Source of the DNA: Deltaproteobacteria bacterium | GTDB lineage: Bacteria; Desulfobacterota; Binatia; UBA9968 | DNA: 64,000 bases | Assembly (NCBI GenBank): GCA_016874755.1 | Contig: VGTH01000005.1 | Coordinates: forward strand, 51,547 to 115,546 | Reading direction: 5' to 3' | In this document: piece by piece, positions 1 to 64,000 of the stretch | Layout: each line of letters begins with the position of its first letter | Numbering within the stretch: the stretch's first letter is position 1 | The notes under the pieces: generated by a model | Told to the model about the DNA's origin: nothing | Seen by the model: the letters and a program-made list of their open reading frames with translations, nothing else | Databases searched by the model: none | Position numbers and translations under genes: made by a program

Positions 1-120
1 GCCTTGAGGGCGAATAGAAGAACCAGCAACGCTGTCACGATGGCGAAAAACGTGTGATCGCCGATTAAATGCTGCAAGCCTTCGGGCAGCAGCGAGTACC
101 AGGAAAAGCCGTGTTCCATT
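1..120 (-). CDS. atpB: ATP synthase F0 subunit a, N-terminal part (partial at window edge)
   Basis: Reverse-complement translation from the ATG at 120 gives MEHGFSWYSLLPEGLQHLIGDHTFFAIVTALLVLLFAL, a hydrophobic AtpB-type N-terminus. It lies downstream of atpZ and atpI on the same strand. Confidence 0.65.
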
Positions 121-124
121 TGAG

Positions 125-502
125 TTAAATTCCCGCTTTGATCTTGAGTCGCACGGTTTCGAAAAGAATCGCTAGCAACAAAGTCGAAAATCCTAACGAA
201 AAAGAAATCGCATCGAAGCTAAATTTAAAGAAGACCGTCGTCAGCAGCCCGATAAACAGCACGATCTTCAAGACCAAGAGCCCGATGCCCAACTTCACTC
301 GGCCATTATTGGCCAACGGTGTCAGCACCCAGGCGACACCGAAGCTGAGGAGGCCAAAATTGATCGCCATAAACAAGCCGCCGGCAAGCAGAGCGGTCGG
401 TTCGACCACTTTTCTCGGCCCCAAAGCCGCGAGCAGGGCGACCAACAGCAGACCGTGCCACAGCTCAATTCGGAGAATCGTCTTCTTCGCGGCTGCTTCC
501 AT
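125..502 (-). CDS. atpI: ATP synthase protein I-like small membrane protein (start may be the internal Met)
   Basis: About 125 aa, four hydrophobic segments, positioned between atpZ and atpB as in atpZ-atpI-atpB operons. Confidence 0.5.
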   Translation of the reverse strand: MEAAAKKTILRIELWHGLLLVALLAALGPRKVVEPTALLAGGLFMAINFGLLSFGVAWVLTPLANNGRVKLGIGLLVLKIVLFIGLLTTVFFKFSFDAISFSLGFSTLLLAILFETVRLKIKAGI

Positions 503-752
503 CCCGTTGGCGCTCAAAAAACTTTACCCACTGCACTAGCCGAAAAAACGCTCCGACGAAAGCGACCACGGTTAGCGCGATTAACAACCAGGGCGAGGTT
601 CCGAAATATTGATCCAGGAAGTAGCCCACCGCCAGGCCTCCAACGATGGTGCCCGGTAACTCGAAGGCGACTCCTAGATATAAACCCGCTCTGCGTAGGA
701 AGGGAGCTTGGCTGTTGTGCCGGTTATTGGGGCGGCCCCCAATCTTCTCCAC
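465..752 (-). CDS. AtpZ/AtpR-family putative F0F1-ATPase accessory membrane protein
   Basis: 95 aa with AGLYLGVAFELPGTIVGGLAVGYFLDQYFGTSPWLL, the characteristic core of the ATPase_gene1 family. Sits immediately upstream of atpI. Confidence 0.6.
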   Translation of the reverse strand: MEKIGGRPNNRHNSQAPFLRRAGLYLGVAFELPGTIVGGLAVGYFLDQYFGTSPWLLIALTVVAFVGAFFRLVQWVKFFERQRDGSSREEDDSPN

Positions 753-786
753 GTTCGCTAGCTTCTAACATGAAGGGCGGCGGGGT

Positions 787-2079
787 TCAACCTCGGGATT
801 GCGCCTTGGCCCAAGCGGAAAACGCCGTGATGGTTCTATCGATGTCGGCTTTGCGGTGCGCTAGTGAAACGAACGCGGCCTCAAACTGCGCCGGTGGTAA
901 ATAGATGCCGCGGCGCAGCATGCTATGGAAATAGGTAGCGAATTTCTCGCGATGGGCTTGCCGGGCCTGGTCGACATCGGTGACCGAGTCAACACCAAAG
1001 AAAATCGTCATCATGGAACCGACCCGATTGATGGCAGCGCGCAGTTTGTGAGAGGCGATCACTTGCCGATAGCCAAGTTCGAGCTGTTGTGCCGTGCGTT
1101 CGAGTTGTTCATAAACGCCGCGCTGCGACAGCAGTCGCAGAGTCTCGAGTCCGGCAGCCACGGCTACCGGATTCCCCGATAGCGTACCAGCTTGGTAAAC
1201 TGGCCCTTGTGGCGCCAAAAGATCCATCACTTCGCGTTGCCCGCCAAAGGCGGCAAGCGGCAGACCGCCGCCGAGAATTTTTCCCAAACAAGTCAGATCT
1301 GGCCTTACATTGTAGAGCTTTTGCGCGCCGCCCAGTGCAACCCGGAATCCGGTGATAACTTCATCAAATATTAGGAGTGCTTGGTGTCGGCGCGTTATAC
1401 CGCGCAAGTGGCCGAGAAATTTGGATTGCGGCAGTATCACACCCATATTGCCGCAGATTGGCTCCACGATCACAGCCGCAATATCATGACCCTGCTTTTG
1501 AAAGAGTGCTTCAACGGAAGAAATATCATTGAAACGTGCGACTAAAGTCTCGCGCGCGAAGCTTTCAGGAACTCCGGGACTATCAGGCAGGCCTAAAGTT
1601 GCAACGCCCGAACCACTTTTCACTAACAGTCCGTCAGAGTGGCCGTGGTAGCAACCGTCAAACTTGACGATCTTAGAACGCTTCGTGAAAGCCCGCGCTA
1701 GGCGCAACGCGCTCATAGTCGCTTCGGTACCCGAGCTGACCAAGCGTACTTTCTGAATCGAGGGCACGACCTGAGTGATGCGCTCCGCGAGCTCAACCTC
1801 GAGTCGCGTCGGTGCGCCGAATGTCGTGCCATTGTTCGCCGCTCGATGAATCGCAGCAAGAACCTCGCGACGAGCATGGCCAAGAATCAACGGCCCCCAA
1901 GAGCCGACGTAGTCGATATACTTTCTTCCATCGGCATCGAAGAGGTAGGCGCCCTCGCCGCGGGCAATGAACTTCGGCGTGTCGCCCACCGCTTTCCATG
2001 CGCGCACCGGACTGTTCACGCCGCCCGGAATTTTTTTTGCCGCGCGCGCAAATAATTTTTTTGCCGCTGATGTTGTCAT
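787..2079 (-). CDS. hemL: glutamate-1-semialdehyde 2,1-aminomutase
   Basis: MTTSAAKKLFARAAKKIPGGVNSPVRAWKAV...GSWGPLILGHA and the class-III aminotransferase fold across the full length. The start is taken at the MTT Met rather than the longer ORF start at 2097. Confidence 0.93.
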   Translation of the reverse strand: MTTSAAKKLFARAAKKIPGGVNSPVRAWKAVGDTPKFIARGEGAYLFDADGRKYIDYVGSWGPLILGHARREVLAAIHRAANNGTTFGAPTRLEVELAERITQVVPSIQKVRLVSSGTEATMSALRLARAFTKRSKIVKFDGCYHGHSDGLLVKSGSGVATLGLPDSPGVPESFARETLVARFNDISSVEALFQKQGHDIAAVIVEPICGNMGVILPQSKFLGHLRGITRRHQALLIFDEVITGFRVALGGAQKLYNVRPDLTCLGKILGGGLPLAAFGGQREVMDLLAPQGPVYQAGTLSGNPVAVAAGLETLRLLSQRGVYEQLERTAQQLELGYRQVIASHKLRAAINRVGSMMTIFFGVDSVTDVDQARQAHREKFATYFHSMLRRGIYLPPAQFEAAFVSLAHRKADIDRTITAFSAWAKAQSRG

Positions 2080-2104
2080 GCGTCGGTCTCGTAACATCGC
2101 GCTC

Positions 2105-2270
2105 TGTGTGTGTCAAGGTTGTTGAAACTACCCAGATTTTTTTTCTAAATTTTTTTCTTGCAAACAATTTTGAAAAGGTTTATTAAACGGTCTCCGAATC
2201 GCTCTGGAAAAAATATTTTTGCTCCAATGCGCGAGTACAATGAAAAATTTCCGGCGGTTTTTTTTTCAGT
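2105..2270. promoter_or_regulatory. AT-rich tract in the hemL-dnaA intergenic region (candidate DNA-unwinding element and dnaA promoter)
   Basis: Runs of A/T (ttttttttctaaatttttttcttg, aaaaaatattttt, tttttttttc) in an otherwise 60% GC genome, directly upstream of the DnaA-box cluster. Confidence 0.5.
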
Positions 2271-2375
2271 TCCTTGCCAGCACGGCGTCTCTCGCTGAAA
2301 GCCACGCCCCTAGGCCGTGCCTCTGGCATGTGATGACTCGCCCCAGGTTTCAGCAACAGGAAGTCCAATGAGTGG

Positions 2376-2407
2376 TTGTCCACAACTGTGGATAACGTTG
2401 TGGATAA
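2376..2407. promoter_or_regulatory. DnaA-box cluster upstream of dnaA (oriC or autoregulatory sites)
   Basis: ttgtccaca (2376-2384, 1 mismatch), tgtggataa (2387-2395) and tgtggataa (2399-2407). The latter two are perfect reverse complements of TTATCCACA. Confidence 0.8.
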
Positions 2408-2442
2408 CTTTTTACTTATTTTCACTCGATCGGTAAGAAGCT

Positions 2443-3783
2443 ATGGTTGAGTTGTGGCAACAAGCGCTGGCTAAGCTGAAAGAGAAACTTGGGAAGCAAA
2501 GCTTCGATACATGGATCAGACCTACCTCTTTCGTTTCACTCAATAAAACTGAATTACGAATTGCGGTTCCTAGCAAGCTCCATCGCGACTGGATCACCGA
2601 GCATTTCCTCGCACAGATCGAAGAAGTGATTGGCACTCTCTGCGGCCAAACTACTGCGGTCACTTTTGAAATTGATCCGGAGACCGTCGAGAAGCAAATC
2701 GCTAGTGAACGGACACTGCGCAAAGAGGATCGCGAAAAGCCACCTGTGCAAACGCCGCATCGAGTTAACAATCTTTCGGCCCGTTATACGTTCGATAGTT
2801 TCGTTGTCGGCGCAAGCAACCAGTTTGCCCATGCGGCTTCGCTTGCAGTAGCGAACAAGCCTGGGCTCCATTATAACCCGCTCTTTATCTATGGCGGCGT
2901 TGGCCTGGGCAAGACCCACCTCGTCAATGCCATTGGCAATCAAGCAGCCAATCACAATGGCCAACTGAAGGTTCTCTACCTGAGCTCAGAGTCGTTCATG
3001 AATGAGCTGATTGGCTCGCTCAGGCGCGACAAGATGGACGAATTCAAAACAAAGTTTCGTAATGTCGATGTTTTGATTCTCGACGACGTTCAGTTCATCG
3101 CCGGTAAGGAACGTACCCAAGAAGAGTTCTTTCACACCTTTAACTCTCTTTACGATGCCCATAAGCAAATCGTTTTGACGTCGGATAAATTTCCCAAGGA
3201 AATCCCCGGCCTGGAAGATCGGCTACGCAACCGCTTCGAGTGGGGTTTGATCGCTGACATTCAACCTCCTGACGTGGAGACCCGGATTGCGATCTTGCAA
3301 AAGAAAGCCGTCGAACTCAATGTCCAACTGCCACAGGAGATCGGCATTTTTCTCGCCAGCAACATCAGCTCAAATGTCCGCGAGCTCGAAGGCGGCCTCA
3401 CTCGGTTATCGGCTTTCTCATCGATGACGAAGGCCGCGCTCACCATTGACCTGGCCAAAGAGGTGCTGCGCAATATCTTGAGAGATGCACGGCCGGAAGT
3501 GACGGTCGAAGGGATTCAAAAGGCGATCTGCGATTATTACAACGTCAAAATCGGCGAATTGAAAGCTAAACGAAGAACGCAAAACATCGCGCTGCCACGG
3601 CAAGTTGCAATGTATCTCTGCCGCAAACACACCGATACCTCTTTTCCTGCCATCGGCGCCAAATTCGGCGGGCGCGACCACTCCACCGTGATCCACGCAT
3701 CCAAAACCATCGAGCAGCGCATCAAAGACGACCCGCAGATGCAGATCACCATCGAAAAGCTTGAGCGCACTCTAAAGAAATAG
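2443..3783 (+). CDS. dnaA: chromosomal replication initiator protein DnaA
   Basis: MVELWQQALAKLKEKLGKQSFDTWIRP N-terminus, Walker A GGVGLGKTHL, box VII and a C-terminal DnaA-box-binding domain. 446 aa. Confidence 0.97.
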   Translation: MVELWQQALAKLKEKLGKQSFDTWIRPTSFVSLNKTELRIAVPSKLHRDWITEHFLAQIEEVIGTLCGQTTAVTFEIDPETVEKQIASERTLRKEDREKPPVQTPHRVNNLSARYTFDSFVVGASNQFAHAASLAVANKPGLHYNPLFIYGGVGLGKTHLVNAIGNQAANHNGQLKVLYLSSESFMNELIGSLRRDKMDEFKTKFRNVDVLILDDVQFIAGKERTQEEFFHTFNSLYDAHKQIVLTSDKFPKEIPGLEDRLRNRFEWGLIADIQPPDVETRIAILQKKAVELNVQLPQEIGIFLASNISSNVRELEGGLTRLSAFSSMTKAALTIDLAKEVLRNILRDARPEVTVEGIQKAICDYYNVKIGELKAKRRTQNIALPRQVAMYLCRKHTDTSFPAIGAKFGGRDHSTVIHASKTIEQRIKDDPQMQITIEKLERTLKK

Positions 3784-3801
3784 ATTGTTAATAAGCTGTG
3801 A

Positions 3802-3836
3802 TTATCCACTGCATGACTGTGGATAGTTGTGGACAA
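3802..3836. promoter_or_regulatory. second DnaA-box cluster in the dnaA-dnaN spacer
   Basis: ttatccact (3802-3810), tgtggatag (3818-3826) and tgtggacaa (3828-3836), each one mismatch from the consensus. Followed by an AT-rich stretch at 3840-4000. Confidence 0.7.
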
Positions 3837-4010
3837 GAGTTTGGGTAATTTACATGGGCCGGTAAAACCGGTAATCAACCACTTAATTGATCACAAGCTA
3901 ACTCTTTTGAATGACTCAGTGTTTATTGGGTTCGTGCCTTATTAACAGCCCCTACTACAACTTCTTATTCAATTCTTATATAGAGAGGTAATAGGAGGGG
4001 AGTGAGCGAT

Positions 4011-5117
4011 ATGGAATTCAAGGCTAAGCGGGGCGATCTTCTTACCACACTTTATTGGACCCAGAGCATTGTCGAGCGACGCAACACAATGCCGATCTTA
4101 GCCAACGTGTTAATCGAGGCACATAAGGGTGAAGTGCGATTGACAGCCACTGATCTCGAAGTGGGTGTACGCGGCGGTGTTGAAGGCACGGTGAGCAAAG
4201 AAGGCACTGTCACGGTTAACGCTAAGAAACTCTACGAGATTATTCGCGAGGTACCCAACGACCAGGTGCAAATCAAGCGGTTGGAAAATGATTGGGTCGA
4301 AATTCGCAGCGGCAAATCGGTGTTCAAAATCGTCGGCATGGACGCGAAAGAGTTTCCGCAATTTCCTTCCTTCGATTCCAAAACGTTGGCAACAGTACCG
4401 GCGGCAACCCTGCGCGGCATGATCGAACGGACAATTTTTTCGGTTTCCACAGATGAAACGCGTTACAGTCTGAACGGCGTTTTCATTGAACAGGGGCAAG
4501 ACGGTAAGGCCAGAATGGTCGCCACCGACGGACATCGATTGGCTTACGAAGAGTGCGATATTGGCTCGTTGGGCATCACCAAAGGCCTCATACTACCGCG
4601 TAAGGGATTGGCGGAGCTGAAAAAGCTCATGGAAGACAGCGACGAAGGCGTTGTCTCCATCGGTTTTCAGGAGAATATGGCTCTGGTTGGCAAAGACCGC
4701 GTCGAGCTATTCATGCGGCTGATTGATGGCGACTTCCCCGACTACACCAAAGTCATTCCGCAGGGCAACCCCAACATCGCGAAAGTTGAGCACAGCGAGC
4801 TGCTGCAGGCGCTACGGCGGGTATCGATTCTTTCCAACGAGCGTTATAAGGGCATCAAGATGGAGTTTTCGGAGGACAAGGTTTCTTTGTCGGCGAGCAA
4901 CCCGGACTTGGGCGAAGCCGTGGAGGAAATAGAAGCCGATTATAAAGGGAAAGAGATCTCGATCGGCTTTAATGCGCGTTATTTACTCGATGTCTTGGCG
5001 GTTTTAGGCGGCGACGGCGATGTCGATATCGAGTTGAAAGACGAGCTTAGCCCTAGCGTGATCCGCAAAGCGATCCATCAAGGTTATCTTTACGTTTTGA
5101 TGCCGATGCGACTGTGA
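4011..5117 (+). CDS. dnaN: DNA polymerase III beta sliding clamp
   Basis: MEFKAKRGDLLTTLYWTQSIVERRNTMPILANVLIE and the three-domain beta-clamp architecture. ATG at 4011 follows the RBS aggagggg; the ORF track starts at GTG 4002. Confidence 0.95.
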   Translation: MEFKAKRGDLLTTLYWTQSIVERRNTMPILANVLIEAHKGEVRLTATDLEVGVRGGVEGTVSKEGTVTVNAKKLYEIIREVPNDQVQIKRLENDWVEIRSGKSVFKIVGMDAKEFPQFPSFDSKTLATVPAATLRGMIERTIFSVSTDETRYSLNGVFIEQGQDGKARMVATDGHRLAYEECDIGSLGITKGLILPRKGLAELKKLMEDSDEGVVSIGFQENMALVGKDRVELFMRLIDGDFPDYTKVIPQGNPNIAKVEHSELLQALRRVSILSNERYKGIKMEFSEDKVSLSASNPDLGEAVEEIEADYKGKEISIGFNARYLLDVLAVLGGDGDVDIELKDELSPSVIRKAIHQGYLYVLMPMRL

Positions 5118-5136
5118 TCCGCGCTTTGCGGTTCGG

Positions 5137-5168
5137 AATCTCAGATTTCAAATTTCAGATCTCAAAGA
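5137..5168. repeat. copy of the aatctcagatttcaaatttcagatctcaaa word repeat between dnaN and the ICL/PEPM gene
   Basis: Identical 28-nt core to 59880-59907. Confidence 0.6.
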
Positions 5169-5177
5169 AGACATCTG

Positions 5178-6041
5178 CTAGCTTTTATATTTCGCATCGA
5201 GAGCGTATTTTTCATTTAATCCGACGATCGCATTAAAATCGTCAAAGGCCATCAGGCGATCCAAGATCGCCAACGTCGAGCCGTCGCGCCGCAGGGTGGT
5301 GTAAACTTCGGTCAACGATTTCGCCACTGAATAGAGTGGCGCCAGCGGCCAGACGATTAGCTCAAAGCCCAAATCTTTCAGCTCATTGGGACCCATCAGC
5401 GGGGTTACGCCGCGTTCCAGCATGTTGGCCACCAGCGGGCCGGGCACCTGGCCTGCAATCTCGCGCATTTCTTCCTTCGATTCTGGCGCTTCGATGAAAA
5501 CTGCATCGGCACCAGCGCTTTTGAAAGCGATGCCACGATCGATCGTGTCTTTTAAGCCGAGCGCCTGGCGCGCGTCGGTGCGCGCAACGATGAAGAAATC
5601 GCTGTCGCCTTTGGCTTCGACGGCGGCTTTGAGCTTTTTCAACTGTTCGTCGATTGGAATAACCTGCTTGCCCTTCATGTGGCCGCAGCGTTTTGGCCAG
5701 ACCTGATCTTCAAGAAACATGCCGGCGGCACCGGCGCGGGTGAGATCTTGCACTGTGCGGATGACATTGATGGCGTTGCCGTAGCCGGTATCGGCGTCGA
5801 CAATGACCGGGGTTTCGACAACAGAACAAATCCGCTGTGCGGCTGCCACCACCTCGGTCTGGGTAAGGAGACCAAAGTCAGGTTCGCCGAGGAGCGTCGC
5901 CGATAGGCTGTAGCCGGTGATGAAGATGACTTCAAAACCGGCGCGGGCTGCGATCTTGGCGCTCAGGGCGTCATAGACGCCTGGCATGATGAGCTGGCCT
6001 TTAGTTTCTAAAGACTGGCGAATGAGGTTCCCTTTGCCCAT
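5178..6041 (-). CDS. isocitrate lyase/PEP mutase family protein (2-methylisocitrate lyase / carboxyvinyl-carboxyphosphonate phosphorylmutase-like)
   Basis: GVYDALSAKIAARAGFEVIFITGYSLSATLLGEPDFGLL...DADTGYG...KRCGH motifs of the ICL/PEPM superfamily. Confidence 0.8.
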   Translation of the reverse strand: MGKGNLIRQSLETKGQLIMPGVYDALSAKIAARAGFEVIFITGYSLSATLLGEPDFGLLTQTEVVAAAQRICSVVETPVIVDADTGYGNAINVIRTVQDLTRAGAAGMFLEDQVWPKRCGHMKGKQVIPIDEQLKKLKAAVEAKGDSDFFIVARTDARQALGLKDTIDRGIAFKSAGADAVFIEAPESKEEMREIAGQVPGPLVANMLERGVTPLMGPNELKDLGFELIVWPLAPLYSVAKSLTEVYTTLRRDGSTLAILDRLMAFDDFNAIVGLNEKYALDAKYKS

Positions 6042-6062
6042 AACCTCTCCAAGTTGGTTCGC

Positions 6063-6428
6063 CTAACGGCGCGGTCTGCCGCCGCGATTGGGCGAGCGGC
6101 TCGGCATGGGCTCAGGCTTTGGTGCAGAACGGAGCAGCTTTGCCGAACGCAAGCCCAAGACATCGGCGCCGTAGCGGGAAGAGTCTAGATGGTCATAGCG
6201 GGCTTTAATTTTTTGCCACACTTGATGTTTTTTGATCCGATCTTCTTTGGCTGCGCTGAGGTCCTCGAGATCGAGCACGACGTCGCCTTCATGGCCGCGC
6301 AGACTCATGTGCAAAGTAAATTGCGACCCCTCGCCCTCGCGCGCCGAATAGTCGATTTTCTTGTTGATGCTCCGAATAATGTCGCGCAACAAAAGTTCTT
6401 CTTCCTGATGGACGCCTTTTCCGAACAT
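6063..6428 (-). CDS. hypothetical protein, 121 aa, Arg/Pro-rich C-terminal tail
   Basis: ORF tightly packed between the PhtD-like gene and the ICL/PEPM gene on the same strand. No recognisable motif. Confidence 0.45.
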   Translation of the reverse strand: MFGKGVHQEEELLLRDIIRSINKKIDYSAREGEGSQFTLHMSLRGHEGDVVLDLEDLSAAKEDRIKKHQVWQKIKARYDHLDSSRYGADVLGLRSAKLLRSAPKPEPMPSRSPNRGGRPRR

Positions 6429-6511
6429 AGTCTCTTCCTCCTTGCGGCACGAGCACTAGGAATTGTCGATTAGAAATGTGGCAATCTACGCTAATAGGAG
6501 CGCAAGTTCAA

Positions 6512-7477
6512 TTACGAATGCGCTTCGGTCTGCACGAAAAGCTCTGCTAAGGCCATTTTTCGACCGATCAGACCCTGTTCCTGGGAGTATTGCATCAAAG
6601 TATCCAGCGCGCGCCGATTGACGTCGCCCAGGCCATAAACCCATGGATCCGGGCCGAGGATTTCCTCCTGCTCTTCAAGAAACGAGCGGAACCAGGCGAG
6701 CGGCACGATGCGCGGGTTTTCCATGCGCCTGTAGGCGGCTTTTTTTGACGCTTCGAAGGCTTGCATTAAGTTTACCGGTACCCAGGGATATTTGTCGACG
6801 ACTTCCTGACGGATCGCGGTGGTGTGCATGATCGGGAAAAAGCCGGTGCGCTTGTAATAGTCCATCTCCAGTTCACGATAATTGGGAAAAAGTCGGGTCA
6901 CCCGTTCGTCTTTGTCGAGAATGGGCTGGATCAATTCGGGATGAACCAGCGCGTCGATTTCGCCCTCGACGAGCATTTTTTCAATGCTCTTTCCCTTCGG
7001 GATACGCTGGATTTTTAAGTCCGCCGGCGGTGTCCAGTCGACCTCTTCGTCATCCTGTTTGTACCAGTCCAAGCTGCGGTGCGGCACGCCGTGCTCGTGT
7101 TCGAGGATGCCGCGAATCCACAGGTTGGCAGTGGCTTGAAAGTTTCGCAGGCCGACTTTTTTGCCGATGAGGTCCGTCGGTTTGGTGATGCCTTTGTTGG
7201 CGTTTAAGAATATGAAACCGTGGCGGAATCGGCGGTGGAGAAAAACCGGTATCGCCGTGTAGGGCTGGCCAGTGTATTTTGCCATCAAATAATTCGACAT
7301 CGATAGCTCGGCGACGTCAAACTCGTTGTTGCGCAGCATGCGCCAGTGGCGCACGTCGGAATTCATGTCCGTCAGGACCGTCAGCTCGATGCCGTCCGGT
7401 TGGACCGTACCTTCCTTCAAAGCACGGATGCTCTCATAGTCGCCGGTGGCCAGGGTGAGGTGGATTTTTTTGCTCAT
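6512..7477 (-). CDS. 4,5-dihydroxyphthalate decarboxylase (PhtD)-like protein, NMT1 fold, cytoplasmic
   Basis: 321 aa without a signal peptide. Paralog of the gene at 60473..61465, sharing FPIMHT, ILGPDPW.YGL and EQGLI blocks. Family assignment is from memory of PhtD-like proteins. Confidence 0.65.
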   Translation of the reverse strand: MSKKIHLTLATGDYESIRALKEGTVQPDGIELTVLTDMNSDVRHWRMLRNNEFDVAELSMSNYLMAKYTGQPYTAIPVFLHRRFRHGFIFLNANKGITKPTDLIGKKVGLRNFQATANLWIRGILEHEHGVPHRSLDWYKQDDEEVDWTPPADLKIQRIPKGKSIEKMLVEGEIDALVHPELIQPILDKDERVTRLFPNYRELEMDYYKRTGFFPIMHTTAIRQEVVDKYPWVPVNLMQAFEASKKAAYRRMENPRIVPLAWFRSFLEEQEEILGPDPWVYGLGDVNRRALDTLMQYSQEQGLIGRKMALAELFVQTEAHS

Positions 7478-7589
7478 GGGGCCTAATTAGCACGCCCGTC
7501 GAATGTTGCCAACCAGTTGATTTCACAGTTTGAATTGCTACCTTGCGACTTCGCGACTTCGTGCGTAGCGCACAACTGAAGGAGTCGGG

Positions 7590-7815
7590 ATGAACAAATC
7601 GTCGCTCAAGATCGCATTGCTGATAGCCCTCCTGCTAGGGGCTGGCCGAGCAAGCAGGGCTATTTAAGAAGCACGGCTTGGATGTAGAGCTGCTGCACAT
7701 CGCGTCGAGCTCGCGGGGTATCCAAGCGATCCTCGCTGGCGAGATCGCCTTTTCCTACATGGATGGCGCAAATCTTGCGGTTTGTCGCAGAGCTAGAGAA
7801 GCAGGGGTTTTTTAA
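7590..7815 (+). pseudogene. decayed NMT1/SsuA-like substrate-binding protein gene (signal peptide fragment plus frameshifted internal fragment)
   Basis: ATG 7590 gives MNKSSLKIALLIALLLGAGRASRAI then a stop. A +1-shifted frame from 7666 gives KKHGLDVELLHIASSSRGIQAILAGEIAFSYMDG..., which matches the LKKHNIDLEVILITGGPVAMQALLA block of the intact paralog at 53218..54165. Confidence 0.5.
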
Positions 7816-7906
7816 GGGCGCGAAATAAGAAAGGGCGACCAACCGGTCGCCCCTGCGAATCCCATATCGGCGTAGATGGGTTAGCGAAGCGTAACCCAAC
7901 GTTCTA

Positions 7907-8617
7907 CTAGCGAAGTTTTTTCGCGCGCCGTACGAAATAATCCCACATCGATCCTAGACGATGCGGTGTGTAGATCTGCTCGTACTTGAGCACCGCTTCT
8001 TCGTCGCTGCTCCAGGACGGCTCGCCGGAGGCGGTGGCGATAAGTTGGATGCGCGCCGCCTTCTCCAAGAAAATCGCGTAGAGCGTCGCGACCTCGATGG
8101 TCGGGCCCACGACGGTTGAGCCGTGGTTCTTCATCAGCACACCGCGACAGCTGCCGAGGCTTTTTGCCACTTCCACACCTAACTCCTTGGTGCGAATGAG
8201 TTGGGTTGTGAGATCGAACAACGGCAGGCCGTCGTGAAAGATGCTGCCCTCGTGACTGACGGGGCGCAACCGCTGGCGAAGCGAGCCGAACGCCGTCGCG
8301 TAGGGCGGATGCGAATGCACCACGCAGTTGACATCCGGCCGCGCCAGCATGATCTCGGTGTGAATGAAAACTTCCGAGTGGCGCTCGTATTTGCCTTCGA
8401 GTTTTTTGCCGTCTTCCATGTCGACGACGATGATATGCTGCGGGCGGATTTCTTCGAAGCCGAAGCTATGCGGCTTCATGAGAATCTTTTTCTCACCGGG
8501 TATGCGAACCGAGACGTGGCCGAGAATGTTGTCCCAGTGACCCTCGTTGGCGAGGATGTTGCACGAGTAAGCGAGTTTTTCTTTGAGTTCTTTGATTGTA
8601 TTGGCTTTGTTGGCCAT
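7907..8617 (-). CDS. class II aldolase/adducin family protein
   Basis: NCVVHSHPPYATAF and MKNHGSTVVGPTIEVA are typical of L-fuculose-phosphate aldolase-like class II aldolases. Confidence 0.85.
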   Translation of the reverse strand: MANKANTIKELKEKLAYSCNILANEGHWDNILGHVSVRIPGEKKILMKPHSFGFEEIRPQHIIVVDMEDGKKLEGKYERHSEVFIHTEIMLARPDVNCVVHSHPPYATAFGSLRQRLRPVSHEGSIFHDGLPLFDLTTQLIRTKELGVEVAKSLGSCRGVLMKNHGSTVVGPTIEVATLYAIFLEKAARIQLIATASGEPSWSSDEEAVLKYEQIYTPHRLGSMWDYFVRRAKKLR

Positions 8618-8633
8618 GGTTTCTCCCTAGTGC

Positions 8634-8703
8634 GAGTCGAGGATAGAAGATCGAGGATTGAGGATCGAATGCTATCCTCCATCTTCTATCCTCTATCCTG
8701 AGC
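8634..8703. repeat. large imperfect hairpin with reiterated GAGGAT words between the CoA-ligase and aldolase genes
   Basis: gaggatagaagatcgaggat ...15 nt... atcctccatcttctatcctc is a 19/20 inverted repeat; gaggat occurs four times. Confidence 0.6.
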
Positions 8704-10261
8704 TTTTGCTTCTTAAGCGGAATCTCTGAATCTTACCTGTAACCGTCTTCGGCAGGTCGTCGACGAACTCAACCCAACGCGGATACTTATAGGGCTGGAG
8801 TTTCGCTTTGACGTGGTTTTGCAATTCAATGCGCAACTGGTCGCTGGCTTTAAACTCGCTCTTGAGCAGCACGAAAGCTTTCGGCTTGAGCAGGCCGTCG
8901 GAGTCGGTGTCGCCGATGACGCCGGACTCCAAAACTGCCGGATGTTCCATCAAGATGTTTTCAATTTCAATCGGCGAGACCCACAGGCCGCCGACCTTCA
9001 TCATGTCGTCGGAGCGGCCGCAGTACCAATAGTAGCCCTCGGCATCTCGGTAGTAGGTGTCGCCGGTCTTGAGCCACTCGCCCTGCATCATGCGTTTGGT
9101 CTGCTCGTGTTTGTTCCAATAATAAACCGCGTTGGCGTCGCCTTTGACCAGCAAGTTGCCGGTTTCACCCACCGGGACTTCGCGACCGTCGTCGTCGACG
9201 ATCTTGGCTTCGAAGGCTGGCGTCACTTCGCCGCTGCTGCCGGCTTTGGCTCGGCCCGGTCGGTTGGCCAAGAAATCGTGGGTCGCTTCGGTGGAGCCGA
9301 CGACGTCGAGTAATTCCAAGCCGGTTTTTTCTTTCCATTGGTGGAATAGAGCCGGCGGCAGCGGTTCGCCGGAGGACAGGCAGATGCGCAGCGAGCTCAT
9401 GTCGTATTTTTTTTTGATGCGGAGAAACCTGGCAAACAGCGTTGGTACTGAAAAAAAGAAGGTCGGTTTATACTTGTCGATGACCTGAAGAATTTTTTCC
9501 GGATCGGGCTTTTCCGGCCAAAGTACTGTCGAAGCACCGAAGCGGAAGGGGAAGTACAAAGAATTCCCCAAGCCGTAGGAGAAAAACATCTTTGATGCCG
9601 AAAAGCACAGGTCGTTCTCGTTCATGCTCAACACTGGCTTCACAAACAGATCGCTGATGTTGATCATGTCGTGCTGCAGGTGCACGGCACCCTTCGGGCT
9701 GCCGGTGCTGCCGGACGTATAGCCCCAGAAGCAGACATCGTCTTTGGTGGTCTTCGCGGCTTCGAGCTTGTCCGAGCTTTGGGCGATCAGCTTCTCATAC
9801 GATAGCGCCTTACCCATGGGCGTGCCGACGACGACGATGTGTTTTAAGAATGGCGTGTTGTCCCAGATCTTCTCGATCTCAGGCAGCGTCGACTCGTGCA
9901 CGACAATGGCGCGAGCGCGGCTGTCGTTGATCAGATATTCGTAATCCTTGGCGAACATCCAAGGATTGGTCGGCACGGCGACGGCGCCGATCTTGATGGC
10001 GCCGAAGAAGGTGTAAGCAAATTCCGGCGAATCCGGCAGAATCACCAGCACGCGGTTTTCGATCTCGATGCCAAGATCTTTCAGCGCATTGCCGGTGCGG
10101 TTAACGTTGGCAAAAACTTGTTGATAGGTGATCTTCTGGTCTTGGTAGTAGATGGCGACTTTGCCGCCACGCCCCTGTTTGATGTTTTCATCAACAAAGG
10201 TCGTGGCGGCGTTGTAGATGTCGGGTAAATCGACGTTCATCCTAATGATTTCAGATTCCAA
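8693..10261 (-). CDS. benzoate-CoA ligase family AMP-forming acyl-CoA synthetase
   Basis: YTSGSTGSPKGAVH, GEWLKTGDTYYRD and the C-terminus PYKYPRWVEFVDDLPKTVTGKIQRFRLR closely resemble BadA/BclA-type ligases. True start could be the internal MNVDLPDIYN. Confidence 0.9.
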   Translation of the reverse strand: MESEIIRMNVDLPDIYNAATTFVDENIKQGRGGKVAIYYQDQKITYQQVFANVNRTGNALKDLGIEIENRVLVILPDSPEFAYTFFGAIKIGAVAVPTNPWMFAKDYEYLINDSRARAIVVHESTLPEIEKIWDNTPFLKHIVVVGTPMGKALSYEKLIAQSSDKLEAAKTTKDDVCFWGYTSGSTGSPKGAVHLQHDMINISDLFVKPVLSMNENDLCFSASKMFFSYGLGNSLYFPFRFGASTVLWPEKPDPEKILQVIDKYKPTFFFSVPTLFARFLRIKKKYDMSSLRICLSSGEPLPPALFHQWKEKTGLELLDVVGSTEATHDFLANRPGRAKAGSSGEVTPAFEAKIVDDDGREVPVGETGNLLVKGDANAVYYWNKHEQTKRMMQGEWLKTGDTYYRDAEGYYWYCGRSDDMMKVGGLWVSPIEIENILMEHPAVLESGVIGDTDSDGLLKPKAFVLLKSEFKASDQLRIELQNHVKAKLQPYKYPRWVEFVDDLPKTVTGKIQRFRLRSKSSG

Positions 10262-10295
10262 ATTATCTGGAATCTTGAATCTGTAATTTGGAATG
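10245..10295. repeat. related AT-rich palindromic word repeat between the ALDH and CoA-ligase genes
   Basis: gatttcagattccaaattatctggaatcttgaatctgtaatttggaat contains nested inverted repeats (ttccaaatta / taatttggaa; cagattc / gaatctg). Confidence 0.55.
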
Positions 10296-10308
10296 GCGCC
10301 GCAGGCGC

Positions 10309-11781
10309 CTATTCGCCGCCGATGATCTCGCCTTCGACGTCGGTGGCGATGACCACCGACTTGGAATCGGTGTAGTGCTCGATCGCTTCGTCGCCGTGTT
10401 CCTTGCCGAGACCGCTCTGTTTGACGCCGCCGAAGGGCAGCTCGTCGTAGATGATCTGGGCGGAGTTGACCCAGGTGTAGCCGGCTTCGATGTTCTCGGC
10501 GCCATACATCGCCCGATTGATGTCGCGGGTCCAGATCGAGGAGCCCAAACCGAAGATCGAGCCGTTGGCTTGCTCGATGGCCTGTTCCAGGTTTTTCACA
10601 CGCACGATCGGTAGTGCCGGGCCGAAGACCTCTTCTTGGATCATGCGCGAGGCCGGGTCGACATCGGCGACCAGGGTCGGCTGATAGTAGAAGCCTTTGT
10701 CGTACTCACCGCCCGTAGGCCGTTGGCCACCGGCGACGATCTTGCCGCCGCGCTTCACGGCGTCTTCGACTTGCTCTTCGACTTCTTGGCGCTGTTCTTT
10801 GGTATGCAGCGGGCCCATGAGGACGCCTTTACCCAAACCGTTGCCGACGCTGATCTTCTTGGCTTTCTCGGCGAGCTTGCCGATGAATTCGTCGGCGATG
10901 CTGTCGAACAAGTACAAACGTTTCACCGCCAAGCAGGCCTGGCCGCAGTTAAAGAAACGGCCGACCGAGGCGGCGCTGACGGCGCGATCGAGATCGGCAT
11001 CGTCGCACACGATCATCGGGTCGCTGCCGCCCAGTTCCAAGGTGACATGTTTGAAATCTTTCGCTGCCGACTGCATGACGCGGCGGCCGGTGTCGGTGGC
11101 GCCGGTGAAGCCGATTTTTCGGACGGTCGGATTCACGAGTAATTCTTCACCGACGACGCTGCCGGGGCCGGTGACGACGTTCAACACGCCTTTGGGACCG
11201 CCAGCGTCTTGGATGGCTTTGTCGATGATCAAGCAGGTCGCAAGATCGGTGAGCGGTGTAGTGCCGGCCGGTTTGACGACTACGCAGTTGCCGGCCAGCA
11301 GCGCTGGACCGAGCTTGTTGCCCATTAGAGACACGGGAAAATTCCACGGCACGATGGAACCGCAAACGCCGAGGGGCTTGCGCAGCACGAGGCCATGGCG
11401 GCCGGTGTCGAGCATCACCGCGCTGGTGCGCATGGTTTTAGCCATGCCGCCGTAATGATCCAAGGTGTGCACGAAGCGGCGGATTTCCAGGATCGACTCG
11501 CGCATCGGCTTGCCTTGCTCTTTGGTCAGCAAAGTCGCGAGCTCGCGCTCCTGTTGGAGGATCGTATGGCCGGCGGCCAACAAAACTGCGCCCCGTTTGG
11601 ACGGCGCCATGTGCGACCATTTTTTCAGGGCGCCCGCAGCGGCGTCGATGGCGCGTTGAATATCTTTAATGGTTCCTTTGGGAACGCTGTCGACGAGTTC
11701 TCCGGTGGCAGGGTTGTTGACCTTGGTGGTTTCTTTGCTTTCCGAATCGACCTGCTCGCCGGCAATTAACATTTGTGCCAT
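10309..11781 (-). CDS. NAD(P)-dependent aldehyde dehydrogenase
   Basis: ELGGSDPMIV and FFNCGQACLAVKR catalytic-Cys motifs. Start at MAQMLIAGEQV, which is preceded by ggaggaagcat. Confidence 0.92.
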   Translation of the reverse strand: MAQMLIAGEQVDSESKETTKVNNPATGELVDSVPKGTIKDIQRAIDAAAGALKKWSHMAPSKRGAVLLAAGHTILQQERELATLLTKEQGKPMRESILEIRRFVHTLDHYGGMAKTMRTSAVMLDTGRHGLVLRKPLGVCGSIVPWNFPVSLMGNKLGPALLAGNCVVVKPAGTTPLTDLATCLIIDKAIQDAGGPKGVLNVVTGPGSVVGEELLVNPTVRKIGFTGATDTGRRVMQSAAKDFKHVTLELGGSDPMIVCDDADLDRAVSAASVGRFFNCGQACLAVKRLYLFDSIADEFIGKLAEKAKKISVGNGLGKGVLMGPLHTKEQRQEVEEQVEDAVKRGGKIVAGGQRPTGGEYDKGFYYQPTLVADVDPASRMIQEEVFGPALPIVRVKNLEQAIEQANGSIFGLGSSIWTRDINRAMYGAENIEAGYTWVNSAQIIYDELPFGGVKQSGLGKEHGDEAIEHYTDSKSVVIATDVEGEIIGGE

Positions 11782-11917
11782 ATGCTTCCTCCGTTCGATT
11801 TCAGAACTCCAAGACAAATCATGTTCATAGGTGGAAGTCAAGAATTTGCGGCGGCGCGAAGCTTTGCGACGAAGCCTGGCTATGCTATGGGATTGCGGTA
11901 CTTTAAGGAGACTCCCA

Positions 11918-13066
11918 ATGGCGCGAAACGGCTACAAAATCTTTGATGCCGATACCCATGTCCGCCCCGATGCCGACTTGCTCGAGCCCCACATGGCGGC
12001 TGCAGAGCGCGCCAAGTTGGCCCAGTACGAAAAATTTCGCGCCAAAAACAAAGACGGCGCGGTCACTTATTTAATGGGCGAGCGCTCCTACAAGCGGCGG
12101 CTGGGCTTGGCCGCGGACGCGACGCCAGAGAAAAACGAATACATGAGCGGCTACAAACGGCACCAGCACGGCAAGCCCAACCCGCTATGTGAGCGCGACC
12201 CGGCCGTGCGCATCGAAGACATGGATCGCGAAGGCGTCGACGTCAATCTCATGCTGCCGTCGGGTTGGTTCGGCTGTTGGACGACGATTGACGACGTGAG
12301 TCTTGAGACCGCGGTCTACGAAGCCTATCACCGTTGGATGGCGGACTATTGCGCGCAATTTCCAAGCCGCTTAAAAGGCGTGATCCTGGTGGCGGCGCGC
12401 GATATCAAAACTTCCCTGGCGGAGTTGCATCGCGCTGCCAAAGAGTCCTGGCCTTTGGCTGTGTTTGTCTACGCACCCTATCAATTTCCGCTCGACCATC
12501 CCGACCTGGAACCAATCTGGCAAGCGGCGGCCGATTACGATCTGTCGATTGCGCTGCACACCTTCACTGTCATGCCACCCTACGCGCCGGGCGGGCTCGA
12601 TTCTTGGGACAACCTCTGGCTGCAGCGCTCGGCGGCGCACCCCTGGTGCGGTCAGCGCAACATGGCGTCGATCATCGGCGCTGGCATAATGGACCGCTAC
12701 CCGAACATCCGCGTCGGTACGTTGGAGGCAGGCCACGGTTGGCTACCGGCCTGGGTCAATCGCCTGGAAGAGCACACCAAGCTCTGTCCCGAGGCGTTGC
12801 CGCCGCTCAAGCAAACGATTCGCGACTATGTGACTGGCGGCCGCTATTTCCAGAGCATCGAGGTTTCTGAAGGCGCGGCGATCACCCAGGGCGTGATCGA
12901 TCTCCTCGGCCCCGATGTGCTCATGTTCGGCTCGGACTATCCACACGGTGAGAGCTGGTTTCCGGTGTCGGTGGAGAGCGTGCTCGGCTGGAAGCTAAAA
13001 GACAGCGATATGCGCAAACTGATGTGGGACAACGCGCTGCGCTATTACCGGCGCTACTCGGAATGA
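11918..13066 (+). CDS. amidohydrolase-2 (ACMSD/LigW-like metal-dependent hydrolase/decarboxylase) family protein
   Basis: MARNGYKIFDADTHV N-terminus and the TIM-barrel His/Asp pattern. RBS aaggag lies 7 nt upstream of the ATG. Confidence 0.85.
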   Translation: MARNGYKIFDADTHVRPDADLLEPHMAAAERAKLAQYEKFRAKNKDGAVTYLMGERSYKRRLGLAADATPEKNEYMSGYKRHQHGKPNPLCERDPAVRIEDMDREGVDVNLMLPSGWFGCWTTIDDVSLETAVYEAYHRWMADYCAQFPSRLKGVILVAARDIKTSLAELHRAAKESWPLAVFVYAPYQFPLDHPDLEPIWQAAADYDLSIALHTFTVMPPYAPGGLDSWDNLWLQRSAAHPWCGQRNMASIIGAGIMDRYPNIRVGTLEAGHGWLPAWVNRLEEHTKLCPEALPPLKQTIRDYVTGGRYFQSIEVSEGAAITQGVIDLLGPDVLMFGSDYPHGESWFPVSVESVLGWKLKDSDMRKLMWDNALRYYRRYSE

Positions 13067-13992
13067 ACATGCCAAGCCAGGGATTGAAGCTCAGAAAACT
13101 TCTCGCGCGCAGGGGCAAAGTGCTGGCGATCTTGGGTGCGCCCAATGCCTTTCATGGCAAGATCATGGAAGCCAACGGCGTCGAGGCCTGCTTCGTCGGC
13201 ACCAGCATCACGGGTGGCAACTATACCGGGCTCCCGGATCTCGGCATTCTCTCGCTGCCCGAGTGCGTCGGCTTTGCCAAATGGATCGCCCGCGCGGTGA
13301 AAATTCCCGTTATCCTCGACGGCGACACCGGCCACGGCGGCATCATGGCGGTACGCCGCCTGGTGCGCGAGTGCATCGAGGCGGGCCTTGGCGGACTGCG
13401 CTTGGACGATCAACCGCTCGATCAAAAACGGCGCACCGGCTCCGCGGGAATCTCGATCATCTCGCGCGAAGACGCGGTCACGCGCTATCGCGTCGCGGTG
13501 GATGCAAAAAATGAAATCGATCGCAATTTTGTCATCATGGCGCAGTGCTACGCGCGCAATGCCGTCAATGGCGGCATGGCGGAGCTGCTAAAGCGGCTGC
13601 GGCTCTACGAAACCGCCGGCGGCGCCGACTGGGTGCAATTCGAGTCGCCGCACTCCGTTGCCGAAATCAAACGGGCGCGGCGAGTGATTAAGGGCCCATT
13701 CTCGGCGATGAAAGGGCAACTGCCGCGCGCGTTGACTTTGGCAGAGCACAAAGAACTTGGATTGAACGCCGCGTGGTACACATTTTTACCTGACCAGGTG
13801 CTCAAAACCGCCGCATGGTCGTTCTTTCAAGAATTTAAGAAAAAAGACGTGCGCGCCTGGGACGAGCTGGCGCAGAAAAATGGCGCGACCCCTTTCACCG
13901 GCGGCGCGAAGCTGCCGTGGGATGCGACGGGTATGACGGAAATGAGTCAGCTTGAAGCGAAGTATGTAGCGAAGCGTGGCCGGAGATCATGA
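13063..13992 (+). CDS. isocitrate lyase/PEP mutase family protein, second copy
   Basis: KVLAILGAPNAFHGKIMEANGVEACFVGTSI...ILDGDTGHGG. Start overlaps the upstream stop (ATGA). Confidence 0.75.
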   Translation: MNMPSQGLKLRKLLARRGKVLAILGAPNAFHGKIMEANGVEACFVGTSITGGNYTGLPDLGILSLPECVGFAKWIARAVKIPVILDGDTGHGGIMAVRRLVRECIEAGLGGLRLDDQPLDQKRRTGSAGISIISREDAVTRYRVAVDAKNEIDRNFVIMAQCYARNAVNGGMAELLKRLRLYETAGGADWVQFESPHSVAEIKRARRVIKGPFSAMKGQLPRALTLAEHKELGLNAAWYTFLPDQVLKTAAWSFFQEFKKKDVRAWDELAQKNGATPFTGGAKLPWDATGMTEMSQLEAKYVAKRGRRS

Positions 13993-15035
13993 ATATGTAC
14001 TTGTTGTCGTTGGTGACTTCTTTCATTCTCTTAGGCGCGTCGCTTGCCAGCGCCCAGAGCGATTTCTATCGCGGCAAGCAAATGAAAATCGTCGTCGGCG
14101 CGTCGGCCGGAGCCGCGAGTGATCTCTACGCCCGGGCAGTGGCACAGCATCTGCCAAAGCAGATCCCGGGCAAGCCCGAAGTCATTGTGCAAAACATGCC
14201 GGGAGGTGGTTCGCTCACCGCGGCAAACTATGTATACAGCGTCGCCAAACCGGACGGACTTACCCTCGGCGCAGTGACCGCGCCGATCTACTTCGCGCAG
14301 CTCTTGGGCCGCAAGGAAGTGCAGTTCGATTGGGCCAAGTTCACGTGGATCGGCACGCCGGAAGAAAACGACGAGCTGTTTTTCCTGCGTGCCGATCAGC
14401 CGTACAAGACGTTGTTCGATTTGCGCAAGGCGAGCGAAGCGCCGCGCTGCGGCGCGTCGGGGGTTGGCAGCACCGGATTTTACATTCCAAAATTGCTCGA
14501 AGAGATATTCGGCGTGAAGATTAACATGGTCACCGGCTATCCGGGCGCGGCGGACATCGATATCGCCGTGGAGAAAAACGAAGTGCATTGCCGCGGCACG
14601 ACGATCAGTGCCTTTTTCGGCCGCGAGCCGGGAAAAACTTGGGCGAAGAACGGCTTTGTCCGGTTCCTGGTTCAGACCGGGGATAAACGCAGCCATCGCT
14701 TGCCCGACACACCGACGATCTGGGAACTGATGGATCAAGAGAAGAGCGACAAGAGTATCGATGCGAAAAAGCGCTTGGCGCGGGTCGTGTTAGGTCCCGG
14801 TGCCTTTGGCCGGCCGATCTTGGCGACGCCGGGGATTCCATCCGACCGCGTAAAGATTTTGCGCGACGCCTATGTGAACATGCTCAAAGACGCAGAGTTT
14901 GTCGCTGAAGCAAAAAAGCGCCAATGGGAAATCGCGCCGGTGAGCGGCGAGCGGCTCGAAGCCTTGGCAAGGGAAGTGATCAATCAGCCTGCGGATATCG
15001 TGGAGCGCATGAAAAAAGTCATGGGTGAGTCTTAA
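13989..15035 (+). CDS. tripartite tricarboxylate transporter substrate-binding protein (TctC/Bug family), orphan
   Basis: Signal peptide followed by KQMKIVVGASAGAASDLYARAVAQHLPKQIPGKPEVIVQNMPGGGS, aligning with the TctC core. No tctA or tctB nearby. Confidence 0.72.
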   Translation: MNMYLLSLVTSFILLGASLASAQSDFYRGKQMKIVVGASAGAASDLYARAVAQHLPKQIPGKPEVIVQNMPGGGSLTAANYVYSVAKPDGLTLGAVTAPIYFAQLLGRKEVQFDWAKFTWIGTPEENDELFFLRADQPYKTLFDLRKASEAPRCGASGVGSTGFYIPKLLEEIFGVKINMVTGYPGAADIDIAVEKNEVHCRGTTISAFFGREPGKTWAKNGFVRFLVQTGDKRSHRLPDTPTIWELMDQEKSDKSIDAKKRLARVVLGPGAFGRPILATPGIPSDRVKILRDAYVNMLKDAEFVAEAKKRQWEIAPVSGERLEALAREVINQPADIVERMKKVMGES

Positions 15036-15081
15036 GAAGGCAAGAGGCAGCAGGCAACAGACAATAGGTTAGGAGAGTTTC

Positions 15082-15954
15082 ATGGATTTTTCGAAATACA
15101 TAGTAAAGGCACGCCCCGGCGTGCTCGGCGGCAAGCATGAAGAGAAACGGCCGTTGAGGCAATTGGCCGCGATGCCAGTCAAGCGGCATATTTTTATCAA
15201 CCGCGATTCGTATCCCGACGCGGATATTTACGTGGCCATTCACGAGGCCAAGGATTTGCCATCGCCGGTTCCCGATTATCAGGTGCCGCACTGCCACAAC
15301 ACGGATGAATTTTATTACTTCATCGGCAACAATCCCGATCTCACTGGCCTGGAAGGACAAATCATTTTCGAAGGCAAGGTGCACAAGATCGTTTCGCCGG
15401 CGTGTGTTTATATTCCCACGGGCGCGGGACACGAATACAAAGTCACGAAGGGAGCCGGCACCGTGACCGTGTTGTTTCGTAACCGCGGCTATACCCACGA
15501 AGATAAACCGTTTGATCTCGCCAAGGGCGAGCGCGATTTCGCCAAATACGCCAGCTATATTTTTGCCCCCGAAGCGCGGGCGACCACAGAGATCAAATAT
15601 CACACCGACGCAGCGCCGGGGGTGCGCTACGTTTTTGTCGACGGCAAGTTAAAACCGGAAGCGGGATTTTACACCGTCGTGCGCAGTGTGCAGAACGTGC
15701 AACCGACGCAAGCGAACTATGTCGAGATGCACACGCACAACTGCGACACGCAGCATATCGCGATCGGCAACGGACCCGAGCTGACGGGATTAAAGATCGA
15801 ATTTCAAATCCGCGACGACAAAATCGTCGTTGAAAGCCCGATGGGCGTAAACATCCCGGCCGGGACGCCGCACTCGCAGCGCATCATCGAAGGCACGGGG
15901 CATTTTTTCAACTTTGTGCCGAAGAGTTTCTACAACGACGGTTTGGTGAGCTGA
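15082..15954 (+). CDS. bicupin protein (two tandem cupin domains)
   Basis: Internal duplication: PHCHNTDEFYYFIGNNPDLTGLEG...GAGHEY versus MHTHNCDTQHIAIGNGPELTGLK...AGTPHSQ. Confidence 0.7.
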   Translation: MDFSKYIVKARPGVLGGKHEEKRPLRQLAAMPVKRHIFINRDSYPDADIYVAIHEAKDLPSPVPDYQVPHCHNTDEFYYFIGNNPDLTGLEGQIIFEGKVHKIVSPACVYIPTGAGHEYKVTKGAGTVTVLFRNRGYTHEDKPFDLAKGERDFAKYASYIFAPEARATTEIKYHTDAAPGVRYVFVDGKLKPEAGFYTVVRSVQNVQPTQANYVEMHTHNCDTQHIAIGNGPELTGLKIEFQIRDDKIVVESPMGVNIPAGTPHSQRIIEGTGHFFNFVPKSFYNDGLVS

Positions 15955-16010
15955 GGGAAGTGTTGGGTTACGCTGCGCTAACCCAACCTACGCAGATGTG
16001 TCTCTCGGAA

Positions 16011-16037
16011 CTCCTTCCCCCGGGGCGGGGGAAGGAG
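16011..16037. terminator. GC-rich perfect hairpin after the bicupin gene
   Basis: ctccttcccccg gggc gggggaaggag. It is preceded by a second hairpin ggttgggttacgctgcgctaacccaacc at 15961-15990. Confidence 0.45.
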
Positions 16038-16083
16038 CTGTGACTCCGCGGAACCTAAGCAAGCTATTTTAGAAGGAGAAAAG

Positions 16084-17405
16084 ATGAAACCGCCGAAGGA
16101 TATTTTTCCTGTAGTTCTTACAACGTTTTTGTTTGCCATCGTAGCACAGGCCGCCTTCGCCCAAAGCAACCCACGCTACATCCGCTTTGCCGGCGTGCCG
16201 AGCGCGGTCAAGGGCGCGCTCTATGCGCCGGACGCGCCACAAAAGCCACCGCATGTGGCGATACTTGTCATTCACCGCGCGTCGAATTTTATGAACACGC
16301 TCGCCTGCACCGAGTTATCGCAGCGCGGTTTCCTCGTGCTGTGCATGAACCCGCGCTCGGACAACAACGAGGCGCTGGTGCGCTGGGAGAGACCATGCCT
16401 CTCGACGTCAAGGCCGGCATGGAGTTTCTCAAGAAACAGCCGGGTGTTACGAAAATACTTCTCTGGGGATTCAGCGGCGGCGGACCGACAACGACCTTTT
16501 ATCAGAACGTCGCTGAAAACGGCGTATCGGTCTGCCAAGGGCCGAAGAAGCTGGTCCAATGCGGTGATGACCTCGCCGGTCTGCCGAAAGCGGACGGTCT
16601 GATTCTTGTCGATGCTCATCCTGGCAACCCCGTGAACGGCATTCGCAGCTTGAATCCGGCGGTCACCGACGAGAGTCGGCCCGATCTGCTCAATCCCGAC
16701 CTCGATCTGTACAATCCCAAAAATGGTTACAACCCCAAAGGGCCGTCGACCTATTCTGAGGAATTCAAAAAGAAATACTTCCGCGCCCAGGCCGAGCGCA
16801 TGAACCGGTTGATCGAGAAAGCGCTGGCTATGCAGCGGCAGATGAAAGACGGCAAGTACATGTATCCCGACGATGACGCTTTTCTAATCGTGCGCGGCGA
16901 AAACGCGCGGCTGATGCAGCTCGATCCGGGCGTTCACGCGACGACAGCAAAGCCGCAAAAGCTGATCAAGAACGACGGCACAGTCATTACTGAAATCGTC
17001 AAGAGCGTGCGCGTGCCGAATTTACGATCGGCGCAGCAAAATGCGCAATTTGAAAACGGCACGCGGTTGTTAACCGTCAAGTCGTTCCTGAGCGCCAACG
17101 CGGTGCGGGGGACCGACTCCATGGACGGCATTGATCACTGTTCGAGCAACAATTCGCCGCCGTGCCACCTGCCGCAGATCACTGTGCCGACGCTAATCAC
17201 GGCGATGGGCGGGCACTATTTCATCCGCGACAATGAGATTCACTACGAGCTATCCGGCGCCAAGGACAAAGATTACGTGGTCATCGAAGGCGCCGAGCAC
17301 GGGCAGACGCCTTGCAGACCTTGTGAAACCACGCCGGGTCAGTATGGCAACAGCGTCAAGAACCACTACGACTACGTACGTGATTGGATCAACAAACGGT
17401 TTTGA
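16084..17405 (+). pseudogene. secreted alpha/beta hydrolase split by a frameshift near 16385
   Basis: ORF 16084..16602 carries the signal peptide and an HG-type motif (VAILVIH). ORF 16341..17405 in another frame carries the nucleophile elbow GFSGGG and the remainder of the fold. The join is around ...NEALVRWE | MPLDVKAGMEF. Confidence 0.6.
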
Positions 17406-17430
17406 GCAGCAGTCCAATGCGGCAGGGATG

Positions 17431-19353
17431 TCAGACTTTTTTGTTTCGCCGCTGTAGCAGGACTGCCGCGGCGAATAAGCAGAAGCCTATCAGGTCCGCA
17501 ATCCATTCGGGGTAAACCAGCACTAACCCGGCTGCGATGAGCATGACGCGCTCGATTCCTGTGGTTTTGTGCCGCAGCCAACCTGTCGCTCCCGCGGCCA
17601 ATGAGGCCAGGCCGACCAATGCCGTGGCGGTTGTCCATAGGATATTTGTCCAGGACCCTTTAAGGAGTAACGCAACGCCGTCCGGATGCAGCGTAAACAT
17701 GAAGGGCACCAAGAATGCTGGGATGGTGTATTTCCATGCCATCATCGTGGTTTTGTATGGATTCCCACCTGTGATCGCGGCGGCAGCGAACGGCGCTAGC
17801 GCCGTCGGCGGCGAGACTTCAGAGAGAACGGCATAGTAAAAAATAAACATATGCGCTGCGTATTCCGGTACGCCTAACTTGATCATCGCCGGCGCGGTGA
17901 TCACCGCAGCGATGATATACGAAGCGGTCACCGGCACGGCGAGGCCGAGAATCCACAAAGCAAGTGCAGTGTAGAGCACCGTGAGGAACAGGCTATTGCC
18001 GGCCAGCGTCAGAATGATCATCGAGAATTTGAGGCCCAATCCTGTCAGCGTCACCACACCAACGATGATCCCTGCCGTGGCGCAGGTGGCTGCCACTGAA
18101 AGCACGTCGGTGGCGCCTTTTTCGAACAGGTTCCATAAGCGCCTGGGCGTCAGTGCGGTGTCGCGGCGCAGATAGCTGAGAATAATTCCTAGCAGCGTGG
18201 CATAAGCGACGGAGAGTATCGCCGTGTATCCCCACATCATGAAGCCGATAATGGAGATGAGCGAAATGAAGTGGAAACCGTACTTGCGCGTCAGACTCCC
18301 CATGCTTTCGCCTTCGACTTGAATTGGCTGCGCGCCAAACTTGCGCGCATCGAGCTCGACCATGGTGAAGATCGACCAGTAGTAGAGCAGCGTCGGGATC
18401 ACGGCCATGGCAAGCACTTCGAGGTAAGAGATTTTCAGAAACTCAGCGATAAGAAACGCCGCCGCGCCGAGCACCGGCGGCGAGATGATCGCGCCGATGC
18501 CGCCGGCAGACAGCAAGCCGCCCGCGGACTCTTTGTCGTAGCCGGCTTTAGATAACAGCGGCCAGGAGACCGAACCGAGCGTTACGGTCGTCGCCACGCC
18601 GGAACCAGAAGGGCCGCCAAGTAAAAAGGATGCCAGCGTTACTGTTCGACCAGCCGCCGCTGGTTTGCCCCCGGTGGCGGCGAGGGAAAAGTTGACGTAG
18701 AACTCACCGGCTTTGGAAAATTCCAACACCGAACCGTAGATCGTAAAAAGAATGATAAACGTCGCCGCGACATCGAGCGGCACGCCAAAGATGCCTTCCA
18801 GCGTGACGTACATATGGCCGACGATGCGGTCGGCGGCATAGCCTTGATGCGTCCAGGGCGAAGGCAGGTAAGCGCCGAAGATGGCATAGGCCAAAAAGCC
18901 GATGGCGACAGCGGGTAGTACCCAACCTGTGGTGCGCCGCGTGGCTTCGAGAACGAGCAGAATTGTGATGATGCCGAAGATTTGATCGACGGTGTGTGGA
19001 ATCGCCGCGCGATAAATAAATTCCTCGAAATCCCAAAGGGGATAGCCGATGGCGGCAAGACTCAAGAGAATCAGCAGCCAATCGTGCCAAGGCACACCGC
19101 TACGCTTCTCGCCTCGGTAAGTGGGATAGATGATGAACGACAGCACCAAAGAGAAGCCAAGAAACACCAGTCGAAGAATCTGCGCGGTGACACTGGCCCA
19201 AGCCCAGTAAAGAAAAACCAGCGACATCGCCACGGCGGCGAAAGAAAACAGTCGCGCCGCAACGCCAGTTAATCGGCGCCTCGGCCCTTCTTCTTCCTGA
19301 ACGAATTGCTGTGCTGCTTCGAGACGGGAAGGATCGACGGTGTCTTCAGCCAT
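17431..19353 (-). CDS. TRAP transporter fused 4TM/12TM permease (TAXI-type)
   Basis: 640 aa polytopic membrane protein with the DctQ-like plus DctM-like fusion typical of TAXI-TRAP systems. Confidence 0.85.
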   Translation of the reverse strand: MAEDTVDPSRLEAAQQFVQEEEGPRRRLTGVAARLFSFAAVAMSLVFLYWAWASVTAQILRLVFLGFSLVLSFIIYPTYRGEKRSGVPWHDWLLILLSLAAIGYPLWDFEEFIYRAAIPHTVDQIFGIITILLVLEATRRTTGWVLPAVAIGFLAYAIFGAYLPSPWTHQGYAADRIVGHMYVTLEGIFGVPLDVAATFIILFTIYGSVLEFSKAGEFYVNFSLAATGGKPAAAGRTVTLASFLLGGPSGSGVATTVTLGSVSWPLLSKAGYDKESAGGLLSAGGIGAIISPPVLGAAAFLIAEFLKISYLEVLAMAVIPTLLYYWSIFTMVELDARKFGAQPIQVEGESMGSLTRKYGFHFISLISIIGFMMWGYTAILSVAYATLLGIILSYLRRDTALTPRRLWNLFEKGATDVLSVAATCATAGIIVGVVTLTGLGLKFSMIILTLAGNSLFLTVLYTALALWILGLAVPVTASYIIAAVITAPAMIKLGVPEYAAHMFIFYYAVLSEVSPPTALAPFAAAAITGGNPYKTTMMAWKYTIPAFLVPFMFTLHPDGVALLLKGSWTNILWTTATALVGLASLAAGATGWLRHKTTGIERVMLIAAGLVLVYPEWIADLIGFCLFAAAVLLQRRNKKV

Positions 19354-19948
19354 CAGATCCGGCCTCGCAAGCAGCGACGGCTACTCGCAAAGCACCGCCG
19401 GGTGGCAATAGAAATTCGTGGGATTTTGTCGCAGAGATCAGAGCAAGGGTCATCGCGGAGTCGTCGCTCACCCGCAAGTTTAGCACAGGGTAAAGCAGCG
19501 GCCCGGGCGTCACCACCCATGAGCCGTTTTCTTCGCGCGCACCTTCGTGGCCGTAGAATGCCACCAAGCGCGCCTCGCCGTAGCGCAGTTGTTGTAGCTC
19601 GAAGCCTTGTTCGCGCACAGTGAAAATTTCCTCGACGGTGCCGCCGTAGATAGAGTGGGTGAAGCGGATGCGGAGTTGGTTGCCGGGAGTAGTGGGAACT
19701 ATGTGACCTAGTTGGCGGTCTTTTTTAAAGGACAGACAGGCTTGTGCAAATACAGTGGTCGAGTCAAGCAAAAGTGTTAGCACGATGGAGAACCATAACA
19801 GTGTCGACGAGAAAAAATCCCCCCGGCCCGCCTTTTTCAAAGGGCGGTTCACACGCGGCCTTTCTAAGGTAGCGTCGCCGATCTGAGAATGAGATCCGAA
19901 ATCCTCCTTTGGCAAAGGGGGACACAGGGAGATTTTCTTCGACGTCAT
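19346..19948 (-). CDS. DUF1850-like protein of TAXI-TRAP operons
   Basis: About 200 aa ORF overlapping both the permease start and the receptor stop by a few nt, in the position where DUF1850 is usually found. Assignment is by context and length only. Confidence 0.4.
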   Translation of the reverse strand: MTSKKISLCPPLPKEDFGSHSQIGDATLERPRVNRPLKKAGRGDFFSSTLLWFSIVLTLLLDSTTVFAQACLSFKKDRQLGHIVPTTPGNQLRIRFTHSIYGGTVEEIFTVREQGFELQQLRYGEARLVAFYGHEGAREENGSWVVTPGPLLYPVLNLRVSDDSAMTLALISATKSHEFLLPPGGALRVAVAACEAGSDG

Positions 19949-20934
19949 TTTCCGCTCGTCGGCACTCTCACGCCTTTCTCTTTGTAGTAGCGCAGCGCGC
20001 CGGGATGAAATGGAATCGGCGAGCCGACGACGGCATTTTTCAAGCTAATATCCGTGGCCGCTTTGTGCACCGCAACCAGATCGGCGGTGTGTTCAAGGAG
20101 AAGCCTGGTAATCTGATAGGCGAGGTCATCGCTCATCTTTTCATTGACAATCAGCAAATTGGTCGCCGCCGCCACCGGCACGTCTTCATCGATGCCTTTG
20201 TACATTCCTTTGGCGATGGGGCTGACGAAGTAAAGTGGACCGTATTTGGCGACCATTTTAGGAATCGCGTCGGCATGGGGTACCATGTGGATTTTCATCC
20301 CCGGGGTTGCGGCGAGGTCGAGCACCGCCGCTGTCGGCAAACCGCCGTCCCAGAAAAAGGCGTCGATTTTGCGGTCCTTCATGGCGCCCGCCGATTCGGC
20401 TGCGCCGAGGCGCTCTTGGGCTTTCAGATCGGCGGGTGTGAGACCGTAGGCTTCCATTACCCGCAAGCCTTTAACTTCAACGCCGGAACCCGGTGCGCCG
20501 GTGGAGACTCTTTTGCCTCTCAAGTCCGTGACGGTCTTGATGCCGCTGCCGTCGGCGGCGACGATGTGCATGTAGTTGGAATAGAGCGCCATCAAGGACC
20601 GGATGTTGGCTTTGTCTTTCATGCCTTTGATCTGTCCGGAAAAACCGTCCCACGCGGTATCGGGCAGCGAGAAGGCCATGCCGACGCGGTTGCCGTGCAG
20701 CAGTTTGACGTTATCCACCGATGCCGTGGTGACTTCGGCCGTCGCGTCGGCATTGGGAACATGTTTGGAGATCAGGGAAGCCATGCCGCCGCCCAGCGGA
20801 TAATAGACACCGCCGGTACCGCCGGTGGCGATGGCGATGCGGGTTTTGGTTTGAGCATCGACTTTCGGCGATGCCAGCAACAACGCTAGTCCAATTAGAC
20901 CGGCAAATCGTGAGGTGCGGTTTTGTAGTAACAT
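19945..20934 (-). CDS. TRAP transporter solute receptor, TAXI family
   Basis: Signal peptide then TRIAIATGGTGGVYYPLGGGMASLI, the TAXI signature. Start at MLLQNRT is preceded by ggggggaaag. Confidence 0.85.
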   Translation of the reverse strand: MLLQNRTSRFAGLIGLALLLASPKVDAQTKTRIAIATGGTGGVYYPLGGGMASLISKHVPNADATAEVTTASVDNVKLLHGNRVGMAFSLPDTAWDGFSGQIKGMKDKANIRSLMALYSNYMHIVAADGSGIKTVTDLRGKRVSTGAPGSGVEVKGLRVMEAYGLTPADLKAQERLGAAESAGAMKDRKIDAFFWDGGLPTAAVLDLAATPGMKIHMVPHADAIPKMVAKYGPLYFVSPIAKGMYKGIDEDVPVAAATNLLIVNEKMSDDLAYQITRLLLEHTADLVAVHKAATDISLKNAVVGSPIPFHPGALRYYKEKGVRVPTSGK

Positions 20935-21122
20935 CTTTCCCCCCGTTTCGTGGTAATAAACTTGCACCTGTTAGACGAAAAGTGGCATCAAACCAAGCAA
21001 AAGCCAAACGAGGTCAGCAGGCACGAATTGAACTGGACTGATGCGGTTGATACAAAGCTAGCGATTCAATATCGCTCACGCAGGAATGTCAAGCGCGAGG
21101 TCAATCAGGAATTGGGGGCAAA

Positions 21123-21665
21123 ATGAGTAACCAAGTTGCAATCTTTGGCGGCGGCTGTTTCTGGTGCACCGAGGCGGTTTTCGACGAGCTGAAAGGCGTG
21201 CAATCGGTGGTGTCCGGCTACATTGGCGGCACGGTGAAAAATCCCAGCTACGAACAAGTCTGCATGGGCAACACCGGCCACGCCGAGGCGATCAAGATCG
21301 AATTCGACGATGCGCGGATTTCGTTTCGCGATTTGATGACGGTTTTTTTCGCCACCCACGATCCGACGACGCTCAATCGCCAGGGCAACGACGTCGGCAC
21401 CCAATATCGCTCGGCGATTTTCTACGCCGACGAAAAGCAAAAAGCAGAGGCCGCTGTGTATATGAAAGAACTGGACGAGGCGAAGACGTTTAAGAATTCG
21501 ATCGTGACGACGCTGGAGCCGTTGACCGAGTTCTGCGCCGCGGAAGATTATCACCAAAAATTTTATGCGAACAATCCGTTCCAGCCCTACTGCCAGTACA
21601 TGATCCCGCCCAAGCTGAGCAAGCTGCACAAGCAGTTCAAAGAGCTGCTGAAGTCACATAGTTGA
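21123..21665 (+). CDS. msrA: peptide methionine sulfoxide reductase MsrA
   Basis: AIFGGGCFWCTEAVF active-site motif; 180 aa. Confidence 0.95.
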   Translation: MSNQVAIFGGGCFWCTEAVFDELKGVQSVVSGYIGGTVKNPSYEQVCMGNTGHAEAIKIEFDDARISFRDLMTVFFATHDPTTLNRQGNDVGTQYRSAIFYADEKQKAEAAVYMKELDEAKTFKNSIVTTLEPLTEFCAAEDYHQKFYANNPFQPYCQYMIPPKLSKLHKQFKELLKSHS

Positions 21666-22016
21666 TTTAGGATCACCGCCCGAGAAAAATTTGCCCAAAC
21701 TCCTTGGCTGTTTGCTCCATGATGGGGCGGATGAAATCCACGTCGGCGTGGAAGCTCTCTTTTTCCATCAATTCTAGGAAACGCTGCTTGACCCCTTTGC
21801 GGGCGGAGACGCGGCCGAAAGTCGTGACGGGGACTTGGCCTTCGTCCGATAACGCCCAGTCGCTATGTGCCCTTTCCGCCACGACGATTTTCGCCGCGGC
21901 GGCAAGTGCGGATATCGCACTAGCACGGTGGTGTCAAATCCATTGGCTGCATAACTTCTTATATTGACTCCATTTTTAGGATTCGATAGCGTCCCCGACA
22001 TACTTCGGAGGCTCGC

Positions 22017-22868
22017 ATGGAGCAACTTAAGCCGGTGAAAAGCGGCAAGGTCAAAGTCGACGACGTTAACCTTTACTGCGAAATCTACGGCCAGGGCGAT
22101 CCGCTGGTGCTGGTGGCCGGCACAGGGATTAGCTGCGCGCCGTGGCGCGTCTCGCAGGTGCCGGAGTTCGCCAAGCATTATCAAGTCGTCATCTACGATC
22201 ACCGCGGCCTGGGGCGGAGCGACAAGCCGGACATGCCCTATTCCACAGAACTGTTTGCCCAGGATTGCGCCGGGCTCATGGACGCGCTCGGTATCAAGAA
22301 AGCCCATATGCTGGGCCATTCTATGGGTGCGCGGGTCTTGCAGTGGTTCGCGCTAAAGTATCCGGAAAAGGTGCGCAGCCTGGTGCTGTCCGGTCCCGGC
22401 TCGGGAAAATATGAGGAATCCCTCGATTATCCGCGCGGTGTGCCTATGGACGCGGCCTTGGAGATGATCGAAAAGGGCTACGAGAAATATCAGAGCGACC
22501 ACTGGGGGCCGGGCTTCATGTTCAGCGAGCAGTTCATGAAAGAGCACCCGGAAGTCGTCAAGCAGTATCAAGACCTGATCGTCGACGAAGTGCCGCCGCT
22601 CAAATGTTACCTGCGCCATGTGGTCGCGCGCCAGTGCCACGAAGCGACCCATCTCATTCATGATATCAAAGCGCCGACGCTGGTGATCGTCGGCAGCAAG
22701 GACACGCACGAAGGCGGCACCGGCAACCATGTGGAATCGGCGAAGGTTCTCGCCGCGAAGATTCCCGGTGCACAGTTGCATTTGGTCGAAGGCGGAAGAC
22801 ATGGCTACCTGCGCGAGATGCCCGAGAAAGGCCATCCGCCGATATTGGATTTTCTGCGGCGACACTGA
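22017..22868 (+). CDS. alpha/beta hydrolase fold protein
   Basis: LVLVAGTGIS...HMLGHSMGARV (GxSxG) and a C-terminal His. Resembles enol-lactonase or haloperoxidase-type hydrolases. Confidence 0.85.
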   Translation: MEQLKPVKSGKVKVDDVNLYCEIYGQGDPLVLVAGTGISCAPWRVSQVPEFAKHYQVVIYDHRGLGRSDKPDMPYSTELFAQDCAGLMDALGIKKAHMLGHSMGARVLQWFALKYPEKVRSLVLSGPGSGKYEESLDYPRGVPMDAALEMIEKGYEKYQSDHWGPGFMFSEQFMKEHPEVVKQYQDLIVDEVPPLKCYLRHVVARQCHEATHLIHDIKAPTLVIVGSKDTHEGGTGNHVESAKVLAAKIPGAQLHLVEGGRHGYLREMPEKGHPPILDFLRRH

Positions 22869-22964
22869 GAAAGGATAACTCACCAAGTAGATACGAAGAG
22901 CAAGAAGTTCGGATGTCCGTCGTGTCTTTGCCGCGAACAGTGCTTTCGGCCACTGGAGAAACCC

Positions 22965-24494
22965 GTGTTGATAAAACATGAATTTGCTGTGACGCGAAGA
23001 GATTTTCTGCGCGGTGTGCTCGCCACTGGCACCGGCTTGGCCGTCGGCCGCGATTTTTCCTGGGCGGGCAGCGCGCCGGAGCGTTTGGTCGTGGCGATGA
23101 GTGTGGGCGTCGATGCGATGAGCCCTTACGCGCAGACCGACGCACCGCTTTACGGCCTGTGGGGCCATGTGATGGAGTCGCTGGTAGACACCGAGTACGA
23201 TAAGAAGGGGATGGGGTTTCGCGGCGAGCTGGCCGAGTCGTGGAGTCCCAAAGGCAGCGAGTGGACCTTTAAACTACGCAAAGGAGTGGTCTTCCACGAC
23301 GGCTCGCCGTTGACGGCGAAGGATGTTGCCTATTCCTTCGATCGCATCCTCAACGACAAGGATAGCTTGCAGCGCCCCAATCTCTCCGACATCAAAGAGA
23401 TCAAAACAGCCGATGACAACACGCTCGTGCTCGTGACCAAAGGGCCCAAGGTGGCGCTGTTGTCGCTCCTGTACAATCGGATAATTTTAAGTCACAAAGC
23501 CGCCGAGCGCCTAGGCGACAAAGTCGACACGCAAGCCATCGGCACTGGACCGTACCGCTATGTCTCGTGGCAGCGCGGCGGCTACTTCACCATGCGGCGC
23601 AATGACAAATATTGGGGCAGAGCCGCGACCATCCGCGAAATCGTCTGGCGCCCGATCAAAGAGCCGGCGGCGCGCGTGGCGGCCATCGAATCGGGCCAAG
23701 CGGATATCATCAATCAGGTGCCGGTGCACGATATCGAGCGGCTCAAGCGGAACTCGCGGGTGCGCGTCGAGCTGGTGCGTGGCCTGCGCAATCTTTACAT
23801 CGGCTTGAATCCGGGTCATAAACCCTTCGATAATAAACTGGTGCGCCAGGCGTTTAATTACGCCGTCGATCAGGAATCGATCATCAAACATATTCACGAA
23901 GCCCAGGTTTACGCTCTCAAGGGACTGCTCGCGCCGCAGAATTACGGCTACGATCCCGACCTGGCCAACTATCCCTACGACCCAGAAAAGGCGAAAAAAC
24001 TTCTCACCGAAGCGGGCTACCCCAACGGTGTTACGGTGGATTTCTACACCCACACCGGCCGCTACTCGAAAGACAAAGAGACTGCGGAGGCGATCGTCAG
24101 CCAGCTCGCCAAAGCCGGCATCAAAGCGGATATTAAGACACCCGAGTACGCCATCTACGAGGCGGAGTTTAACGCCGGCAAGTACGGCATGTATATGTTC
24201 GGGCGCGGCTCGATTACCGATCCCGAACCGTTTTACATCCGCTATTTTCGCTCCGGGCGGGGCAAGCGCTTGCTCTACAAAAATGCCGAATTCGACCGCA
24301 TCTTCGATTTGCAGTCGGAAACCTTCGACGCCGCCAAGCGCGAAGAGATGCTGCGCCAGATGGGGCGCATCTTGCATGAGGACTGTCCGGTGATTCCTCT
24401 CTATAATACCGCCGACGTGTACGCCGTGCGGCGGGATCTCGCGTGGACGCCGCGGCCGGATGAGAAAATTCAACTGACGGCCGCCAAGTTCTAA
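22965..24494 (+). CDS. ABC transporter substrate-binding protein, family 5 (Dpp/Opp/Nik-like), Tat signal
   Basis: TRRDFLRGVLATGTGLAVG twin-arginine leader and a 509 aa SBP_bac_5 architecture. Confidence 0.85.
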   Translation: MLIKHEFAVTRRDFLRGVLATGTGLAVGRDFSWAGSAPERLVVAMSVGVDAMSPYAQTDAPLYGLWGHVMESLVDTEYDKKGMGFRGELAESWSPKGSEWTFKLRKGVVFHDGSPLTAKDVAYSFDRILNDKDSLQRPNLSDIKEIKTADDNTLVLVTKGPKVALLSLLYNRIILSHKAAERLGDKVDTQAIGTGPYRYVSWQRGGYFTMRRNDKYWGRAATIREIVWRPIKEPAARVAAIESGQADIINQVPVHDIERLKRNSRVRVELVRGLRNLYIGLNPGHKPFDNKLVRQAFNYAVDQESIIKHIHEAQVYALKGLLAPQNYGYDPDLANYPYDPEKAKKLLTEAGYPNGVTVDFYTHTGRYSKDKETAEAIVSQLAKAGIKADIKTPEYAIYEAEFNAGKYGMYMFGRGSITDPEPFYIRYFRSGRGKRLLYKNAEFDRIFDLQSETFDAAKREEMLRQMGRILHEDCPVIPLYNTADVYAVRRDLAWTPRPDEKIQLTAAKF

Positions 24495-24510
24495 AGGCCG
24501 AGGAGTCGCC

Positions 24511-25797
24511 GTGAACAAAAAAGAGGTCCTTGAGAAACAGAAAAAGTATTTGTTCTCCTGTGTGGCGACCTACTACGACGAGCCGTTGGTCGTCGATCAT
24601 GCCAAGGATCATTCGGTCTTCGATGCCGATGGTAAAGAGTATCTGGACTTCTTCGGCGGCATTCTCACCGTCAGCGTGGGCCACAACAATGACAAAGTCA
24701 GCAAAGCCATCGTCGATCAGACCCACAAGGTCCAGCATATGTCGACGCTCTACGCCAACGAGCCGCAGGTCAATCTCGCGGAAAAGCTGGCGCAGATCAC
24801 CCCGGGACGTTTAGAGAAATCGTTTTTCACCAACAGCGGCACCGAAGCCAACGAGACAGCGGTTCTTCTGGCGCAGATCTACACCAAGTGCCAGGACGTG
24901 ATCACGCTGCGGCACAGCTACAGCGGACGGTCTTACCTAGCGTTGAGTCTCTCGGCGCAATCGAGCTGGCGGCTGATGCCCAATGTCGTGCCGGGGGTGC
25001 ACCATATCGCCAACGCTTATTGTTACCGCTGCCCTTACGGGTTGACCTATCCGAGCTGCGATATCAAATGCGCCACGGATGCTGAAGAAGCGATTCAGAC
25101 TATGACCTCACAAGGGCGGGTCGCGGCGTTTCTCGCTGAGCCGATCCAGGGTGTCGGCGGTTTCATCGTGCCGCCCAAGGAATATTTCAAAATCATCGTC
25201 GATATAATTCGCAAACATGGCGGCCTTTTTATCGCCGATGAAGTGCAGACCGGCTGGGGTCGCACCGGCGGCAAGATGTTTGGCATCGAGCATTGGGGCG
25301 TCGACCCCGACATCATGACCTTCGCCAAGGGCATGGCCAACGGCGTGCCCATCGGCGCGACCATCGCGACGCCGGAGGTGGCCGACGCGATGCAGGGCAA
25401 CACCATATCGACTTTCGGCGGCAACCCGGTCACCTGCACGGCTGCGAATGCGACCATCAATGTCATAGAAGAAGAAAACTTAGTCGAGAACGCACGCGTG
25501 ATGGGCAACCGGTTGCGCGACGGGTTGAACGCGTTGCAGCAAAAGTATCCGATCATCGGCGATGTTCGCGGCATGGGCTTGATGCAGGGCATGGAGTTAG
25601 TCGGCGAAAAGAAAAAGCCCGACGCCGAAAGCACCAAGCGGTTGGTGGAGTTGACCAAAAACAATGGCCTGCTATTGGGTAAGGGCGGCACCTATGGCAA
25701 TGTGCTGCGCATCGCGCCGTCTTTGAATGTTAACAAGGATGAAGTGGACCACGCGCTGAAGGTCTTGGATCAGTCGTTTGCGCAGTTGGGGCAGTAA
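24511..25797 (+). CDS. class III pyridoxal-phosphate aminotransferase (omega-aminotransferase family)
   Basis: LFIADEVQTGWGRTGGKMFGIEHWGVDPDIMTFAKGMANGVPIGA contains the PLP-binding Lys. Confidence 0.9.
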   Translation: MNKKEVLEKQKKYLFSCVATYYDEPLVVDHAKDHSVFDADGKEYLDFFGGILTVSVGHNNDKVSKAIVDQTHKVQHMSTLYANEPQVNLAEKLAQITPGRLEKSFFTNSGTEANETAVLLAQIYTKCQDVITLRHSYSGRSYLALSLSAQSSWRLMPNVVPGVHHIANAYCYRCPYGLTYPSCDIKCATDAEEAIQTMTSQGRVAAFLAEPIQGVGGFIVPPKEYFKIIVDIIRKHGGLFIADEVQTGWGRTGGKMFGIEHWGVDPDIMTFAKGMANGVPIGATIATPEVADAMQGNTISTFGGNPVTCTAANATINVIEEENLVENARVMGNRLRDGLNALQQKYPIIGDVRGMGLMQGMELVGEKKKPDAESTKRLVELTKNNGLLLGKGGTYGNVLRIAPSLNVNKDEVDHALKVLDQSFAQLGQ

Positions 25798-25850
25798 AAG
25801 AAAAAGATACATAGTCACCACGAAGGACACGAAGATCACGAAGTTCGGAT

Positions 25851-25885
25851 GTAGGGGCGAAATATTTTTCGCCCTTCCTTCGTGC
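25851..25885 (+). terminator. intrinsic terminator carrying the conserved GTAGGGGCG hairpin
   Basis: gtaggggcgaaatatttttcgccc then ttccttcg, preceded by the shared word acgaagatcacgaagttcggatgt. Confidence 0.55.
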
Positions 25886-25921
25886 GCTGCGTGGTGAAAT
25901 GGGATTTATTAGTTCTCTCGC

Positions 25922-26920
25922 ATGAACACCCTCCTTCGCAGAAGCCTGGGCGCTATCCCGGTTATCATCGCCATCTCGTTTTTAATTTTTCTTTTGATGC
26001 ACATCGCGCCGGGTGACCCGGTGACATTGATGTTGGGCGACAACGCCACTCCTGAGGACGTCGAGAAGCTGCGCCGGGAGTTGGGTTTTGACAAACCCAT
26101 CCTGGCTCAATATTGGGATTTTCTCTCACAAGCGGTGCGCGGCGATTTCGGCCGGTCGCTCAAGTTCGGCGAGCCGGTGATGAAACTGGTTGCCGAGCGG
26201 TTGCCGGCGACCTTGGAGCTAGCGTTTGCGAGCCTTTTTGTTGCAATTTTGATCTCGGTGCCAGTTGGCGTCTACTCGGCTATCAAACACAATTCGCTGC
26301 TCGATCACGCCGGCATGAGCGTCGCCTTGGTGGGCGTTTCCCTGCCTAATTTTTGGCTTGGCATCATGCTGATCTACTTTCTCGGCGGGCAGTTGAATCT
26401 ATTGCCCGTGGCGGGGCGCATCGAATACGGCATCGAGATTAAATCGATCACCGGTCTCTATCTTTTTGACAGCCTCATAACCGGCAACTTCACTGCGTTT
26501 TGGAGCGTGGCCAAGCACCTTTTGATGCCGGCCGTTACCCTGGGCTCAGCCTTGGCAGCGATTGTGACGCGCATTTCTCGTTCCAGCGTGTTGGAGGTCA
26601 TGCGCCAGGACTATGTCACAACCGCGCGCGCCAAGGGGCTGAGTGAAAAGGCGGTCATCTGGCGCCATATCCTGCGCAACGCGCTGATTACCATCGTGAC
26701 GATTCTCGGCTTGCAGCTTGGCGCCTTGCTCAGTGGCTCGGTGGTCACCGAAACGGTTTTTTCCTATCCGGGCATCGGCGATCTTTTGATCCAGTCGATC
26801 TCGGCGCGCGACTATAAGCTTACGCAGATTCTGATACTGATGTTCGCGATTACTTACTTCGTGGTCAATTTACTGGTGGACTTTCTCTATAGCTGGATTG
26901 ATCCGAGGATCAAGTTTTAA
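25922..26920 (+). CDS. ABC transporter permease (DppB/OppB-like)
   Basis: 332 aa, six transmembrane segments, binding-protein-dependent transport signature region. Confidence 0.9.
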   Translation: MNTLLRRSLGAIPVIIAISFLIFLLMHIAPGDPVTLMLGDNATPEDVEKLRRELGFDKPILAQYWDFLSQAVRGDFGRSLKFGEPVMKLVAERLPATLELAFASLFVAILISVPVGVYSAIKHNSLLDHAGMSVALVGVSLPNFWLGIMLIYFLGGQLNLLPVAGRIEYGIEIKSITGLYLFDSLITGNFTAFWSVAKHLLMPAVTLGSALAAIVTRISRSSVLEVMRQDYVTTARAKGLSEKAVIWRHILRNALITIVTILGLQLGALLSGSVVTETVFSYPGIGDLLIQSISARDYKLTQILILMFAITYFVVNLLVDFLYSWIDPRIKF

Positions 26921-27759
26921 TGCTATCGTTTCGCCACTTAAAAATTTGGGTCGGCGGGGCTATCCTTGCGCTGTTGGTGGTTTGTGGCGTTGCCGCGCCG
27001 CTGTTGGCGCCGCGCGATCCGCAGATGCAGACCCTGGAAGACCGGTTGCGGCCGCCGCGCTGGACGAAAAATGGCTTGCCGGCGTACTTGCTTGGCACCG
27101 ATAACCTCGGCCGCGATATGTTGAGTCGGATTATTTACGGCTCGCGTATTTCGCTCATGGTCGGCGCCGCAACCGTGATCTTCGCCGGTGTTGTCGGCTG
27201 CACGCTGGGCGCCGTCGCTGGTTACTTTGGCAAGACGGCCGACGAAATCGTCAGCAAGGTATCCGAAATCTTTCTGGCTTTTCCATTCTTGTTGATTGCC
27301 ATCGCGATCATGGCCTTTCTCGGCCAAGGGGTGGGTAATCTCATCATGGCGTTGATGCTCAGCCGTTGGGTACAGTATTGCCGTGTGGTGCGCGGCGAGG
27401 TGCTGTCTTTGAAAGAGCGTGACTTTGTCACCGCTGCAAAAGCGCTGGGCGGCCAGGATTTCTATGTCCTGTTTCGTCACGTGGTGCCCAATACGCTGGC
27501 AAGCGTGACGGTCATTGCGACCTTCGGCATGGCGATCGTGATCATCACCGAAGCGAGCCTGAGCTTTTTGGGTCTGGGCGTGCCGGTGCATATTCCCACG
27601 TGGGGTTCGATGCTTGCCGAGGGCAGGAGCTACATCAACCGGGCCCCGTGGCTGACTATCTTCCCTGGGCTGGCAATTTTTATTACGGTATTTGGTATCA
27701 ATCTGCTGGGCGACGGGCTCAGGGATATTTTCGATCCGAAGCTGAGACGGCAACGTTAG
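26920..27759 (+). CDS. ABC transporter permease (DppC/OppC-like)
   Basis: 279 aa polytopic protein. Start overlaps the upstream stop (ATGCTA/TAATG). Confidence 0.9.
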   Translation: MLSFRHLKIWVGGAILALLVVCGVAAPLLAPRDPQMQTLEDRLRPPRWTKNGLPAYLLGTDNLGRDMLSRIIYGSRISLMVGAATVIFAGVVGCTLGAVAGYFGKTADEIVSKVSEIFLAFPFLLIAIAIMAFLGQGVGNLIMALMLSRWVQYCRVVRGEVLSLKERDFVTAAKALGGQDFYVLFRHVVPNTLASVTVIATFGMAIVIITEASLSFLGLGVPVHIPTWGSMLAEGRSYINRAPWLTIFPGLAIFITVFGINLLGDGLRDIFDPKLRRQR

Positions 27760-27789
27760 TGGAAAATGGAAATTATTCGGAGGGTGATC

Positions 27790-29322
27790 ATGAGTCGTGA
27801 TTTTAGCCGGCGATCATTTTTGAAAGCGGGCGCAACGGCGGCAGCCGCAATCGCGGCGTGGCCGCGCTATGTTTTGGATGCCAGCGCGGCGTCGCGCGAC
27901 CGGGTGACGATTTTTCACTCGAGCGTGGCCGACTCGATCCATCCCTACAATCATAGCTCCAGCCCGATCTACGGCAACTGGCAGCATGTCATCGAGCCGC
28001 TGCTTGAATACAGCGTTGACCGAAAGGACTTTGTCGGCGTGCTCGTCGAGTCTTGGCAGTTCCAGGGCAACAAGTGGGTCTTCAAGCTGCGCAAGGGTGT
28101 GAAGTTTCACAATGGCGCGACCTTCACAGCGAAGGACGTGGTCTTCTCCGTGGAAAAAATGCGCGATGAAAAGGGCGGCAGCCTGCAGGCGCCCAATTTC
28201 AAAGACGTCGCCGAGATTCAAACCCCGGACGATTACACCGTGGTTTTCGTTACCAAGCAGCCCATGGCGGTATTTTTAGACCGGCTCGATAACCGCTTCG
28301 TGTTGAGCAAAGAAGCCGGCGATAAATTTGGCGATAAGATTTATGAAAACCTTATCGGCACCGGCCCGTATAAATTTGTCAGCTACCAGCGCGGCGGCAA
28401 CCTGGTGTTCACCCGTAACGACGACTACTGGGGCGGACGAGCCAACATCAAAGAAGTCGTCTTCAAGAAAGTAACCGAAGACGCGGCGCGCTTGGCAGCG
28501 CTGGAGTCGGGCCAAGCGGACTTCATCAACAATGTGCCGGACCATGAAGTGGCGCGCTTGAAAAAACATCCGCGCGTGCGCATCGACCAGGTCGAAGGAC
28601 AGCGGATGTTTTTCTTTGCCTTCAACATGGCGTTTAAGCCATGGGACAACAAACTGGTGCGCCAGGCGGCCAACTATAGCGTCGATGCGCCGGCGATTAT
28701 TCGAAACATCTTCGACGGTATCGGCTATCCGTGCAACGGGCCGGTGGGCGCCAACGTTTTCGGTGCCGACCCGAAACATAAGCGCTATCCGTACGATCCC
28801 AAGAAGGCCAAAGAGTTGCTGGCTCAAGCGGGCTTTCCTAACGGCTGCGATATCCAACTTTACTACTCCGCGGGGCGCTATCCCAAAGACCGCGAAATCT
28901 GCCAAGTGGTGGCCGCGCAAATGGTCAAGAGCGGTTTTCGCGTCGAGCTGATCTCGCAGGAATGGGCGCTATTTTGGGACAAGCAGGGAGTCAACGGTGG
29001 CCGGCTGCCTTTTTACTACATTGGTCGCGGCGGCTTGACCGACGCCGATACGCTGTATGATCAATACTTCCGCACCGGGACAACCAAGAGGACCAACTAC
29101 AGCAACCCTGAGTACGACAAGCTCATCGAAGAGCAGCAGCGCACCTCCGATTCAAAAAAGCGCACGCAGATCCTGCAGCAGGCTGGCAAACATATCATGG
29201 ACGAAGCCTTGTTCATCCCGCTGTTTAACCTCGCGGACATCTACGGTGTCGCGAGGAATTTGGAGTGGAAGAAGCGCCCGGATGAAAAGATCAAGGCCTG
29301 GGACATGAAGATCAAGGCATAG
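27790..29322 (+). CDS. ABC transporter substrate-binding protein family 5, second paralog
   Basis: MSRDFSRRSFLKAGATAAAAIAAW Tat leader, preceded by ggaggg. Confidence 0.88.
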   Translation: MSRDFSRRSFLKAGATAAAAIAAWPRYVLDASAASRDRVTIFHSSVADSIHPYNHSSSPIYGNWQHVIEPLLEYSVDRKDFVGVLVESWQFQGNKWVFKLRKGVKFHNGATFTAKDVVFSVEKMRDEKGGSLQAPNFKDVAEIQTPDDYTVVFVTKQPMAVFLDRLDNRFVLSKEAGDKFGDKIYENLIGTGPYKFVSYQRGGNLVFTRNDDYWGGRANIKEVVFKKVTEDAARLAALESGQADFINNVPDHEVARLKKHPRVRIDQVEGQRMFFFAFNMAFKPWDNKLVRQAANYSVDAPAIIRNIFDGIGYPCNGPVGANVFGADPKHKRYPYDPKKAKELLAQAGFPNGCDIQLYYSAGRYPKDREICQVVAAQMVKSGFRVELISQEWALFWDKQGVNGGRLPFYYIGRGGLTDADTLYDQYFRTGTTKRTNYSNPEYDKLIEEQQRTSDSKKRTQILQQAGKHIMDEALFIPLFNLADIYGVARNLEWKKRPDEKIKAWDMKIKA

Positions 29323-29354
29323 AGAGTCCGAGCCCGCGTTGTTGACGGTATGAA

Positions 29355-29549
29355 GGCGATCGAGGTGGAACTCTGGAGGAGCGAAGGCAACAGGGCATCG
29401 CGTAAACGCCGCGATGTAGGGGCGACCGGCGGTCGCCCTCTTTTGCGACCTAGCGATGCAAGAATCGAAGATGAATTCCAAGCAGCGGCAAACGAAACGA
29501 AAGTTTCGCGCTGATGCCTTCGCTCCTCCAGAGTTCCACCTCGATCGCC
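29355..29549. repeat. MITE-like element: perfect 35-bp terminal inverted repeats around a 125-bp core
   Basis: ggcgatcgaggtggaactctggaggagcgaaggca (29355-29389) is the exact reverse complement of 29515-29549. The core contains a GTAGGGGCG terminator hairpin (29416-29448). Confidence 0.75.
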
Positions 29550-29647
29550 ACAGTATCGTTGGTTTCCCAAGAACCTGAATAGCCCGGGCTAAGTCTGGGG
29601 GCGGAGGGTGCGCAACGACAGCAGCAGATTTCCCAATAGGAGCATTG

Positions 29648-31177
29648 ATGAGTTCAAGAGGTAACGGAATCAATCGCAGAGATTTTCTCAAGAACAGCGC
29701 CATCGCGGGTCTTGGTGCACTCGCCAGTTCAGGATTGGCCAAGTTCAGCTATGCGGCCTCGAAGGACCGCCTCACGGCGCTGAGCAGCATCGGTCTCGAC
29801 ACCCTGCACCCCTATGCGCACAGCTCGAGCCCACAATACGGCATCTGGCACAACATGCTCGAGCCGTTGGTAGAAGTCGACTACGCCAAGAAAGATTACT
29901 TCGGCGTCCTCGCCGAGTCATGGCAATTTCAGGGCAAGAAGTGGGTGATCAAGCTGCGCAAGGGCGTCCGCTTTCACGATACCAGCCCGTTCACCGCTAA
30001 AGACGTCGTCTACTCGATCAACCGATTGAAAAACGACAAAGAGAGCATGCAAAAAGATAACTTTCGCGACTTTGTCGAGGTCCAGGCGGCGGATGATCAT
30101 ACCGTGATCATAACCACTGAGCAGCCGGTGGCGGTGATGATGGACCGCTTGCAGAACCGCTTCATCCTCTCGAAATCCGGCACCGAAGCGCAAGGTAGTC
30201 AGGGCGAGTTAAAGCCCGTCGGTACCGGCCCGTACAAGTTTCAAAGCTGGCAGCGCGACGGCAATCTCGTGATGGTGCGCAACGACAGCTACTGGGGAAC
30301 GAAGCCGTCGGTCCGAGAGATCGTCGTGCGCCGTGTGAAAGAGGACTCCGCTCGGGTCGCGGGCTTGCTCGCCGGGCAAGGCGATGTGACCAACAATGTG
30401 CCGGTGGAAGAGCTGTCGCGCTTCGATAACCATCCGCGCATTCGCGCGGAGAAAGTCGAAGGCGTGCGCATGTATTTTCTCGCCATGAACGTGACGCACA
30501 AGCCGTTTGATAACAAATTAGTCCGCCAGGCGATCAACTACGCGGTCGATCCGTCGGCGATCATCAAACATATTTACGAAGGCAACGGCTACGTGATGAA
30601 CGGCCCGCTCGGCTCCAACGTCATCGGCTTCGATCCCAAGATCAAGCGCTATCCAGTAGACATCAATAAAGGCAAGGAGCTGCTCACCAAAGCCGGCTAT
30701 CCCAACGGCTTGGACATAAAGCTTTATTTTTCACCCGATCGCTATCCCAAAGCCAAAGAGGTCTGCCAGGTGATCGCCGACCAATTAGCCAAGATCGGCA
30801 TCAAAACCGAATTGGTCTCGCAGGAGTTCGTCATCTTCTGGGGCAAAGAAGGCGTCAACGGCGGCAAGCTCGGCTTTTACTACGTCGGCCGCCCGGCGGC
30901 GGACGCCGATACGGTTTACGATCAGTACTATCGCTCCGGCGTCAGCCCGCGCATTCAATACAAGAATCCGGAGTTCGACAAGCTGATCGATGAAGAGCAA
31001 AGGATCGGCGACCCGAAAAAGCGCATCGCACTACTGCAACAGGCAGGGCGTATTCTCATGGAAGACGTGCCGTTCTGCCCGCTCTACACATTGGCAGAAA
31101 TCTACGGCGTCGCGCGCAACGTGAAATGGAAAGCGCGGCCGGATGAAAAGCTGCTTTACGCAGATATGAAGATTTGA
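29648..31177 (+). CDS. ABC transporter substrate-binding protein family 5, third paralog
   Basis: MSSRGNGINRRDFLKNSAIAGLGALASSG Tat leader, preceded by RBS aggag. Confidence 0.88.
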   Translation: MSSRGNGINRRDFLKNSAIAGLGALASSGLAKFSYAASKDRLTALSSIGLDTLHPYAHSSSPQYGIWHNMLEPLVEVDYAKKDYFGVLAESWQFQGKKWVIKLRKGVRFHDTSPFTAKDVVYSINRLKNDKESMQKDNFRDFVEVQAADDHTVIITTEQPVAVMMDRLQNRFILSKSGTEAQGSQGELKPVGTGPYKFQSWQRDGNLVMVRNDSYWGTKPSVREIVVRRVKEDSARVAGLLAGQGDVTNNVPVEELSRFDNHPRIRAEKVEGVRMYFLAMNVTHKPFDNKLVRQAINYAVDPSAIIKHIYEGNGYVMNGPLGSNVIGFDPKIKRYPVDINKGKELLTKAGYPNGLDIKLYFSPDRYPKAKEVCQVIADQLAKIGIKTELVSQEFVIFWGKEGVNGGKLGFYYVGRPAADADTVYDQYYRSGVSPRIQYKNPEFDKLIDEEQRIGDPKKRIALLQQAGRILMEDVPFCPLYTLAEIYGVARNVKWKARPDEKLLYADMKI

Positions 31178-31179
31178 TC

Positions 31180-31207
31180 GTAGTGACAGGTCGCGACCTG
31201 TCACTAC
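31180..31207. promoter_or_regulatory. perfect 28-nt palindrome immediately after the third SBP gene
   Basis: gtagtgacaggtc gc gacctgtcactac with no U-tract. Could be an operator or a bidirectional hairpin. Confidence 0.5.
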
Positions 31208-31326
31208 ACGCGCTCGTAGGATGGGTTGAGCGTCAGCGATACCCATCACCCAACCGCGTCTCGAAAGAGAAGCATGACATTGGGGTCAACACGGCGTAGG
31301 GGCGCAATTCATTGCGCCCGCCCGAC

Positions 31327-32211
31327 TCAGTTCGTCACCGCCGTGCCCGTCAGCATCTGAATAATTCGCTCCAAGTCGTCCGTCGAGTAGTATTCGATTT
31401 CAATCTTGCCTTTTTTCGATCTTGCCTTCGGCAGCAAGCGCACCTTGGTGCCGAGGCGGCGCTGAATATTTTCAACTAAAGATCGTAAATCCGGATCGAG
31501 CTGACCCGGTTCGCGCCGGCGCCGCCGGCCGGTTTTCAAGTGGCGCACGAGCTTTTCCGTTTCGCGCGTCGACAAGCCTTTACTGATAACTTCCCGCGCA
31601 GCGGAAACGATCAACAAGTCTGCCTGCAGGCCAAGTAGCGCCCGCGCTTGGCCGGCGGGAAGATTACCGGCGGCTACTTCATGTTGTACTTCGCTCGGCA
31701 GTGAGAGCAACCGAATCGAGTTGGCGATCGCCGGACGGCTCTTGCCAACTTTGTCGGCCATCTCTTCGTTGCTCCAGCTAAACTCTTGCTGCAGTCGTCG
31801 GTAGCCGTTGGCTTCCTCGATGGGGTTCAAGTCTTCGCGCTGAAGATTTTCGACTAGCGCCAGCTGCAGCGCCTCTTGATCGCTAGCTTCACGCACGACC
31901 ACCGGAACCTCGGTGAGGCCGGCCTTCATGGCGGCGCGCCAGCGGCGCTCACCGGCGATCAGCTCGTAGTCGCCGTCCTTGGGCCGGACGACAAGCGGCT
32001 GAATGATCCCCTGATTGCGGATCGAGGCCGCGAGCTCGTCGATTTTCGCCTCATCGAACGTGCGGCGTGGCTGAAACGGGCTCGGCGTGATGCGCTCAAC
32101 GCCGACTTCCGTGGTGGCGGATTCCCCGTGAGGTTCAACCAGCGGCTCACTAGCGCTCGGGATCAGCGCGCTCAGACCTCTACCAAGTCCCATTTTTTTC
32201 GGCACTGACAT
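31327..32211 (-). CDS. parB: chromosome partitioning protein ParB (Spo0J)
   Basis: [11 protein letters not shown] ParB box, [24 protein letters not shown]. Confidence 0.92.
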
Positions 32212-32983
32212 TTTCTTCTTCAGCTCCACGATTAATTAGTTCTCTGGCTAAATCTTGATAATCCTGCGCTCCGGTTGACGTGGGATCGTACAAGCAAATG
32301 GGTTTGCCGTAACTTGGACTTTCGCTCAGACGCACATTGCGGCGGATGATGGTTTGAAAAATCTTGTCGGGAAAATGGCTGCGAATCTCCTCGACGACTT
32401 GATGTGAGAGGCGGTTGCGGCTGTCGAACATAGTGATGACGATGCCCTCGAGCGTTAGAGCCGGATTCAAATTTTTCTGCACCAGGCTGACGGTTTCTAA
32501 AATCGCAGTGAGTCCCTCAAGGGCGTAGTATTCACTTTGGATCGGCACGATAAGAGAGTTGGCGGCTGTCAACGCATTGAGCGTAATCAGTCCAAGTGAC
32601 GGTGGACAATCAAGCAGCACGTAGTCATAGTGATCGCGCACAGTGGTCAGCGCGTCTTTGAGGCGAAACTCGCGCCGCTCAACGCTTACCAGTTCGATCT
32701 CAGCGCCGACGAGGTTTTTACTCGCTGGAATCATTAGTAGCTGAGGAATCTCGGTTTGGCAGAGGACTTCGCCGATGAAGCGCGTGCCCGAAAGCACTTC
32801 ATACAGGCTCCCTTGCAAGGCGGAACGGTCGATGCCGAGGCCCGTGGTGCTGTTGCCTTGGGGATCGATGTCGACCAATAGAGTTCGTTTGCCTTCAGTC
32901 GCCAGCGCCGCGGCGAGATTAATCGAAGTCGTGGTCTTGCCCACGCCCCCCTTCTGATTCGCGATCGCCAGAACGACACTCAT
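32180..32983 (-). CDS. parA: chromosome partitioning ATPase ParA (Soj)
   Basis: [28 protein letters not shown] deviant Walker A. Confidence 0.95.
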
Positions 32984-33073
32984 ATATTTCTCTTTAAAAT
33001 CAATATGTTATGATTTTATTGCCGACGTGACCAAAGTACCACGAAGAGTTAAGAAAGGAAAGAAAAATCTATC

Positions 33074-33089
33074 CGTTTCACGTGAAACA
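33074..33089. promoter_or_regulatory. parS centromere site
   Basis: cGTTTCACGTGAAACa matches the TGTTTCACGTGAAACA consensus across the full 14-bp palindromic core. Confidence 0.85.
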
Positions 33090-33107
33090 GATCAGAAAAG
33101 GCGAAGA

Positions 33108-34988
33108 TTAAGCGCTCTTGCGCCGGGTCAAATGCACTGATAGCAGCGATATCGCCGCGGGTGTAACGCCCGAAATACGTGAGGCTTGGCCCAGTGAGCG
33201 TGGCCGGATGCGGGTGAGTTTCTCGCACACCTCTCGCGATAGCCCGCTGATCTGCGAGTAGTCGAAATCTTCTGGAACTCGCACATGCTCCATTTTTTGG
33301 AATCGCTGCACGATTTCCACTTGGCGGTCGACGTAGCCTTCGTATTTTGTGCTGAGCTCGACCTGAGCATCGGCGTCAGCTGAGAAGCTCGGCATGTCCG
33401 GAGCCAGGCGGCGGAGCTGATTCAGGCTAACTTCGGGTCGGCGCAGTAGCTGCGCCAGTGAGCAATGGTTCTTCAGTGGCGCTGTGCCGAGCTCCGTAAG
33501 CAGCGCATTGACTTCGCTGGTCGGAGTCACCTGCCGACTTTGCAGGAATGCATTGAGCTGGTCGATCGCATTTTTCTTATCTACGACCCGGATATTTCGT
33601 TTGCTATTCGCAAGGCCGATCCGATGACCTATTTCAGTGAGTCGCAAGTCGGCATTGTCCTCGCGCAACAATAGGCGATACTCGGCTCGTGAAGTAAACA
33701 TTCTATAGGGTTCGCTATCCGTGCCCTTGGTCACCAAGTCGTCGACTAGCACGCCGAGGTAAGCTTGGTCGCGGGAGAAGACGATGGGCTCTTGGCCGCG
33801 CAGGCTCAAGACAGCGTTTATCGCTGCAATCAATCCCTGAGCCGCTGCTTCCTCGTAGCCGGTGGTTCCGTTGATCTGTCCCGCATGGTAAAGCCCGCGC
33901 ACCAGCTTGGTTTCGAGCGACGGATGGAGCTGGGTCGGCTCGACGTAGTCGTATTCGATGGCGTAGCCCGGACGCATGATCTCGGCGTTTTCGAGTCCTT
34001 CGATCGAATGAACCATCTCGAGTTGCACATCTAGGGGTAGACTTGTCGACAAACCATTGGGATATACCTCGACAGTGTCGAGTCCCTCCGGCTCTAAGAA
34101 TATCTGGTGGCGGCTCTTATCGGCGAAGCGATGGATCTTGTCTTCGATCGACGGGCAGTAGCGCGGCCCACGGCTCTTGATGATTCCGGAATACATGGGC
34201 GAGCGATGCAGTGCGGCCCGTATCACTTCGTGGGTGCGTTCATTGGTATAAGTTATGTGGCAAGGCACCTGGCGCTGGGTGACACCGTTGCTCAAGAAAG
34301 AAAATGGCATCGGCGGATCGTCGCCGGGTTGGACTTGGAGATTTGAATAATCGATAGTGCGCGCATCGAGGCGTGGGCAGGTGCCGGTCTTGAGACGACC
34401 TACTTTGAAGCCGAGCGCAACCAGTGACTCGCTCAAACCTTGCACAGCGAAGTCGCCGGCACGACCAGCGGAATAGTTAGTCTCCCCGATATGGATCAGC
34501 CCTTTAAGAAAAGTACCAGTGGTGAGGATGACGCGTCGGCCGTAGAACTTCTCACCGATCTGAGTTTCGACGCCCTTGACTTCGCCGTTCTCTACTAGCA
34601 GTTTCTCTGCACTACCTTGGCGCAGGGTTAGTCCAGGGCAGTTTTCCAAAACACGCTTCATGCGCAACCTGTAAAGAGCCTTATCAGCCTGCGCTCTTGA
34701 GGCACGGACCGCTGGGCCTTTGCGGGTATTGAGCATGCGAAACTGAATACCGGTTTCGTCAATTGCCAAACCCATCTCGCCGCCCAGGGCGTCAATCTCT
34801 TTCACCAGGTGGCCTTTTCCAATGCCACCGATGGCTGGGTTGCAGGACATCTGGCCAATGTGGTCCAGATTCAAAGTAAGCATCAGCGCGTCGCAGCCCA
34901 TGCGAGACACAGCCAAGCAGGCTTCGATGCCGGCATGGCCGGCGCCGACGACTATCACCTCGAAAATCTTGTTCTGTCTCGTGCTCAT
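33108..34988 (-). CDS. mnmG: tRNA uridine 5-carboxymethylaminomethyl modification enzyme MnmG (GidA)
   Basis: [21 protein letters not shown] motif, 626 aa, MnmG C-terminal domain. Confidence 0.96.
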
Positions 34989-35004
34989 TGTTTCACGTGA
35001 AACG
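34989..35004. promoter_or_regulatory. second parS site
   Basis: TGTTTCACGTGAAACg, 15 of 16 to consensus, overlapping the mnmG start codon region. Confidence 0.85.
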
Positions 35005-35064
35005 GGACCCGGTGTGGGTGCAATTAATGCATTTTCACCAGGAAAGTTTCTATATTTATTTTAG

Positions 35065-36441
35065 TTACTTACCTATACAAAAGCTGCTGAACACATGGTC
35101 CAAAACAGCCTCATTGTCGATCACGCCGACGATCTCTTCCAAGCCCTGGCGTGCTTCGTTGAGATCAACGGCAATGAATTCGGGCGCATGGCCGAGTGAC
35201 AATGTCGCTGCGGCCCGGAGCAACGCTTGCTCGCTGCGAACGAGTGCGGCCTTGTGGCGTAGATTGGTTACGATCACCGGCGGTTCGCCAGCCGTCGAAA
35301 AGATTAGATCATGGAGAGTAAGCTTTAGGTTGTCTAGTCCGTCACCCGTCTTTGCCGATACCACTGTGACCTGGTCGATGTCGAACTCATGCGCGAGACT
35401 TTCAGGACTTATGATCTGCGGCATGTCCGCTTTGTTGATGACCGCCAATATTTTTTTCCCATTGCAGGATTGGATCAGCCCGATGTCATCGCCGGTCAGC
35501 GTAGTCGACCCGTCCAGCACGAGCATCACGGCGTCAGCTTGCTGCATATGGCGGCGCGACAGGTTCACTCCGATCTGCTCGACTTGGTCATCGGTTTCGC
35601 GTATTCCCGCAGTATCCCAAAGGACCACGCGCACGCCGGCTAGATTTAGCGATTCCTCGACAACGTCGCGGGTGGTACCCGGCACCGGGGTTACGATAAC
35701 CCGCTCCTCACCGAGCAATGCGTTCAAGAGGCTTGACTTACCGACGTTGGGGCGGCCGCAAAGGCACACGCGCACGCCTTCGCGCAGCAGGCGTCCATAT
35801 TCATAACTATTTGATATTATTACTATTTTTTCAAGTATGCCGGATAGTTTCTGGGCCAATTCTGAGGCCTGCAAGAGCTCAATATCCTCGTCCGGAAAAT
35901 CGATGGCGGCTTCCACTTGAGCGAGAATGTCGAGCAGCTCCTCGCGCAGTTCGTTAACCCATTTCGACAAGCCGCCGCTCATCTGCTCAAGGGCGACCGC
36001 GGCGCTTTTGTCGGTGCGTGCTTGAATCAACTCCAGCACCGCTTCGGCCTGGGCCAAGTCCATTCGACCGTTGAGAAAGCCACGCTTGGTGAATTCGCCC
36101 GGCTCGGCTTGTCGCGCCCCATGAGCCAAGACTAGCTGTAAGACCTGGCGAACAACGAATGCGCCGCCGTGGCAATGAATTTCAACGACGTCTTCACCGG
36201 TGTAGCTGTGCGGCTTGCGCATCACCGTGAGCAGCACCTGGTCCAACACTTTTTCCGAACGTGGATCGCGGATCTTGCCATAATAAAGTTTGTGCGAGTC
36301 GAGCGCGGCACCGTTGCGTTCTTTGCGCACGAAGATATCGCGAGCGATGCGCTCGGCATCGGGCCCGCTGATACGCACGATCGCCACACCGCCCTCACCC
36401 GGCGGCGTCGCGATGGCGGCTATCGTGTCTTCCTTATACAT
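35065..36441 (-). CDS. mnmE: tRNA modification GTPase MnmE (TrmE)
   Basis: MYKEDTIAAIATPPGEGGVAIVRISG, G-domain GRPNVGKSSLLNAL, C-terminal CIGK. Confidence 0.96.
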   Translation of the reverse strand: MYKEDTIAAIATPPGEGGVAIVRISGPDAERIARDIFVRKERNGAALDSHKLYYGKIRDPRSEKVLDQVLLTVMRKPHSYTGEDVVEIHCHGGAFVVRQVLQLVLAHGARQAEPGEFTKRGFLNGRMDLAQAEAVLELIQARTDKSAAVALEQMSGGLSKWVNELREELLDILAQVEAAIDFPDEDIELLQASELAQKLSGILEKIVIISNSYEYGRLLREGVRVCLCGRPNVGKSSLLNALLGEERVIVTPVPGTTRDVVEESLNLAGVRVVLWDTAGIRETDDQVEQIGVNLSRRHMQQADAVMLVLDGSTTLTGDDIGLIQSCNGKKILAVINKADMPQIISPESLAHEFDIDQVTVVSAKTGDGLDNLKLTLHDLIFSTAGEPPVIVTNLRHKAALVRSEQALLRAAATLSLGHAPEFIAVDLNEARQGLEEIVGVIDNEAVLDHVFSSFCIGK

Positions 36442-36561
36442 CGAAAAGCGGAGAGTATCTTAGCAACTTCGGAGTCGGAGGGAAAACACCACGAAGTGAT
36501 TCATGGGTTCAGGCACGCCCGCCTTCATTTGAAAACGTCGAGCAGATTTAGTGAAGCGGGC

Positions 36562-36605
36562 GCAAAAAAGCGGTGCGCCTGCGGCTAAACCACCAGGCAC
36601 ACCGC
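36562..36605 (-). terminator. intrinsic terminator for the secreted-protein gene
   Basis: Minus-strand hairpin gcggtgtgcc...ggcgcaccgc followed by ttttttgc. Confidence 0.6.
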
Positions 36606-36618
36606 GCTGAGGAGGAAC

Positions 36619-38256
36619 TTATCGGACGGTTAGGCTCGCGCCTTTCGTCACGCCACCATAGGTAGCGCTGATCGTCGCCGAAATTCGTTTGCTACCTCGG
36701 GTTGTCGACACCGTGAAAGTCGCGGTTCGCGTTCCAGCCAGGACCGTAACAGTTGTCGGAACGCTGGCACGAGTCGGGCGGCTACTGGATAAATTGATGA
36801 CCGCTCCATCTGCTGGCGCGTTGCTGGTGAGCGTCACTGTGCCAATGGATGTCGCACCGCCACTCACACTAGTTGGATTCAAACTCAAAGATTGCAGTGC
36901 CACAGGATTCACGGTTAAGATCGTCGACTTCGTGACGCCCGCGTAAGTCGCCGTGATGTTGCCAATCGTCGTTGCGCTCACCGCGCTCGTGTTTACCGCG
37001 AAGTTTGCAGTCGTCGCGCTTGCTAATACTGTTACAGAAGCTGGCACAGTCACCGCTGGATTGGCGCTGCTCAAGCTTACGACAGCGCCGCCGTTTGGTG
37101 CTGCCGTCGTAAGCGAAACGGTACCGGTCGTTGATTGTCCTCCGGTGATGGTTCTTGGAGCAGCACTTACAGATGACAGCGAAGCCATTGTCGATGTCGT
37201 TGGATTGTAGCCGAGTTGAATGACTTCGAAATCGCTCGCCGTCAGACTGCGAAACGCTGGATTCAAAATGTTGTTGTTCCAGCGTGTGTCGTAGGTGCCG
37301 GTGACGAACATGTCCGAGCCGTTGTCGGCGACGATCGAGCCGTATTTCTGCATGGCGCGGAAGATTTTTTGGACGTTGGGATCGCTGGTGCGCTGCGCCA
37401 CATCGACGCTGGGTTTCAAGCGCAGCCGCGCACCCATCGGCAGCGCACCGGCGGTTGAACCGGCACGGTGTGACGCCGGGTAAACGTAGCCGTTGGTCGC
37501 GCGCACCGTAACCCGGAAGGCGTGCTTTATTCCAGCAACGTTGGGATCGTAGACTTCATCGTAGCGCACCAGACCTGGAAGAATCGCCAATCCTGCGGCA
37601 TCCGCTGACGTCCAGGTATCGGGGCGGCGATCGTTGGTGTTCATGTCGAAGAATGCGCCAGAGCCACCAAACCACTTCCCCTGCGCTGAATCGTAGTAAA
37701 CGTTGTAGAGCTCATAGAGATGGTTGCTATCTTTGTCGACGATCAGCAAGTGCCGGTCCTGCGAGTTGCGCCGATCAATGTTGCCCGGCTCGCCGCCTTC
37801 AATCCATTTCCCTTCGGTGATCGCCTGCGGCGGAATCGGATAAAAAGGCACGCCTTTGCCGGTGTTATAATCAACACCGTCGCTTTCATCCCAATATTGA
37901 AACTGCACCGGCTTACGGTCGGCATCGGTGAGGTTTGTCACGACGGCATAGGGGATACCGTAGATACCGTATTGTGTGCCATCGTTGCCGCCGAAGTCAG
38001 GATGAAGCCGGCGCGTGCCGCCATTGTTGATGAAAGAAATGTAGTTGGTGGAATTCTGATCGACGGGCCAGCTGCTGATATCGAGATTCCACCAATTGTC
38101 GGCGGGGAAAAGCGGCAACGGCTGCGGCAGCGCGCCACCGCGCACCGCGTCCATGGCCAACGCTGGTGCCGAAGCGACGAAGAACGCCATCAGTGTCACC
38201 ACGGCGATGACAGCGGTTAACCGTCTAGAGAAAAGACGAAGCCGAGTTCGCAGCAT
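36619..38256 (-). CDS. secreted protein with an uncharacterised N-terminal domain and 2-3 C-terminal Ig-like tandem repeats
   Basis: Signal peptide. C-terminal half contains reiterated modules of about 85 aa (L.SL.L.P.SV.GG.S.GTV.L...AP.GGAV..LSS..P....VP..VTV.AG...A.F.V.T...I.A.Y.GVTK..LTV). Confidence 0.6.
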   Translation of the reverse strand: MLRTRLRLFSRRLTAVIAVVTLMAFFVASAPALAMDAVRGGALPQPLPLFPADNWWNLDISSWPVDQNSTNYISFINNGGTRRLHPDFGGNDGTQYGIYGIPYAVVTNLTDADRKPVQFQYWDESDGVDYNTGKGVPFYPIPPQAITEGKWIEGGEPGNIDRRNSQDRHLLIVDKDSNHLYELYNVYYDSAQGKWFGGSGAFFDMNTNDRRPDTWTSADAAGLAILPGLVRYDEVYDPNVAGIKHAFRVTVRATNGYVYPASHRAGSTAGALPMGARLRLKPSVDVAQRTSDPNVQKIFRAMQKYGSIVADNGSDMFVTGTYDTRWNNNILNPAFRSLTASDFEVIQLGYNPTTSTMASLSSVSAAPRTITGGQSTTGTVSLTTAAPNGGAVVSLSSANPAVTVPASVTVLASATTANFAVNTSAVSATTIGNITATYAGVTKSTILTVNPVALQSLSLNPTSVSGGATSIGTVTLTSNAPADGAVINLSSSRPTRASVPTTVTVLAGTRTATFTVSTTRGSKRISATISATYGGVTKGASLTVR

Positions 38257-38480
38257 GCTTCGCTCCTTTTTTATGGAATTCCGCCGAAACAGCGCAAGTC
38301 ATGTGCCAGGAAGACGTGACTTTGCAATGCTTACGAAACGATGGACAGAAACCGCCGACGAGCGACAAGGTTTCTGCGCAGAACGATGCCACAACAGGTT
38401 TACGCAAACGGAAATGTGCACGAAGACCTGCAACAGCGTAGGAGAAAGCTAATTTGGGTGGAGAGATAAATAGACAGAAA

Positions 38481-38516
38481 CGAAAAAACCAAGGGCGTGA
38501 TGAATCACGCCCCTAC
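38481..38516 (-). terminator. intrinsic terminator with GTAGGGGCG hairpin after the MR/MLE-family gene
   Basis: Minus strand reads gtaggggcgtgattcatcacgccc ttggttttttcg. Confidence 0.7.
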
Positions 38517-38565
38517 AAAATCCGAACTTTGCCCTCTTGCGCCTCTGCGCGAGATAATCCGAAAA

Positions 38566-39726
38566 TCAGTTGTGGCTCGCCTGCAGCACCGGCTGCCGGA
38601 TCGTCAAGTCTTCGTTCCCAGCGAAAGCAAAACGCTTCAGCGCCACTGGATCGAGCTCTATACCCAAGCCGGGTTTATCCGGCGGAATCAGAGATCCCTT
38701 TTCGAATCGCACCGGCTCTTTCAACAGCTCTTCGCGTAGCGGGTTGTAGGTGTAATCGAGCTCCATGACGATGCACTCTTGCACAGCCGCGGACAGATGC
38801 ACGCTCGCTGCTAGCGCGACCGCATCGCCCCAGGTGTGAAAGGAAACTTGCACGTTGTTCTTTGCTGCCAGGGCGGCAACTTTGCGAATTTCAGTGACAC
38901 CGCCGACGCGCGCGACATCCGGCTGTAAGAAATCCACCGCGCCGCGGGCGATGAAATTTTCGAAGGCGTAGCGCATCTGCAAGTTCTCACCGACGGCGAT
39001 GGGCACTTTGCCTTCGCGACGCAAGAGCGCGTGCCCTTCGACGTCCTCAACAAACAGCGGTTCCTCTAACCAGAAGGCGCCGCTGTCGGCGAACGCCGCT
39101 GCCGCTTTGAGGCCGACGTCAATAGAATAGCCCTGGTTAGCGTCGGTCATGACGACAAAGTCTTTGCCTAGTTCCTGGCGCACGGCGCGGACGATGCGGA
39201 TGTCTTGATCGAGATCGAAGCCGACTTTGATTTTGACGCCGTGAAAGCCCTGCTCGGCGAAATCGTAGGCGCGCTTGACGACTTTGGAAACTTCTTCTGG
39301 ATAGAGCGCCGTCGCATACACCGGAACTTTGTCGCGGACTTTTCCGCCGAGGAGTTTGTAGAGCGGCTGGCCCTTCACTTTGCCGAGAATATCCCACAGC
39401 GCGATGTCGACACCGCTCAGCGCGATGACGCCCACACCGCGTGTGCCAAACTCTTTGTGCCCACCGCGATAGTAAGCTTTGTCCCAGACTGCATCGATAT
39501 TCGTCGGATCCATGCCGACCAGCATCGGTTTCAAAACCTTCGAAATGACCGCGTCGATCATCTCGCCGTTGCCAGAGGCGGAGCCGATGCCGCTGACGCC
39601 ATCGTCGGTGTCAACCTGAACGAGATTGGTCGCACGCATGGTGCGCACACCGGAACGGCTAAACACCTGGCCGGAGGCCGGCAGCTCAGTGCGCAAACGG
39701 ATGGTTTTGATGCCTGTGATCTGCAT
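38566..39726 (-). CDS. mandelate racemase/muconate lactonizing enzyme family protein (enolase superfamily)
   Basis: MQITGIKTIRLR N-terminal capping domain and the KxK / D / E / D metal-ligand pattern (KIKVGFDLDQD). Confidence 0.88.
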   Translation of the reverse strand: MQITGIKTIRLRTELPASGQVFSRSGVRTMRATNLVQVDTDDGVSGIGSASGNGEMIDAVISKVLKPMLVGMDPTNIDAVWDKAYYRGGHKEFGTRGVGVIALSGVDIALWDILGKVKGQPLYKLLGGKVRDKVPVYATALYPEEVSKVVKRAYDFAEQGFHGVKIKVGFDLDQDIRIVRAVRQELGKDFVVMTDANQGYSIDVGLKAAAAFADSGAFWLEEPLFVEDVEGHALLRREGKVPIAVGENLQMRYAFENFIARGAVDFLQPDVARVGGVTEIRKVAALAAKNNVQVSFHTWGDAVALAASVHLSAAVQECIVMELDYTYNPLREELLKEPVRFEKGSLIPPDKPGLGIELDPVALKRFAFAGNEDLTIRQPVLQASHN

Positions 39727-39758
39727 AGAGATTACTTTTTCGGATTCGGATTATGTAA

Positions 39759-39910
39759 CCGCAAAGAACGCAGAGAACGCAAAGAAATACAAAATTCGCG
39801 ATGACCATTACCGCTTGACCAGCTCTCAACGTATCTTATTGTGAGTGGTAAAATCCCCCAAGTCCGAGCGCGCGCAGCGCGCCTTTGTGTTCTTTGCGTT
39901 GCGGTTAAAT
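39759..39910. repeat. left repeat blocks flanking the cupin gene (3 x 9-bp CGCARAGAA iterons plus a second degenerate block)
   Basis: cgcaaagaa cgcagagaa cgcaaagaa at 39759-39790. Related block ...tgtgttctttgcgttgcggttaaat at 39869-39910. Confidence 0.65.
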
Positions 39911-39920
39911 TCTCCGGTTC

Positions 39921-40352
39921 TTATTTCATTTCCCAGAACTGCCCCGGGATCGCTTCGCCGTCCACCGTGATGTACGTATTCTCTACATCGGTCCGCTTGT
40001 TCCCTTCGGTGTCCATGCGGGTGAACTCCGGCGTGCCTTCGAGCGCGCTTACGCGCAGGAGTGCCAGTGGGATCGTGCCGGAGTTTTCAAAATAATAGTA
40101 AACCCCAGCGGGCAGCATGATCGCCTCGCCTTTGTTGAGAGTCTTCGGCTGATGTTCTTTATTGTAAAACGTCGCCTGACCGTCGAGCACGATGAATGTA
40201 TGGTCTTCGCCAAAGTGGGCGTGGAGTTTGTTTTTCCGCCCGGGCGCGTAGTAGTTGATACCCACCGACATCCGTTGGGTATCCGCCAGCGGAATGTGAC
40301 TGCGCCCGCCGGTGATCTTTGGGGTTTTGAGCTGATAGGTAAAAGCGTCCAT
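39921..40352 (-). CDS. cupin domain protein
   Basis: 143 aa with HAHFGEDHTFIVLDGQATF cupin motif 1 and LPAGVYYYFEN motif 2. Confidence 0.75.
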   Translation of the reverse strand: MDAFTYQLKTPKITGGRSHIPLADTQRMSVGINYYAPGRKNKLHAHFGEDHTFIVLDGQATFYNKEHQPKTLNKGEAIMLPAGVYYYFENSGTIPLALLRVSALEGTPEFTRMDTEGNKRTDVENTYITVDGEAIPGQFWEMK

Positions 40353-40387
40353 TAGTGTCCTCCAAACGATAAAAGGGTTTGTCTGCT

Positions 40388-40486
40388 TATCTTTGCGTTC
40401 TCTGCGTACTTTGCGGTTAAATGGTGCGTTTCACAATCTGGGCGCGCAGCGCCTTTTGTGCTTCCTTGTGCTCTTTGTGGTTTCCC
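40388..40486. repeat. right repeat blocks flanking the cupin gene
   Basis: tatctttgcgttctctgcgtactttgcgg (40388-40417) is the inverted copy of the left iteron block. 40441-40486 (gcgcgcagcgccttttgtgcttccttgtgctctttgtgg) is a direct copy of 39869-39910. Confidence 0.65.
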
Positions 40487-40583
40487 AATCCGTCTTCCCC
40501 TATACCCCAGCCGCTTCTCCTTGAAAAGAGTCGCATCCCTGGTCTATTTTGAGCGCGACTAAGGACCGGAAAGGAATTCGCAC

Positions 40584-41492
40584 ATGGCCAACATCGGACT
40601 CTGCTGGGTTAACCCCGCCCCACTCACCAAAGGTGAAAATCTCATCAACTTCGCCAAAAAGACCGAAGCGATGGGCGCGCACTCGATGTGGACCATCGAC
40701 CGCATCGCTTACGACAATTTGGAGCCACTAACCCTGCTGGCCGCTGCTGCAGGTGTGACGCAAAGAATTCGCCTTGGCACGTCCGTGTTGCTCGGCAACA
40801 CGCGCCACGCGGCGCACTTGGCCAAGATCGTCGCGACCATCGATTACATCTCCAATGGCCGCATCACCCTCGGCCTCGGCTTCGGCAGCCGCGAGCCGGA
40901 CTACAAAGCCATCGAAGTGCCCTGGGATCACCGCGGTACCCGAGCCGTCGAACAAGTTCAATTGATGAAACGGCTCTGGACCGAAGACAACGTTACTCAC
41001 AAAGGCAGATTCTACAACGTGGAAAACCTCACCCTTGGCCCAAAACCAATCCAAAAACCCCACCCACCGCTCTGGACGGGCGGCAGCGCCGAGACATCGC
41101 TGAAGCGCGCCGGCATGTGGGCTGACGGCTTCATCTCCGGCAGCTCCGCCATTGCCGACTTCCACGTCACCTGGGACAAAATCGCCAGCTACGCCGTCGC
41201 CGCCGGCCGGGACCCAAACAAGATTACCAAAGCCAGCCTGGCCTTCATGGCGATCAACGACGACAAAGCCAAAGCGATCAAAGCCGTCGAAGATTACACG
41301 ACACGCTACTACGGGCGCGTGAGAACGCCAGTTGAACCGGTGTCGATTGTTGGTGGAGCTGAGCAGTGCATCGACAAGATTCAATATTTTCTGAGTAAGG
41401 GACTCGACACATTGATCATCGGCGTGGCCGATCCGGATCCGCGGCAACTAGATTTGTTTGGGGAGAAGGTCTTGCCGAAGGTGAAGGCTTAG
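40584..41492 (+). CDS. luciferase-like monooxygenase (LLM, flavin or F420-dependent oxidoreductase)
   Basis: MANIGLCWVNP...HSMWTIDRIAYDNLEPLTLLAAAAGVTQRIRLGTSVLL TIM-barrel LLM signature. Confidence 0.88.
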   Translation: MANIGLCWVNPAPLTKGENLINFAKKTEAMGAHSMWTIDRIAYDNLEPLTLLAAAAGVTQRIRLGTSVLLGNTRHAAHLAKIVATIDYISNGRITLGLGFGSREPDYKAIEVPWDHRGTRAVEQVQLMKRLWTEDNVTHKGRFYNVENLTLGPKPIQKPHPPLWTGGSAETSLKRAGMWADGFISGSSAIADFHVTWDKIASYAVAAGRDPNKITKASLAFMAINDDKAKAIKAVEDYTTRYYGRVRTPVEPVSIVGGAEQCIDKIQYFLSKGLDTLIIGVADPDPRQLDLFGEKVLPKVKA

Positions 41493-41559
41493 CAAGATGA
41501 ATTAACGGATCTTTATTCGAGGCGATCACCAAATTCGATCACCTGCGAACTGCGACACA

Positions 41560-41932
41560 AGGATTATCCGCCGTTTCTTGCAGCGTTAAAAAACGTATCG
41601 TCAACGCACGTACCAAGGCAGCCCGTGCAATCAATCGCGAATTGGTTTTGCTGTATTAGGACATCGGTCGGGGGATCCTCGAAAAGCAACAGACCGCTGG
41701 ATGGGGCGATTCCGTGGTAGAGCGGCTTGCTGCAGACTTGCGCACCGCGTTCCCCGATATGAGCGGTTTCTCTGTGGCGAATCTGTGGCGGATGAAACAG
41801 CTTTTTCTCGAACACAACTCACCGGAATTTCTCTCACAAGCTGTGAGAGAATTGGTTGCGGCCGAGCAACGCTTCACAGGGTGCAACGTCAAGAAACTCT
41901 TGACTGCCGGCGATATCACTTCAGTTGCCTAG
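41560..41932 (+). pseudogene. YhcG/DUF1016-family PD-(D/E)XK nuclease gene remnant with an in-frame TAG and C-terminal truncation
   Basis: ...KKRIVNARTKAARAINRELVLLY*DIGRGILEKQQTAGWGDSVVERLAADLRTAFPDMSGFSVANLWRMKQLF matches the conserved DUF1016 N-terminus (aNsaLVlLYWeIGrrIledqq...GFSrrNLryMRqFy). The stop at 41657-41659 replaces the conserved Trp. The ORF ends after about 125 codons. Confidence 0.6.
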
Positions 41933-42029
41933 AGATCTAAAAGATGGTCTGAAAAATAGATATTTTATGCGTATGCTGAATCGTTACCCTGCCAACTAAC
42001 GCCGCTTTCTACTACTCGCAACTAGCCTC

Positions 42030-42497
42030 ATGGGACTTCAGTTGATTGGTGCGCCGCATTTCGCGCGGGCCCAAGAAACAATTCATCTCGCGCTGCCTTC
42101 TAAGGCTTTTCAATTTTCCATCGCCCGTGACCGCGGTTATATGAAGGAAGAAGCGCCTGGCGGCCCTAGCCAGCGCCTGCCTCGGCCTCGCCACCAATTG
42201 CAGTCCTACAAATCAACTAACGAGGCCTTTCCTGAAGACCTTACAGGCATCCCGGCAACGAATCTCACCGACCCTTGGGGCAATGCCTACGAATATCTCA
42301 AGATCGAAGGCGCGGATACAAAGTCCAAGGGCAACATGCGCAAGGATAAAAATCTGGTGCCAATCAACTCCGACTTCGACCTCTACAGCAAGGGCGCGGA
42401 CGGCAAATCCACCGCGCCGCTCACGGCGTCCGCAAGCCGAGACGATGTAGTGCGTGCCAACGATGGGCGCTATTTCGGGCTTGGAGAAAATTACTAG
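42030..42497 (+). pseudogene. chimeric ORF: NMT1-SBP N-terminal fragment fused to a fragment resembling a GspG pseudopilin C-terminus
   Basis: Residues 15-43 (IHLALPSKAFQFSIARDRGYMKEEA) parallel LQQIIFPLAVERGYMKEEDIDL of the intact NMT1 paralogs. The C-terminal part DPWGNAYEYL...FDLYSKGADGK resembles GspG pseudopilin C-termini. No prepilin leader is present. Confidence 0.35.
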
Positions 42498-42715
42498 CAG
42501 GTTCTGTCGTCGGTCGAAATGAAAAGCAGCGTTATCGACCTCTGAGACCTACCGTATCGCAGAGATTGCACGCCGAGGCACGAAAGCGCGATGCCACGAG
42601 ACGCGCTTCGCGAAATACGCTCCCGTCTCTCACCCCGGGAGTTTGAGAGTTTTTCACAGCCATGTACACTGGGCGCCGGATCGATTGTGCTTGATTCAAT
42701 CGTTCGAGGCACTGA

Positions 42716-44167
42716 ATGGCTGCACGCACTGGCGCTCAATATCTTGCCGGGCTCGCCGACCAACGTGAGATTTGGTTTGATGGTCGGCGTGTCGCAGGCG
42801 TTGTCCAACATCCCATCCTCGGCCGGATGGCGCGCACGCTTGCCGACTTATACGATCTTCAGTGCGATCCGGCGCTGCGCGAGCAACTGACCTATACTTC
42901 GCCGTCATCCGGCACATCTGTTGGGCTTTCATTTCTGCAGCCGCGCAGCGTCGATAATTTGATCCGCAAACGCGGTATGTATAAGCACTGGGCCAACTAT
43001 AGCGGCGGCATGCTCGGGCGCACACCGGATTATTTGAACGCGATTCTTGCCGGGTGTGCTTCGGCCAAGTCCTATTTTGCGAAGAATGGCGCGGAGTACG
43101 CCGAGCGAATCGTTGCCTATTACGAGCACTGCCGCGAACAGGATCTGTGCGCGACCCACACGTTTGTCGACCCGCAGATCAATCGCGCGCGCAGCCAGTC
43201 CGAACAGCGCGATCCGACCGTGCCGCTGCATATCGTCGGCGAGAATGCCCAGGGACTCATAGTAAGCGGCGCGCGCATGCTGGCGACGTTGGCGCCGTAT
43301 TCAGACGAGCTCTACGTTTTTCCTTCGCCGTCGCGCACGCAGCAGAGCGATGCGCCCAAGTTTGCGTTCGCGTTCGCAGTGCCGGTGGCCACGCCGGGGC
43401 TGAAATTCATCTGTCGCGAGAGCCTCGACAGCGGCGGTGCGCCGAGCGACTATCCGCTGACGGCGCGCTTCGAAGAAATGGACGCCGTGGCGGTGTTTCA
43501 TGAAGTGGTCGTGCCCTGGGAGCGGGTCTTTCTCAAAGGCGATATTTCGCTCTGTAATAGATTGTTTCGCGAGACGCCGGCGTTTCTCCACGGCATTCAT
43601 CAGTTCACGGTTAAGAACCTTGCCAAGGCGGAATTCATCCTCGGTGTGGCAACTCTGGTTGCGGAAGCGATCGGCCGCATCGAGATGGCGGAGTACCAAC
43701 GCATGCTCGGCGAGATCGTCGACGTCGTCGAAACGCTGCGCGCCTACATCCGTTCCGCGGAGGCCGACGCTATCACTGACGAGCACGGCTTTGTTCATCC
43801 CAATCCCAATATCATGTCGACGGCGCGCAATTATTTCCCGAAGGCTTATCCGAGAATCGTCGAAATTCTGCAGCTGATCGGTTCGAGCGGCTTGATGGCG
43901 ACGCCCAGCGAGAAAGATTTGACTGCGCCGGCGCTGTCGGAAGACATCGACCGCTACTATCAATCGGCGACGTTGATGGGCAAAGAGCGGGTGCAGCTAT
44001 TTCGCTTGGCTTGGGATCTTTCTTGCAGCGCCTTTGCCGGTCGTCAGGTTTTGTACGAGAGATTTTTCGCGGGCGATCCGTTCCTATTGATGGCGAGCCG
44101 GTTTACGAGCTATGACCGAAGCGAAGCCGTGGCCCGGGTCAAGAAAATGCTGGGGAGAAGCGCGTAG
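42716..44167 (+). CDS. HpaB/TftD-family two-component flavin-dependent aromatic monooxygenase, oxygenase component
   Basis: YSGGMLGRTPDYLNA, IVSGARMLATLAPYSDE and MDAVAVFHEVVVPWERVFL align with conserved HpaB blocks. 483 aa. Confidence 0.8.
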   Translation: MAARTGAQYLAGLADQREIWFDGRRVAGVVQHPILGRMARTLADLYDLQCDPALREQLTYTSPSSGTSVGLSFLQPRSVDNLIRKRGMYKHWANYSGGMLGRTPDYLNAILAGCASAKSYFAKNGAEYAERIVAYYEHCREQDLCATHTFVDPQINRARSQSEQRDPTVPLHIVGENAQGLIVSGARMLATLAPYSDELYVFPSPSRTQQSDAPKFAFAFAVPVATPGLKFICRESLDSGGAPSDYPLTARFEEMDAVAVFHEVVVPWERVFLKGDISLCNRLFRETPAFLHGIHQFTVKNLAKAEFILGVATLVAEAIGRIEMAEYQRMLGEIVDVVETLRAYIRSAEADAITDEHGFVHPNPNIMSTARNYFPKAYPRIVEILQLIGSSGLMATPSEKDLTAPALSEDIDRYYQSATLMGKERVQLFRLAWDLSCSAFAGRQVLYERFFAGDPFLLMASRFTSYDRSEAVARVKKMLGRSA

Positions 44168-44188
44168 CGAATCAACGCAGGAGCAAAC

Positions 44189-45172
44189 ATGAACATCGAT
44201 TTTCACGCCCATATTTATCCCGAAGATTATCTGAAGAAGCTCGAAGCCTCGACCGGCGACGTGCGCATCGAAACCGACGCCAAGGGGCAGAAGTGGATAT
44301 TGAGCATGGGCGCCAAGGCCGGGCCGATCACGCCCGACTTTTTCGACGGCGACACGCGAGTGGCGCGGATCACGGAGAACCGGGTCGACATGCAGATTTT
44401 GTCTTCGCCCCATCCCGGCGTCGACCGCTTCTCGCCCAGTGAAAGCGCTGAGATGAGCCGGATCATCAACGATGGCATCGCGACACTGGTGCGGAAATAT
44501 CCAAAACATTTTCAAGGCGTGTGCATGCTGCCGCTGATCGATACCAAGCTGGCGTTGAAGGAATTAGATCGCGCCGTGCTTGATTTGGGATTGAAGGGCA
44601 TGTGTATGCTGTCCAACGTCGCAGGAAAAACCTCCGATGCCGATTTCTTGCTGCCGGTCTACGAGCGCACCCAGGAGCTAGGTGTGCCGATTTTTATTCA
44701 CCCGACCACGCCGCTGGGCGCGGCGGTGATGCAGGAATGGCGGCTGGCGATCATTCTCGGCTTTGAGTTCGACATCGTTTTGTCGGCAACGCGGCTGGCC
44801 TATTCGGGTATTCTCGATCGTTTTCCCGAATTGAATTTTGTGATTTCCCATCTCGGCGCTGGCATTCCGTTCCTCGCCGGGCGCATCGACCGTGGCTACT
44901 TCGATCCGACCTGCGGTATCAAGACAAAGAAACCGACGTCGGAGTACCTGCGCGATCTCTATTGCGACACTGTGTCATTTTACCAACCGGCGCTGCAGAT
45001 GGCGTACGATTTCTACGGTGCGGAGCGAATGGTTCTAGGCAGCGACTTCCCGCTGATCATCGGCGATTTGCCCGGTGCCGTGCCGAGCATCGAGGCGATG
45101 AATATTCCGAACCGGGAGAAGGAAAAAATTCTCGGCGAGAACGTCAAACGGCTGCTCAAGTTGAGTATTTAG
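44189..45172 (+). CDS. amidohydrolase-2 family protein (ACMSD/decarboxylase-like)
   Basis: MNIDFHAHIYPEDYL and the TIM-barrel metal-ligand pattern. 22 nt downstream of the HpaB-like gene. Confidence 0.88.
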   Translation: MNIDFHAHIYPEDYLKKLEASTGDVRIETDAKGQKWILSMGAKAGPITPDFFDGDTRVARITENRVDMQILSSPHPGVDRFSPSESAEMSRIINDGIATLVRKYPKHFQGVCMLPLIDTKLALKELDRAVLDLGLKGMCMLSNVAGKTSDADFLLPVYERTQELGVPIFIHPTTPLGAAVMQEWRLAIILGFEFDIVLSATRLAYSGILDRFPELNFVISHLGAGIPFLAGRIDRGYFDPTCGIKTKKPTSEYLRDLYCDTVSFYQPALQMAYDFYGAERMVLGSDFPLIIGDLPGAVPSIEAMNIPNREKEKILGENVKRLLKLSI

Positions 45173-45212
45173 GTCGCAAGTTGAAAAGCCATCGAAGCCA
45201 AGCAGGGAAAGC

Positions 45213-45349
45213 ATGAGCTACAACGGATATACCGTCATCGACGCTCACCACATGCTAAACCGGTAGCCGCTATGGCCCGTCGCCCCCGCGTATTTGCTCC
45301 AGGATTGCTCTATCACGTCATCGTCCGCGGCAATCAGCGGGGAACATAG
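45213..45349 (+). mobile_element. remnants: amidohydrolase-2 N-terminal fragment followed by an IS200/RAYT-like transposase N-terminal fragment
   Basis: 45213-45263 MSYNGYTVIDAHHMLNR* (compare MARNGYKIFDADTHV). 45272-45349 MARRPRVFAPGLLYHVIVRGNQRGT*, the hallmark start of IS200-like/REP-associated tyrosine transposases. Confidence 0.45.
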
Positions 45350-45546
45350 GGAAAGCTCCTTTCGCTTTCAGCACGCCGATAATCAACAAAGGCCAATCAC
45401 GGGCTCACACGCCGTCAAGGAAAATCGGAAATCATAAACGAATGCAGCGGCTTACCATCCGTAGCGCAAGTGTGAGCATTTGTGCTATAAGGCAAGAGCT
45501 TGAATTGCATGTGTTTTCTAATGCTTGGGCGAAAGGAAGGTTACAC

Positions 45547-46560
45547 ATGACGTTTTTCAGAACGCCGTACCGACGAAAATCCTCAATTAAATATCAAACT
45601 ATTCTTTGCGCGGCGATCATACAGGCATTGATGGTTCACGGTGTAGTCAATATTTTCGCAGCCGAGGTGACACTGGCGCTACCGGCCAAGAGTCTTCAGC
45701 AGATCATCTTTCCGCTCGCGGTGGAGCGCGGCTACATGAAGGAAGAAGATATTGATCTCAAGATTACTTTCATGGAACCGGCGCCGAGTATGCAAGCGAT
45801 GCTCGCAGAGAGTGTGCAAATCACCGCGGCGGGCGGTAGCGCTTTGATCGCGATTGCGCGCAGCAACTATCCTGCGAAAGTCGTACTCGCGGTCAACGAT
45901 CGGGTGCACCAGTGGGTGATCAGTAGACCGACCGTTGGCAGTATCAAAGACCTCAAGGGCAAAGCGTTGGCCACTACCGGTGTGGCGTCGCTGGCGACTT
46001 TCATGTTCAAGAACATCATGCCCAAGTACGGCCTTGACCCGAGCAAAGATATCACCTTCACCGATCCGGGCGTGAACAACCAGGCGATGGCTGTCATGTC
46101 GGGAGCGGTGGAAGCGGCGATCGTCAGCGTCGAACAGCGTTACGCGGCGCTCGACAACGGCATGAAGGAACTCATGTATCTCGGCAACGAAGTCAAAAAC
46201 TCCTGGGGCACAACGGCCGCCTCGGAGAAATTCATGAAAGAGCAGCCTAGAGTCGTGGCGGGATTCATGCGCGCGACGTTGAAAGCCTTGCGCTTGATCA
46301 AGCGCGATCGCGCCGGCACCATCGCGGCGTTTGCCAAGTTCTCCGGCTTGCCGGTGGCGACCTCGACGCGGCTCTACGACGATTTGATCGGTTCGTTTAC
46401 GGCCAATGGCGCGGTGGATGAAGAAACCCAAAAGAATGATCTCGGGGTGATCCGCCAGGTGCTCGACGCCAAGGAAGCGCTGGCGCCGGCGCGCGCCTTC
46501 GACTTTAGCTTTGCCATCGAGGCCGACCGGCAGTTGACGAAGCTGGGGTGGAAACCATAA
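45547..46560 (+). CDS. NMT1/THI5-like periplasmic substrate-binding protein (NitT/TauT family), orphan
   Basis: Signal peptide then LALPAKSLQQIIFPLAVERGYMKEEDIDLKI. Start at ATG 45547 after aaggaagg. No cognate permease or ATPase adjacent. Confidence 0.8.
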   Translation: MTFFRTPYRRKSSIKYQTILCAAIIQALMVHGVVNIFAAEVTLALPAKSLQQIIFPLAVERGYMKEEDIDLKITFMEPAPSMQAMLAESVQITAAGGSALIAIARSNYPAKVVLAVNDRVHQWVISRPTVGSIKDLKGKALATTGVASLATFMFKNIMPKYGLDPSKDITFTDPGVNNQAMAVMSGAVEAAIVSVEQRYAALDNGMKELMYLGNEVKNSWGTTAASEKFMKEQPRVVAGFMRATLKALRLIKRDRAGTIAAFAKFSGLPVATSTRLYDDLIGSFTANGAVDEETQKNDLGVIRQVLDAKEALAPARAFDFSFAIEADRQLTKLGWKP

Positions 46561-46707
46561 AAGAAAGTATTAAACGCGGAAAATGGAAAGCGGAAATTCG
46601 CGGGTTCTGACGGGCGACTTTTCCGTTTTCCGGGTTTCTGCTTTCCGCTTTTTGTTTGGCCAGTGTTAACGATCATGGGTATCAACTTACTGATTGGGAG
46701 GTAATTC

Positions 46708-47802
46708 ATGCCTGGCATAATCGACGCTGACACCCATATTGCCGAGAGCGAAGCGATGTGGGCGATGATGGACAAGGACATGTACCCGCGGCGACCGGTT
46801 TTGATGAAGAGCCCGGAAGACACACTGTATGGGCCGCGCAATGCTTTCTGGCTGATCAACGGCAGCATTTTTCCCAAGCCCAATGGCAAAGGCAGCTTTC
46901 GTTTGATCACGCCATCGGCTTCCAAATTGGAATTATCGCGCGGCGATATTCATCTCGCTTACCGCGAGATGACCGACATTCCCGGTCGGTTGGGCGACAT
47001 GAACAAGCTGGGCATCGAAACCCAGGTTGTGTTTCCGACGCTGTTTCTAATCTACATCACCGACGACGTCGCTTTAGATGTGGCGATGGCGCGGGCTTAC
47101 AACCGCTTTATCGCGCAGGCCTGCGCCAAATCGGGCGGCAGGATGCGTTGGGTGGTGGTGCCGCCGCTGCACTCGGTGGAAGAGACGGTGAAGGAAATCA
47201 AATGGGGCAAAGACAACGGCGCGGTGGGCGTGTTCTTCCGCGGCATCGAGGGGCAGCGCACGCTCGACGATCCCTATTTCAATCCGGTTTACCAAGCGTG
47301 CAGCGACACTGGCATGCCGGTGTTGATTCACACCGGCGCCGGCTGCCCGCTGTTTATCAACTTGTTCGACGTCGAGCGCAACCATACCTTCGGCCACAGC
47401 CGCATCCAGCCGATCTTGGCGTTCCGCGATTTGATCCACAACAAGATTCCTGAACAGTTTCCCAAGCTGAAATTTGGTTTTCTCGAAGCGTCGGCGGGCT
47501 GGGTGCCGTTCATGATGCACATCCTGAAACGCTTGTTCAAAGAAAAGTGGAAATTTTCCAAAGACGCCGACATGTTCCGCGAATATCGCATCTTCATCGC
47601 CGCGGAAGCTGACGAAGACATCAACTACATCGCGCAGTTCACCGGTGCGGACCACCTGATGATCGGCTCAGACTACGGCCATCAAGATCCCTCGGAGGAA
47701 CGCCAATTGGTCGCCGCCATGCGAGCGCGCGAAGACATCCCGACGAGACTGACGGACAAGATGTTCTTCGACAATCCCAAACTGCTCTATCCTCTGAACT
47801 AG
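46708..47802 (+). CDS. amidohydrolase-2 family protein, third paralog
   Basis: MPGIIDADTHIAESEAMW and the TIM-barrel hydrolase pattern. 364 aa. Confidence 0.88.
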   Translation: MPGIIDADTHIAESEAMWAMMDKDMYPRRPVLMKSPEDTLYGPRNAFWLINGSIFPKPNGKGSFRLITPSASKLELSRGDIHLAYREMTDIPGRLGDMNKLGIETQVVFPTLFLIYITDDVALDVAMARAYNRFIAQACAKSGGRMRWVVVPPLHSVEETVKEIKWGKDNGAVGVFFRGIEGQRTLDDPYFNPVYQACSDTGMPVLIHTGAGCPLFINLFDVERNHTFGHSRIQPILAFRDLIHNKIPEQFPKLKFGFLEASAGWVPFMMHILKRLFKEKWKFSKDADMFREYRIFIAAEADEDINYIAQFTGADHLMIGSDYGHQDPSEERQLVAAMRAREDIPTRLTDKMFFDNPKLLYPLN

Positions 47803-48006
47803 GCGTGCACCATTTGATCGGAACCTGCTGATTAGGTCCTAATTGTCATTCTGAGCCGACGGCGAAGAATCTGCTGCATGCAATTGCACGAAAAGAAGAT
47901 CCTTCGCTGACGGTCAGGATGACAAAGAGGGAATTTCCGCATTGCAACACAATCATTTGGAGACAAGCACGGGCCTGAACCAAGTGCAATTCTTTAACGA
48001 ACACCC

Positions 48007-48978
48007 ATGAAGCTAAAACTCTCTCTCACGATCGCGCTGCAATTTGTCTTTTTGTCTGCGCTTGGCGCCCAGCAGCTCCAGACCGTCAACTTCGCCACGC
48101 CATCGCGAAGCTTTCAGTTGGCGATCTATCCGATCGCGCAGGAGCGCGGCTACATGAGGGAAGAAGGCATCGATCTGCGCGTTATCAACGTCGCGCCAAC
48201 CACGAGTGTGCAGGCGTTGCTCGGCGGCGACGTGCATTTCACCGGCGCCGGCACCAGCGCGGCGCTTGGAGTGGCGCGCTCGAACATTCCCGTGAAAGTT
48301 GTGATCGCGACCAACGACCGCGTGCTGCAGTGGCTGGTGGCTAATCCGAAGATCACCAGCGTGAGAGATCTCAAAGGAAAGAGGATAGCCACCACCGGCG
48401 TTGCGGCGATCGCTACGTTCATGCTCAAACAGATTCTCGCCAAGCATGGGCTTGACGCCAACAAAGACGTGATTTTTCTCGACCCGGGACAAGGCAACCA
48501 GTTAACCGCTTTGCTGTCGGGCGCCATGGATGCGGCGGTGTTAGGTATCGATCAGCGCTATCCGGCGATAGACAAGGGCATGAAGGAGCTGTTCTCGTTC
48601 GGTAACGAAGTGAAAAACTCCTGGGGCACGCTGGCGACCACCGATAGGCTCATCAAAGAAAATCCGAAGATGATCGCCGGCTATTTGCGCGCGAGTTTGA
48701 AAGCGCTGCGCTACATGCGCCAGGATCGCGACGGTACCATCGCGTCGGTGGCGAAGTTCTCAAACATTTCTCGGCAACTTGCCGCGCGCACTTACGATGA
48801 CCTGCTCGGCACCTTTACACCCAACCTGACCGTCGACGACGAGACTCAGAAGAACGATCTCAACATCATTCGCCAGGTCGTCAACGCCCCGGACGCGGTG
48901 CCGAACAATCGGGTCTACGATTTTAGTTTTGCCCTGGAAGCCGATCAGCAGCTAAGCAAGACGGGGTGGAGGCCCTAG
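48007..48978 (+). CDS. NMT1/THI5-like periplasmic substrate-binding protein, paralog of 45547..46560
   Basis: Collinear blocks with the 45547 gene (ERGYMREEGIDL, RDLKGKRIATTGVAAIATFMLK, NEVKNSWGT). Confidence 0.8.
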   Translation: MKLKLSLTIALQFVFLSALGAQQLQTVNFATPSRSFQLAIYPIAQERGYMREEGIDLRVINVAPTTSVQALLGGDVHFTGAGTSAALGVARSNIPVKVVIATNDRVLQWLVANPKITSVRDLKGKRIATTGVAAIATFMLKQILAKHGLDANKDVIFLDPGQGNQLTALLSGAMDAAVLGIDQRYPAIDKGMKELFSFGNEVKNSWGTLATTDRLIKENPKMIAGYLRASLKALRYMRQDRDGTIASVAKFSNISRQLAARTYDDLLGTFTPNLTVDDETQKNDLNIIRQVVNAPDAVPNNRVYDFSFALEADQQLSKTGWRP

Positions 48979-49132
48979 CCGTGGTGCACATGAATATTTT
49001 GTTGGCTGTCGCGTCTTTGTCTTAGGAGGACAAAACGGAGGTAGCTGTTGGTGGGGCTTCTGATGTTGCCATGAAATATGGCAAAGTGTGCTCTATCGAT
49101 AAAGGAATTTCATTATAGAAAGAAGTTAAGGG

Positions 49133-49342
49133 ATGACCTCGATAAAAGGTGTCGTTTTAGCGATCGCTTTATTACTTTTGGTTTCTGCCAACGGCCAAAC
49201 TGGGGAACCCGCGCCGTGGTACAAGTGGAAGAGCAGGGTCAATAACCAAATCGTCTGCTCGCAAACCGCCCCCGGCGACAACTGGGAGCGAGAAAGCGGT
49301 CCGTATACGGATTCGCATTGCGATACGCTGGTGAATAAATAG
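49133..49342 (+). CDS. small secreted two-cysteine protein (69 aa)
   Basis: Signal peptide MTSIKGVVLAIALLLLVSANG, a mature part rich in W/K/N with 2 Cys, and an AT-rich upstream region. Confidence 0.35.
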   Translation: MTSIKGVVLAIALLLLVSANGQTGEPAPWYKWKSRVNNQIVCSQTAPGDNWERESGPYTDSHCDTLVNK

Positions 49343-49371
49343 ACGTGTCGGTCTGCTTGCGGCTGTGAAAG

Positions 49372-50259
49372 CTAATCGAAGCGAACCGAAGCGTCGCTGC
49401 CTTTGATTGCGCCTTTAATGGACGGGTTGTTCAACGAGCCTTTGATCGTTAAATCTTTGGTGCTGTAAACGCCGTCAAACTGTAGCACTCTCGGTAAGCT
49501 CTTTTTCAGCGACGGTAGCGCATGATGGAGCTTACCCATATCCAACGATGCGACTTGCAGCGCCAGGTCAATCGGAATGTCACGGTAATCGCCCGCTCCG
49601 ATCCCGGGACCGACGCGGCCTTTGAGTTTTAGGTTGGGAGTTGCCGCTGTGACCGGAGCGTCAAGGTCAATGTCCATCGGCCCATCGGAACTCACTGCTG
49701 TCATGCGCAGCTGAATGTGGGACGCCAACACTTGCTTTTCGGATCGCTCATCGTGATAGCGTATCGTACCGTTGGAGATTTGCAGCGGCAAGGGAAGCAA
49801 CATCGGCGCAGTCGATGGTGTGACTGCGGACGCTGGGTTTTCGGCGATGGCCGTCCGCCGCTGGCGCCTTTTTGAGCGGCGTGGAGACGTTTCGCCTGCG
49901 CTTTCGCTGTCGTCACGCAGAATGGTTAATACGGGAGACTCCAACACGATATTGCTCGGGACAAACCGCCCCAGGAAAAGCGGCCAAAACTTAATCTCGA
50001 CCTTAACCGCTTTCGCCTGCAGAAGCTCGGCAGCCGCCGAGCTGAGATCAGCCGCGACAACGACGCTAGACAGCCGCGCGCTCACCGGCCAGAAAGCAAC
50101 GTCGACATGCGCCGCGGTAACCGTGCGGCCGAGCGACCGCGCCGCCCTTTCCAACATATATGCTTGGTTGTTCCGGATGAGATAGTTGCCACCGAGCAGC
50201 GCGAGAACTAGGAAAAAGCTAAAAGCGCCGAATAATCCGAGAACCACTTTTTGCCGCAT
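49372..50259 (-). CDS. AsmA-like N-terminally anchored protein (short)
   Basis: N-terminal TM anchor MRQKVVLGLFGAFSFFLVLALLG and C-terminal repetitive KG/S motifs resembling AsmA-family ends. Weak call. Confidence 0.4.
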   Translation of the reverse strand: MRQKVVLGLFGAFSFFLVLALLGGNYLIRNNQAYMLERAARSLGRTVTAAHVDVAFWPVSARLSSVVVAADLSSAAAELLQAKAVKVEIKFWPLFLGRFVPSNIVLESPVLTILRDDSESAGETSPRRSKRRQRRTAIAENPASAVTPSTAPMLLPLPLQISNGTIRYHDERSEKQVLASHIQLRMTAVSSDGPMDIDLDAPVTAATPNLKLKGRVGPGIGAGDYRDIPIDLALQVASLDMGKLHHALPSLKKSLPRVLQFDGVYSTKDLTIKGSLNNPSIKGAIKGSDASVRFD

Positions 50260-50367
50260 AGCTGCGGTAAAGAATGCGGCAAGGGGCGTGCATTAGCAAT
50301 GGGTTGATGTCCGAAAACGGCGAGTTTGCCCTTGCACAGGTGCGGCCAAAGTTGCTTTCATCATGCT

Positions 50368-52014
50368 ATGCGCGAATTCTACAAAGCGATGCTGGCGCGC
50401 GACGCGCGCTTCGACGGCAAGTTTTTCGTCGGCGTAAAAACCACCGGCATCTATTGCCGGCCGATCTGTCCGGCGCAGCCGAAACCTGAGAACGTCGAAT
50501 TTTTTCCCGACGCGGCCGCCGCGGAACGGGCCGGCTATCGCCCGTGCCTGCGCTGCCGGCCGGAAAGCGCGCCGCGCTCGGCGGCGTGGTTTGGCAAGAA
50601 GGCCGTCGTGCAACGCGCGCTCAAACTGATCGCCGTCAACCAGTTCCATGTAAGCAACGAAAGCGAGTTCGCTGCGCGCTTGGGACTGAGCGCCAGACAC
50701 CTGCGCCGGCTGTTCGATGACGAGATCGGTCAAACCCCGAAACAAATCTCTGACAACAACCGACTCAACTTCACGCGCAAACTGATCGTCGAAACCAATC
50801 TGCCACTTAGAGTTGTGGCGCAAGTTGCTGGCTTCGGCTCGCTGCGCCGCTTCAATGACGTCTTGCGCAGGCGGTTTTGTCGCGCGCCATCACAACTGCG
50901 GCGCGCGCCGTCAAGCGGCAGAGTAGCAGACGGTTTCGAATTGAGCCTTTCGTATCGACCGCCTTACGATTGGCAGGCGATCCTGGACTTTTACCGATCG
51001 CATTTGGTCGAAGGTGTCGAGCTGGTTAGCGATGGCTGCTTCGAGCGGGTTTTCCGGCTCGGTGAAACCGTTGGTGCGCTGCGCGTGCGACCCGTGCCCG
51101 ATCGCGCGCAACTCCAATTGACGGTGTTCACGGATAAGTCGCAAGTGCTTTTTGAGGTTGTTAGCCGGGTGCGCGGAATGTTTGACCTCGATGCCGATCC
51201 GATGCTGGTGGCACAGCGTTTCGCCGGAGTACCGCTGCTCGACGAACTGTGCCAGCGCAACCCCGGTCTGCGTATGCCTGGTAGTTGGGACGGTTTAGAG
51301 ACCGCGGTCTGTACTATTTTGGGCCAGCTAGTTAGCGCCGACCAGCGCAGCCAACTCATCGACCAATTGATTCGCCACTACGGCGAGCGAATTTCCCATC
51401 CCCTGACCGGCACCAAGACCCGCCTGTTTCCTCGCCCGGAAATCTTGGCGGCGAGCGATCTCTCTGCCGTGCGAACTACGGCGCAGCGAAGAGCGGCAAT
51501 CCGCGATTTCTCCCGACGGGTGCTAGACGGCGCAATCTCCTTGAGTGAAGCCCAAGATCCGCCCGCGTTCCGCAAATCGCTCAGGCAGATCAAGGGCCTC
51601 GGGCCTTGGTCGGCGGAGTTCATCAGCCTGCGCGCCATCGGCGACACCGACGCATTTCCCAGCAGCGACCTGATTCTTAAGCGAGTACTAAAGCAGCACC
51701 CGGCACTCGACCTACAAGCCGTCAAACCATGGCGAGCCTACGCGGCGATGCATCTCTGGAAGGCTTTCGCCGAGACTCTGTCCAAGCGTGTCAGGAGGAA
51801 CCCCAATGACTTTGTCGTACAAAGAGATGATATCACCGGTCGGCAGATTGAAATTGGTCGCCAGCGAGAACGCGCTGCTAGCGGTGCTGTGGGAGCGCGA
51901 AGCGCCGGATCGGGTCAAACTCGACGTTCTCACTGCCGCGCAGCATCATCCGATCCTGCAAAGCGCCAAGCGACAGTTGGCCGAGTACTTCGCCGGCCAG
52001 CGCACCCGGTTTGA
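50368..52014 (+). CDS. Ada regulatory domain (methylphosphotriester-DNA methyltransferase Zn domain + AraC HTH) fused to AlkA-type DNA-3-methyladenine glycosylase II
   Basis: FYKAMLARDARFDGKFFVGVKTTGIYCRPICP Ada Zn(Cys4) motif, an AraC-type HTH, then an HhH-GPD glycosylase domain. The last 70 or so codons run in an alternative frame of ogt. Confidence 0.85.
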   Translation: MREFYKAMLARDARFDGKFFVGVKTTGIYCRPICPAQPKPENVEFFPDAAAAERAGYRPCLRCRPESAPRSAAWFGKKAVVQRALKLIAVNQFHVSNESEFAARLGLSARHLRRLFDDEIGQTPKQISDNNRLNFTRKLIVETNLPLRVVAQVAGFGSLRRFNDVLRRRFCRAPSQLRRAPSSGRVADGFELSLSYRPPYDWQAILDFYRSHLVEGVELVSDGCFERVFRLGETVGALRVRPVPDRAQLQLTVFTDKSQVLFEVVSRVRGMFDLDADPMLVAQRFAGVPLLDELCQRNPGLRMPGSWDGLETAVCTILGQLVSADQRSQLIDQLIRHYGERISHPLTGTKTRLFPRPEILAASDLSAVRTTAQRRAAIRDFSRRVLDGAISLSEAQDPPAFRKSLRQIKGLGPWSAEFISLRAIGDTDAFPSSDLILKRVLKQHPALDLQAVKPWRAYAAMHLWKAFAETLSKRVRRNPNDFVVQRDDITGRQIEIGRQRERAASGAVGARSAGSGQTRRSHCRAASSDPAKRQATVGRVLRRPAHPV

Positions 52015-52351
52015 GCTGCCGTTGGCAGCGCGCGGCACTGAGTTTCAGCAGAAAGTCTGGCGCCGCTTGCGCGAGATCCCCTTCGGAAAGACCAAGAGCT
52101 ACTTGGAAATCGCCAAGGCAGTGGGCGCGCCGCAGGCGAGCCGCGCGGTGGGCGCGGCCTGTGGCAAGAATCCGATTTCGATCATCGTTCCCTGCCACCG
52201 TGTCGTCGCGTCCAACGGCAATCTCACTGGGTTTGCCGGCGGGCTGGATATCAAAGCCAGACTGCTCGCATTGGAGGGTGTTAGGGACAGCTTGCGAGTT
52301 GTCCCTACAAATTCACAAGATACTTCTTTGCGAGCCCCTCGACAAACTTGA
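51806..52351 (+). CDS. ogt: methylated-DNA--protein-cysteine methyltransferase
   Basis: IPFGKTKSYLEIA...IIVPCHRVV active-site PCHR motif. RBS aggagg 6 nt before ATG 51806. Confidence 0.9.
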   Translation: MTLSYKEMISPVGRLKLVASENALLAVLWEREAPDRVKLDVLTAAQHHPILQSAKRQLAEYFAGQRTRFELPLAARGTEFQQKVWRRLREIPFGKTKSYLEIAKAVGAPQASRAVGAACGKNPISIIVPCHRVVASNGNLTGFAGGLDIKARLLALEGVRDSLRVVPTNSQDTSLRAPRQT

Positions 52352-53201
52352 CCAGACCCGCGTGATCTAAATCGCCGTCACCCATGCCTTTCATGGCGGT
52401 CATCATTTGACCGACGACACCGGTAACCACGAGCGGCACGCCGTATTCACTGCCGGTGGCCAGGGCGATTTTCATGTCTTTTTCGTGCAGGCGAATCCTG
52501 AAGCCGGGCTTAAAATTTCGGTCGAGCATCTTCTGGCCGTGGGCTTCGAGGATTTTCGATTGGGCAAAGCCGCCGAGCAGAGCTTGGCGAACTTTCGCCG
52601 GATCGACGCCGGCTTTGGCGGCGAGCACAAGCGCCTCGCTGACGATCGCGATGGTCGTGCCGACGACCATCTGATTGGCTGCCTTCGTTACTTGTCCCGC
52701 GCCGGCGGCGCCGACGTGCACGATGTTTTTGCCGAATTTCTCGAAGATCGGCATGGCGCGCTCGACGGCGCTGGCACTGCCGCCGATCATGATCGACAGC
52801 GTCGCGGCAATCGCGCCGGCTTCGCCGCCGCTCACCGGCGCGTCGAGCATTTCGCAGCCTTTGCCTTCGGCCGCGGCGGCTAGTTTACGTGCCACCACCG
52901 GAGAGATGCTCGACATATCGATTAGCAGCGTGCCCGACCTTACACCTGCAAAAACTCCATCTTTGCCGGCGTACACCAGTTCGACATCGGGTGAGTCCGG
53001 CAGCATGGTGATAACCATGTCGCTGCGCGCGGCGACTTCTTGGGCATTCAAGACCGCCTGCGCGCCTTCTTTGGTTAGCTCCTCCACCGCGGCGCGGCTG
53101 CGGTTATGAATTACCAGCGGGTAGCCCGCCTTCAACAAATGGCGCGCCATGGGTTTGCCCATGATGCCGAGGCCGATGAAACCGATTGATAGATTGCTCA
53201 T
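52305..53201 (-). CDS. NAD(P)-dependent 3-hydroxyisobutyrate/2-hydroxy-3-oxopropionate reductase family dehydrogenase
   Basis: IGFIGLGIMGKPMARHLLKAGYPLVIHNRS Rossmann fold and the 6-PGDH-like C-terminal domain. Confidence 0.88.
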   Translation of the reverse strand: MSNLSIGFIGLGIMGKPMARHLLKAGYPLVIHNRSRAAVEELTKEGAQAVLNAQEVAARSDMVITMLPDSPDVELVYAGKDGVFAGVRSGTLLIDMSSISPVVARKLAAAAEGKGCEMLDAPVSGGEAGAIAATLSIMIGGSASAVERAMPIFEKFGKNIVHVGAAGAGQVTKAANQMVVGTTIAIVSEALVLAAKAGVDPAKVRQALLGGFAQSKILEAHGQKMLDRNFKPGFRIRLHEKDMKIALATGSEYGVPLVVTGVVGQMMTAMKGMGDGDLDHAGLVKFVEGLAKKYLVNL

Positions 53202-53217
53202 GATGGACTCCGCTGTG

Positions 53218-54165
53218 CTACGGCAAGAAAGTCAAATCGATCACTTGCTGCGGTGTAACGTTCTTGGCCTTGGGATTTTCTTTGGCTAACTCGTCTATCG
53301 CGAGCTGGATGCCTTTCAATGTAGGTTTGCCATCGTCGGGGAAAGCGCGCGCGCGGTAATTGTAATCGGCTTCCGCTAGGGCGCGATCGTCGGTGCGAAT
53401 CGCTTTCATGGTTTCCTTGATGGCGTCGTTGCGGTTGCTTTTGTAGAGGCGCACTGACTCCACATAGGCACGCAGGAAACGGCGCACCGCGTCGGGATGA
53501 CTCTTCAACAAATCACCGCGAGCGACGACGCCGGTCATTTGGTAGTCGATCTCTTTTTCGGCGAAGTCGAGCATGGGAAATAAACCGGATTTCTTGGCGA
53601 CATGGCTCACGCCCGAGATCAGCGATGTGCCGTCGATGCTGCCGGCTTGCAGTGCATTGATGCGGCCGGCCGAGCCGCCGCCTTGAATGAACTTAACGTC
53701 GCTCTTCGGATTTAAGCCGAACTGTTCCAACGCCATGCGCGTCGCTAGCTCGTCGGTGCTGCCGTAGCGGGTAATGCCCAAGGTCCGGCCTTTCAGTTGC
53801 GCCGGTGAGGTGATGTGCGGCCGGGTAAAAAACGTGTAAGGAAAACGATTGTTGACACCGCCGATGATTTTGACGTCGGCGCCTTCAACAAAGCCGTGGA
53901 GAAACACCGTGGCGCTGGTGGTGACGATGTCGAGGCTTTTCGCCAACAACGCCTGCATGGCGACCGGGCCGCCGGTGATCAAAATGACTTCCAAATCGAT
54001 GTTGTGTTTCTTGAGAACACCCGCTTCTTTGGCGAGGGCAAAGGCGACTTTCTCGGTGCTGGTGGCCGCGGTGGAGGCGAGACGAATCTTGATGGCTTGG
54101 GTCTGGGCCGCCACCGATTGCGGCAGCGAAAACGCGAGACAGGCAACGATAAGGGCAAAAAATTT
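53218..54165 (-). CDS. NMT1-like periplasmic substrate-binding protein (start at GTG giving MKFFALIVACLAF...)
   Basis: Signal peptide plus LKKHNIDLEVILITGGPVAMQALLA. gaaaggag RBS 9 nt before the GTG. Confidence 0.78.
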   Translation of the reverse strand, partial: KFFALIVACLAFSLPQSVAAQTQAIKIRLASTAATSTEKVAFALAKEAGVLKKHNIDLEVILITGGPVAMQALLAKSLDIVTTSATVFLHGFVEGADVKIIGGVNNRFPYTFFTRPHITSPAQLKGRTLGITRYGSTDELATRMALEQFGLNPKSDVKFIQGGGSAGRINALQAGSIDGTSLISGVSHVAKKSGLFPMLDFAEKEIDYQMTGVVARGDLLKSHPDAVRRFLRAYVESVRLYKSNRNDAIKETMKAIRTDDRALAEADYNYRARAFPDDGKPTLKGIQLAIDELAKENPKAKNVTPQQVIDLTFLP

Positions 54166-54275
54166 CACTTCGATGAAACTCCTTTCGATTGAGTCAGATA
54201 TGCCAAATGAACCGCCAAACGCAAGCAAGATCGACATTGCTTTGGACGCAGCAATTGCAGTATCGTGCGGCCACT

Positions 54276-54956
54276 ATGGAAACCAAAATCTTCACATGGC
54301 TAGGGCGCGAGTTTGTCGAAATCGTCGGCGAGGCAGGCTTAGGCGGGTCGACAGAGCAAGCGACCGCGGAGCTTTTCGCCAAGTTCGACAAATCTTTGCA
54401 AGGGCTCGGTCTGTCGCTCGACAACACTGTGCGCATCCGGGTCTTTGGCCGCGATCGCCAAGCGCGCACCGACGCGACGCTGGCGCGCTCGAAAGTGCTC
54501 AGCCGCCAACGGCGCGCCGCGAGCTCCAGTTTTATTTCTCAGCCATGGTTCGATTCCGCCGGTTCCGGCGGATTGGAGTTGCTCGCGCTGCGGCCATTGA
54601 ACGCCAGCTCGGGACGCAATCCGATCGACTTCGCGCTGGCGCGGAATTATTTGTGCTATCTGGAATACGACTCTGTGTTGTTTTTCTCCGGCTTTACGTC
54701 GGAGGCCGCAACGCTGGAGCGGCAGGTCAAAGACGTGCTCGGCACGTTGGACGACGCCTTCGCGCGCGCCAAGACCGATTGGAGTAAAGTCGCTAAGCTT
54801 TCAATGCTGGTCCAGCGCGGCCATTCCATCGACACGGTCAAAGCTGTGCTAGCCGGCGCCGGGCCATTGAGCGTGCCAGCGCTGGAATTCACTTTTGTCG
54901 ACGGCTTTGCCGGCGAGAAATATCTGATTGAAATCGAAGCGACGGCGTTGAAATGA
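54276..54956 (+). CDS. tandem RidA/YjgF-like (endoribonuclease L-PSP fold) protein
   Basis: Two halves each ending in RidA-like blocks (TVRIRVFGRD... and KYLIEIEATA). Confidence 0.55.
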   Translation: METKIFTWLGREFVEIVGEAGLGGSTEQATAELFAKFDKSLQGLGLSLDNTVRIRVFGRDRQARTDATLARSKVLSRQRRAASSSFISQPWFDSAGSGGLELLALRPLNASSGRNPIDFALARNYLCYLEYDSVLFFSGFTSEAATLERQVKDVLGTLDDAFARAKTDWSKVAKLSMLVQRGHSIDTVKAVLAGAGPLSVPALEFTFVDGFAGEKYLIEIEATALK

Positions 54957-54984
54957 AAAGGGGCGCGATAAATCGCGCCCCTAC
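54956..54984 (-). terminator. intrinsic terminator with GTAGGGGCG hairpin for the minus-strand amidohydrolase gene
   Basis: Minus strand gtaggggcgcgatttatcgcgcccctttt. Confidence 0.65.
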
Positions 54985-55110
54985 GCTGTCATGCTGAGCG
55001 ACGCGAAGCATCTGCTTTTCTGCACGGCGCGATCGGCAGATTCTTCACCTTTGGCTCAGAATGATAGTTGTGGGGGTGAGTAATAATTGGACGGCATTGA
55101 AGTCCAATCG

Positions 55111-56562
55111 CTACTTCATCCGAAAACTCGGCGGCACGACTTCGTCGATGGCTTTGCCGGTCCAGTGCCACTTCGCCACGCTGTCCCAGACCTGCTCGCC
55201 TTTGGCTTGCACTTTTTCTAGCAGCGCTTGTTCGTCGAGACGCACATACTTGCCGTTGTCGACCAAGGTGTCGCCGTCGACAATCACCGTGCGCACATCG
55301 CGGCTGACGGCGGTTTCCATCAGCGAGCGGATCGGATCGCGCACGGCGCCGAAGGCCATCGTGTTAAGATTCACAATCGCGATATCCGCCTTCGCGCCTT
55401 TGGACAGTCTGCCTAGGTCGTCGCGGCCCATCATCTTGGCGCCGCCCAAGGTGATTGAGTTGAAAACGTCGCGCGGGTGGCCGGCCATGAAACTCTTGTC
55501 GGCGACGCGCGAAGCGATGGCCGCGTAGCGCATGTCGGACAGAATATCTTTCGGAAACGTGTCGGTGCCGATGCCCATGTTGATGCCGGCCAGACGGTAG
55601 CGATCGAAGGATTCCATTAGGATGCCAAGTTTCAAATATTTTAGCGGGCTGTAAGCCACCGACGCGCCGGAGTCGGCGATGATCTTGATATCGTCGCCGT
55701 AGGGATACGAAAGCCAGCTGTGACCGCTGACAAAGATGCAATGCGACAGCGAGACGTCGGGCGAGAGAAAGCCGATCTTTTTTAAAAGCTCGATGGGTGT
55801 GCAGCGTTCGCGCTGCATGACCGTGTGAAATTCAAACAAGTTGATGGTCGCGTGAATCTGGATACCGACGCCGGCATCTTTGGCGGCCTTCTTGGTGTCT
55901 TTCAAAAGCTCCGGGGTGCAGGAGTCGACGTGGCCCGGAAACAACATCGCGCTCATGCGGCCGCTGCAGGCGCCGTGATATTTTTCTGCAAACTCGGTGG
56001 CGGTTTGCAGTCCTTTGCTGCCGCGCTCGTCGTTCCAGTCGTACTCCAAGCGGCCTTGCTTATCGTGGAAGAACGAAACGTTTTTGTAGCTCGGCCCGGC
56101 GACGCAACGGATGCCGACTTCGTCGATCATATCGACGTAGCGCGCCGGCTCGCCGCCGGCACCACCGATATCGAAGGTGGTCGTTACGCCGCTCTTGAGC
56201 ACATGAATAATCGAAAAGCGCTGACCGATATCGACGTCTTTTAAATGAGCCGAGTGCGCTCCTTCGCGAGTCGGCCCGCCGTGGGCCAGATAGTTGGATG
56301 CAAAAAAATCAGTCTTGGTGGAGTCGGCGAGAATATAGTCGCTGGCGTTGATGCCGGAGTGAAAATGGGTGTCGATGAAGCCCGGCGACACCAGACAGCC
56401 CTTGGCATCGATCTTCTTGTCGACCGGTTGCGAGTAATCCTTGCCGACAAACTCGATGCGGTTGCCGTCGTACACCACCACGCCGTTTTTGATCACTTCA
56501 TGTTCTTTGCCGTCGAAGCCGACGACCCAGCCGCCCTGGATGAGAGTCTTCATTGCGCGCAC
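55111..56562 (-). CDS. amidohydrolase family protein (cytosine/guanine deaminase / chlorohydrolase-like)
   Basis: LVSPGFIDTHFHSG metal-binding HxH and a 483 aa amidohydro_1 architecture. Confidence 0.88.
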   Translation of the reverse strand: MRAMKTLIQGGWVVGFDGKEHEVIKNGVVVYDGNRIEFVGKDYSQPVDKKIDAKGCLVSPGFIDTHFHSGINASDYILADSTKTDFFASNYLAHGGPTREGAHSAHLKDVDIGQRFSIIHVLKSGVTTTFDIGGAGGEPARYVDMIDEVGIRCVAGPSYKNVSFFHDKQGRLEYDWNDERGSKGLQTATEFAEKYHGACSGRMSAMLFPGHVDSCTPELLKDTKKAAKDAGVGIQIHATINLFEFHTVMQRERCTPIELLKKIGFLSPDVSLSHCIFVSGHSWLSYPYGDDIKIIADSGASVAYSPLKYLKLGILMESFDRYRLAGINMGIGTDTFPKDILSDMRYAAIASRVADKSFMAGHPRDVFNSITLGGAKMMGRDDLGRLSKGAKADIAIVNLNTMAFGAVRDPIRSLMETAVSRDVRTVIVDGDTLVDNGKYVRLDEQALLEKVQAKGEQVWDSVAKWHWTGKAIDEVVPPSFRMK

Positions 56563-56846
56563 CTTTCGAAGCTTGTTTTGAAACCAGCCGCAGGACTAAC
56601 AAAAGCTCAAAGGTAAGACAAGGACTTGGATGAAGCCCATCGGAGCTAGCGCAATTCGCTGCCTCAGAGATCTTTGAGAAAGGCTGCCACCTACAGGTCG
56701 ACTCGTCACTTCATTTTCGGGAATGTTGAATTTCTTCACCACGGCGCGCGATAGGCGCTCAAATCGCCGGCGCGGGTGACACCCAGGGCTTTGCCCTTGA
56801 GAGGCCGGCACGACATTCTATGGGGAATGGAACGGCGGCGATCTAA

Positions 56847-56886
56847 GGAAAGGAAAACTACCGGGGGCGGTGCGACCGGCCCCCGG
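56847..56886 (-). terminator. intrinsic terminator after the 144-aa hypothetical gene
   Basis: Minus strand ccgggggccggtcgcaccgcccccgg followed by tagttttcctttcc. Confidence 0.6.
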
Positions 56887-56910
56887 AGAGGTTGGAGTTG
56901 GAAAAACGGT

Positions 56911-57345
56911 TTAGCTCGCTATACGCTCTTCGAAAGCGGCTTCTTTCCAGCGCAGCAGGCCCTGGCGCAGGTAATCCGACTCAAAGCCCAACAGCTCGCA
57001 GACGTTTTCGAAAGCGTAGAGATAGGATTTGTCGTCGTTCGAAATCCACTCCTCAGCTTCGATGAAAAGGCTTTGCTTCTTCTTGCTGGTAGCAAAAAGA
57101 TTTTCTTGATAGCAGATCACCGCGTCTTGCAGCACGGCGAGCAGCAGAGTCCGCTCGGGGTCGAGGTGAAACTTCCGCTCGTAGGTGGAGAAAAATTGCG
57201 CCGCGCTCAAAATGTCCGGTTGAAACACCGACAAGGCCTTCTCTTCATGCACGCCATGGGAAGGGCTCAAACCTTTGACCCAGTAGGGCGACCGACCTTT
57301 GCTGTTATCCGGCTTGCGCGCCTCAACAGGTTTTTTGATGATCAT
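56911..57345 (-). CDS. hypothetical protein, 144 aa
   Basis: Clean ORF with its own terminator; the overlapping plus-strand ORF is Arg-rich shadow. No family recognised. Confidence 0.5.
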   Translation of the reverse strand: MIIKKPVEARKPDNSKGRSPYWVKGLSPSHGVHEEKALSVFQPDILSAAQFFSTYERKFHLDPERTLLLAVLQDAVICYQENLFATSKKKQSLFIEAEEWISNDDKSYLYAFENVCELLGFESDYLRQGLLRWKEAAFEERIAS

Positions 57346-57933
57346 GAAATACCTCCCTAACGTTAGACGCCGATGATCTCACATGGTTCCCCGGTACAAT
57401 GCTCCCAGGGAAATTTCTTTGGGGACAAGGTCGAGGTTTGCAGGGCCAACCCATTTTAGGGTCGCCGACTTTTCGACTAATACAACTTCGTGAATGACGA
57501 GAACGAAACCAAGGAGCTCAGAGCAAAAGGATCGACTGCAGCATGTGTAACGAAACCTTGGGTGCCCGGTTGTGACTTATAAGTGCCTGCGCCATCGGCA
57601 CTGGATATCGTTGACAATAAACCCAACCGCGATCCGCATCGTTGTGCCCTGAGCTAGGTAGATTTCCCGCCGGTAGCTGCCACAGCGAACCGTCCAACCG
57701 ATCGTGCACGCGCGCTGGTGCGTCGTAAAGCGCGAGACGCGCCATCACGCTCTGAGCGTCGCCCGACAAGGGCGACTCATGCGCGACACTTACAGCAACG
57801 GCCCCAAGGACGAAGAAAAACAGGATTATAAGGGCAGCCAGCGATTTATGGAGGCGGGTGATCTTCACCGAATCGTGGCGGCACCATATCACGGCTGGGG
57901 TGAATGTCAAGGAAAACCAAGCCTAAAATAGAG

Positions 57934-58236
57934 CTAGATCCAGCGCGAAAAAGCCGGGCCGAGGCGCACCGCCATGAGTCCGAGGACCACTTGCAGACCG
58001 ATGTTGGCCAAGGCGCCGACCAAGCGCGAGTCGCGCATTAGGGTCGTGGTCTCGAACGCGAACGCAGAGAACGTGGTGAAGCCACCGAGGACGCCAATGA
58101 AGAAAAACAGGCGCAGCTCCTGGACGAAAAACCGCCTGTGCTCGGCGATGCCGGCGAGCAAGCCGAAGCAGCCATCCAATAGCGCAGCACCGAACCGAGA
58201 AAACCCCCCGGCGCTAACGAGCAGTGCAGCCATCAT
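57934..58236 (-). CDS. crcB: fluoride ion channel CrcB/FluC (short form)
   Basis: GGFTTFSAFAFE... signature and four hydrophobic helices. 100 aa. Confidence 0.65.
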   Translation of the reverse strand: MMAALLVSAGGFSRFGAALLDGCFGLLAGIAEHRRFFVQELRLFFFIGVLGGFTTFSAFAFETTTLMRDSRLVGALANIGLQVVLGLMAVRLGPAFSRWI

Positions 58237-58239
58237 TCT

Positions 58240-58320
58240 TAGCTTGATTCTCCAATCGGGTAGATCGCACCGACGCTATTGGATTGGGCGGCTGATTTCA
58301 ATCCGCCGGATTTCCGTTTG
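58240..58320 (-). ncRNA. candidate fluoride (crcB-motif) riboswitch in the crcB leader
   Basis: Minus strand GGCGGAUUGAAAUCAGCCGCC CAAUCC...GCGAUCUACC loosely follows the GGCGAUGG..CGCC..AAAC..GAUG..CUAC architecture. Not a strict consensus match. Confidence 0.3.
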
Positions 58321-58352
58321 ACCGCCGCGGGTAAGATGGTAAAGTACGCCCC

Positions 58353-59525
58353 ATGCCGTTAGCTACGATTGAAGAAGCGATCGACGAGATCCGTCGCGGC
58401 CGCATGGTCATCTTAATGGATGACAAAGATCGCGAGAACGAGGGCGATCTGTGCCTGGCCGCTGAAGCAACCACGCCCGAAGCGATCAATTTCATGGCAA
58501 CCTACGGGCGCGGCTTGATCTGCTTGCCGCTCACCGAAGAGCGGGTGCGTTACCTCGGTATTTCGATGATGGTCTCGGAAAACACCTCGCCCTTCGGCAC
58601 GGCGTTTACGGTTTCCGTCGATTCATCATCCGGCATCACGACGGGCATCTCTGCCGCCGACCGGGCCAAGACGATTCTCGACGCCATTGCCGAAGACGCC
58701 AAACCGTCGGATCTCGTCACACCCGGCCATATCTTTCCGCTGCGCGCGCGCAACGGCGGCGTGCTGGTGCGCGCCGGGCAAACCGAAGGGTCGGTGGACT
58801 TGGCGCGCTTGGCCGGACTTAAGCCGGCGGGGGTGATTTGCGAGATCATGAAAGACGACGGCACGATGGCGCGCCAACCCGACCTGATGAAATTTGCCCG
58901 CAAGCATAAGCTCAAAGTCTGTACCATCGCCGACTTGATCCAATATCGTTTGCAGTACGACTCTCTGGTTTATCGCGCTGCCAGCGCGCCGCTGCCAACG
59001 CGGGTCGGCGGCCAATTTCAAGCGATCATCTACAACACTCATGTAGACAACAGCGAACATCTTGCCCTGGTGAAAGGTGAGATTTCGCCAAAGGAAGAGA
59101 CCATCGTCAGGGTCCACACCAAATATGTTCCCGGCGATGTCTTTGGCTTCGCGCTGCTCAACACCGGCCGAGTCATCGAGCGTTCGATGGAGATCATCGA
59201 GCGCGCCGGCAAAGGCGTGATTCTTTACTTGCAGCCCGAGCAGAAGGGTGTCCATCCGGCGATGGTGGCGTACCCACGGGTGGAAGCGAAACATCGCAAG
59301 GAGATGAATCGCTCGTTCGTCTATCAAGCCGACTTCAAAGAATACGGCATCGGCGCGCAGATCCTGCGCGACCTCGGCGTGCGCAAGATGCGCCTATTGA
59401 CCAACAACAAAAAACACTTGGTCGGCCTGCGCGGCTACGGTCTGGAAGTCACGGCACTGGAGCCGATTCCGCGCGAGCACCCGGTGCGCGATGAGGGTAA
59501 GAAAAGCAAAGCGAAAAGCGCTTAG
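58353..59525 (+). CDS. ribBA: 3,4-dihydroxy-2-butanone-4-phosphate synthase with degenerate C-terminal GTP cyclohydrolase II domain
   Basis: N-terminal RibB: [25 protein letters not shown]-terminal RibA-like domain reads [20 protein letters not shown] where RVHSECLTGD..SLRCDCG is expected, so the zinc-binding Cys are absent. Confidence 0.9.
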
Positions 59526-59540
59526 CCGAAACGGCATTGC

Positions 59541-59645
59541 AGATTACAAATTCCAAATTCCAGATTGTTCGCGACCGCGGGGCTTAATTTGAAATCTTGA
59601 ATTTGGAATTCGTAATTCCGAGCGAAGCGAGGACCAGCGAGGACA
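59541..59645. repeat. AT-rich palindromic word repeat (attacaaattccaaattccagatt / inverted copy) ending in attccgagcgaagcgagga
   Basis: 24-bp imperfect inverted repeat (59544-59567 versus 59593-59616). Related copy at 59866-59955. Both flank the FmdB-like gene. Confidence 0.65.
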
Positions 59646-59646
59646 A

Positions 59647-59862
59647 ATGCCGATCTTCGAATACAATTGCAGCGATTGCGAGCATCACTTCGAAACTATC
59701 GTGCTGTCGACGCGGGAAAAGATCAGTTGCCCCAAATGCGACAGCCGATCCGTGAGAAAGCAGCTGTTAGTTTTTAGCTCACCAGCCTCGGGCAAGGAAG
59801 CTAGCGCCGCGCCATCTGGCGGGGGCTGTGGCTGTACACCGTCCAGCTGCGGCTGCCACTAA
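59647..59862 (+). CDS. FmdB-family zinc-ribbon putative regulatory protein
   Basis: MPIFEYNCSDCEHHFE...CPKCDS CxxC..CxxC ribbon and a Cys/Gly/Ser-rich tail. Confidence 0.7.
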   Translation: MPIFEYNCSDCEHHFETIVLSTREKISCPKCDSRSVRKQLLVFSSPASGKEASAAPSGGGCGCTPSSCGCH

Positions 59863-59865
59863 TCG

Positions 59866-59955
59866 AAGCGAATTTCAAATCTCAGATTTCAGATCTCAAA
59901 CTCGGATTTTTGTCCGCATGTTTGAGATTCCGAGCTCAGCGAGGACTCTGCGGAT
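59866..59955. repeat. second copy of the AT-rich word repeat (aatttcaaatctcagatttcagatctcaaa) ending in attccgagctcagcgagga
   Basis: Shares the tctcagatttcaaatttcagatctcaaa word with 5137-5168 and shares related word motifs with 10245-10295. Confidence 0.65.
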
Positions 59956-60460
59956 TGATGAAATACGGCAGCTCCGGCCGGATGCGCTTGAGAGCTTCGC
60001 CGATGTTAGAGAAAACTCGCTCATCGACAAGCTGTCCGTTGATCCAGCAATCGAGCGACGGGTTTTCGGTGAAGTTAATGTCGACGTAGCGCTCGCCCAC
60101 CGGCTCGCCGGTTATCAAGATACGGACCGAATAGCCCGCGTCGATGACGATGCCGCGGGAGCGCAGCGGCAGCGGCAGGCCGGATTTGATGCGCGCCAGT
60201 TTGTCTTCCGGATACTTGCCGACGTCGAGGGAAAAATGGCCCCACTCGCCCGGTCCCACCGAGAGTTCCTTGAAAAGTTTGGAGTTAATGTCGACAAGGT
60301 TGCGCGCGGCTTTGTCTTGATTGTAATTTTTTAGGAGCTCGTAGGCCCATTTCTCAATGATGCCCTTGACCGGTTCGGCGGGCTTCTCACGCTCTTTCAC
60401 CGGACCGCGATCGATCCACCATTTGGTTTCTTCGAAGGCTTGCTCTTTTTCGTCGGCCAT
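59936..60460 (-). CDS. hypothetical protein, 174 aa, downstream of PhtD-like paralog
   Basis: Clean ORF 12 nt after the PhtD-like gene stop. No family recognised. Confidence 0.5.
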   Translation of the reverse strand: MADEKEQAFEETKWWIDRGPVKEREKPAEPVKGIIEKWAYELLKNYNQDKAARNLVDINSKLFKELSVGPGEWGHFSLDVGKYPEDKLARIKSGLPLPLRSRGIVIDAGYSVRILITGEPVGERYVDINFTENPSLDCWINGQLVDERVFSNIGEALKRIRPELPYFINPQSPR

Positions 60461-60472
60461 GGAATTCGCCGA

Positions 60473-61465
60473 TTAGATCTTGAACTCTTCCAACGTGCTC
60501 TTGGCAAACAGTGAATTGACGTCGAGCTTCTTACTGATCAAACCCTGCTCGTGGGTATACTGCACCAACGTTTCCAATATATGCCGATTGGCTTCCAAAC
60601 CATAGGCCCAAGGATCGGGGCCGAGGATTTCCCGCTCTTTTTCCATCTCGTCGATGGACCACGCCATCATGTATTTTAGCGCTGAGAACTCATACATCGC
60701 TTCCTGGCAAATGCGCTTGGATTCATTGAACGCTTTGAACAAGCTTTGCGCGATCCACGGCTCCTTCTCGTAGACTTCCTCGCGGATCACAATGGTATGC
60801 ATGATCGGAAAAATTTTGGTGCGCTTGAAATAGTCGGCTTCGACTTCGCGGAAGTTGGGGATCAAGCGCTGCACTTTCGGATGGCGCCGGACAAAGGGCG
60901 AGGGCATGTGGGCGGAAATCATCGCGTCGATCTCACCGGTTTCAAGCATGCCGGATAAGGTCTTGTCGCCCGCGATGGCTTGAATCTTGATGTTCGGTGG
61001 CAATTTATGCTGCACCTTGTCTTGTCTTCCCGGGTGCTCCTCGCCGCCGGTAAACCAGATCATGGTTTCGGGCAAGACGCCGTACTCGTGCTGCAAAATG
61101 CCGCGCGCCCAAGTGGCCATGGTGATCTGATACTCTGGGACGCCAACCCGTTTGCCCGCCATTTCCGCCGGTTCCTTAATGCCCGAGTCGGTGTTGATGT
61201 AAATGCAGGAGTGGCGAAAAGTCTTCGAGGGAAAAACCGGAATGCCGATTAAGCGCGGCGCGCCCTTGTCGCGCGACATCAGAAACGACCCCGTTGACAT
61301 TTCGGCAACGTCAAACTCGCCATAACGCAGCATCCGCCAAAAAGTTTCTTCGACGCGGAGCGGCAAGTAAGTTAAGTCCACACCCTCTACTTCAACGCGG
61401 CCATCTTGCAATGCGCGCGTGCGGTCGTAATCCCAACAAGCTAACGTCAGACGAGTTTTTCCCAT
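60473..61465 (-). CDS. 4,5-dihydroxyphthalate decarboxylase (PhtD)-like protein, second paralog
   Basis: 330 aa, collinear with 6512..7477 (GVPEYQITMATWARGILQHEYG versus GLRNFQATANLWIRGILEHEHG; ILGPDPWAYGL). Confidence 0.65.
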   Translation of the reverse strand: MGKTRLTLACWDYDRTRALQDGRVEVEGVDLTYLPLRVEETFWRMLRYGEFDVAEMSTGSFLMSRDKGAPRLIGIPVFPSKTFRHSCIYINTDSGIKEPAEMAGKRVGVPEYQITMATWARGILQHEYGVLPETMIWFTGGEEHPGRQDKVQHKLPPNIKIQAIAGDKTLSGMLETGEIDAMISAHMPSPFVRRHPKVQRLIPNFREVEADYFKRTKIFPIMHTIVIREEVYEKEPWIAQSLFKAFNESKRICQEAMYEFSALKYMMAWSIDEMEKEREILGPDPWAYGLEANRHILETLVQYTHEQGLISKKLDVNSLFAKSTLEEFKI

Positions 61466-61501
61466 GCAGTTCTCCTTAAGATCAATTGCCGAAATCGAAA
61501 A

Positions 61502-61705
61502 TTAATTGGCTCTGATACCGGCGAGAAACTGCGCGGCGCTGATCATGAACTGATCCTTTTCACCCTGCAGAACCACCGCTGCTTCACCGGAAGCCAGGGT
61601 TGTGCGCCGTTGAATCACGTAGGGCTGGCCGCGAAACGTGACTGTTTGCCCAGGCCGGTAACCGGCGAGCTTCTCGTGATCCGCCTGCGGGTCGATCTTT
61701 TCCAT
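61502..61705 (-). CDS. small hypothetical protein (about 68 aa from MEKIDPQ)
   Basis: The longer ORF to 61825 would overlap the panE start, so the internal Met is used. No RBS evident. Confidence 0.25.
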   Translation of the reverse strand: MEKIDPQADHEKLAGYRPGQTVTFRGQPYVIQRRTTLASGEAAVVLQGEKDQFMISAAQFLAGIRAN

Positions 61706-61802
61706 AGGGTCATTTTCATAGCATATCGCCGGGCAAAGCTTAAATCGGGATTTGTCAAAGGCGGAATTGACAAGGTCACGGTTGGCCCCGTAAGTTCGCC
61801 GC

Positions 61803-62738
61803 ATGCGCATTGCTGTCATGGGCACCGGTGCGGTGGGCGCCTATTTCGGCGCCCGGCTGGCCGCCATCGCCGCTAACGATTTAGCCTTTGTTGCCCGCGG
61901 GGCTCACCTCGAAGCGATGCGAAAGCAGGGTCTCGTCGTCAAAAGCTACGAAGGCGATAGGGTGGTGGCCAACGCGCTTTACACGGACACTCCCGCCCAA
62001 GTGGGACCAGTGGACCTGGTGCTTTTTTGCGTAAAATCCTACGACACCGAAGCGGCGGCGCAAGCTATCGCACCCATGATGCGGCCCAACACGATCTTGC
62101 TTTCGCTGCAAAACGGCGTTGACAACGGCGACAGGCTGGCACGCTTCTACGGTCATGAGAGGATTTTACCTGCCGTGGTGTACGTCGGTTCGGCATTGGC
62201 CGGCCCGGGGGTGGTCGAACACACCAGCGGCGGGCGGGTTATTTTCGGCAGCCGCGATGGCAAGGAAAACACAGCCACTCGCATGGTCGCCCAAGCGTTG
62301 GCAGCGGCGCAGATTCCCCACGAAGTCACTCCGCATATCGCCCAAGTGCAATGGCGCAAGCTTTTGTGGAACGCGGCCTTTTGCGCCATTAGCGTGCTGG
62401 CCCACGCCGACACCCGTGAAATCGTCGAATCGGCTACGCTTAACCAGTTGGCGGTCGATTGCATGCACGAAGTGCGCGACGCCGCGGCGGCAGTGGGCAT
62501 CGCGCTGGCTCCAGCGGCGATTGACGAAACGATGGCGTTCTCACGCACGGTGGGCCACTTCAAGCCGTCGATGCTGCAAGATCTCGCGGCTGGTAAGCGG
62601 CTTGAATACCAAGCATTCAATGGCATAGTGGTCGAAACGTTAACCCAGGTTGGCAAAACAGCACCGATCAATCAGGTTTTCTGCCAGACGCTGGCGTTTC
62701 TCGACCAGCGCATGCGCGAGCGGCGGAAAGGCGGGTAG
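61803..62738 (+). CDS. panE: 2-dehydropantoate 2-reductase (ketopantoate reductase, ApbA/PanE family)
   Basis: MRIAVMGTGAVGAYFGARLA N-terminal Rossmann motif and ApbA C-terminal domain. Confidence 0.85.
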   Translation: MRIAVMGTGAVGAYFGARLAAIAANDLAFVARGAHLEAMRKQGLVVKSYEGDRVVANALYTDTPAQVGPVDLVLFCVKSYDTEAAAQAIAPMMRPNTILLSLQNGVDNGDRLARFYGHERILPAVVYVGSALAGPGVVEHTSGGRVIFGSRDGKENTATRMVAQALAAAQIPHEVTPHIAQVQWRKLLWNAAFCAISVLAHADTREIVESATLNQLAVDCMHEVRDAAAAVGIALAPAAIDETMAFSRTVGHFKPSMLQDLAAGKRLEYQAFNGIVVETLTQVGKTAPINQVFCQTLAFLDQRMRERRKGG

Positions 62739-62744
62739 AAAGTC

Positions 62745-63638
62745 ATGCAGATAATAACACTATACGAGATAGTCTTAGCTGTCGGCGCCTTGCTGTTGCC
62801 CGCAATAGCCACGGCGCAGGCTCAAGCACCAAAGGAACAGATCGCTCGCGGCCAATATATTTTCGCCATCTCCGGCGGCTGCGCGTGCCACACCGAGCCG
62901 AAGGGCGTGCACAACGTCGGCGCGCGCGCCTTCCCGATTCCTCTGGGCACGGTCTATAGCACCAACATTACGCCCGACAAAGAAACCGGCTTGGGAGACT
63001 GGACGGACCAACAGTTCATGGATGCGATGACCAAGGGGCTGCGCAAAGACGGCAGCCGGCTTTTGCCGGTGATGCCGTATACGCTTTACTCCGGTATGGC
63101 GCAGGAAGACCTGCGCGCGCTGCTGTCTTACTTGCGCTCGCTGAAACCGGTGAGGAAACCGACACCGGAGCTTAAAACCTCCACGCCGTTTGCGCGCAGC
63201 GTTGCCACCGCTGCCTGGCTCAAAGCCTTCGGGACGTTTTATGAATCGCCGGCGCAGGCGCCCAAAGCCGGCATCGCCCGGGGGAAATATTTGACCGACC
63301 ATGTGGCGATCTGCGGCGACTGCCACACGCCGCGCAACTCGCTGGGCGTGCCGAGCCGCACGCTCTACATGGCGGGCTCGCCGAAAGACGGCCCCATCGG
63401 CGAACTGGTGCCCAACATCACGCCGGACAAGGAGACCGGCATCGGCGACTGGAAACGGGAAGATATCGCGGAGCTGTTAATCAAAGGCATCAAGCCCGAC
63501 TTCGACAACGTTCAGGGGCTGATGCTGGAAGTGATCCAAGGCGCACCCCATGGCTACAAAGACATGACCAGGGAAGACGCGCTGGCGATCGCCGATTACT
63601 TGAAATCAATCCCGGCGATCAAGAACAAACCTAAGTGA
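62745..63638 (+). CDS. diheme c-type cytochrome
   Basis: Signal peptide and two CxxCH motifs (CACHT, CGDCHT). Confidence 0.85.
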   Translation: MQIITLYEIVLAVGALLLPAIATAQAQAPKEQIARGQYIFAISGGCACHTEPKGVHNVGARAFPIPLGTVYSTNITPDKETGLGDWTDQQFMDAMTKGLRKDGSRLLPVMPYTLYSGMAQEDLRALLSYLRSLKPVRKPTPELKTSTPFARSVATAAWLKAFGTFYESPAQAPKAGIARGKYLTDHVAICGDCHTPRNSLGVPSRTLYMAGSPKDGPIGELVPNITPDKETGIGDWKREDIAELLIKGIKPDFDNVQGLMLEVIQGAPHGYKDMTREDALAIADYLKSIPAIKNKPK

Positions 63639-63644
63639 TTAGAT

Positions 63645-64000
63645 TCAGGTGCGCGCCACTTGCTTGACAACTTCGGTTAGCACCTGGTCGGCGCTGACGT
63701 TTTCCGCTTCGGCTTGGAAGTTGAGAATGATGCGGTGGCGCAGCGCCGGGTAAAGCACCTTCTCGACGTCCTCATAGCTCACGTGCACCCGTCCCTCGGC
63801 CAAGGCATTGCCCTTGGCGCCGAGAATCACCGCCTGGGCGCCGCGCGGGCTCGAACCAAAACGTAGATACTGCTTGATGGACGGCGCCGCCTTGCCGCCG
63901 TTGCTGCTCGGACCCGGCTGGGTCGCGTGGACGGCGCGCACCACGTAGTCCTCGATCGGCGGGGCGATCAAGACTTGGCGCAGGAGCTGCTTCATTTCGT
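63645..64000 (-). CDS. MoxR-family AAA+ ATPase, C-terminal part (partial, continues beyond the window)
   Basis: ...SPRGAQAVILGAKGNALAEGRVHVSYEDVEKVLYPALRHRI is the conserved MoxR C-terminal lid region. The ORF remains open at 64000. Confidence 0.6.
   Translation of the reverse strand, partial: EMKQLLRQVLIAPPIEDYVVRAVHATQPGPSSNGGKAAPSIKQYLRFGSSPRGAQAVILGAKGNALAEGRVHVSYEDVEKVLYPALRHRIILNFQAEAENVSADQVLTEVVKQVART

Follow-up and report, generated by a model that had tools for sequence, protein, structure and literature searches.

How did an origin region come to have dnaA-dnaN pointing head-on at parB-parA across 26 kb of metabolic genes, and does an origin of replication remain in it? A first-pass annotation of the stretch of DNA analysed here (64 kb, the window) had read these genes as a '26-kb catabolic insert' in a rearranged origin cluster. 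We consider it probable that the window belongs to the origin-proximal part of a Candidatus Binatia main chromosome, with a bipartite oriC at dnaA and ParABS intact, and that its gene order arose by lineage-specific reshuffling without any foreign insert.

Pfam searches confirmed the identities of all core genes. dnaA-dnaN on the plus strand and parB-parA-mnmG-mnmE on the minus strand are convergent, with metabolic and transporter genes between them, and the dnaN and parB stop codons are 26.2 kb apart; genes, strands and distance are thus as first annotated. The features are as follows.

787..2097, minus strand: class III aminotransferase (Pfam PF00202), left neighbour of dnaA
2098..2442: spacer 5' of dnaA, with an AT-rich tract and the DnaA-box cluster at 2376-2407
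2443..3783, plus strand: dnaA (Pfam DnaA_N, Bac_DnaA, Bac_DnaA_C)
3784..4001: dnaA-dnaN spacer, with boxes, GCCC spacer, trios and an AT-rich run to the dnaN ribosome-binding site
4002..5117, plus strand: dnaN, beta clamp (all three DNA_pol3_beta domains)
5178-6041, minus strand: PEP_mutase/ICL (PEPM/ICL) gene, directly 3' of dnaN and convergent with it (Pfam)
5178..13066: dnaN-proximal metabolic block (Pfam/NCBIfam)
13024..21665: middle block
22017..31177, plus strand: parB-proximal block
31327..32229, minus strand: parB (Pfam ParB_N, HTH_ParB, ParB_C)
32180..32983, minus strand: parA (Pfam AAA_31, CbiA, ParA families)
33074..33089: parS upstream of parA
33108..34988, minus strand: mnmG (gidA; Pfam GIDA, GIDA_C_1st, SAM_GIDA_C)
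34989..35004: parS between mnmE and mnmG
35065..36441, minus strand: mnmE (trmE; Pfam TrmE_N, MnmE_helical, MMR_HSR1)
36619..41492: rest of the conserved 'par block'

The annotated start of parB is probably about 18 nt inside the open reading frame at 31327..32229; members of its cluster have 292-294 amino acids. The atpI-atpB-atpE genes lie further left, beyond the window edge, as seen in a contig (L001) that is 100% identical to window positions 1-4828 and extends 7.6 kb leftward. The PEPM/ICL gene does stand in the place of recF after dnaN. Neither recF nor gyrB has a Pfam match in the 64-kb window, remaining open reading frames included, and tblastn with the RsmG of a relative found no match in the window, which bears out the reported lack of all three genes.

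We scanned the whole 64 kb for DnaA boxes (TTATCCACA, at most one mismatch; about 6.5 matches expected by chance). Six of the ten matches fall into two clusters of three, at 2376-2407 and 3802-3836, and boxes do lie on both sides of dnaA, as had been noted. We found no further cluster elsewhere in the 64 kb, the region upstream of mnmG included. The upstream boxes are 36-67 bp from the dnaA start, and a conserved box pair lies 68-80 bp 5' of dnaA in four relatives (L004, L005, L006 and L008). Judged by these motifs, the 2098..2442 spacer is likely to be the upstream half of a bipartite oriC, a dnaA autoregulation site, or both. The dnaA-dnaN spacer contains a box-like TTATTAACA at 3939-3947 (two mismatches), GCCC at 3948-3951 and DnaA-trios CTA CTA CAA CTT CTT ATT at 3952-3969 (bottom strand, 3'-GAT GAT GTT GAA GAA TAA-5', as NAN trios), with a stretch of about 74% A+T behind them. 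In a five-way alignment (A1, five genomes), TTATTAACA-GCCC-CTACTACAACTTCTTATT (3939-3969) is the best-conserved stretch of the spacer, and L004 has a perfect TTATCCACA at the trio-adjacent position, where the window's own box is degenerate.

The rule for a basal unwinding system (BUS) calls for three or more NAN trios set off from a DnaA box by a spacer no longer than 16 bp (PMC8287927); the box/GCCC/trio element of the window, with AT-rich DNA behind it, has each of these parts. The likeness to B. subtilis-type origins (PMC8287927) extends to box clusters that flank dnaA, to dnaN directly next to it, and to a spacer with a box, a 4-nt GC spacer, NAN trios and an AT-rich run. In contrast to such origins, the window has far fewer boxes (3 + 3), a degenerate trio-adjacent box, no rpmH-rnpA upstream and no recF-gyrB downstream. 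The conserved box, GC spacer and DnaA-trios therefore point to a B. subtilis-like oriC around dnaA. Replication most likely starts at this bipartite, Bacillus-like oriC, whose function we infer, and DnaA would open the duplex in the dnaA-dnaN spacer, which holds the second cluster, the box/GC/trio element and the AT-rich stretch.

Could the active origin nevertheless be elsewhere, outside the window or closer to the par block, with the boxes only autoregulating dnaA and dnaN? In some phyla oriC is distant from dnaA, and the upstream boxes occupy a position typical of autoregulation. The GC skew, a check that the first-pass annotation had named, was computed over 71.6 kb (the window plus the 7.6-kb left extension), so that its minimum is local; the cumulative curve reaches its lowest point at 3753, right where dnaA ends, has slopes of opposite sign on either side of it (-0.019 to the left, +0.037 over 4-34 kb), and agrees with an origin at dnaA. 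Past about 34 kb hardly any slope remains (+0.007), and the skew reverses locally at 34-42 kb; this leaves room for an origin elsewhere and makes the skew weak by itself. Per-gene and third-position skews, computed to look for a recent inversion of the par block, neither favoured nor opposed one: third positions follow the coding strand, and whole-gene skews in the par block average about zero. Set against an origin elsewhere are, besides the minimum, the conserved box/GC/trio/AT-rich module within the dnaA-dnaN spacer, the single locus of DnaA-box clusters in 64 kb and the par block itself, since parS sites are usually near the origin. We regard an origin elsewhere as unlikely and retain oriC at dnaA.

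The segregation system is complete at the level of genes and sites. A ParA Walker-type ATPase and a ParB with N-terminal, HTH and dimerisation domains are encoded together (Pfam). We detected two matches to the 16-bp palindromic parS consensus TGTTTCACGTGAAACA (chance expectation 0.19 even at three mismatches): CGTTTCACGTGAAACA at 33074-33089, inside the 124-bp gap between parA and mnmG, and TGTTTCACGTGAAACG at 34989-35004, in the mnmG-mnmE interval. Each has one mismatch, and they are 29-31 kb from the dnaA-dnaN spacer; parS sites thus flank mnmG, as first described. Of 15 related loci that we scanned, most keep the pair in the same places, and 12 have two sites. These elements would make up a standard ParABS system 27-31 kb to the right of the origin, in which ParB would load at both palindromes, the one that precedes mnmG and the one that precedes parA, and mnmE-mnmG-parA-parB transcription would be directed towards the origin.

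The remainder of the par block encodes a secreted 545-aa protein, an MR_MLE enolase-superfamily enzyme and a cupin (all minus strand) and a divergent luciferase-like monooxygenase (plus strand). It is also found upstream of mnmE in L090, L091, L092, L103 and L110, and partly in L011. We considered a divergent YidC for the 545-aa gene 5' of mnmE and rejected it: the protein combines a signal peptide and a globular part with Ser/Thr/Ala-rich repeats, it has no 60KD_IMP match, and some relatives lack it or have a shorter form.

What fills the 26 kb is metabolic. The dnaN-proximal block encodes PEPM/ICL, a conserved 121-aa protein of unknown function, an NMT1-like binding protein, an NMT1_2 remnant, a class II aldolase, a CoA-ligase-type AMP-binding enzyme, an aldehyde dehydrogenase and an Amidohydro_2 protein. 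The middle block contains a second PEPM/ICL gene, TctC, a bicupin-like 290-aa protein, msrA, a frameshifted 439-aa secreted hydrolase-like gene and a TAXI-TRAP transporter (fused DctM, DUF1850, NMT1_3). An alpha/beta hydrolase, three SBP_5 binding proteins, a class III aminotransferase and two Opp/Dpp-type permeases make up the parB-proximal block, where we found no ATPase gene for the permeases (22017..31177). Sequence searches of Pfam, NCBIfam and PDB with the 121-aa, 439-aa, 545-aa and 290-aa proteins gave only a faint cupin match, and an Rfam scan of the window gave none. Leftover small open reading frames look spurious. No open reading frame of 100 aa or more in the dnaN-parB interval matched a transcription-factor family, so the description of the interval as free of recognisable regulators stands at that length. 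Of the earlier label 'aromatic and organic-acid catabolic', catabolic is fair; aromatic catabolism is suggested by Amidohydro_2, the class II aldolase/decarboxylase-like protein and the bicupin.

The DnaA of the window is 100% identical to P0001, a protein titled 'MAG: Deltaproteobacteria bacterium', and its relatives carry the label Candidatus Binatia. The neighbourhood of dnaN is shared with relatives. The order atpE-atpB-atpI-aminotransferase, dnaA-dnaN, PEPM-120aa-NMT1 recurs in L004-L009, at 71-76% DnaA identity, and there too dnaN is not followed by recF-gyrB; the absence of recF at this site thus appears family-wide and old. The dnaN-proximal block is collinear beside dnaN in L004, L005, L006 and L099, and partly so in L008/L009. 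L096 and L099 both have the run of genes between TAXI-TRAP and the aldehyde dehydrogenase gene (Aldedh), the 439-aa gene and both ends included, and both lack the 11.8-16 kb segment. The parB-proximal block is collinear in the sister assemblies L092, L094 and L096 (78-86% nucleotide identity) and absent 3' of parB in L010, L090, L091, L102-L110 and L182; parB faces DsbH or a DsbH-like gene in L010, L090, L091, L102-L106, L110 and L182. The parB/SBP_5 junction is confined to the window and L092-L094; L096 extends the path through its overlap with L092. The window aside, the bridge from dnaN to parB is pieced from two different relatives, with no single contig spanning both. For family-level relatives, no long contig was common to the DnaA and ParB lists among the best 120 matches, a weak null result on dnaA-parB linkage given frameshift-prone long-read contigs. 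A TRAP permease homologue on a 2.86-Mb contig (L100/L101) has an unrelated context, without dnaA or parB, and was set aside as a probable paralogue.

Three other accounts of the convergent layout need weighing. A horizontally acquired catabolic island between dnaN and the par operon, splitting a canonical origin cluster, would fit an interval rich in accessory-looking catabolic and transporter genes, without a regulator and with a content that varies among relatives (indels of NMT1_2, adh_short, DUF6282, SBP_bac_1 and the 11.8-16 kb segment). The marks of a genomic island are nevertheless missing: the dnaN-parB interval has no match to integrase or transposase Pfam families, the block has no tRNA and no bounding direct repeats, its junctions hold only short REP-like hairpins, and its G+C is like that of its flanks (0.54-0.60 throughout the window). 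Nor is it absent from relatives, in which the dnaN-proximal 8-13 kb lie in the same place beside dnaN at 71-76% DnaA identity. Moreover, among diverse loci with dnaA less than 10 kb from parB, 24 of 30 are divergent and none of the 30 convergent, and because an insertion cannot convert divergent clusters to convergent ones, it does not explain this layout. We therefore keep the 26-kb catabolic gap of the first-pass annotation and drop its insertion, which we hold to be very improbable; the 26 kb would be ordinary, fast-turning-over Binatia genes, not foreign ones.

A chimeric join is a concern, as the window lies on a contig from a metagenome-assembled genome and several long contigs of relatives end shortly 3' of parB. 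The same parB/SBP_5 junction, however, is present in independent Logan assemblies from other runs (L092, L093, L094); L092 and L096, which share 7.2 kb at 100%, together run from parB to Aldedh, L096 runs on to TAXI-TRAP and Aldedh, L099 spans Aldedh to dnaN, and both L001 and L002 match the left end of the window at 100%. An assembly artefact is, of all the alternatives, the one to which we give least credence. Finally, the parB/SBP_5 junction might be ancestral and parB/DsbH derived, as the L090/L182 (88% ParB) and L092 (93%) lineages are similarly distant from the window in nucleotides. Against this, parB/DsbH is found in at least nine loci over 74-88% ParB identity and parB/SBP_5 only in the window and its nearest sisters, while outgroups have neither neighbour and carry atpF instead; we think this polarity improbable.

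We favour reshuffling within the lineage, and the outgroups suggest how it may have proceeded. They keep mnmE-mnmG-rsmG-parA-parB-atpF…D, and in L012/L113 ('uncultured delta proteobacterium') dnaA is divergent, 3 kb upstream of mnmE. The window shares with L012/L113 and L011/L112 the mnmE-mnmG-(rsmG)-parA-parB set and a parS before mnmG; a parS before parA is found among outgroups only in L011 and L112, and L011 also has the cupin-MR_MLE genes upstream of mnmE. Unlike the window, these outgroups still have rsmG, and their parB is followed by the atpF…D operon, in L011 and L112 the canonical-type arrangement. Compared with the canonical order, the window has the same gene families, dnaA followed by dnaN, contiguous mnmG-parA-parB and parS nearby, but its region lacks rsmG (gidB), recF, gyrB, rpmH and rnpA, its par unit points towards dnaA, atpIBE is on the other side of dnaA, and the aminotransferase and atpI-B-E precede dnaA in place of rpmH-rnpA. 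The window order is thus derived relative to the outgroups. The canonical tandem is itself less general than 'most bacteria', as had been claimed: rsmG and/or mnmG lies upstream of parA in 44 of 93 diverse ParB loci.

The loss of rsmG can be located precisely. The 124-bp parA-mnmG gap contains parS only, as the first-pass annotation said, with no room for rsmG, and the parS upstream of parA sits where rsmG ends in outgroups; in L011 and L112 parS lies between rsmG and parA. The gene is absent between mnmG and parA in L010, L090, L091, L092-95, L103, L106, L109, L110 and L182, and present there in L011 (Pfam GidB, 1e-43), L112, L012, L013 and L113, as it is in 35 of 40 diverse loci that have mnmG and parA. 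Its loss from this site appears family-wide (ParB 74-88%) and old.

By parsimony on a handful of loci, we infer the order and mechanism of events. The ancestor would have had mnmE-mnmG-rsmG-parA-parB-atpF…D, as in outgroups. The family would then have lost rsmG, precisely between mnmG and parS, together with the atp neighbours, after which parB faced a DsbH-like gene; dnaA-dnaN would by then have stood between atpIBE with the aminotransferase and PEPM…. In the narrow lineage of the window, an inversion or translocation with a breakpoint just 3' of parB would have set the par block beside the SBP_5 end of the dnaN neighbourhood. Since parB/SBP_5 is confined to the window and its nearest relatives and the DsbH-like gene is found elsewhere, this rearrangement is probably fairly recent, and the parB/SBP_5 junction appears to be the only young change.

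The region represents known systems in a derived gene order and reveals no new mechanism. The claim that cis-elements were retained while gene order was remodelled is supported by the skew minimum at 3753, the conserved boxes and trio element, and the derived order; in this lineage the textbook origin gene order seems to have been dismantled stepwise with every cis-element kept. For the uncultured phylum Binatota, the result is a sequence-level prediction of oriC and parS sites, of modest practical value, useful for genome orientation, replichore analysis and read-coverage growth-rate estimates. The distribution of rsmG flags a possible clade-wide absence. That the whole Binatia family lost rsmG genome-wide, and that within it a recent rearrangement turned ParABS/mnmEG head-on to replication about 27 kb from oriC with parS and par kept, is a joint reading we find conceivable but doubtful. 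If it is true, these bacteria would have 16S rRNA without m7G527, the lack of which gives streptomycin tolerance in other bacteria, and the region would show, as a natural experiment, to what extent gene order around the origin matters.

We assigned gene identities in the window from an ORF listing and Pfam scans.

Genes of the dnaA and par blocks and the interval between them
787–2097, minus strand, class III aminotransferase
2443–3783, plus strand, dnaA
4002–5117, plus strand, dnaN
5178–6041, minus strand, PEP-mutase/isocitrate-lyase (PEPM/ICL) family enzyme
up to 31177, mixed strands, about 24 further genes
31327–32229, minus strand, parB
32180–32983, minus strand, parA
33108–34988, minus strand, mnmG
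35065–36441, minus strand, mnmE

As the first-pass annotation had described, dnaA-dnaN and the par unit (parB-parA-mnmG-mnmE) are convergent, 26.2 kb apart, and dnaN is followed by the PEPM gene, not recF. Pfam detected neither recF nor gyrB among the window ORFs, and no gene between dnaN and parB matching a transcription-factor family. The parA–mnmG gap is only 124 bp, contains a parS site (33074–33089) and therefore has no room for rsmG; a relative's RsmG has no tblastn match in the window. Small leftover ORFs look spurious. As an observation, the first-pass description holds on every point. Housekeeping genes lie inside the window (msrA, ribBA, panE, mnmE/G) and atp genes just beyond its edge, so the window belongs to the main chromosome. 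Hundreds of DnaA relatives are about 70–86% identical, and those named are mostly Candidatus Binatia.

Allowing one mismatch at most, there are 10 DnaA boxes in 64 kb, near the chance number; six of these fall in two tight clusters, 2376–2407 and 3802–3836, on either side of dnaA, where the first-pass annotation had placed them. We computed GC skew on the window joined to L001, a Logan contig 100% identical to window 1–4828 that reaches 7.6 kb further left. Over these 71.6 kb, which provide local rather than whole-chromosome evidence, the cumulative minimum falls where dnaA ends (window position 3753), followed by a steady climb to about 34 kb; mean skew is −0.019 to the left of the minimum and +0.037 to the right. 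The box pair upstream of dnaA recurs at equal distance in four relatives (71–76% DnaA identity). By far the best-conserved block in the aligned dnaA–dnaN spacers consists of a DnaA box, GC(C/A)C, CTA CTA (C/T)(A/T)A C… and AT-rich DNA. The window has TTATTAACA at 3939–3947, GCCC, and CTA CTA CAA CTT CTT ATT at 3952–3969; the dnaA-side relative L004 has a perfect box, TTATCCACA, at the position matching 3939–3947. The block has the same architecture as the basal unwinding system, which is known from B. subtilis and has also been predicted for the majority of bacterial origins: a DnaA box, an often GC-rich spacer of up to 16 bp and three or more NAN trios (consensus 3′-GAT-5′; PMC8287927). We conclude that the predicted oriC is bipartite and flanks dnaA, with a putative unwinding element just before dnaN, its function being inferred from sequence.

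Segregation is encoded by a standard ParABS system. ParA and ParB have complete domain sets (Pfam), and near-perfect parS palindromes flank mnmG, as previously proposed, at 33074–33089 and 34989–35004 (chance expectation in the window 0.19 at 3 mismatches). The pair is kept in place, one site just upstream of mnmG and one of parA, with two sites in 12 of 15 related loci. In the outgroups L011 and L112, which kept rsmG, this gene is separated from parA by the second parS; in the window's family, rsmG is cleanly gone between mnmG and the parA-proximal site. Both the DnaA-box clusters and the parS pair are present, in line with the earlier view that these cis-elements were retained. Given oriC at dnaA, the par unit sits 27–31 kb along the right replichore, with transcription running back towards the origin. 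Such head-on orientation is unremarkable in this genome: of the roughly 46 genes right of dnaA, no more than about 25 are read in the direction of replication.

The intervening 26 kb had been read as a catabolic insert, but we found no insertion: signs of mobile elements are absent and the block is syntenic in relatives. The dnaN–parB interval contains no integrase or transposase (Pfam) and no tRNA gene, no repeats bounding it were found, and its G+C content (0.54–0.60) is the same as in the rest of the window. The dnaA-side relatives L004–L009 (71–76% DnaA identity) share with the window and its left extension the order atpE-atpB-atpI-aminotransferase, dnaA-dnaN, then PEPM, a 120-aa protein and an NMT1-like gene. 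An aldolase, a CoA-ligase-type enzyme and an aldehyde dehydrogenase come next in L004, L005 and L006, as in the window; L008 and L009 differ beyond NMT1_2. Other dnaN-side differences are small indels. Because the layout is the same throughout L004–L009, the absence of recF after dnaN is old and clade-wide. The parB/SBP_5 junction (SBP_5, binding-protein genes facing parB), with the same block back to an alpha/beta hydrolase, recurs in the sister assemblies L092–L094, from independent sequencing runs, with L096 overlapping L092 (7.2 kb at 100%); compared with the window, ParB identity exceeds 90% and nucleotide identity is 78–86%. L096 continues through msrA, TAXI-TRAP genes, a 439-aa gene and the aldehyde dehydrogenase, which L099, a contig taken to carry an 86%-identical DnaA too, joins back to PEPM and dnaN. 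Since these assemblies carry the junction and L092, L096 and L099 bridge the interval, we rejected a chimeric contig as the source of the convergent layout, which is real and common to the nearest relatives.

The 439-aa gene (16084–17405, plus strand) encodes a secreted hydrolase-like protein with a GFSGGG motif and no Pfam or PDB match. It is intact in L096 and L099, but in the window a frameshift of 1 nt near 16389 splits it, so that it is a pseudogene here or the MAG sequence contains an error. A 45-codon NMT1_2 remnant at 7642–7776 (within 7478–7906) is 84% identical to the binding-protein gene that L004, L005, L006, L008 and L099 have there; most of this gene has been deleted in the window genome. 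The 121-aa protein at 6063–6428 (minus strand), with a basic Arg/Pro-rich tail, always lies between the PEPM/ICL and NMT1-like genes by dnaN; its counterparts in relatives are 67–87% identical, and Pfam, NCBIfam and PDB gave no match. A 290-aa bicupin (15082–15954, plus strand; two His-rich cupin-like motifs, faint Cupin_2 match, E = 0.029) is encoded within the 11.8–16 kb segment that L096 and L099 lack. An Opp/Dpp-like cluster at 22965–31177 comprises three paralogous SBP_5 genes and two permease genes, with a class III aminotransferase gene lodged among them and no ABC ATPase gene in the window and likewise in L092 and L096. Between two SBP_5 genes lies a 42-nt inverted repeat (29355–29396 and 29508–29549; 95% complementary, 111 nt apart) that has no Rfam match and may be MITE-like or form a structured element. 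A 33-nt inverted repeat (39753–39785 and 40390–40422; 94% complementary) exactly brackets the cupin gene. A motif of about 31 nt (GAATCTCAGATTTCAAATTTCAGATCTCAAA) occurs right after dnaN (5136–5180) and at 59534–59564 and 59870–59900, and several spacers contain REP-like short GC hairpins (for example 31291–31319 and 54961–54989).

Gene order around parB in outgroups and relatives, by ParB identity
Outgroups L011 and L112, 57–63%: mnmE-mnmG-rsmG-parA-parB-atpF-F′-H-A-G-D
Outgroups L012 and L113, about 50%: as above, with a divergent dnaA in addition, 3 kb upstream of mnmE (textbook layout)
Family-level relatives L010, L090, L182, L091 and L102–L110, 74–88%: luciferase-like gene, then cupin-MR_MLE-(unknown)-mnmE-mnmG-parA-parB, no rsmG
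Window and sisters L092–L096, >90%: parB faces SBP_5, not a DsbH-like gene

The gene order is derived, as had been suggested: the outgroups keep mnmE-mnmG-rsmG-parA-parB-atp (L011 rsmG, Pfam GidB, 1e-43), whereas the window's family differs. The mechanism first proposed was wrong, since there is no insertion and most differences are old and clade-wide. In the family-level relatives, a DsbH-like (DUF255) gene converges on parB, and unrelated genes come after it. By parsimony, loss of rsmG from this site and separation from atp and dnaA would be old, and a younger rearrangement, an inversion or translocation whose breakpoint lay immediately downstream of parB, would have placed the par block next to the genes around dnaN. 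Among the matches listed, DnaA was not found on a 43.7-kb contig reaching 38 kb beyond parB, nor ParB on a 123-kb contig reaching about 76 kb beyond dnaA, which fits this scenario weakly. GC skew inside the par block is about 0, and the flank past the luciferase-like gene is different in every relative.

In this clade the ATP synthase genes are divided between two places: all dnaA loci have atpI-atpB-atpE close by on the left of dnaA, beyond the aminotransferase (L001 6459–8310), and atpF-F′-H-A-G-D, which follows parB in outgroups (L011 11266–16672; L112; L113), is absent from the window. Directly upstream of mnmE, a 545-aa protein (36619–38256, minus strand) has a signal peptide, two C-terminal Ser/Thr/Ala-rich repeats and no family match; its counterparts span 367–550 aa, L090 lacks it and L011 has a DnaJ-domain protein instead.

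We surveyed diverse loci fetched with ParB, in subsets set by the available sequence and genes. The order attributed to most bacteria is far from universal, with rsmG and/or mnmG before parA in 44 of 93 loci with enough upstream sequence. Among the 40 loci that have mnmG as well as parA, 35 also have rsmG, and three of the five without it belong to the window's family. Where dnaA lies within 10 kb of parB (30 loci), it is divergent in 24, tandem upstream in 5 and convergent in none; the remaining locus has a weak dnaA-like match (31% identity) downstream on the same strand. On these counts, the window's arrangement is a minority state. Loss of gidB/rsmG raises streptomycin tolerance in several bacteria. 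The origin and segregation parts are known kinds of system, here in an uncultured phylum, and the predicted origin would be of the B. subtilis type in its working.

Follow-up and report, generated by a model that had tools for sequence, protein, structure and literature searches.

Tandem heptanucleotide repeats include the STRR sequences of cyanobacteria, reportedly described in Calothrix by Mazel et al. in 1990. STRR and TAACTGA repeats form hundreds of intergenic sets per genome, and a post-transcriptional role has been suspected for them. The TAACTGA repeats are found in the Beggiatoaceae, cyanobacteria and Bacteroidetes; nearly all sets are direct, with one inverted set reported, and they are concentrated just upstream of start codons (MacGregor 2015, PMC4679880). 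In Xanthomonas there are ~186 arrays of (GGGANTN)n, mostly of four units and mostly intergenic, and in 70-75 cases two arrays in convergent orientation form inverted repeats; the heptameric unit of Nostoc is GGGGA(C/T)T (Rehm et al. 2015, PMC4692102). The REP, BIME and REPIN sequences of the Proteobacteria are extragenic imperfect palindromes, tens of nucleotides long, in which two inverted halves form a hairpin.

Here we describe repeats of this already known kind (Xanthomonas, Nostoc, Beggiatoaceae) in an uncultured Binatia-like bacterium, in a stretch of 64,000 nt (the window). They are short arrays of a degenerate heptamer, RATYNCA, present singly or as two inverted arrays flanking a short GC-rich core. 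Their 7-nt tandem periodicity, which is absent from an earlier sequence-only reading, assigns them to the known intergenic heptanucleotide simple-sequence repeats (SSRs). As in Xanthomonas (GGGAATC, or (GGGANTN)n) and Nostoc, the heptamers are heterogeneous, with some positions fixed and others variable; there are ~4 units per array, the arrays are dispersed and mostly intergenic, many convergent pairs form inverted repeats, and array length and sequence differ between close relatives. Unlike those repeats, the RATYNCA unit is AT-rich and cannot form G-quadruplexes, and its uncultured host carries several coexisting unit families, 9-mers included. With the STRR and TAACTGA repeats it shares arrays of 2-6 units and a patchy distribution across phyla, but whereas TAACTGA sets are direct and precede start codons, RATYNCA arrays form inverted pairs at three of four loci, just after stop codons.

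Heptamer arrays in four intergenic spacers

In the RATYNCA unit, A2, T3, C6 and A7 are conserved and R1, Y4 and N5 are variable. Arrays of 3-4.5 copies, in strict 7-nt register, are found in exactly four intergenic spacers of the window: 5137-5166 (array A), 10247-10294 (element B), 59540-59619 (element C) and 59869-59927 (element D). The sequence-only reading had noted repeated AT-rich words at these four sites, each intergenic and near gene ends. The repetition and its placement are real, but the words are tandem period-7 arrays, and they stand in a window of 56% GC, not the 60% that had been given for the genome. The two-unit pattern CARATYNCARATYNCA has six exact matches in the window and ten with at most one mismatch, all inside the four array spacers, against 0.00 and 0.31 expected from shuffles (counts for the source genome cover ~72 kb). 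All four loci lie just 3' of stop codons, in short spacers between convergent genes or inside one operon, and not in divergent promoter regions.

Array A (5137-5166, plus strand; tandem-repeat and pattern matches) consists of 4.3 heptamers, AATCTCA GATTTCA AATTTCA GATCTCA AA, in the 60-nt spacer between the convergent dnaN (stop 5117) and a PEP-mutase-family gene (stop 5178). A small GC stem-loop, CCGCGCTTTGCGG (5120-5132, plus strand, from folding), directly follows the dnaN stop and is succeeded by TTCGGAAT and then by the array. The same 28-nt word had been read at 5137-5168 and 59880-59907; the match is in fact imperfect. A 26-mer at 5141 aligns to 59875-59900, in element D, with three mismatches, or, taken unit by unit, TCTCAGATTT[CAAATTT]CAGATCTCAAA (5139-5166) equals TCTCAGATTTCAGATCTCAAA (59880-59900) except for a one-heptamer indel. 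Because exactly one unit distinguishes these two best-matching copies, we infer that slipped-strand mispairing may change both unit number and unit sequence.

The three other arrays have an inverted partner and are predicted to fold as imperfect hairpins of 50-110 nt. Nested inverted repeats had been noted at 10245-10295 and 59541-59632, and they are present at 10247-10281 and 59543-59616; the single-armed array A has no inverted partner, and its fold is not above shuffles (z -0.7 and -1.6, each z-score comparing an element with shuffled sequences). Element B (10247-10294, minus strand; inverted-repeat and pattern search) is composed of the inverted heptamer arrays GATTTCAGATTCCAAAT and ATCTGGAATCTTGAATCTGTAATTTGGAAT, with a nested inverted repeat at 10247-10263/10265-10281, and occupies the 68-nt spacer from the stop of an aldehyde dehydrogenase gene (10309) to the start of an AMP-ligase gene (10240), both on the minus strand. 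Its predicted RNA fold has an energy of -22.8 kcal/mol (z -4.7, with 0 of 200 shuffles as stable). A GC-rich stem-loop, GCGCCTGCGGCGCC on the minus strand (10295-10308, from folding), directly follows the aldehyde dehydrogenase stop and abuts the element.

As two copies are found within 6 kb of dnaA-dnaN, the arrays could be proposed as replication-origin elements, either iterons or DnaA-related repeats. The dnaA-dnaN spacer is 1.4-6.5 kb away from arrays A and B, in a region with clustered DnaA boxes. However, those clusters (2376-2407 and 3802-3836) are away from the arrays, elements C and D are 55 kb distant, and hundreds of contigs carry the family without any connection to dnaA. With the DnaA boxes elsewhere, and with array A missing in relatives that share the dnaN/PEP-mutase junction, an origin function is effectively refuted and has almost no probability left.

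Elements C and D surround a small zinc-ribbon gene (Zn_ribbon_8, 59647-59862). The 5' arm of element C, CAGATTA CAAATTC CAAATTC CAGATT (59540-59566, plus strand; tandem-repeat, inverted-repeat and pattern searches), begins 15 nt 3' of the ribBA stop codon. It is followed by a GC-rich core with a small internal stem in the fold, GTTCGCGACCGCGGGGCTT (59567-59585, plus strand), and by the 3' arm, an inverted T-rich array, AATTTGAAATCTTGAATTTGGAATTCGTAATTCC (59586-59619, plus strand; inverted repeat, fold z -2.3), which forms a stem of ~22 bp with the 5' arm. Heptamer arrays form the highest-ranking close inverted repeats in the window, the longest being that of element C (59543-59566/59593-59616; 24 nt, 92% complementary). 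Element D begins 7 nt 3' of the zinc-ribbon gene stop with the arm CGAATTT CAAATCT CAGATTT CAGATCT CAAAC (59869-59901, plus strand; tandem-repeat and pattern searches). Its core, TCGGATTTTTGTCCGC, and truncated 3' arm, ATGTTTGAGA (59902-59927, plus strand), are delimited by the fold and by comparison with a relative, L256, in which the 3' arm is full length; the window is 17 nt shorter there.

Elements of the same architecture on other units

The RATYNCA elements are one unit family in a wider set of similarly built elements in this genome, which also use GAGGATA, CGGAAAA, CACGAAGNN and CGCAAAGAA units. Between the AMP-ligase stop and an aldolase start (8637-8699, minus strand), a GAGGATA-type array, an 8-nt core and an inverted CTATCCT array give a predicted fold of -35 kcal/mol (z -3.9). 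After an NMT1-family gene, a CGGAAAA-like array, a GC core, an inverted TTTTCCG array and a T-run (46575-46652, plus strand; fold z -2.4) look like an intrinsic terminator. Units of 9 nt are found at 25815-25897 (plus strand; fold z -5.1), where three copies of CACGAAGNN are followed by AGTTCGGAT, a REP-like hairpin (GTAGGGGCG..CGCCC) and an inverted array, and at 39758-39911 (unstranded; tandem-repeat search), where three copies of CGCAAAGAA (39760-39786) have an inverted copy ~100 nt away; a related CTTTGCGTA array is located in the next spacer (40391-40415). The array at 15038 has one arm only and does not fold in RNA folding.

The A-rich arm comes first in all seven paired elements of the window, and the order of A-rich arm, GC-rich core and T-rich arm is the same read from both strands, as in bidirectional intrinsic terminators. 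The location of array A and element D between convergent genes, and the T-run that ends the element at 46575, are further likenesses. Unlike such terminators, most elements have no GC-rich stem running directly into a U-run, and element B and the element at 8637 are inside an operon, with the following start codon only 7-20 nt away. Most of the hairpins (element B, element C and the element at 8637) are therefore not canonical intrinsic terminators, as no U-run follows the stem.

The likeness to REP, BIME and REPIN sequences extends to placement between convergent or co-directional genes, individual dispensability, and gain and loss between relatives. In contrast to them, the RATYNCA elements have no GTAG head, their stems consist of tandem 7-nt units, their copies are far less uniform, and no RAYT transposase was found in the window. 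A separate family of GTAG-headed hairpins, the GTAGGGGCG family, is a better fit to REP, with five copies in the window against 0.26 expected.

Occurrence across phyla

Arrays of the RATYNCA unit family are present on at least 240 unrelated contigs from many phyla, including genomes of 65-68% GC. The earlier proposal of a dispersed family stands, because the unit family occurs in four separate window spacers, at an orthologous spacer in the relatives L256-259, and on these contigs. Among 100 sampled arrays, 25 have an inverted partner, compared with 3 of 100 in a reversed-sequence control (~8-fold). In the collections, the partner of a CA-type array is downstream in 47 cases and upstream in 17. 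Of the other tandem repeats on those contigs, far more have a period of 7 (with 14 and 21) than any other period. Convergent and divergent spacers hold arrays in a ratio of 29:12, against a background of 158:168, while the co-directional spacers of the collections show no bias to the upstream stop over the downstream start (39 vs 46 arrays). About one third of the collection arrays are inside crude ORF calls.

This distribution of one unit family over distant phyla, even at high GC, and a strict 7-nt register with conserved A2, T3, C6 and A7 that resembles iterated sites, would suit arrays of sites on which a DNA- or RNA-binding protein places one protomer every 7 nt, in line with the nucleoid-protein or regulator sites suggested in the sequence-only reading. 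Candidates would be a nucleoid-associated protein, a regulator, or a cold-shock-domain protein on single-stranded heptamers; cold-shock-protein binding of heptamer repeats has been a subject of speculation (PMC4679880). We nevertheless consider binding sites improbable: orthologous positions are not conserved, the window arrays come after stop codons and not in promoters, the coexistence of similar elements on other units would require several proteins, and no candidate protein was identified.

Gain, loss and replacement in related genomes

Comparison with related Binatia-like genomes shows the elements appearing and disappearing as complete modules. In the window, ribBA and the zinc-ribbon gene are separated by 121 nt that include a hairpin. 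The spacer measures ~92 nt in L256-259, where both arms of the hairpin use another unit variant, and just 8 nt in L252-255. Element D is missing in L260 and L264, in which the convergent genes abut. In L251, a homologue of the GAGGATA-type hairpin, identical at 20 of 21 nt in one arm, occupies the neighbouring spacer of the same operon instead. In orthologous spacers of relatives at ~88% protein identity, the elements are mostly lost or replaced, unlike the heptamer repeats of Xanthomonas, 83% of which keep their gene context between two species (PMC4692102). Decayed arrays correspond to element D in L252 and to element B in L250, and the strict two-unit pattern is found at one site only in ~150 kb from relatives. 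Some of the orthologous spacers fold no better than shuffles (z +1.2 and +1.4 in L250); the hairpin structure is dispensable.

Presence or absence among close relatives, and one family in different spacers (8637 and L251), is behaviour like that of the small MITEs suggested in the sequence-only reading. The elements could be non-autonomous, MITE- or REPIN-like, with a transposase encoded elsewhere, the hairpin as its recognition structure and any effect on genes incidental. Their size of 50-110 nt, REP-doublet-like hairpin geometry and intergenic placement are consistent with this, as is the presence of GTAG-headed hairpins in the same window. A 25-aa ORF (45272-45349), which we take to resemble the N-terminus of REP-associated tyrosine transposases, is a possible transposase fragment. 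Yet this ORF has no Pfam match and the window contains no transposase; there is no target-site duplication between filled and empty ribBA/zinc-ribbon sites, and there are no defined terminal repeats. The heptamer arrays also lack fixed ends and a GTAG head, the copies diverge in unit number and sequence far beyond what recent transposition would leave, and unit families are not the same between loci. Deletion of element C in relatives is as parsimonious as insertion. As neither a target-site duplication nor a transposase was found, we regard spread by a dedicated mechanism of this type as unlikely.

Quick turnover, with decay in L252 and L250, would also be expected of a neutral by-product, in which heptamer SSRs arise and decay by polymerase slippage with neither function nor mobility; ~7 nt would be a length favoured by the replisome, and hairpin partners would come from template switching at quasi-palindromes. 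Heptamers are the over-represented long SSR class in many bacteria, with slippage as the published explanation (PMC4692102, PMC4679880), and the one-unit difference between 5139-5166 and 59880-59900, the dispensability of the elements, and the collection arrays' lack of a clear positional preference all fit. Slippage alone is insufficient, because it leaves unexplained a 110-nt two-armed module that separates a stop codon from a ribosome-binding site in a spacer of 8 nt in a close relative, one hairpin family in different spacers of two genomes, the excess of inverted pairing, and the biased arm order. A purely neutral origin is thus a possibility that we hold to be doubtful.

We give about an even chance to a combined origin, in which REP/BIME-like structured repeats derive from heptanucleotide SSRs, are copied as modules, and persist as dispensable hairpins, located between cistrons or where transcripts end. 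Slippage would alter the units, templated copying between arms or selection for pairing could keep the two arms alike, and spacers would gain whole modules by copying, or lose them by deletion, in the manner of REP/BIME sequences. The least certain part is what follows: the elements may be transcribed along with the flanking genes, and the paired ones would then fold in the RNA as hairpins whose 5' arm is A-rich and whose 3' arm is T-rich. Such hairpins are probably dispensable elements of transcript ends or intercistronic regions, perhaps serving for bidirectional termination and/or shielding upstream mRNA from 3' exonucleases.

The tail shared by elements C and D

A common tail had been described as bracketing the zinc-ribbon gene, and the two copies, ATTCCGAGCGAAGCGAGGAC (59615-59634, plus strand) and ATTCCGAGCTCAGCGAGGAC (59927-59946, plus strand), are indeed identical at 18 of 20 positions and the only ones in the window. 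The dispersed family does not extend to this tail, which is purely local and looks like a local duplication or conversion. Copy 1 extends into a 10-nt tandem duplication, AGCGAGGACC x1.9 (59626-59644), within which lies the Shine-Dalgarno-like GAGGA of the zinc-ribbon gene, and copy 2 overlaps the last codons and stop of a minus-strand ORF (59936-60460).

Heptanucleotide repeat arrays in four intergenic spacers

The AT-rich repeated words that the sequence-only reading had placed in intergenic spacers at four sites are indeed present there, far beyond chance, and all of them turn out to be arrays of a tandemly repeated 7-nt unit, as identified by Tandem Repeats Finder (period 7 or 14 at 5137-5166, 10265-10294, 59543-59566 and 59872-59898) and, in agreement, by a lag-7 self-similarity scan. 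In one register the unit reads RATYNCA, with A2, T3, C6 and A7 fixed; RATYTCA units make up the arrays that follow dnaN and the zinc-ribbon gene, and RATTMCA units the array after ribBA. The two-unit pattern CARATYNCARATYNCA has six exact matches and ten with at most one mismatch (0.00 and 0.31 in shuffles), which in the 64 kb are confined to the four spacers, with none in coding sequence. Array GC is about 25-35%, against 56% measured for the window, lower than the 60% first estimated. With one unit family in four separate spacers and none expected by chance, the earlier proposal of a dispersed family stands; properly described, the words are degenerate heptanucleotide repeat arrays of one family, most of them in hairpin form.

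Array A (5137-5166), between the convergent dnaN and PEP-mutase-family genes, is a single array, and the other three RATYNCA arrays (3 of 4) each precede an inverted one. Element B (10247-10294) is an inverted pair in the 68-nt spacer between the aldehyde dehydrogenase and AMP-ligase genes of a minus-strand operon. Element C (59540-59619), which separates ribBA from a 71-aa Zn_ribbon_8 gene, is an inverted pair around a 19-nt GC-rich core and forms the longest close inverted repeat of the window (24 nt, 92% complementary). Element D (59869-59927), where the zinc-ribbon gene and a 174-aa ORF without a Pfam match converge, consists of a 5' arm, a core and a truncated 3' arm. Elements C and D end in a common 20-nt tail, ATTCCGAGCNNAGCGAGGAC, whose two copies agree at 18 of 20 positions; this sequence was found neither elsewhere in the window nor in any fetched locus of other genomes.

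The words downstream of dnaN and of the zinc-ribbon gene, previously taken to be the same 28-nt sequence, are near matches rather than identical copies: the 26-mer at 5141 differs from 59875-59900 at three positions, and arrays A and D (5139-5166 versus 59880-59900) differ by exactly one heptamer unit, CAAATTT, which is missing from the second. Unit indels also separate orthologous arrays in relatives. Among public contigs 100% identical to the window (JGI metagenome 3300020193, several sequencing runs), no variation in unit number was seen.

Elements of the same build with other repeat units

Four further elements share the build of B, C and D: GAGGATA-type arrays with their inverse at 8637-8699 (fold z = -3.9); CGGAAAA-like arrays at 46575-46652, with a T-run afterwards; arrays of the nonamer CACGAAGNN around a GTAGGGGCG hairpin at 25815-25897 (fold z = -5.1); and, at 39760-39786, CGCAAAGAA arrays whose inverted copy lies about 100 nt off. 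Each of the window's seven paired elements has an A-/purine-rich arm first and a T-/pyrimidine-rich arm second, an order that for an inverted pair is identical on either strand.

The GTAGGGGCG hairpins are a REP-like family carrying the classic GTAG head. These GC-rich hairpins, built as GTAGGGGCG-loop-CGCCCC(TAC), occur at 25851-25859, 29416-29424 and 31296-31304 on the plus strand and at 38508-38516 and 54976-54984 on the minus strand, five copies where 0.26 are expected in the window, all intergenic; the copy at 38508, with a T-run after it, looks like a terminator. The linker AGTTCGGAT occurs exactly three times (22906-22914 and 25842-25850 on the plus strand, 38520-38528 on the minus strand), each time as the joint between a short tandem array and a hairpin that is either of GTAGGGGCG type or degenerate. 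Near 5133, 59615 and 59927, related TCGGAT/TCGGAAT/ATTCCGA motifs flank the heptamer arrays on their outer side, and such motifs are also present within the core of element D (about 59902-59907); together with the AGTTCGGAT joints they hint at composite, BIME-like modules. A perfect 28-bp palindrome, GTAGTGACAGGTCGCGACCTGTCACTAC (31180-31207), likewise GTAG-headed and 100% complementary, lies 3 nt past the end of a gene at 31177.

The window also contains a perfect 14-nt palindrome, GTTTCACGTGAAAC, at 33075-33088 and 34990-35003 (two copies, 0.01 expected in the window). One copy lies in each of the spacers on either side of a 626-aa gene (33108-34988), and the two may serve as operators for a dimeric regulator.

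Comparison with related loci

The closest homologues of the AMP-ligase, at 87-91% identity, carry the NCBI names Candidatus Binatia or Binatus. On the dnaN side, the genes of relatives with about 88% protein identity are in the same order as in the window (aldehyde dehydrogenase, ligase, aldolase ... PEP mutase, dnaN, dnaA), and the contents of the spacers vary between the window and these relatives. Array A is absent from all dnaN-side relatives compared. Loci L247-249 have unrelated GC hairpins in these spacers, and L250 has a degenerate RATTNCA hairpin where element B sits in the window. The dehydrogenase/ligase spacer of L251 contains a hairpin homologous to the GAGGATA-type element, one of its arms agreeing at 20 of 21 nt; the window has this element one spacer further, between ligase and aldolase.

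On the ribBA side, the C site of the window holds a full hairpin with TTCC/TTAC units in both arms, and the D site a 5' arm, core and truncated 3' arm. In relatives L256-259 (RibBA identity 94%), the C site holds a hairpin with TCTC/TTTC units in both arms and a 5-nt loop, and the D site a full-length hairpin; the repeated units make the alignment register of element C between the window and L256 ambiguous, and the comparison of arms is qualitative only. Loci L252-255 (94%) have no element at the C site, which reads TAG CGAGGAAT ATG, and a decayed array at the D site. L264 (87%) retains one arm and the tail at the C site and has no D, the convergent genes abutting, and L260-263 (88%) have an unrelated 32-nt spacer in place of C and again no D, the convergent genes overlapping. 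These filled, empty and decayed sites indicate that, at roughly genus-level divergence, the elements behave as modules that are gained and lost, truncated or remodelled. In the window, the C and D tails are closer to each other than either is to its L256 orthologue, which suggests local duplication or conversion.

The proposal that the repeats are small MITEs holds for this behaviour only. L260 lacks both C and D, L252-255 lack C, L264 lacks D, and the GAGGATA-type family occupies another spacer in L251, the presence/absence polymorphism expected of such elements. The MITE reading does not extend to their structure: there are no defined terminal inverted repeats, as the element consists entirely of its inverted arrays, whose ragged ends differ between copies, and comparison of the filled C site (window, L256) with the empty one (L252) reveals no flanking direct repeat that could be a target-site duplication. 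A AGCGAGGAC duplication at this site lies wholly on one side of element C. No transposase of an autonomous element was found in the window.

The gene between elements C and D, encoding a 71-aa Zn_ribbon_8 (FmdB-like) protein, is kept downstream of ribBA in all five lineages (window 59647-59862, plus strand; L252 7720-7932; L256 11266-11478; L260 4212-4421; L264 11243-11452), and this conservation argues that the gene is genuine. The public gene calls on the contigs of all five lineages omit it, and an exact-protein look-up returned no record of its product. Just 5' of its start codon, at 59626-59644, is a tandem 10-nt duplication, AGCGAGGACC AGCGAGGAC, comprising two Shine-Dalgarno-like GAGGA motifs; L252 has a single copy.

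Folding and possible roles

RNA folding predicts a 22-bp stem for element C, a 10-bp stem for element D and a strong hairpin for element B (z = -4.7); array A folds no better than shuffles. The window elements lie directly 3' of stop codons and share the order of A-rich arm, GC core and T-rich arm with bidirectional terminators, and the 46575 element has a GC-rich stem-loop followed by a U-run, as intrinsic terminators have. This position and arm order, the T-run of one sibling element and an excess of arrays in convergent spacers in the collections (see below) favor a role at transcript ends or between cistrons. Against such a role, most of the hairpins are without a U-run (a GC-rich stem with a direct U-run was not found in element B or the 8637 element, and a terminator consensus scan flagged only the small core of element C, 59568-59581), two arrays are single-armed, arrays in co-directional spacers of the collections display no stop-side preference, and not all orthologous spacers in relatives fold, which implies that the structure is dispensable. 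On balance we infer that the elements are dispensable hairpins at transcript ends or between cistrons. If they do shape transcript ends, they would be relevant to the annotation of operons and 3' UTRs in metagenome-assembled genomes; the window-level result is descriptive and leaves the functions of the genes unaltered. The reading of the arrays as binding sites ranks low and is not favored here. No Rfam 15 family matched at gathering score anywhere in the window, and a tRNA and tmRNA scan of the window found none.

Distribution of RATYNCA arrays

A scan with a three-unit pattern returned at least 120 matches among metagenome contigs and at least 120 among species-representative genomes. By record title, the genome matches listed include at least 31 Acidobacteriota, 23 Bacteroidota, 18 Planctomycetota, 12 Proteobacteria and 9 Chloroflexota (counts approximate), as well as Patescibacteria, Verrucomicrobiota, Cyanobacteria and others. 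Acidobacteriota, Planctomycetota and Bacteroidota are the richest groups among the matches listed; as these come in no stated order, phylum proportions are indicative only. The contig GC of array carriers ranges from 0.25 to 0.68 among the matches listed.

An inverted partner within 150 nt (ungapped, at least 15 of 18 positions complementary) accompanies 25 of 100 listed metagenome arrays, compared with 3 of 100 in a reversed-sequence control; this test replaced a strict two-unit regular expression, which recovered only 13 inverted partners. The partner of a CA-type array lies downstream in 47 cases and upstream in 17, among 237 arrays listed. Gene context in the collections comes from crude longest-ORF calls, which place many of the listed arrays inside ORFs; this placement is unreliable because the CA-strand of RATYNCA units has no stop codons. 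Among the matches listed, spacers holding arrays are convergent rather than divergent in a ratio of 29:12 (background 158:168), a modest excess, and in co-directional spacers the arrays are no nearer to the stop than to the start codon.

Other tandem repeats on the carrier contigs are dominated, among the matches listed, by period 7 and its multiples (metagenome loci listed: period 7, 107; period 9, 46; period 8, 29); thus, RATYNCA carriers generally have abundant heptamer repeats with many different units. On six metagenome contigs (L010, L035, L048, L052, L057 and L093), RATYNCA arrays adjoin other heptamers, such as GCAGTAA, ACTGACT, CGAAGAC, GTCACTC and GTCTCCT, and the arrays of L010 are nested, an inner pair lying inside an outer inverted pair.

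It is conceivable, albeit improbable, that the heptamer-array hairpins form one cross-phylum intergenic class, represented also in Binatia-like genomes, with a restricted RATYNCA vocabulary and a shared maker or reader working in a 7-nt register. This might be an enzyme or an RNA- or DNA-binding protein that copies, extends or recognizes the arrays. If so, the occurrence of an AT-rich unit in genomes of 25-68% GC would reflect function or horizontal spread, not chance slippage.

Relation to described repeat families

Elements B, C and D and the other-unit elements, like REP, BIME and REPIN sequences, are extragenic imperfect palindromes that form hairpins; array A is not. They resemble REP/BIME elements in behavior and differ in that no heptamer array carries a GTAG head, which in the window is found only on the separate GTAGGGGCG hairpins, and in that no REP-associated tyrosine transposase (RAYT; IS200/IS605-like) was found in the window. 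A 269-nt spacer contains a 25-aa ORF, MARRPRVFAPGLLYHVIVRGNQRGT (45272-45349, plus strand), which we take to resemble the N-terminus of such transposases and which may be a truncated remnant of one; this very short fragment has no Pfam match. REP-type families also have a high copy number, more than 100 per genome; the sequence of this genome covered here is the window and a further 7.5 kb.

Two other candidates were rejected: CRISPR-like arrays, as the units are contiguous and spacers are absent, and oriC iterons or DnaA boxes, as the DnaA boxes cluster away from the arrays. The DnaA-box clusters (TTATCCACA and one-mismatch variants) are at 2376-2407, upstream of dnaA, and at 3802-3836, in the AT-rich dnaA-dnaN spacer (39% GC), and this region is likely oriC.

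Head-to-tail 7-nt units, in at least two or three copies, and a unit family at several separate, mainly non-coding loci are the defining features of heptanucleotide repeats, and both are found here. Among described repeats, the heterogeneous heptamers of Xanthomonas come closest, with about 186 arrays, most of them intergenic and most with four units, and 70-75 cases in which two convergent arrays form inverted repeats; Nostoc has similar ones (PMC4692102). The TAACTGA repeats found in Beggiatoaceae, cyanobacteria and Bacteroidetes come next (PMC4679880), and the cyanobacterial heptanucleotide repeats reported for Calothrix are also related (cited in PMC4692102). Since 2007, the heptanucleotide has been recognized as an over-represented long simple-sequence repeat in many bacteria, on which no detailed work existed as of 2015 (PMC4692102); its excess has been ascribed to polymerase slippage, and a function is not established in the literature (PMC4679880, PMC4692102). 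The repeats described here belong to this known but poorly understood kind, in a lineage from which it had not been described. To the earlier accounts the case adds heptamer arrays in an uncultured lineage, an AT-rich unit family on contigs of many phyla with an inverted partner for about a quarter of the sampled arrays, and relatives in which whole elements appear to have been gained, lost and moved between spacers.

Heptamer repeats may also fragment short-read assemblies. The public short-read contig SRR16108669_296981 (L006) ends exactly at the first bases of array A (window 5141), a single case compatible with an assembly that broke at a multi-copy repeat.

Follow-up and report, generated by a model that had tools for sequence, protein, structure and literature searches.

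GTAG-tagged REP-like hairpins in an uncultured deltaproteobacterial genome and their resemblance to intrinsic terminators

Short hairpins dispersed over 64 kb of DNA, the whole stretch analysed here (the window), are very probably members of the GTAG-tagged REP family, an already known repeat class. A combined explanation is likely, in which the hairpins are copies of a GTAG-REP family and orphan copies are used as terminators. The original prediction of a dispersed REP-like family, as opposed to independent terminators, is upheld by the GTAG-REP architecture of the copies, by the occurrence of the unit in at least 120 places elsewhere and by the RAYT genes that it flanks.

Type-A hairpins in the window

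Five hairpins sharing a 9-mer had been noticed in the window, and all five are real. The exact 9-mer GTAGGGGCG is found five times (25851, 29416 and 31296 on the plus strand, 38516 and 54984 on the minus strand) against 0.26 expected; none of 100 shuffles reaches five, and a perfect palindrome follows each site. The ranges given earlier on the minus strand do contain hairpins, their longer span being due to the inclusion of T-rich tails. The earlier list missed a sixth copy, which has a GCAG head, and four GTAG hairpins with other stems. The type-A copies are as follows (fold energies are predictions).

A1, 25851-25874, plus strand: GTAG GGGCGAAA tatt TTTCGCCC, tail ttccttcg, fold -18.2 kcal/mol; 54 nt past the stop of a class-III aminotransferase gene (24511-25797), with an ABC permease gene 47 nt further on.
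A2, 29416-29438, plus strand: GTAG GGGCGACC ggc GGTCGCCC, tail tcttttgc, fold -23.1 kcal/mol; 94 nt past the stop of an SBP_bac_5 gene (27766-29322), within a perfect 35-bp inverted repeat.
A3, 31296-31319, plus strand: GTAG GGGCGCAAT tc ATTGCGCCC, without a T tail; in the convergent spacer between an SBP_bac_5 gene (29645-31177) and parB (31327-32229, minus strand).
A4, 38493-38516, minus strand: GTAG GGGCGTGAT tc ATCACGCCC, tail ttggtttttt, fold -18.4 kcal/mol; 50 nt past the stop of an MR_MLE gene (38566-39726, minus strand).
A5, 54961-54984, minus strand: GTAG GGGCGCGAT tt ATCGCGCCC, tail cttttcat, fold -20.5 kcal/mol; 127 nt past the stop of an amidohydrolase gene (55111-56562, minus strand), with the stop of a convergent RidA-like ORF 4 nt away.
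A6v, variant copy, 7833-7856, minus strand: GCAG GGGCGACC ggtt GGTCGCCC, tail tttcttat; 3' of a class II aldolase gene (7907-8617, minus strand) and tail-to-tail with the GTAG hairpin at 7872-7900.

Each copy consists of an unpaired head, GTAG in 5/5 copies and GCAG in the sixth, a perfect stem of 8-9 bp and a loop of 2-4 nt, giving a unit of 23-24 nt. Across copies the five pairs at the stem base (GGGCG/CGCCC) do not change, while the apical pairs vary and are fully compensated. Over the six aligned copies 98.1% of the stem cells are paired and four stem positions have changed on both sides, which none of 500 shuffles matches. The predicted RNA folds lie between -18 and -23 kcal/mol. Eight sites in the window have GTAG and then a perfect stem of 8 bp or more, versus 0.08 in Markov simulations, and 597 kb of natural control DNA (80 ParB-anchored loci) has only two.

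Extrapolated from the window alone, 5-6 copies per 64 kb correspond to some 80-90 per Mb; no type-A copy lies in the 10 kb outside it. An Rfam search of the window gave no family match anywhere. The source of the DNA is an uncultured freshwater 'Deltaproteobacteria' MAG.

Other hairpins and a flanking word

The hairpins with other stems, and a word that flanks some of the copies, are listed below.

7872-7900, plus strand: second-family GTAG hairpin, imperfect, GTAGATGGGTTAgcgaagcgTAACCCAAC.
15962-15991, minus strand: second-family GTAG hairpin, GTAG GTTGGGTTA gcgcagcg TAACCCAAC, like the Coxiella burnetii REP in Table 1 of PMC2817692.
31180-31207, no strand assigned: third family, a doubly tagged perfect palindrome, GTAGTGACAGGTC gc GACCTGTCACTAC, -20.3 kcal/mol, beginning 3 nt past the stop of the gene at 29645-31177.
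52285-52308, minus strand: fourth-family GTAG hairpin whose stem has one mismatch, GTAG GGACAACT cgca AGCTGTCC.
25829-25850, plus strand: 5' flanking word ACGAAGATCACGAAGTTCGGAT, directly before A1 and 20/22 identical to 22893-22914.
22893-22914, plus strand: solo flanking word ACGAAGAGCAAGAAGTTCGGAT, without a hairpin, 3' of the alpha/beta-hydrolase gene at 22017-22868.
38520-38529, minus strand: AAGTTCGGAT word, 3 nt upstream of A4.

The type-A copies are all singletons in the window. Neighbour pairs are formed only with hairpins of other families (7833-7856 with 7872-7900, and 31180-31207 with 31296-31319). The earlier observation of a longer word before two hairpins, with a fragment of it after the hydrolase gene, is borne out, AAGTTCGGAT being exact at 25841-25850, 38520-38529 (minus strand) and 22905-22914. 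We rejected AAGTTCGGAT as a part of the element, as it is not associated with a REP in any other locus.

The same unit in other genomes

Matches in other genomes were collected with the 24-nt pattern GTAGGGGCGNNATTYATNNCGCCC, built from three window copies. About 19.5 of its 24 positions are fixed (19 bases and one two-fold Y), and the matches listed are a sample and not a census. The pattern is found in at least 120 genome stretches, from more than 20 phyla among the matches listed, and also in 34 viral stretches. The free NN stem pairs are complementary in 144 of the 157 matches listed, where chance would give 1/16, and 58 of these 157 have an inverted partner no more than 150 nt downstream. 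A literature search on the 9-mer string returned unrelated primers only.

In three of these loci, a REP identical to the window unit is found beside a classical RAYT gene, flanking or abutting it. The RAYT gene of L052, which has the HUH and Y motifs, stands between REP pairs at 5209-5267 and 5803-5881. It is interrupted by a frameshift, which may reflect a pseudogene or an error of sequencing, and its fragment reaches 27 bits with Pfam PF01797 (cut-off 23) and 54.6 bits with NCBIfam NF047646. In L114 a RAYT N-terminus comes after a REP pair, and L078 has a REP directly beside a HUH fragment. Around a 49%-identical RAYT (L262) stand GTAGGGGC-headed REPs, a related unit, and five to seven copies of GTAGGGGCCTTATtctATAACGCCC flank the homologue P0311. 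These RAYTs were spotted by inspecting one locus whose REP pairs stand about 540 nt apart. A home-built HMM with tblastn, the HMM being of the wrong subfamily, found no Y1 transposase in the 120 REP loci listed or in the viral loci.

DNA-uptake sequences are paired into terminators in Neisseria. The window hairpins could likewise be independently evolved terminators, or binding or uptake signals for host proteins, with the 9-mer kept by convergent selection. Their terminator-like position and shape would suit this, as would the confinement of the constant part to one side and the stem base. A species-specific signal or convergence, however, predicts nothing of the pattern across phyla and beside RAYTs: the 24-nt unit recurs in more than 20 phyla (among the matches listed) and in viral contigs, inverted pairs are frequent, RAYT genes adjoin the unit, and close relatives lack it. 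We regard convergence and a host signal as scarcely credible, and membership in a GTAG-REP family remains the preferred reading.

Syntenic relatives with 70-78% protein identity lack the element, which is therefore lineage-specific. A4 is missing from the syntenic loci L133 and L140, and no comparable terminator is recognisable in the A4 spacer of the syntenic relatives. Four further loci (L001-L004) are strain variants whose A4 region is 100% identical, and they are uninformative. Arrival or expansion of the copies came after this lineage had separated from relatives at about 75% protein identity, as the comparison establishes for A4.

Terminator-like features

Hairpins that look like terminators had been described, and the window copies do have this appearance. 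The six copies occupy four unidirectional and two convergent spacers and none of the ten divergent ones, the classes being taken from a crude ORF map supported by Pfam. They stand 50-127 nt past a stop codon, and GTAG lies on the sense strand in 4/4 unidirectional spacers (p=0.06, from four informative spacers). A T-rich tail (at least 5 T in 8 nt) follows 4/5 window copies compared with 18/155 (12%) elsewhere (Fisher p=0.0013). A4 is the first-ranked site in a terminator scan. Taken together, the gene-3' singletons, the sense-strand GTAG and the T-rich tails suggest that the hairpins are used as intrinsic terminators, which we hold to be somewhat more probable than the contrary.

Replication strand was considered as a cause of the orientation and rejected, since GC skew is positive window-wide without a switch and the copies lie on both strands, tracking gene direction.

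The copies may also be REPs whose terminator look is a by-product without a role in transcription. This would arise by insertion into T-rich 3' spacers or beside existing terminators, or by tolerance only at neutral sites. According to the text of PMC3733652, REPs at large are found mostly between unidirectional or convergent genes, not far from 3' ends, as expected of such a by-product. A3 has no T tail, and the unit has none in 88% of the matches listed across genomes, so the tail is flank and not element. T-rich tails at 4/5 copies against 12% elsewhere, together with the 4/4 sense orientation, are nevertheless what selection for termination predicts. Moreover, the syntenic relatives have no recognisable terminator at the A4 site, and A4 therefore did not insert into one already present. 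A by-product is rather unlikely on this evidence, and recruitment of REP copies as terminators is favoured.

REP units in other bacteria are single-stranded-DNA substrates of RAYT/TnpA_REP HUH-tyrosine enzymes, and the window hairpins would once have had the same role. The GTAG is required by the enzyme for cleavage in the REPs treated in the text of PMC8266576, and may have been needed in the window hairpins as well. The window copies are probably no longer mobile because they are singletons. Their transcripts would fold, and the hairpins would serve as Rho-independent terminators or stabilise 3' ends.

The transposase remnant at 45272

A RAYT remnant had been reported in the window, and the hairpins had been proposed as its substrate. 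The remnant is genuine.

45272-45349, plus strand: Y1 (RAYT-like) transposase remnant, 25 codons, MARRPRVFAPGLLYHVIVRGNQRGT and a stop.

Over the 25-codon fragment (45272-45346), identity to N-termini from a Y1-transposase subfamily is 91-100%, and JGI names such proteins RayT. Several relatives match Pfam PF01797, and one scores 41.6 bits on NF047646. A RAYT-like N-terminus with relatives of this kind favours the remnant's enzyme as the one that acted on the hairpins. Against this, only 25 codons are left in the window, without a HUH or Y motif and without a TIR. Past them no similarity was found in any frame, and HMM and PDB searches with the 25-aa fragment, which is too short for them, gave no matches. 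GTAG hairpins are absent from four independent loci of the remnant's subfamily, the MARRPRVFAPGLLYHVIVRGNQR subfamily (L216-L223, L224, L225 and L226-L227). Instead, in L226, 32-nt terminal inverted repeats with GGGGTCAGGC bracket the transposase gene, and in L216 the GGGGTCAGGC motif precedes it, which is the TIR-type arrangement described in the text of PMC3733652. Finally, the RAYTs flanked by the REPs are of another subfamily.

A probe made of the window's 25 residues and an invented continuation retrieved a MARPLRIEFPGA... Y1 subfamily. Loci of this subfamily (L125-L131) have no GTAG hairpins, and it is therefore uninformative on the cognate enzyme.

The remnant comes from a TIR-flanked subfamily, and its enzyme is not the one cognate to the GTAG hairpins. 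The RAYTs that adjoin GTAGGGGCG REPs fall in a different subfamily that is absent from the window, and a cognate RAYT was found neither in the window nor in the 10 kb beyond. The proposal that the hairpins are substrates of the transposase at 45272 is largely refuted, and we consider it most improbable.

Implications

The result accounts for a set of conserved hairpins between genes of the source genome, and the copies mark probable operon ends at the aminotransferase, peptide ABC transporter, MR_MLE and amidohydrolase genes. It is also a warning for annotation, as short ORFs and 'RayT' fragments in this genome are repeat debris. The difference in T tails (80% in the window, 12% elsewhere) is a concrete case in which a selfish repeat may have been exapted for termination.

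A near-identical 24-nt unit that is present in far phyla and viral contigs and missing in close relatives provides a tractable data set on REP/RAYT transfer versus convergence. As a tentative proposal, which we think doubtful at present, one REP unit (GTAG GGGCG-YR-ATTYAT-YR-CGCCC) and its RAYT subfamily may have spread horizontally over more than 20 phyla, possibly phage-borne, with orphan singletons recruited as standard operon terminators. Horizontal spread, if true, would be contrary to the view of REPIN-RAYT systems as strictly vertical residents.

Comparison with known systems

GTAG-REPs are described in the text of PMC3733652 and in Table 1 of PMC2817692 as having stems of 6-13 bp, loops of 2-4 nt that are often TY, and compensatory stem sub-families. 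The window copies share with this superfamily (Di Nocera et al. 2013, PMC3733652, as its text presents it) the GTAG head, the GC-rich perfect stem, the short loop, the compensatory sub-families and a setting near gene 3' ends between unidirectional or convergent genes. Their tc and tt loops fit the common TY, and several GTAG families coexist in one genome, as in that account. In shape, the best counterparts are the perfect-palindrome REPs known as REPSm/SMAG in Stenotrophomonas maltophilia, which have GTAG, an 8-bp perfect stem and a 3-nt loop according to the text of PMC8266576. The GGGCG...CGCCC stem is not mentioned in the text, figures aside, of PMC3733652 or PMC8266576. Unlike the systems of the GTAG-REP papers, the window copies are singletons in an uncultured deltaproteobacterial MAG, and their unit extends across many phyla.

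Relatives of the remnant resemble the TIRYT/TIRtron arrangement (PMC3733652) in being flanked by inverted repeats with GGGGTCAG, fitting the GGGGWSAS given in the text of that paper, whereas the window has only a 25-codon stump that lacks both TIRs and catalytic motifs. With Rho-independent terminators the window copies share a GC-rich hairpin (-18 to -23 kcal/mol), a U-rich tract (4/5) and a position 3' of a gene on its sense strand. They differ in that their sequence is common to all copies and to unrelated bacteria, and in that A3 has no U tract.

The REPIN-RAYT system of Pseudomonas fluorescens SBW25 and the E. coli REP/BIME with TnpA_REP share with the window unit a short palindrome and a GT(A/G)G head. 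In other genomes the likeness extends to inverted pairs (58/157 listed) and REPtrons (L052, L114, L262). The mobile unit in the literature is usually an inverted pair, whereas the window has neither pairs nor a RAYT. REPIN-RAYT systems have been described as vertically inherited within a lineage (PMC3337134, PMC3479197, PMC2817692). The window unit, in contrast, is patchy: relatives lack it, although it occurs in distant phyla and viral contigs.

A hairpin family in the window

The hairpins form a sequence family with a compensated stem. The exact 9-mer GTAGGGGCG occurs five times in the window (25851+, 29416+, 31296+, 38516- and 54984-), against an expectation of 0.26 from shuffles, and none of 100 shuffles reached five. 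With one mismatch permitted, the count is at background (15 versus 12.6), so the signal rests on the exact copies; these window counts are small numbers. The five sites share a common design of GTAG, a perfect stem opening GGGCG, a loop of 2-4 nt and a return arm closing CGCCC. The pattern GGGGCG-N10-CGCCC gives a sixth copy at 7833-7856 on the minus strand, whose head is GCAG. When the six copies are aligned, 98.1% of the stem cells are paired. All five basal stem pairs are invariant, and all four apical pairs change on both sides (A-T, C-G, G-C, T-A). The observed pairing or covariation was reached by none of 500 shuffles. RNA folds of the copies have energies of -18 to -23 kcal/mol (z-scores -2.9 to -5.2). 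The flanking word AAGTTCGGAT occurs without mismatch at 25841, 38529 (minus strand) and 22905, and the match between 22893-22914 and 25829-25850 widens to 20 of 22 bases. The coordinates and sequences of the 9-mer and of the flanking word in the original prediction are correct; its longer minus-strand ranges take in the T tails.

The window has 8 sites at which GTAG precedes a perfect stem of 8 bp or more, compared with 0.08 in first-order Markov simulations and two in 597 kb of natural control DNA. The window holds 20 perfect hairpins with such stems, eight or nine of them GTAG-tagged. Beyond the GGGCG type, there are three further kinds of GTAG hairpin.

Other GTAG hairpins in the window
15962-15991, minus strand: GTAG hairpin GTAGGTTGGGTTA...TAACCCAAC
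7872-7900, plus strand: imperfect relative of the GTAGGTTGGGTTA...TAACCCAAC hairpin
31180-31207: doubly tagged palindrome GTAGTGACAGGTCgcGACCTGTCACTAC
52285-52308, minus strand: GTAG hairpin GTAGGGACAACT...AGCTGTCC

At 7833-7900, two GTAG-type hairpins of unlike families lie tail-to-tail with 15 nt between them: a GCAG GGGCGACC hairpin on the minus strand and, on the plus strand, a GTAG ATGGGTTA hairpin. The two make up a heterodimer arrangement. The copy at 29416-29438 (A2) lies within a 125-nt segment enclosed by a perfect 35-bp inverted repeat (arms GGCGATCGAGGTGGAACTCTGGAGGAGCGAAGGCA at 29355-29389 and 29515-29549). All 206 nt together fold at -126.6 kcal/mol (z = -12.5). This repeat is MITE-like or an inverted duplication, and its arm sequence is absent from all fetched loci.

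Gene context and terminator-like features

The gene map of the window is crude, ORF-based and supported by Pfam. On this map, four of the six GGGCG-type copies lie in unidirectional spacers and two in convergent spacers, with none in the 10 divergent spacers. The copies are located 50-127 nt past a stop codon.

Genes 5' of the copies
24511-25797: aminotransferase
27766-29322: SBP_bac_5
29645-31177: SBP_bac_5
38566-39726, minus strand: MR_MLE
55111-56562, minus strand: amidohydrolase
7907-8617, minus strand: aldolase

GTAG is in the sense orientation in each of the four unidirectional spacers. Since GC skew is positive over the whole window, copy orientation tracks transcription, not replication. 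The window also carries a parB, parA, gidA (mnmG) and mnmE cluster at 31327-36441 (minus strand). Such clusters are usually origin-proximal; cumulative GC skew nevertheless climbs monotonically from one end of the window to the other, never turning.

At least five T within 8 nt 3' of the stem are present in four of the five copies, or five of six counting the GCAG variant, and the copy at 38493-38516 (A4) is the top terminator-like site in a consensus scan of the window. T tails follow 18 of 155 copies elsewhere (Fisher p=0.0013 against the four of five in the window). The T tails and the sense orientation probably stem from a role as intrinsic terminators or 3'-end stabilisers. Alternatively, the T tails may mirror only where insertions are tolerated.

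Lineage specificity

The window sequence is also present in freshwater-lake metagenomes. A ParB-anchored metagenome scan of 80 loci (597 kb) contained only two GTAG hairpins. The nearest relatives, loci L133 and L140, keep the gene order MR_MLE, hyp545, mnmE, gidA, parA, parB at 59-80% protein identity to the window (about 70-76% for MR_MLE and hyp545, which flank the A4 spacer). The element is absent from these relatives: about 80 nt with AAGTTCGGAT and A4 are missing from the syntenic spacer of both, and neither has a comparable terminator there. Further along, a sigma-54-like promoter is conserved in both relatives, in contrast to the remainder of the spacer.

Promoter in the A4 spacer
38294-38308, minus strand: sigma-54-type promoter motif TGGCAC-N5-TTGC (cTGGCACatgacTTGCg), 5' of the 545-aa hypothetical gene 36619-38256

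The A4 element was therefore either gained by insertion in the lineage of the window or lost in the relatives; it does not represent an ancestral terminator.

Occurrence in other genomes

A collection with one genome per species was scanned with the restrictive pattern GTAGGGGCGNNATTYATNNCGCCC, derived from copies A3-A5 (31296-31319, A4 and 54961-54984), for which about 2 matches in 596 Gb are expected by chance. At least 120 stretches were found (157 matches listed). Hosts among the matches listed include Chloroflexota, Acidobacteriota, Armatimonadota, Gemmatimonadota, delta-, beta- and gamma-proteobacteria, Firmicutes, Actinobacteria, Bacteroidota, Omnitrophota, Patescibacteria, Thermotogae and one isolate Erwinia genome. 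The four free positions are complementary in 144 of the 157 matches listed (chance, 1/16), and 58 have an inverted partner within 150 nt downstream. Most of the matches listed lie away from long ORFs, and more of them are in convergent or unidirectional spacers than in divergent ones. A further 79 hairpins headed by GTAGGGGC but differing in the apical stem are present in the loci listed; among them is the GGGCGACC...GGTCGCCC type seen in A2 and in the GCAG variant.

Five separate contigs of Gallionella sp. DP16D_bin.1 (L028, L085, L098, L112, L121) are among the stretches listed, which hints that some Gallionella genomes carry this repetitive extragenic palindrome (REP) in very many copies. 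Spurious ORFs read through REPs in L114 (6240-6500) and L078 (4750-5120), giving recurring peptide strings such as GAINRAPT, GRDKSRPY and VGARFIAP. Such ORFs are a probable source of many 'hypothetical protein' clusters in catalogues of metagenomes.

The pattern also occurs in 34 stretches of IMG/VR predicted viral contigs (L228-L261), which may be phage genomes proper or prophage host flanks. Some of these REPs are in inverted pairs (e.g., L229 and L236). A home-built HMM picked up no Y1 transposase near them. The patchy occurrence of one REP unit across phyla, viral contigs included, is the chief point of interest.

RAYT genes and the remnant at 45272

In other genomes, the REP is physically associated with genes for REP-associated tyrosine transposases (RAYTs). 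In L052, a Chloroflexia MAG, two pairs of GTAGGGGCGTGATTTATCGCGCCC (5209-5267 and 5803-5881) lie either side of a minus-strand gene with the motifs MPNHVHAL and WQRNYHEHIVRN. One frameshift splits this gene; its 109-aa fragment matches PF01797 at 27 bits (cut-off 23) and NF047646, 'REP-associated tyrosine transposase', at 54.6 bits. In L114, a Myxococcales MAG, a 48%-identical RAYT N-terminus lies about 170 nt beyond an inverted REP pair, and in L078, a Bacteroidales MAG, an HUH fragment runs into a REP. The L052 subfamily numbers at least 7,972 members, among them P0311 (49% identical), which has five to seven GTAGGGGCCTTATtctATAACGCCC copies on both sides in eight assemblies. The window encodes no member of this subfamily.

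The original prediction had raised the possibility that the hairpins are acted on by the RAYT of which a remnant lies at 45272. The remnant itself is genuine: the fragment 45272-45346 (MARRPRVFAPGLLYHVIVRGNQRGT, ending at a stop) is a true RAYT-like N-terminus, and 53 database proteins match 87-100% of it, many named RayT and several with PF01797 matches. The enzyme assignment is wrong, as the REP-flanked RAYTs (L052, L114, L078, P0311) belong to a different subfamily. No GTAG hairpin is present in four independent loci of the remnant's own subfamily. L226 has the gene between 32-nt inverted repeats with GGGGTCAGGC, and L216 has this motif 5' of the gene, corresponding to the published arrangement with terminal inverted repeats (TIRs) and their GGGGWSAS motif (PMC3733652). 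Neither TIRs nor catalytic motifs are found in the window fragment.

Just 5' of the remnant, a short ORF at 45213-45266 (plus strand; MSYNGYTVIDAHHMLNR, ending at a stop) contains the string VIDAHH, reminiscent of metal-dependent amidohydrolase N-termini. The spacer 45173-45441 may harbour the decayed remains of two genes. Nested Y1-transposase elements are seen in L216 (2025-3070; likewise L217-L221) and L224 (2501-3839). In these, the subfamily gene (MARRPRVFAPG...) is broken about 50 codons in by another Y1_Tnp gene, itself complete (277 or 267 aa), which has 18-nt inverted repeats of its own on either side (TAGGGTCAGGTCTTGCAA; TTCCTCGGGGTCGGACCA). Two contigs that are unrelated share this kind of insertion at almost identical positions.

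Comparison with known REP systems

RAYTs bind folded single-stranded REPs and cut at a nearby CT; perfect-palindrome REPs cannot be cleaved without GTAG, and a GCAG head is hardly cut (PMC8266576; PMC3479197). The window copies would have been laid down by a RAYT. They are probably static now, because they are singletons without a nearby RAYT, and may serve as intrinsic terminators or 3'-end stabilisers.

In published GTAG-tagged REPs, the GTAG is unpaired, most stems are 6-9 bp long and the 2-4 nt loops often fit TY. They form sub-families with complementary stem changes and occupy unidirectional and convergent spacers near 3' ends (PMC3733652). Nearly all RAYT-associated REPs tabulated by Nunvar et al. 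begin GTAGG (PMC2817692). The reading of the hairpins as dispersed REPs holds, since RAYT genes adjoin the same REP elsewhere and the design of the window hairpins matches that of the GTAG-tagged superfamily (PMC3733652). The GGGCG-type hairpins are a real REP family of a well-described kind.

Follow-up and report, generated by a model that had tools for sequence, protein, structure and literature searches.

A probable old MITE with a presumably rewritten inner arm in the spacer between two paralogous solute-binding protein genes of a Binatia bacterium

We analysed a 64-kb stretch of DNA (64,000 nucleotides, hereafter the window) from a bacterium of the Binatia, an uncultured soil and freshwater lineage, in which two neighbouring genes for solute-binding proteins, SBP2 and SBP3, are separated by a spacer with an exact 35-nt inverted repeat. 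Comparison with related sequences makes it likely that this spacer holds an old and divergent MITE of about 240–260 bp, that a REP is nested in it, and that its left inner arm has been rewritten from its right inner arm. We propose that a non-coding, almost fully palindromic element inserted into the short SBP2-SBP3 operon spacer and that the termini and the flanking duplication of this copy then decayed; the core would have acquired a GTAG-tagged REP hairpin from a separate dispersed repeat family, and the normally imperfect left inner arm would have been rewritten with the conserved right arm as template. A striking repeat would thus be explained by three stacked ordinary processes, namely MITE insertion, a nested REP and templated quasipalindrome correction, and the Binatia gain a MITE family that is apparently new to the literature and for which a filled/empty pair of sites is demonstrated.

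The inverted repeat and its host locus

SBP2 (27790–29322, plus strand; Pfam SBP_bac_5, E=5e-89) is a family-5 solute-binding protein with a TAT-type signal; its likely start is the ATG at 27790, preceded by GGAGG, and its exact 510-aa product is recorded in 5 contigs. SBP3 (29648–31177, plus strand; Pfam E=2.7e-86) belongs to the same family and starts with the ATG at 29648, preceded by AGGAG; its exact product is present in 4 contigs, and its orthologs carry the name Candidatus Binatia. The two proteins are paralogs, 55% identical, and the 325-nt gap between their genes holds the element. A third SBP_bac_5 paralog lies at 22965–24494, between a hydrolase and an aminotransferase gene, and is absent from the closest relatives (L009–L012); two other contigs, L013 and L014, have three tandem SBP genes downstream of permeases instead. 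The set of SBP paralogs is being reshuffled between lineages. ParB, ParA, MnmG and MnmE are annotated after SBP3 on the opposite strand (31327–36441, minus), and their presence beside SBP3 indicates that the locus is probably near the replication origin. The short unannotated gap between ParA and MnmG may contain rsmG.

The initial annotation of this DNA had drawn attention to two exact inverted 35-nt copies around a 125-bp core, and both the copies and the core (29390–29514) were recovered as described. The 64-kb window contains two exact occurrences of the 35-mer GGCGATCGAGGTGGAACTCTGGAGGAGCGAAGGCA, at 29355–29389 (+) and 29515–29549 (-), and no further match even when 3 mismatches were allowed; such a pair appeared in 0 of 100 shuffles, which places it far above chance. 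The repeat reaches 42 nt at 95% when two mismatches are included (29355–29396 / 29508–29549). The GC content of 60% that had been given for the genome does not hold locally, where values are about 0.52–0.60. In the region of the element GC is about 0.55–0.58, like its surroundings, so the element is not AT-rich.

The 35-mers had been taken for terminal repeats, which was a mistake. Comparison with the family described below sets the element ends at about 29332 and 29589, that is, 23 and 40 nt outside the 35-mers. The full palindromic, MITE-like element accordingly measures 258 bp (29332–29589, plus strand, like all parts listed here; family alignment A2), its boundaries having been placed just inside the flanking TA; they become 29333–29588 if the duplication is 4 bp. 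From left to right, it consists of a left outer arm, which is a decayed terminal inverted repeat (29332–29354; family consensus GCCCGGATTATTCATGGTGCAACA) and is base-paired to the right outer arm in the structure of minimum free energy; the left inner arm, a perfect 35-mer (29355–29389); the core; the right inner arm, also a perfect 35-mer (29515–29549), which lies within the family's most conserved block; and the right outer arm (29550–29589), made of a small hairpin and a decayed terminal repeat ending in CTGAATAGCCCGGGC. The termini of this copy have decayed to CCCGCGTTGTTGACG and CCTGAATAGCCCGGG. Its flanks read GA and TA, or CGAG and CTAA at 4 bp, and to judge from the letters they are a decayed target duplication.

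A dispersed family of palindromic elements

A search of JGI metagenomes with an arm 20-mer returned one contig (L004) with two related copies within 2.2 kb, which follow a RidA-like gene and an rpoZ-like ORF (the latter assigned by eye), respectively; the search was incomplete, as the arm-bearing JGI contig L017 was not returned. An exact arm 26-mer had no match in 185,579 species genomes. The 24-mer GCGCTGATGCCTTCGCTCCTCCAG, which is invariant in all seven copies, revealed a further copy in each of four MAGs labelled Syntrophobacter or deltaproteobacteria. High copy number is typical of MITEs; the exact 24-mer occurs once per genome, in 4 of the 185,579 species genomes. In all, six more copies were found on five contigs (L004–L008) from Binatia or "deltaproteobacterial" MAGs, which brings the family to 7 copies and 1 decayed partial copy on 6 contigs. 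The closest named relatives of the proteins beside the window copy and beside the L007 copy are Candidatus Binatia. The decayed partial copy, at L008 7835–7998 (minus strand; nhmmer E=1.9e-6), is separated by about 1.6 kb from that contig's intact copy and runs off the end of the locus.

Mean column identity in the alignment of six full copies is 77%, and nhmmer with the family alignment scores the window copy at E=2.4e-64. The copies are 239–258 bp long, hence below 500 bp, and non-coding; they begin with CCCGGATTATTCATG and end with CATGAATAATCCGGG, and their terminal inverted repeats match perfectly over 15 nt in L008 and nearly so in L005 and L007. Conservation across the family peaks not at the termini but in an internal stretch of about 55 nt around the right inner arm, an uncommon pattern for a passive MITE and a hint of constraint.

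Within the window, no other copy or terminus was detected by blastn (word size 7), nhmmer or a 14-mer search with 2 mismatches, and no copy turned up in some 215 kb of further Binatia loci retrieved by way of orthologous genes. Thus the check for further copies that had been proposed for this repeat found a single element in the window and related ones in other contigs. Rfam 15 gave no match at E<=1 for window positions 28000–31000 or for L004–L008, and neither did plasmid blastn or viral contigs searched with two patterns. No autonomous IS sharing the element ends appeared in the plasmid blastn, the viral scans or the fetched loci. In the library of papers searched, none described this family or Binatia repeats or mobile elements. 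The MITE family is apparently undescribed and has so far been seen in Binatia-type MAGs only.

All copies are intergenic, and their contexts are unrelated, as expected of a MITE that occupies dispersed sites: the neighbours are YggU, an amidohydrolase/TctC pair, CorC, a sigma-54 regulator with ThiE, RidA, the SBPs and the rpoZ-like ORF. The flanking 4-mers are CTAG/CTAG in L007 and L008, CTAT/CTAT in L005, TTAG/TTAG in L006 and CTAG/CTAC in L004. Direct repeats accordingly flank four or five of the six copies (perfect 4-bp ones in four of six), and TA borders 11 of the 12 element ends. The target-site duplication that the initial annotation had suggested looking for is therefore degenerate at the window copy and preserved as direct repeats at other members of the family.

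An empty site for the L007 copy was sought in loci of CorC orthologs with 89–90% identity. The filled site in L007 reads GGATCGCC-CTAG-[237 bp]-CTAG-GGAGTATT, and the empty site in L027–L029 reads GGATCGCC-ATAG-GGAGTATT; the flanks align base for base, and the empty site holds one TA. L007 and these orthologs thus form a filled/empty pair with a target duplication, from which it follows that the element family is mobile, and the notion that its members occupy only fixed orthologous positions is contradicted for L007 by this polymorphism. The comparison of sites shows that the family transposes into NTAG/TA sites, duplicating either the TA or a 4-bp target. A 2-bp TA duplication and a 4-bp NTAG duplication fit the same data, the non-palindromic pairs of L005 and L006 slightly favouring 4 bp.

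At the window locus itself, orthologous SBP2-SBP3 spacers in relatives with the same gene order measure 95, 58 and 51 nt, compared with 325 nt here, and subtraction of the element leaves 67 nt, inside the 51–95-nt range of the relatives. A base-exact empty site for the window copy was not obtained, the spacers of the closest relatives being unalignable; the SBP3 proteins of these relatives are 93% identical, and divergence at 4-fold sites is 41–55%. Taken together, the dispersed intergenic copies, the direct repeats, the L007 empty site and the short spacers of the relatives argue for a MITE-type insertion. The earlier suggestion of a miniature transposable element was therefore right in kind, given the related copies at non-homologous sites, their direct repeats and the empty site, and wrong in anatomy. 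That the insertion is recent finds no support for the window copy, in which termini, flanking repeats and core have all decayed and the arms alone are perfect. The usual definition of a prokaryotic MITE fits the family; the exceptions are AT-richness, an established high copy number and an identified partner transposase. The defining features are those of earlier work (PMC2229807, PMC10969869), in which AT-richness is typical and not obligatory (PMC10969869).

Several known systems resemble the family in part. Like the Correia or NEMIS elements of Neisseria, its members are non-coding and intergenic, have TA termini with a target duplication, and fold as a whole into a long hairpin when co-transcribed (PMC2229807, PMC10969869). 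Unlike Correia elements, which measure 104–155 bp, they are about 240–260 bp long, and there is no sequence similarity between the two; the Binatia family is also GC-rich and, as far as seen, of low copy number. Its TA-containing targets, the TA at both ends and its non-autonomous nature are shared with MITEs of the IS630/Tc1-mariner type such as RUP of Streptococcus pneumoniae, which is mobilised by IS630-Spn1, and IS630 is classically reported to prefer targets of the CTAG type. However, no IS630-family partner with matching ends was found in our searches, and for the CTAT/CTAT and TTAG/TTAG copies a duplication of 4 bp is a slightly better fit than one of 2 bp. The IS5 group makes a 4-bp YTAR duplication under ISfinder conventions. 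The flanking CTAG, TTAG and CTAA match YTAR, as in IS5-derived MITEs, whereas the CTAT flank does not, no transposase partner was identified, and the element termini, which start with CCCGGATT, are presumably unlike IS5 ends.

The perfect inner arms and the nested hairpin

Although the perfect 35-nt arms are what makes the window copy conspicuous, they are not a property of the family. The inner arms are imperfect in all five other copies compared and perfect in the window only. In the other copies they contain a conserved 3x3 loop (TCC/TCC on this strand) and 2–4 further mismatches. When the left arm was compared with the reverse-complemented right arm over a 47-column block that includes the arms, 29–33 columns were identical in the five others and 41 in the window, where all 35 arm positions match. 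The right inner arm is nearly invariant in all copies. The left arm of the window differs from the family left arm at 6 positions, and all six differences (6/6) go toward the exact complement of the right arm.

Template switching is known to turn quasipalindromes into 'perfect or more perfect' ones (PMC7202029), and we infer that these six one-way changes are the signature of a templated quasipalindrome correction. The rewriting would have proceeded by an intramolecular template switch at the quasipalindrome or by an equivalent arm-to-arm conversion; gene conversion from arm to arm would give the same outcome as a template switch. The quasipalindrome (QP) reporters of E. coli offer a close likeness, in that an imperfect inverted repeat is made perfect in one step, several bases changing at once with the other arm as template (PMC7202029). 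The two cases differ in that the correction was observed there and is deduced from comparison here, and in that the arms here are 125 nt apart, farther than in classical hotspots. The window copy may provide a natural example of multi-base quasipalindrome correction. Two other accounts bear on the arms. Given how far its core has diverged, the copy may descend from a subfamily not yet seen, in which the master element already possessed perfect arms; and selection for pairing fits the arm data as well as template switching does. L005 also has matched compensatory changes in both arms, which points to arm co-evolution as a tendency of the family.

The core is the most altered part of the window copy. 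It is about 55% identical to the family cores (z 3.4–5.2 against shuffles), whereas the other cores are 78–92% identical to each other. It holds an 8-bp hairpin, CATCGCGT...GCGCGATG (29395–29417), directly upstream of a GTAG-tagged REP-like hairpin with a 9-bp stem, GTAGGGGCGACCGGCGGTCGCCC (29416–29438), after which comes a short T-rich tail, TCTTTTG (29439–29445), that is weakly terminator-like. The initial annotation had called a terminator hairpin in the core. The hairpin of GTAGGGGCG type is indeed present at 29416–29438, but its 9-bp GC stem and following UCUUUUG were not called by a terminator consensus scan. Hairpins with the 9-mer GTAGGGGCG number 5 in the window against 0.26 expected, all of them between genes, and the identical REP 26-mer occurs at an unrelated intergenic site in a related contig (L014:2710).

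GTAG-tagged REPs form a superfamily that has been described before (PMC3733652), and insertion of one repeat into another is also known (PMC10969869). With its GTAG tag, a GC-rich palindrome of the 20–40-nt class and extragenic recurrence, the core hairpin fits this superfamily, so that one repeat appears nested in another. The likeness to RAYT-associated, GTAG-tagged REPs and BIMEs, which includes recurrence at gene ends, covers the 23-nt nested hairpin only and not the 258-bp element.

Related hairpins are found elsewhere. Those composed of GTAGGGGCG, a loop and CGCCC, with variable stem interiors, stand at gene ends at 25851 and 31296 (+), at 38516 and 54984 (-), and at L014:2710. A BIME-like cluster fills 31180–31319, from the SBP3 stop to the end of the convergent parB, and consists of three different GTAG-tagged palindromes in a row (GTAGTGACAGGTCGCGACCTGTCACTAC, GTAGGATGGGTTGAGCGTCAGCGATACCCATC and GTAGGGGCGCAATTCATTGCGCCC).

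RNA folding, expression and alternative readings

Folding of the intergenic spacer, another of the checks suggested at the outset, gave a very stable structure: the SBP2-SBP3 spacer RNA reaches -165.6 kcal/mol (z=-10.6). Single elements of the family have minimum free energies of -86 to -151 kcal/mol and z-scores of -6.6 to -10.6, and the computed fold joins their 5' and 3' ends in a long stem-loop, as is usual for MITEs. No sigma-70-like promoter for SBP3 was detected in or after the element, and SBP3 therefore probably depends on read-through. A read-through SBP2-SBP3 transcript would form a long hairpin of great stability that contains 35 bp of perfect duplex and would be a plausible RNase III substrate, as in Correia elements; at the REP hairpin with its short U tail, some of the SBP2 transcripts may end or gain stability. 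Correia-containing mRNAs are cleaved at the repeats by RNase III (PMC2229807, PMC10969869), and the Correia or NEMIS stem alters the fate of neighbouring mRNAs in this way; by analogy, the Binatia family may have a similar effect. The element marks a candidate site for the uncoupling, by insertion, of two paralogous transporter genes that are transcribed together. The initial annotation had predicted a strong effect on the coupling of the two genes; we take any such effects on SBP2-SBP3 expression to be probably incidental and not a selected function.

The strongest competitor of a MITE with incidental effects is an exapted regulatory RNA, a form of the selected RNA stem that the initial annotation had offered as its alternative, in which the stem and the REP or terminator-like hairpin were selected to uncouple SBP3 from SBP2 or to tune their ratio; RNase III processing, protection of the SBP2 mRNA 3' end or partial termination could be the mechanism. 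The extreme folding z-score, arms that are perfect although the rest of the element has decayed, a sequence that is identical in six samples, the probable reliance of SBP3 on read-through and the Correia precedent all speak for it. Nevertheless, relatives manage with a spacer of 51–95 nt and no element, and the six samples share one sequence, so that there is no variation to reveal constraint. A stable stem, moreover, does not require closing of the conserved 3x3 loop, and the tail of the hairpin was not recognised by the terminator scan. We therefore regard selection for a regulatory RNA as unlikely, if worth keeping in mind.

A related possibility concerns the family as a whole. The internal right arm of roughly 55 nt stays invariant across species although the termini drift. 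The family consensus folds slightly better on the minus strand than on the plus strand (-83.0 versus -77.7 kcal/mol), with 39 versus 21 G.U cells; five distinct C.A and A.C arm mismatches (counted by eye) would all be G.U wobbles on the minus strand, where the conserved symmetric 3x3 loop reads GGA/GGA. This hint rests on six sequences, and the window copy folds better on the plus strand. Instead of a passive MITE, the family might thus carry a functional module, either a minus-strand structured RNA or an internal site bound by a transposase or host factor, a proposal that we consider quite doubtful. If it were true, the window copy would have been remodelled, with its loop closed and a REP added, into a device for SBP2/SBP3 processing or termination.

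Perfect inverted repeats around a short segment with an orientation-dependent hairpin and T tail also recall an inverton, in which the 35-bp repeats would be recombination sites and flipping of the 125-bp core would toggle an orientation-dependent terminator between SBP2 and SBP3. Assemblies made with k=31 do break in the arms, though any inverted repeat of at least k does so. All four assemblies that resolve the arm-core junction (4/4: the window, L001, L017 and L019) agree in orientation, and no recombinase was found among the 16 larger annotated ORFs of the interval from 17.4 to 39.7 kb, namely those for transporters, an aminotransferase, a hydrolase, ParAB, MnmG/E and an enolase-family protein, and two without Pfam hit. 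As the arms are imperfect in all other members, inversion is not a function of the family. We rejected the inversion switch, which is very improbable, on the single orientation and the absence of a recombinase nearby.

The spacer also contains small ORFs, and a small protein gene was considered among them: a 54-aa ORF (29350–29514) that opens 5 nt outside the left arm and ends precisely at the edge of the right arm, a 40-aa ORF (29456–29578) and a 33-aa ORF on the minus strand. The 19-codon micro-ORF reported earlier (MQESKMNSKQRQTKRKFRA) was a misreading, because its TGA is out of frame; the ORF in question is that of 40 codons at 29456–29578. Such ORFs exist mechanically, but no frame is conserved in the family, where indels shift frames and the start codon is missing in some copies; gene calling in L001 left this interval empty, look-ups of the 54-aa and 33-aa products returned no record, and no Shine-Dalgarno sequence lies upstream of the ORFs. 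The small-protein reading was rejected as hardly credible, the small ORFs being frameshifted or absent between copies. Another ORF of 26–28 codons, MKHLALMPSLLQGSTSIDTLSFVFLVA, is intact in 3 of 7 family copies, open but extended in L006, frameshifted in L005 and in the second L004 copy, and without a start codon in the window. Its presence is probably a side effect of the conserved arm.

Finally, mis-assembly can generate inverted repeats, yet a chimeric or palindromic mis-join is practically ruled out and was refuted by independent assemblies, because the same sequence recurs in ENA k141, JGI and several Logan contigs from six samples and other genomes hold homologous elements. The ENA k141 contig is identical to the window over 28284–31433, and the JGI contig L017 and the Logan contig L019 run from SBP2 via the left arm into the core. 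The identity of the window sequence in independent assemblies from six samples rules out an assembly artefact. Of the Logan k=31 contigs, four break off exactly 30 nt inside an arm, as an inverted repeat longer than k would make them. Among the Logan k=31 contigs L002, L003, L018, L020 and L019, ends lie 30 nt into either arm, and one lies inside the REP palindrome. Assemblers should be warned that inverted repeats of at least k systematically fragment k=31 assemblies.

Other repeats and a variable locus came to light in the same data. A second long inverted repeat (39753–39785 / 40390–40422; 33 nt, 94%) is built of a motif of the AAAGAACGCAGAGAACGCAAAGA type and brackets 604 nt, in which a small minus-strand ORF was seen by eye; further partial copies of this motif lie at about 39888–39912 and 40455–40480. 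AT-rich repeats, GAATCTCAGATTTCAAATTTCAGATCTCAAA, occur at two distant places (5136–5180 and 59534–59900), the latter with a local inverted repeat (59543–59566 / 59593–59616). Among near-identical contigs, the 1191-aa SNF2/helicase encoded at 2918–6493 in L021 and L022 is cut to 875 aa in L023, where the difference concerns 3027–3689 and an extra 220-aa gene without Pfam hits adjoins the shortened helicase; this could be an insertion or rearrangement polymorphism. Lastly, a 24-nt palindrome, TGGGTTAGCGAAGCGTAACCCAAC, is repeated in opposite orientation at 7877–7900 and 15962–15985, the two copies being 96% complementary.
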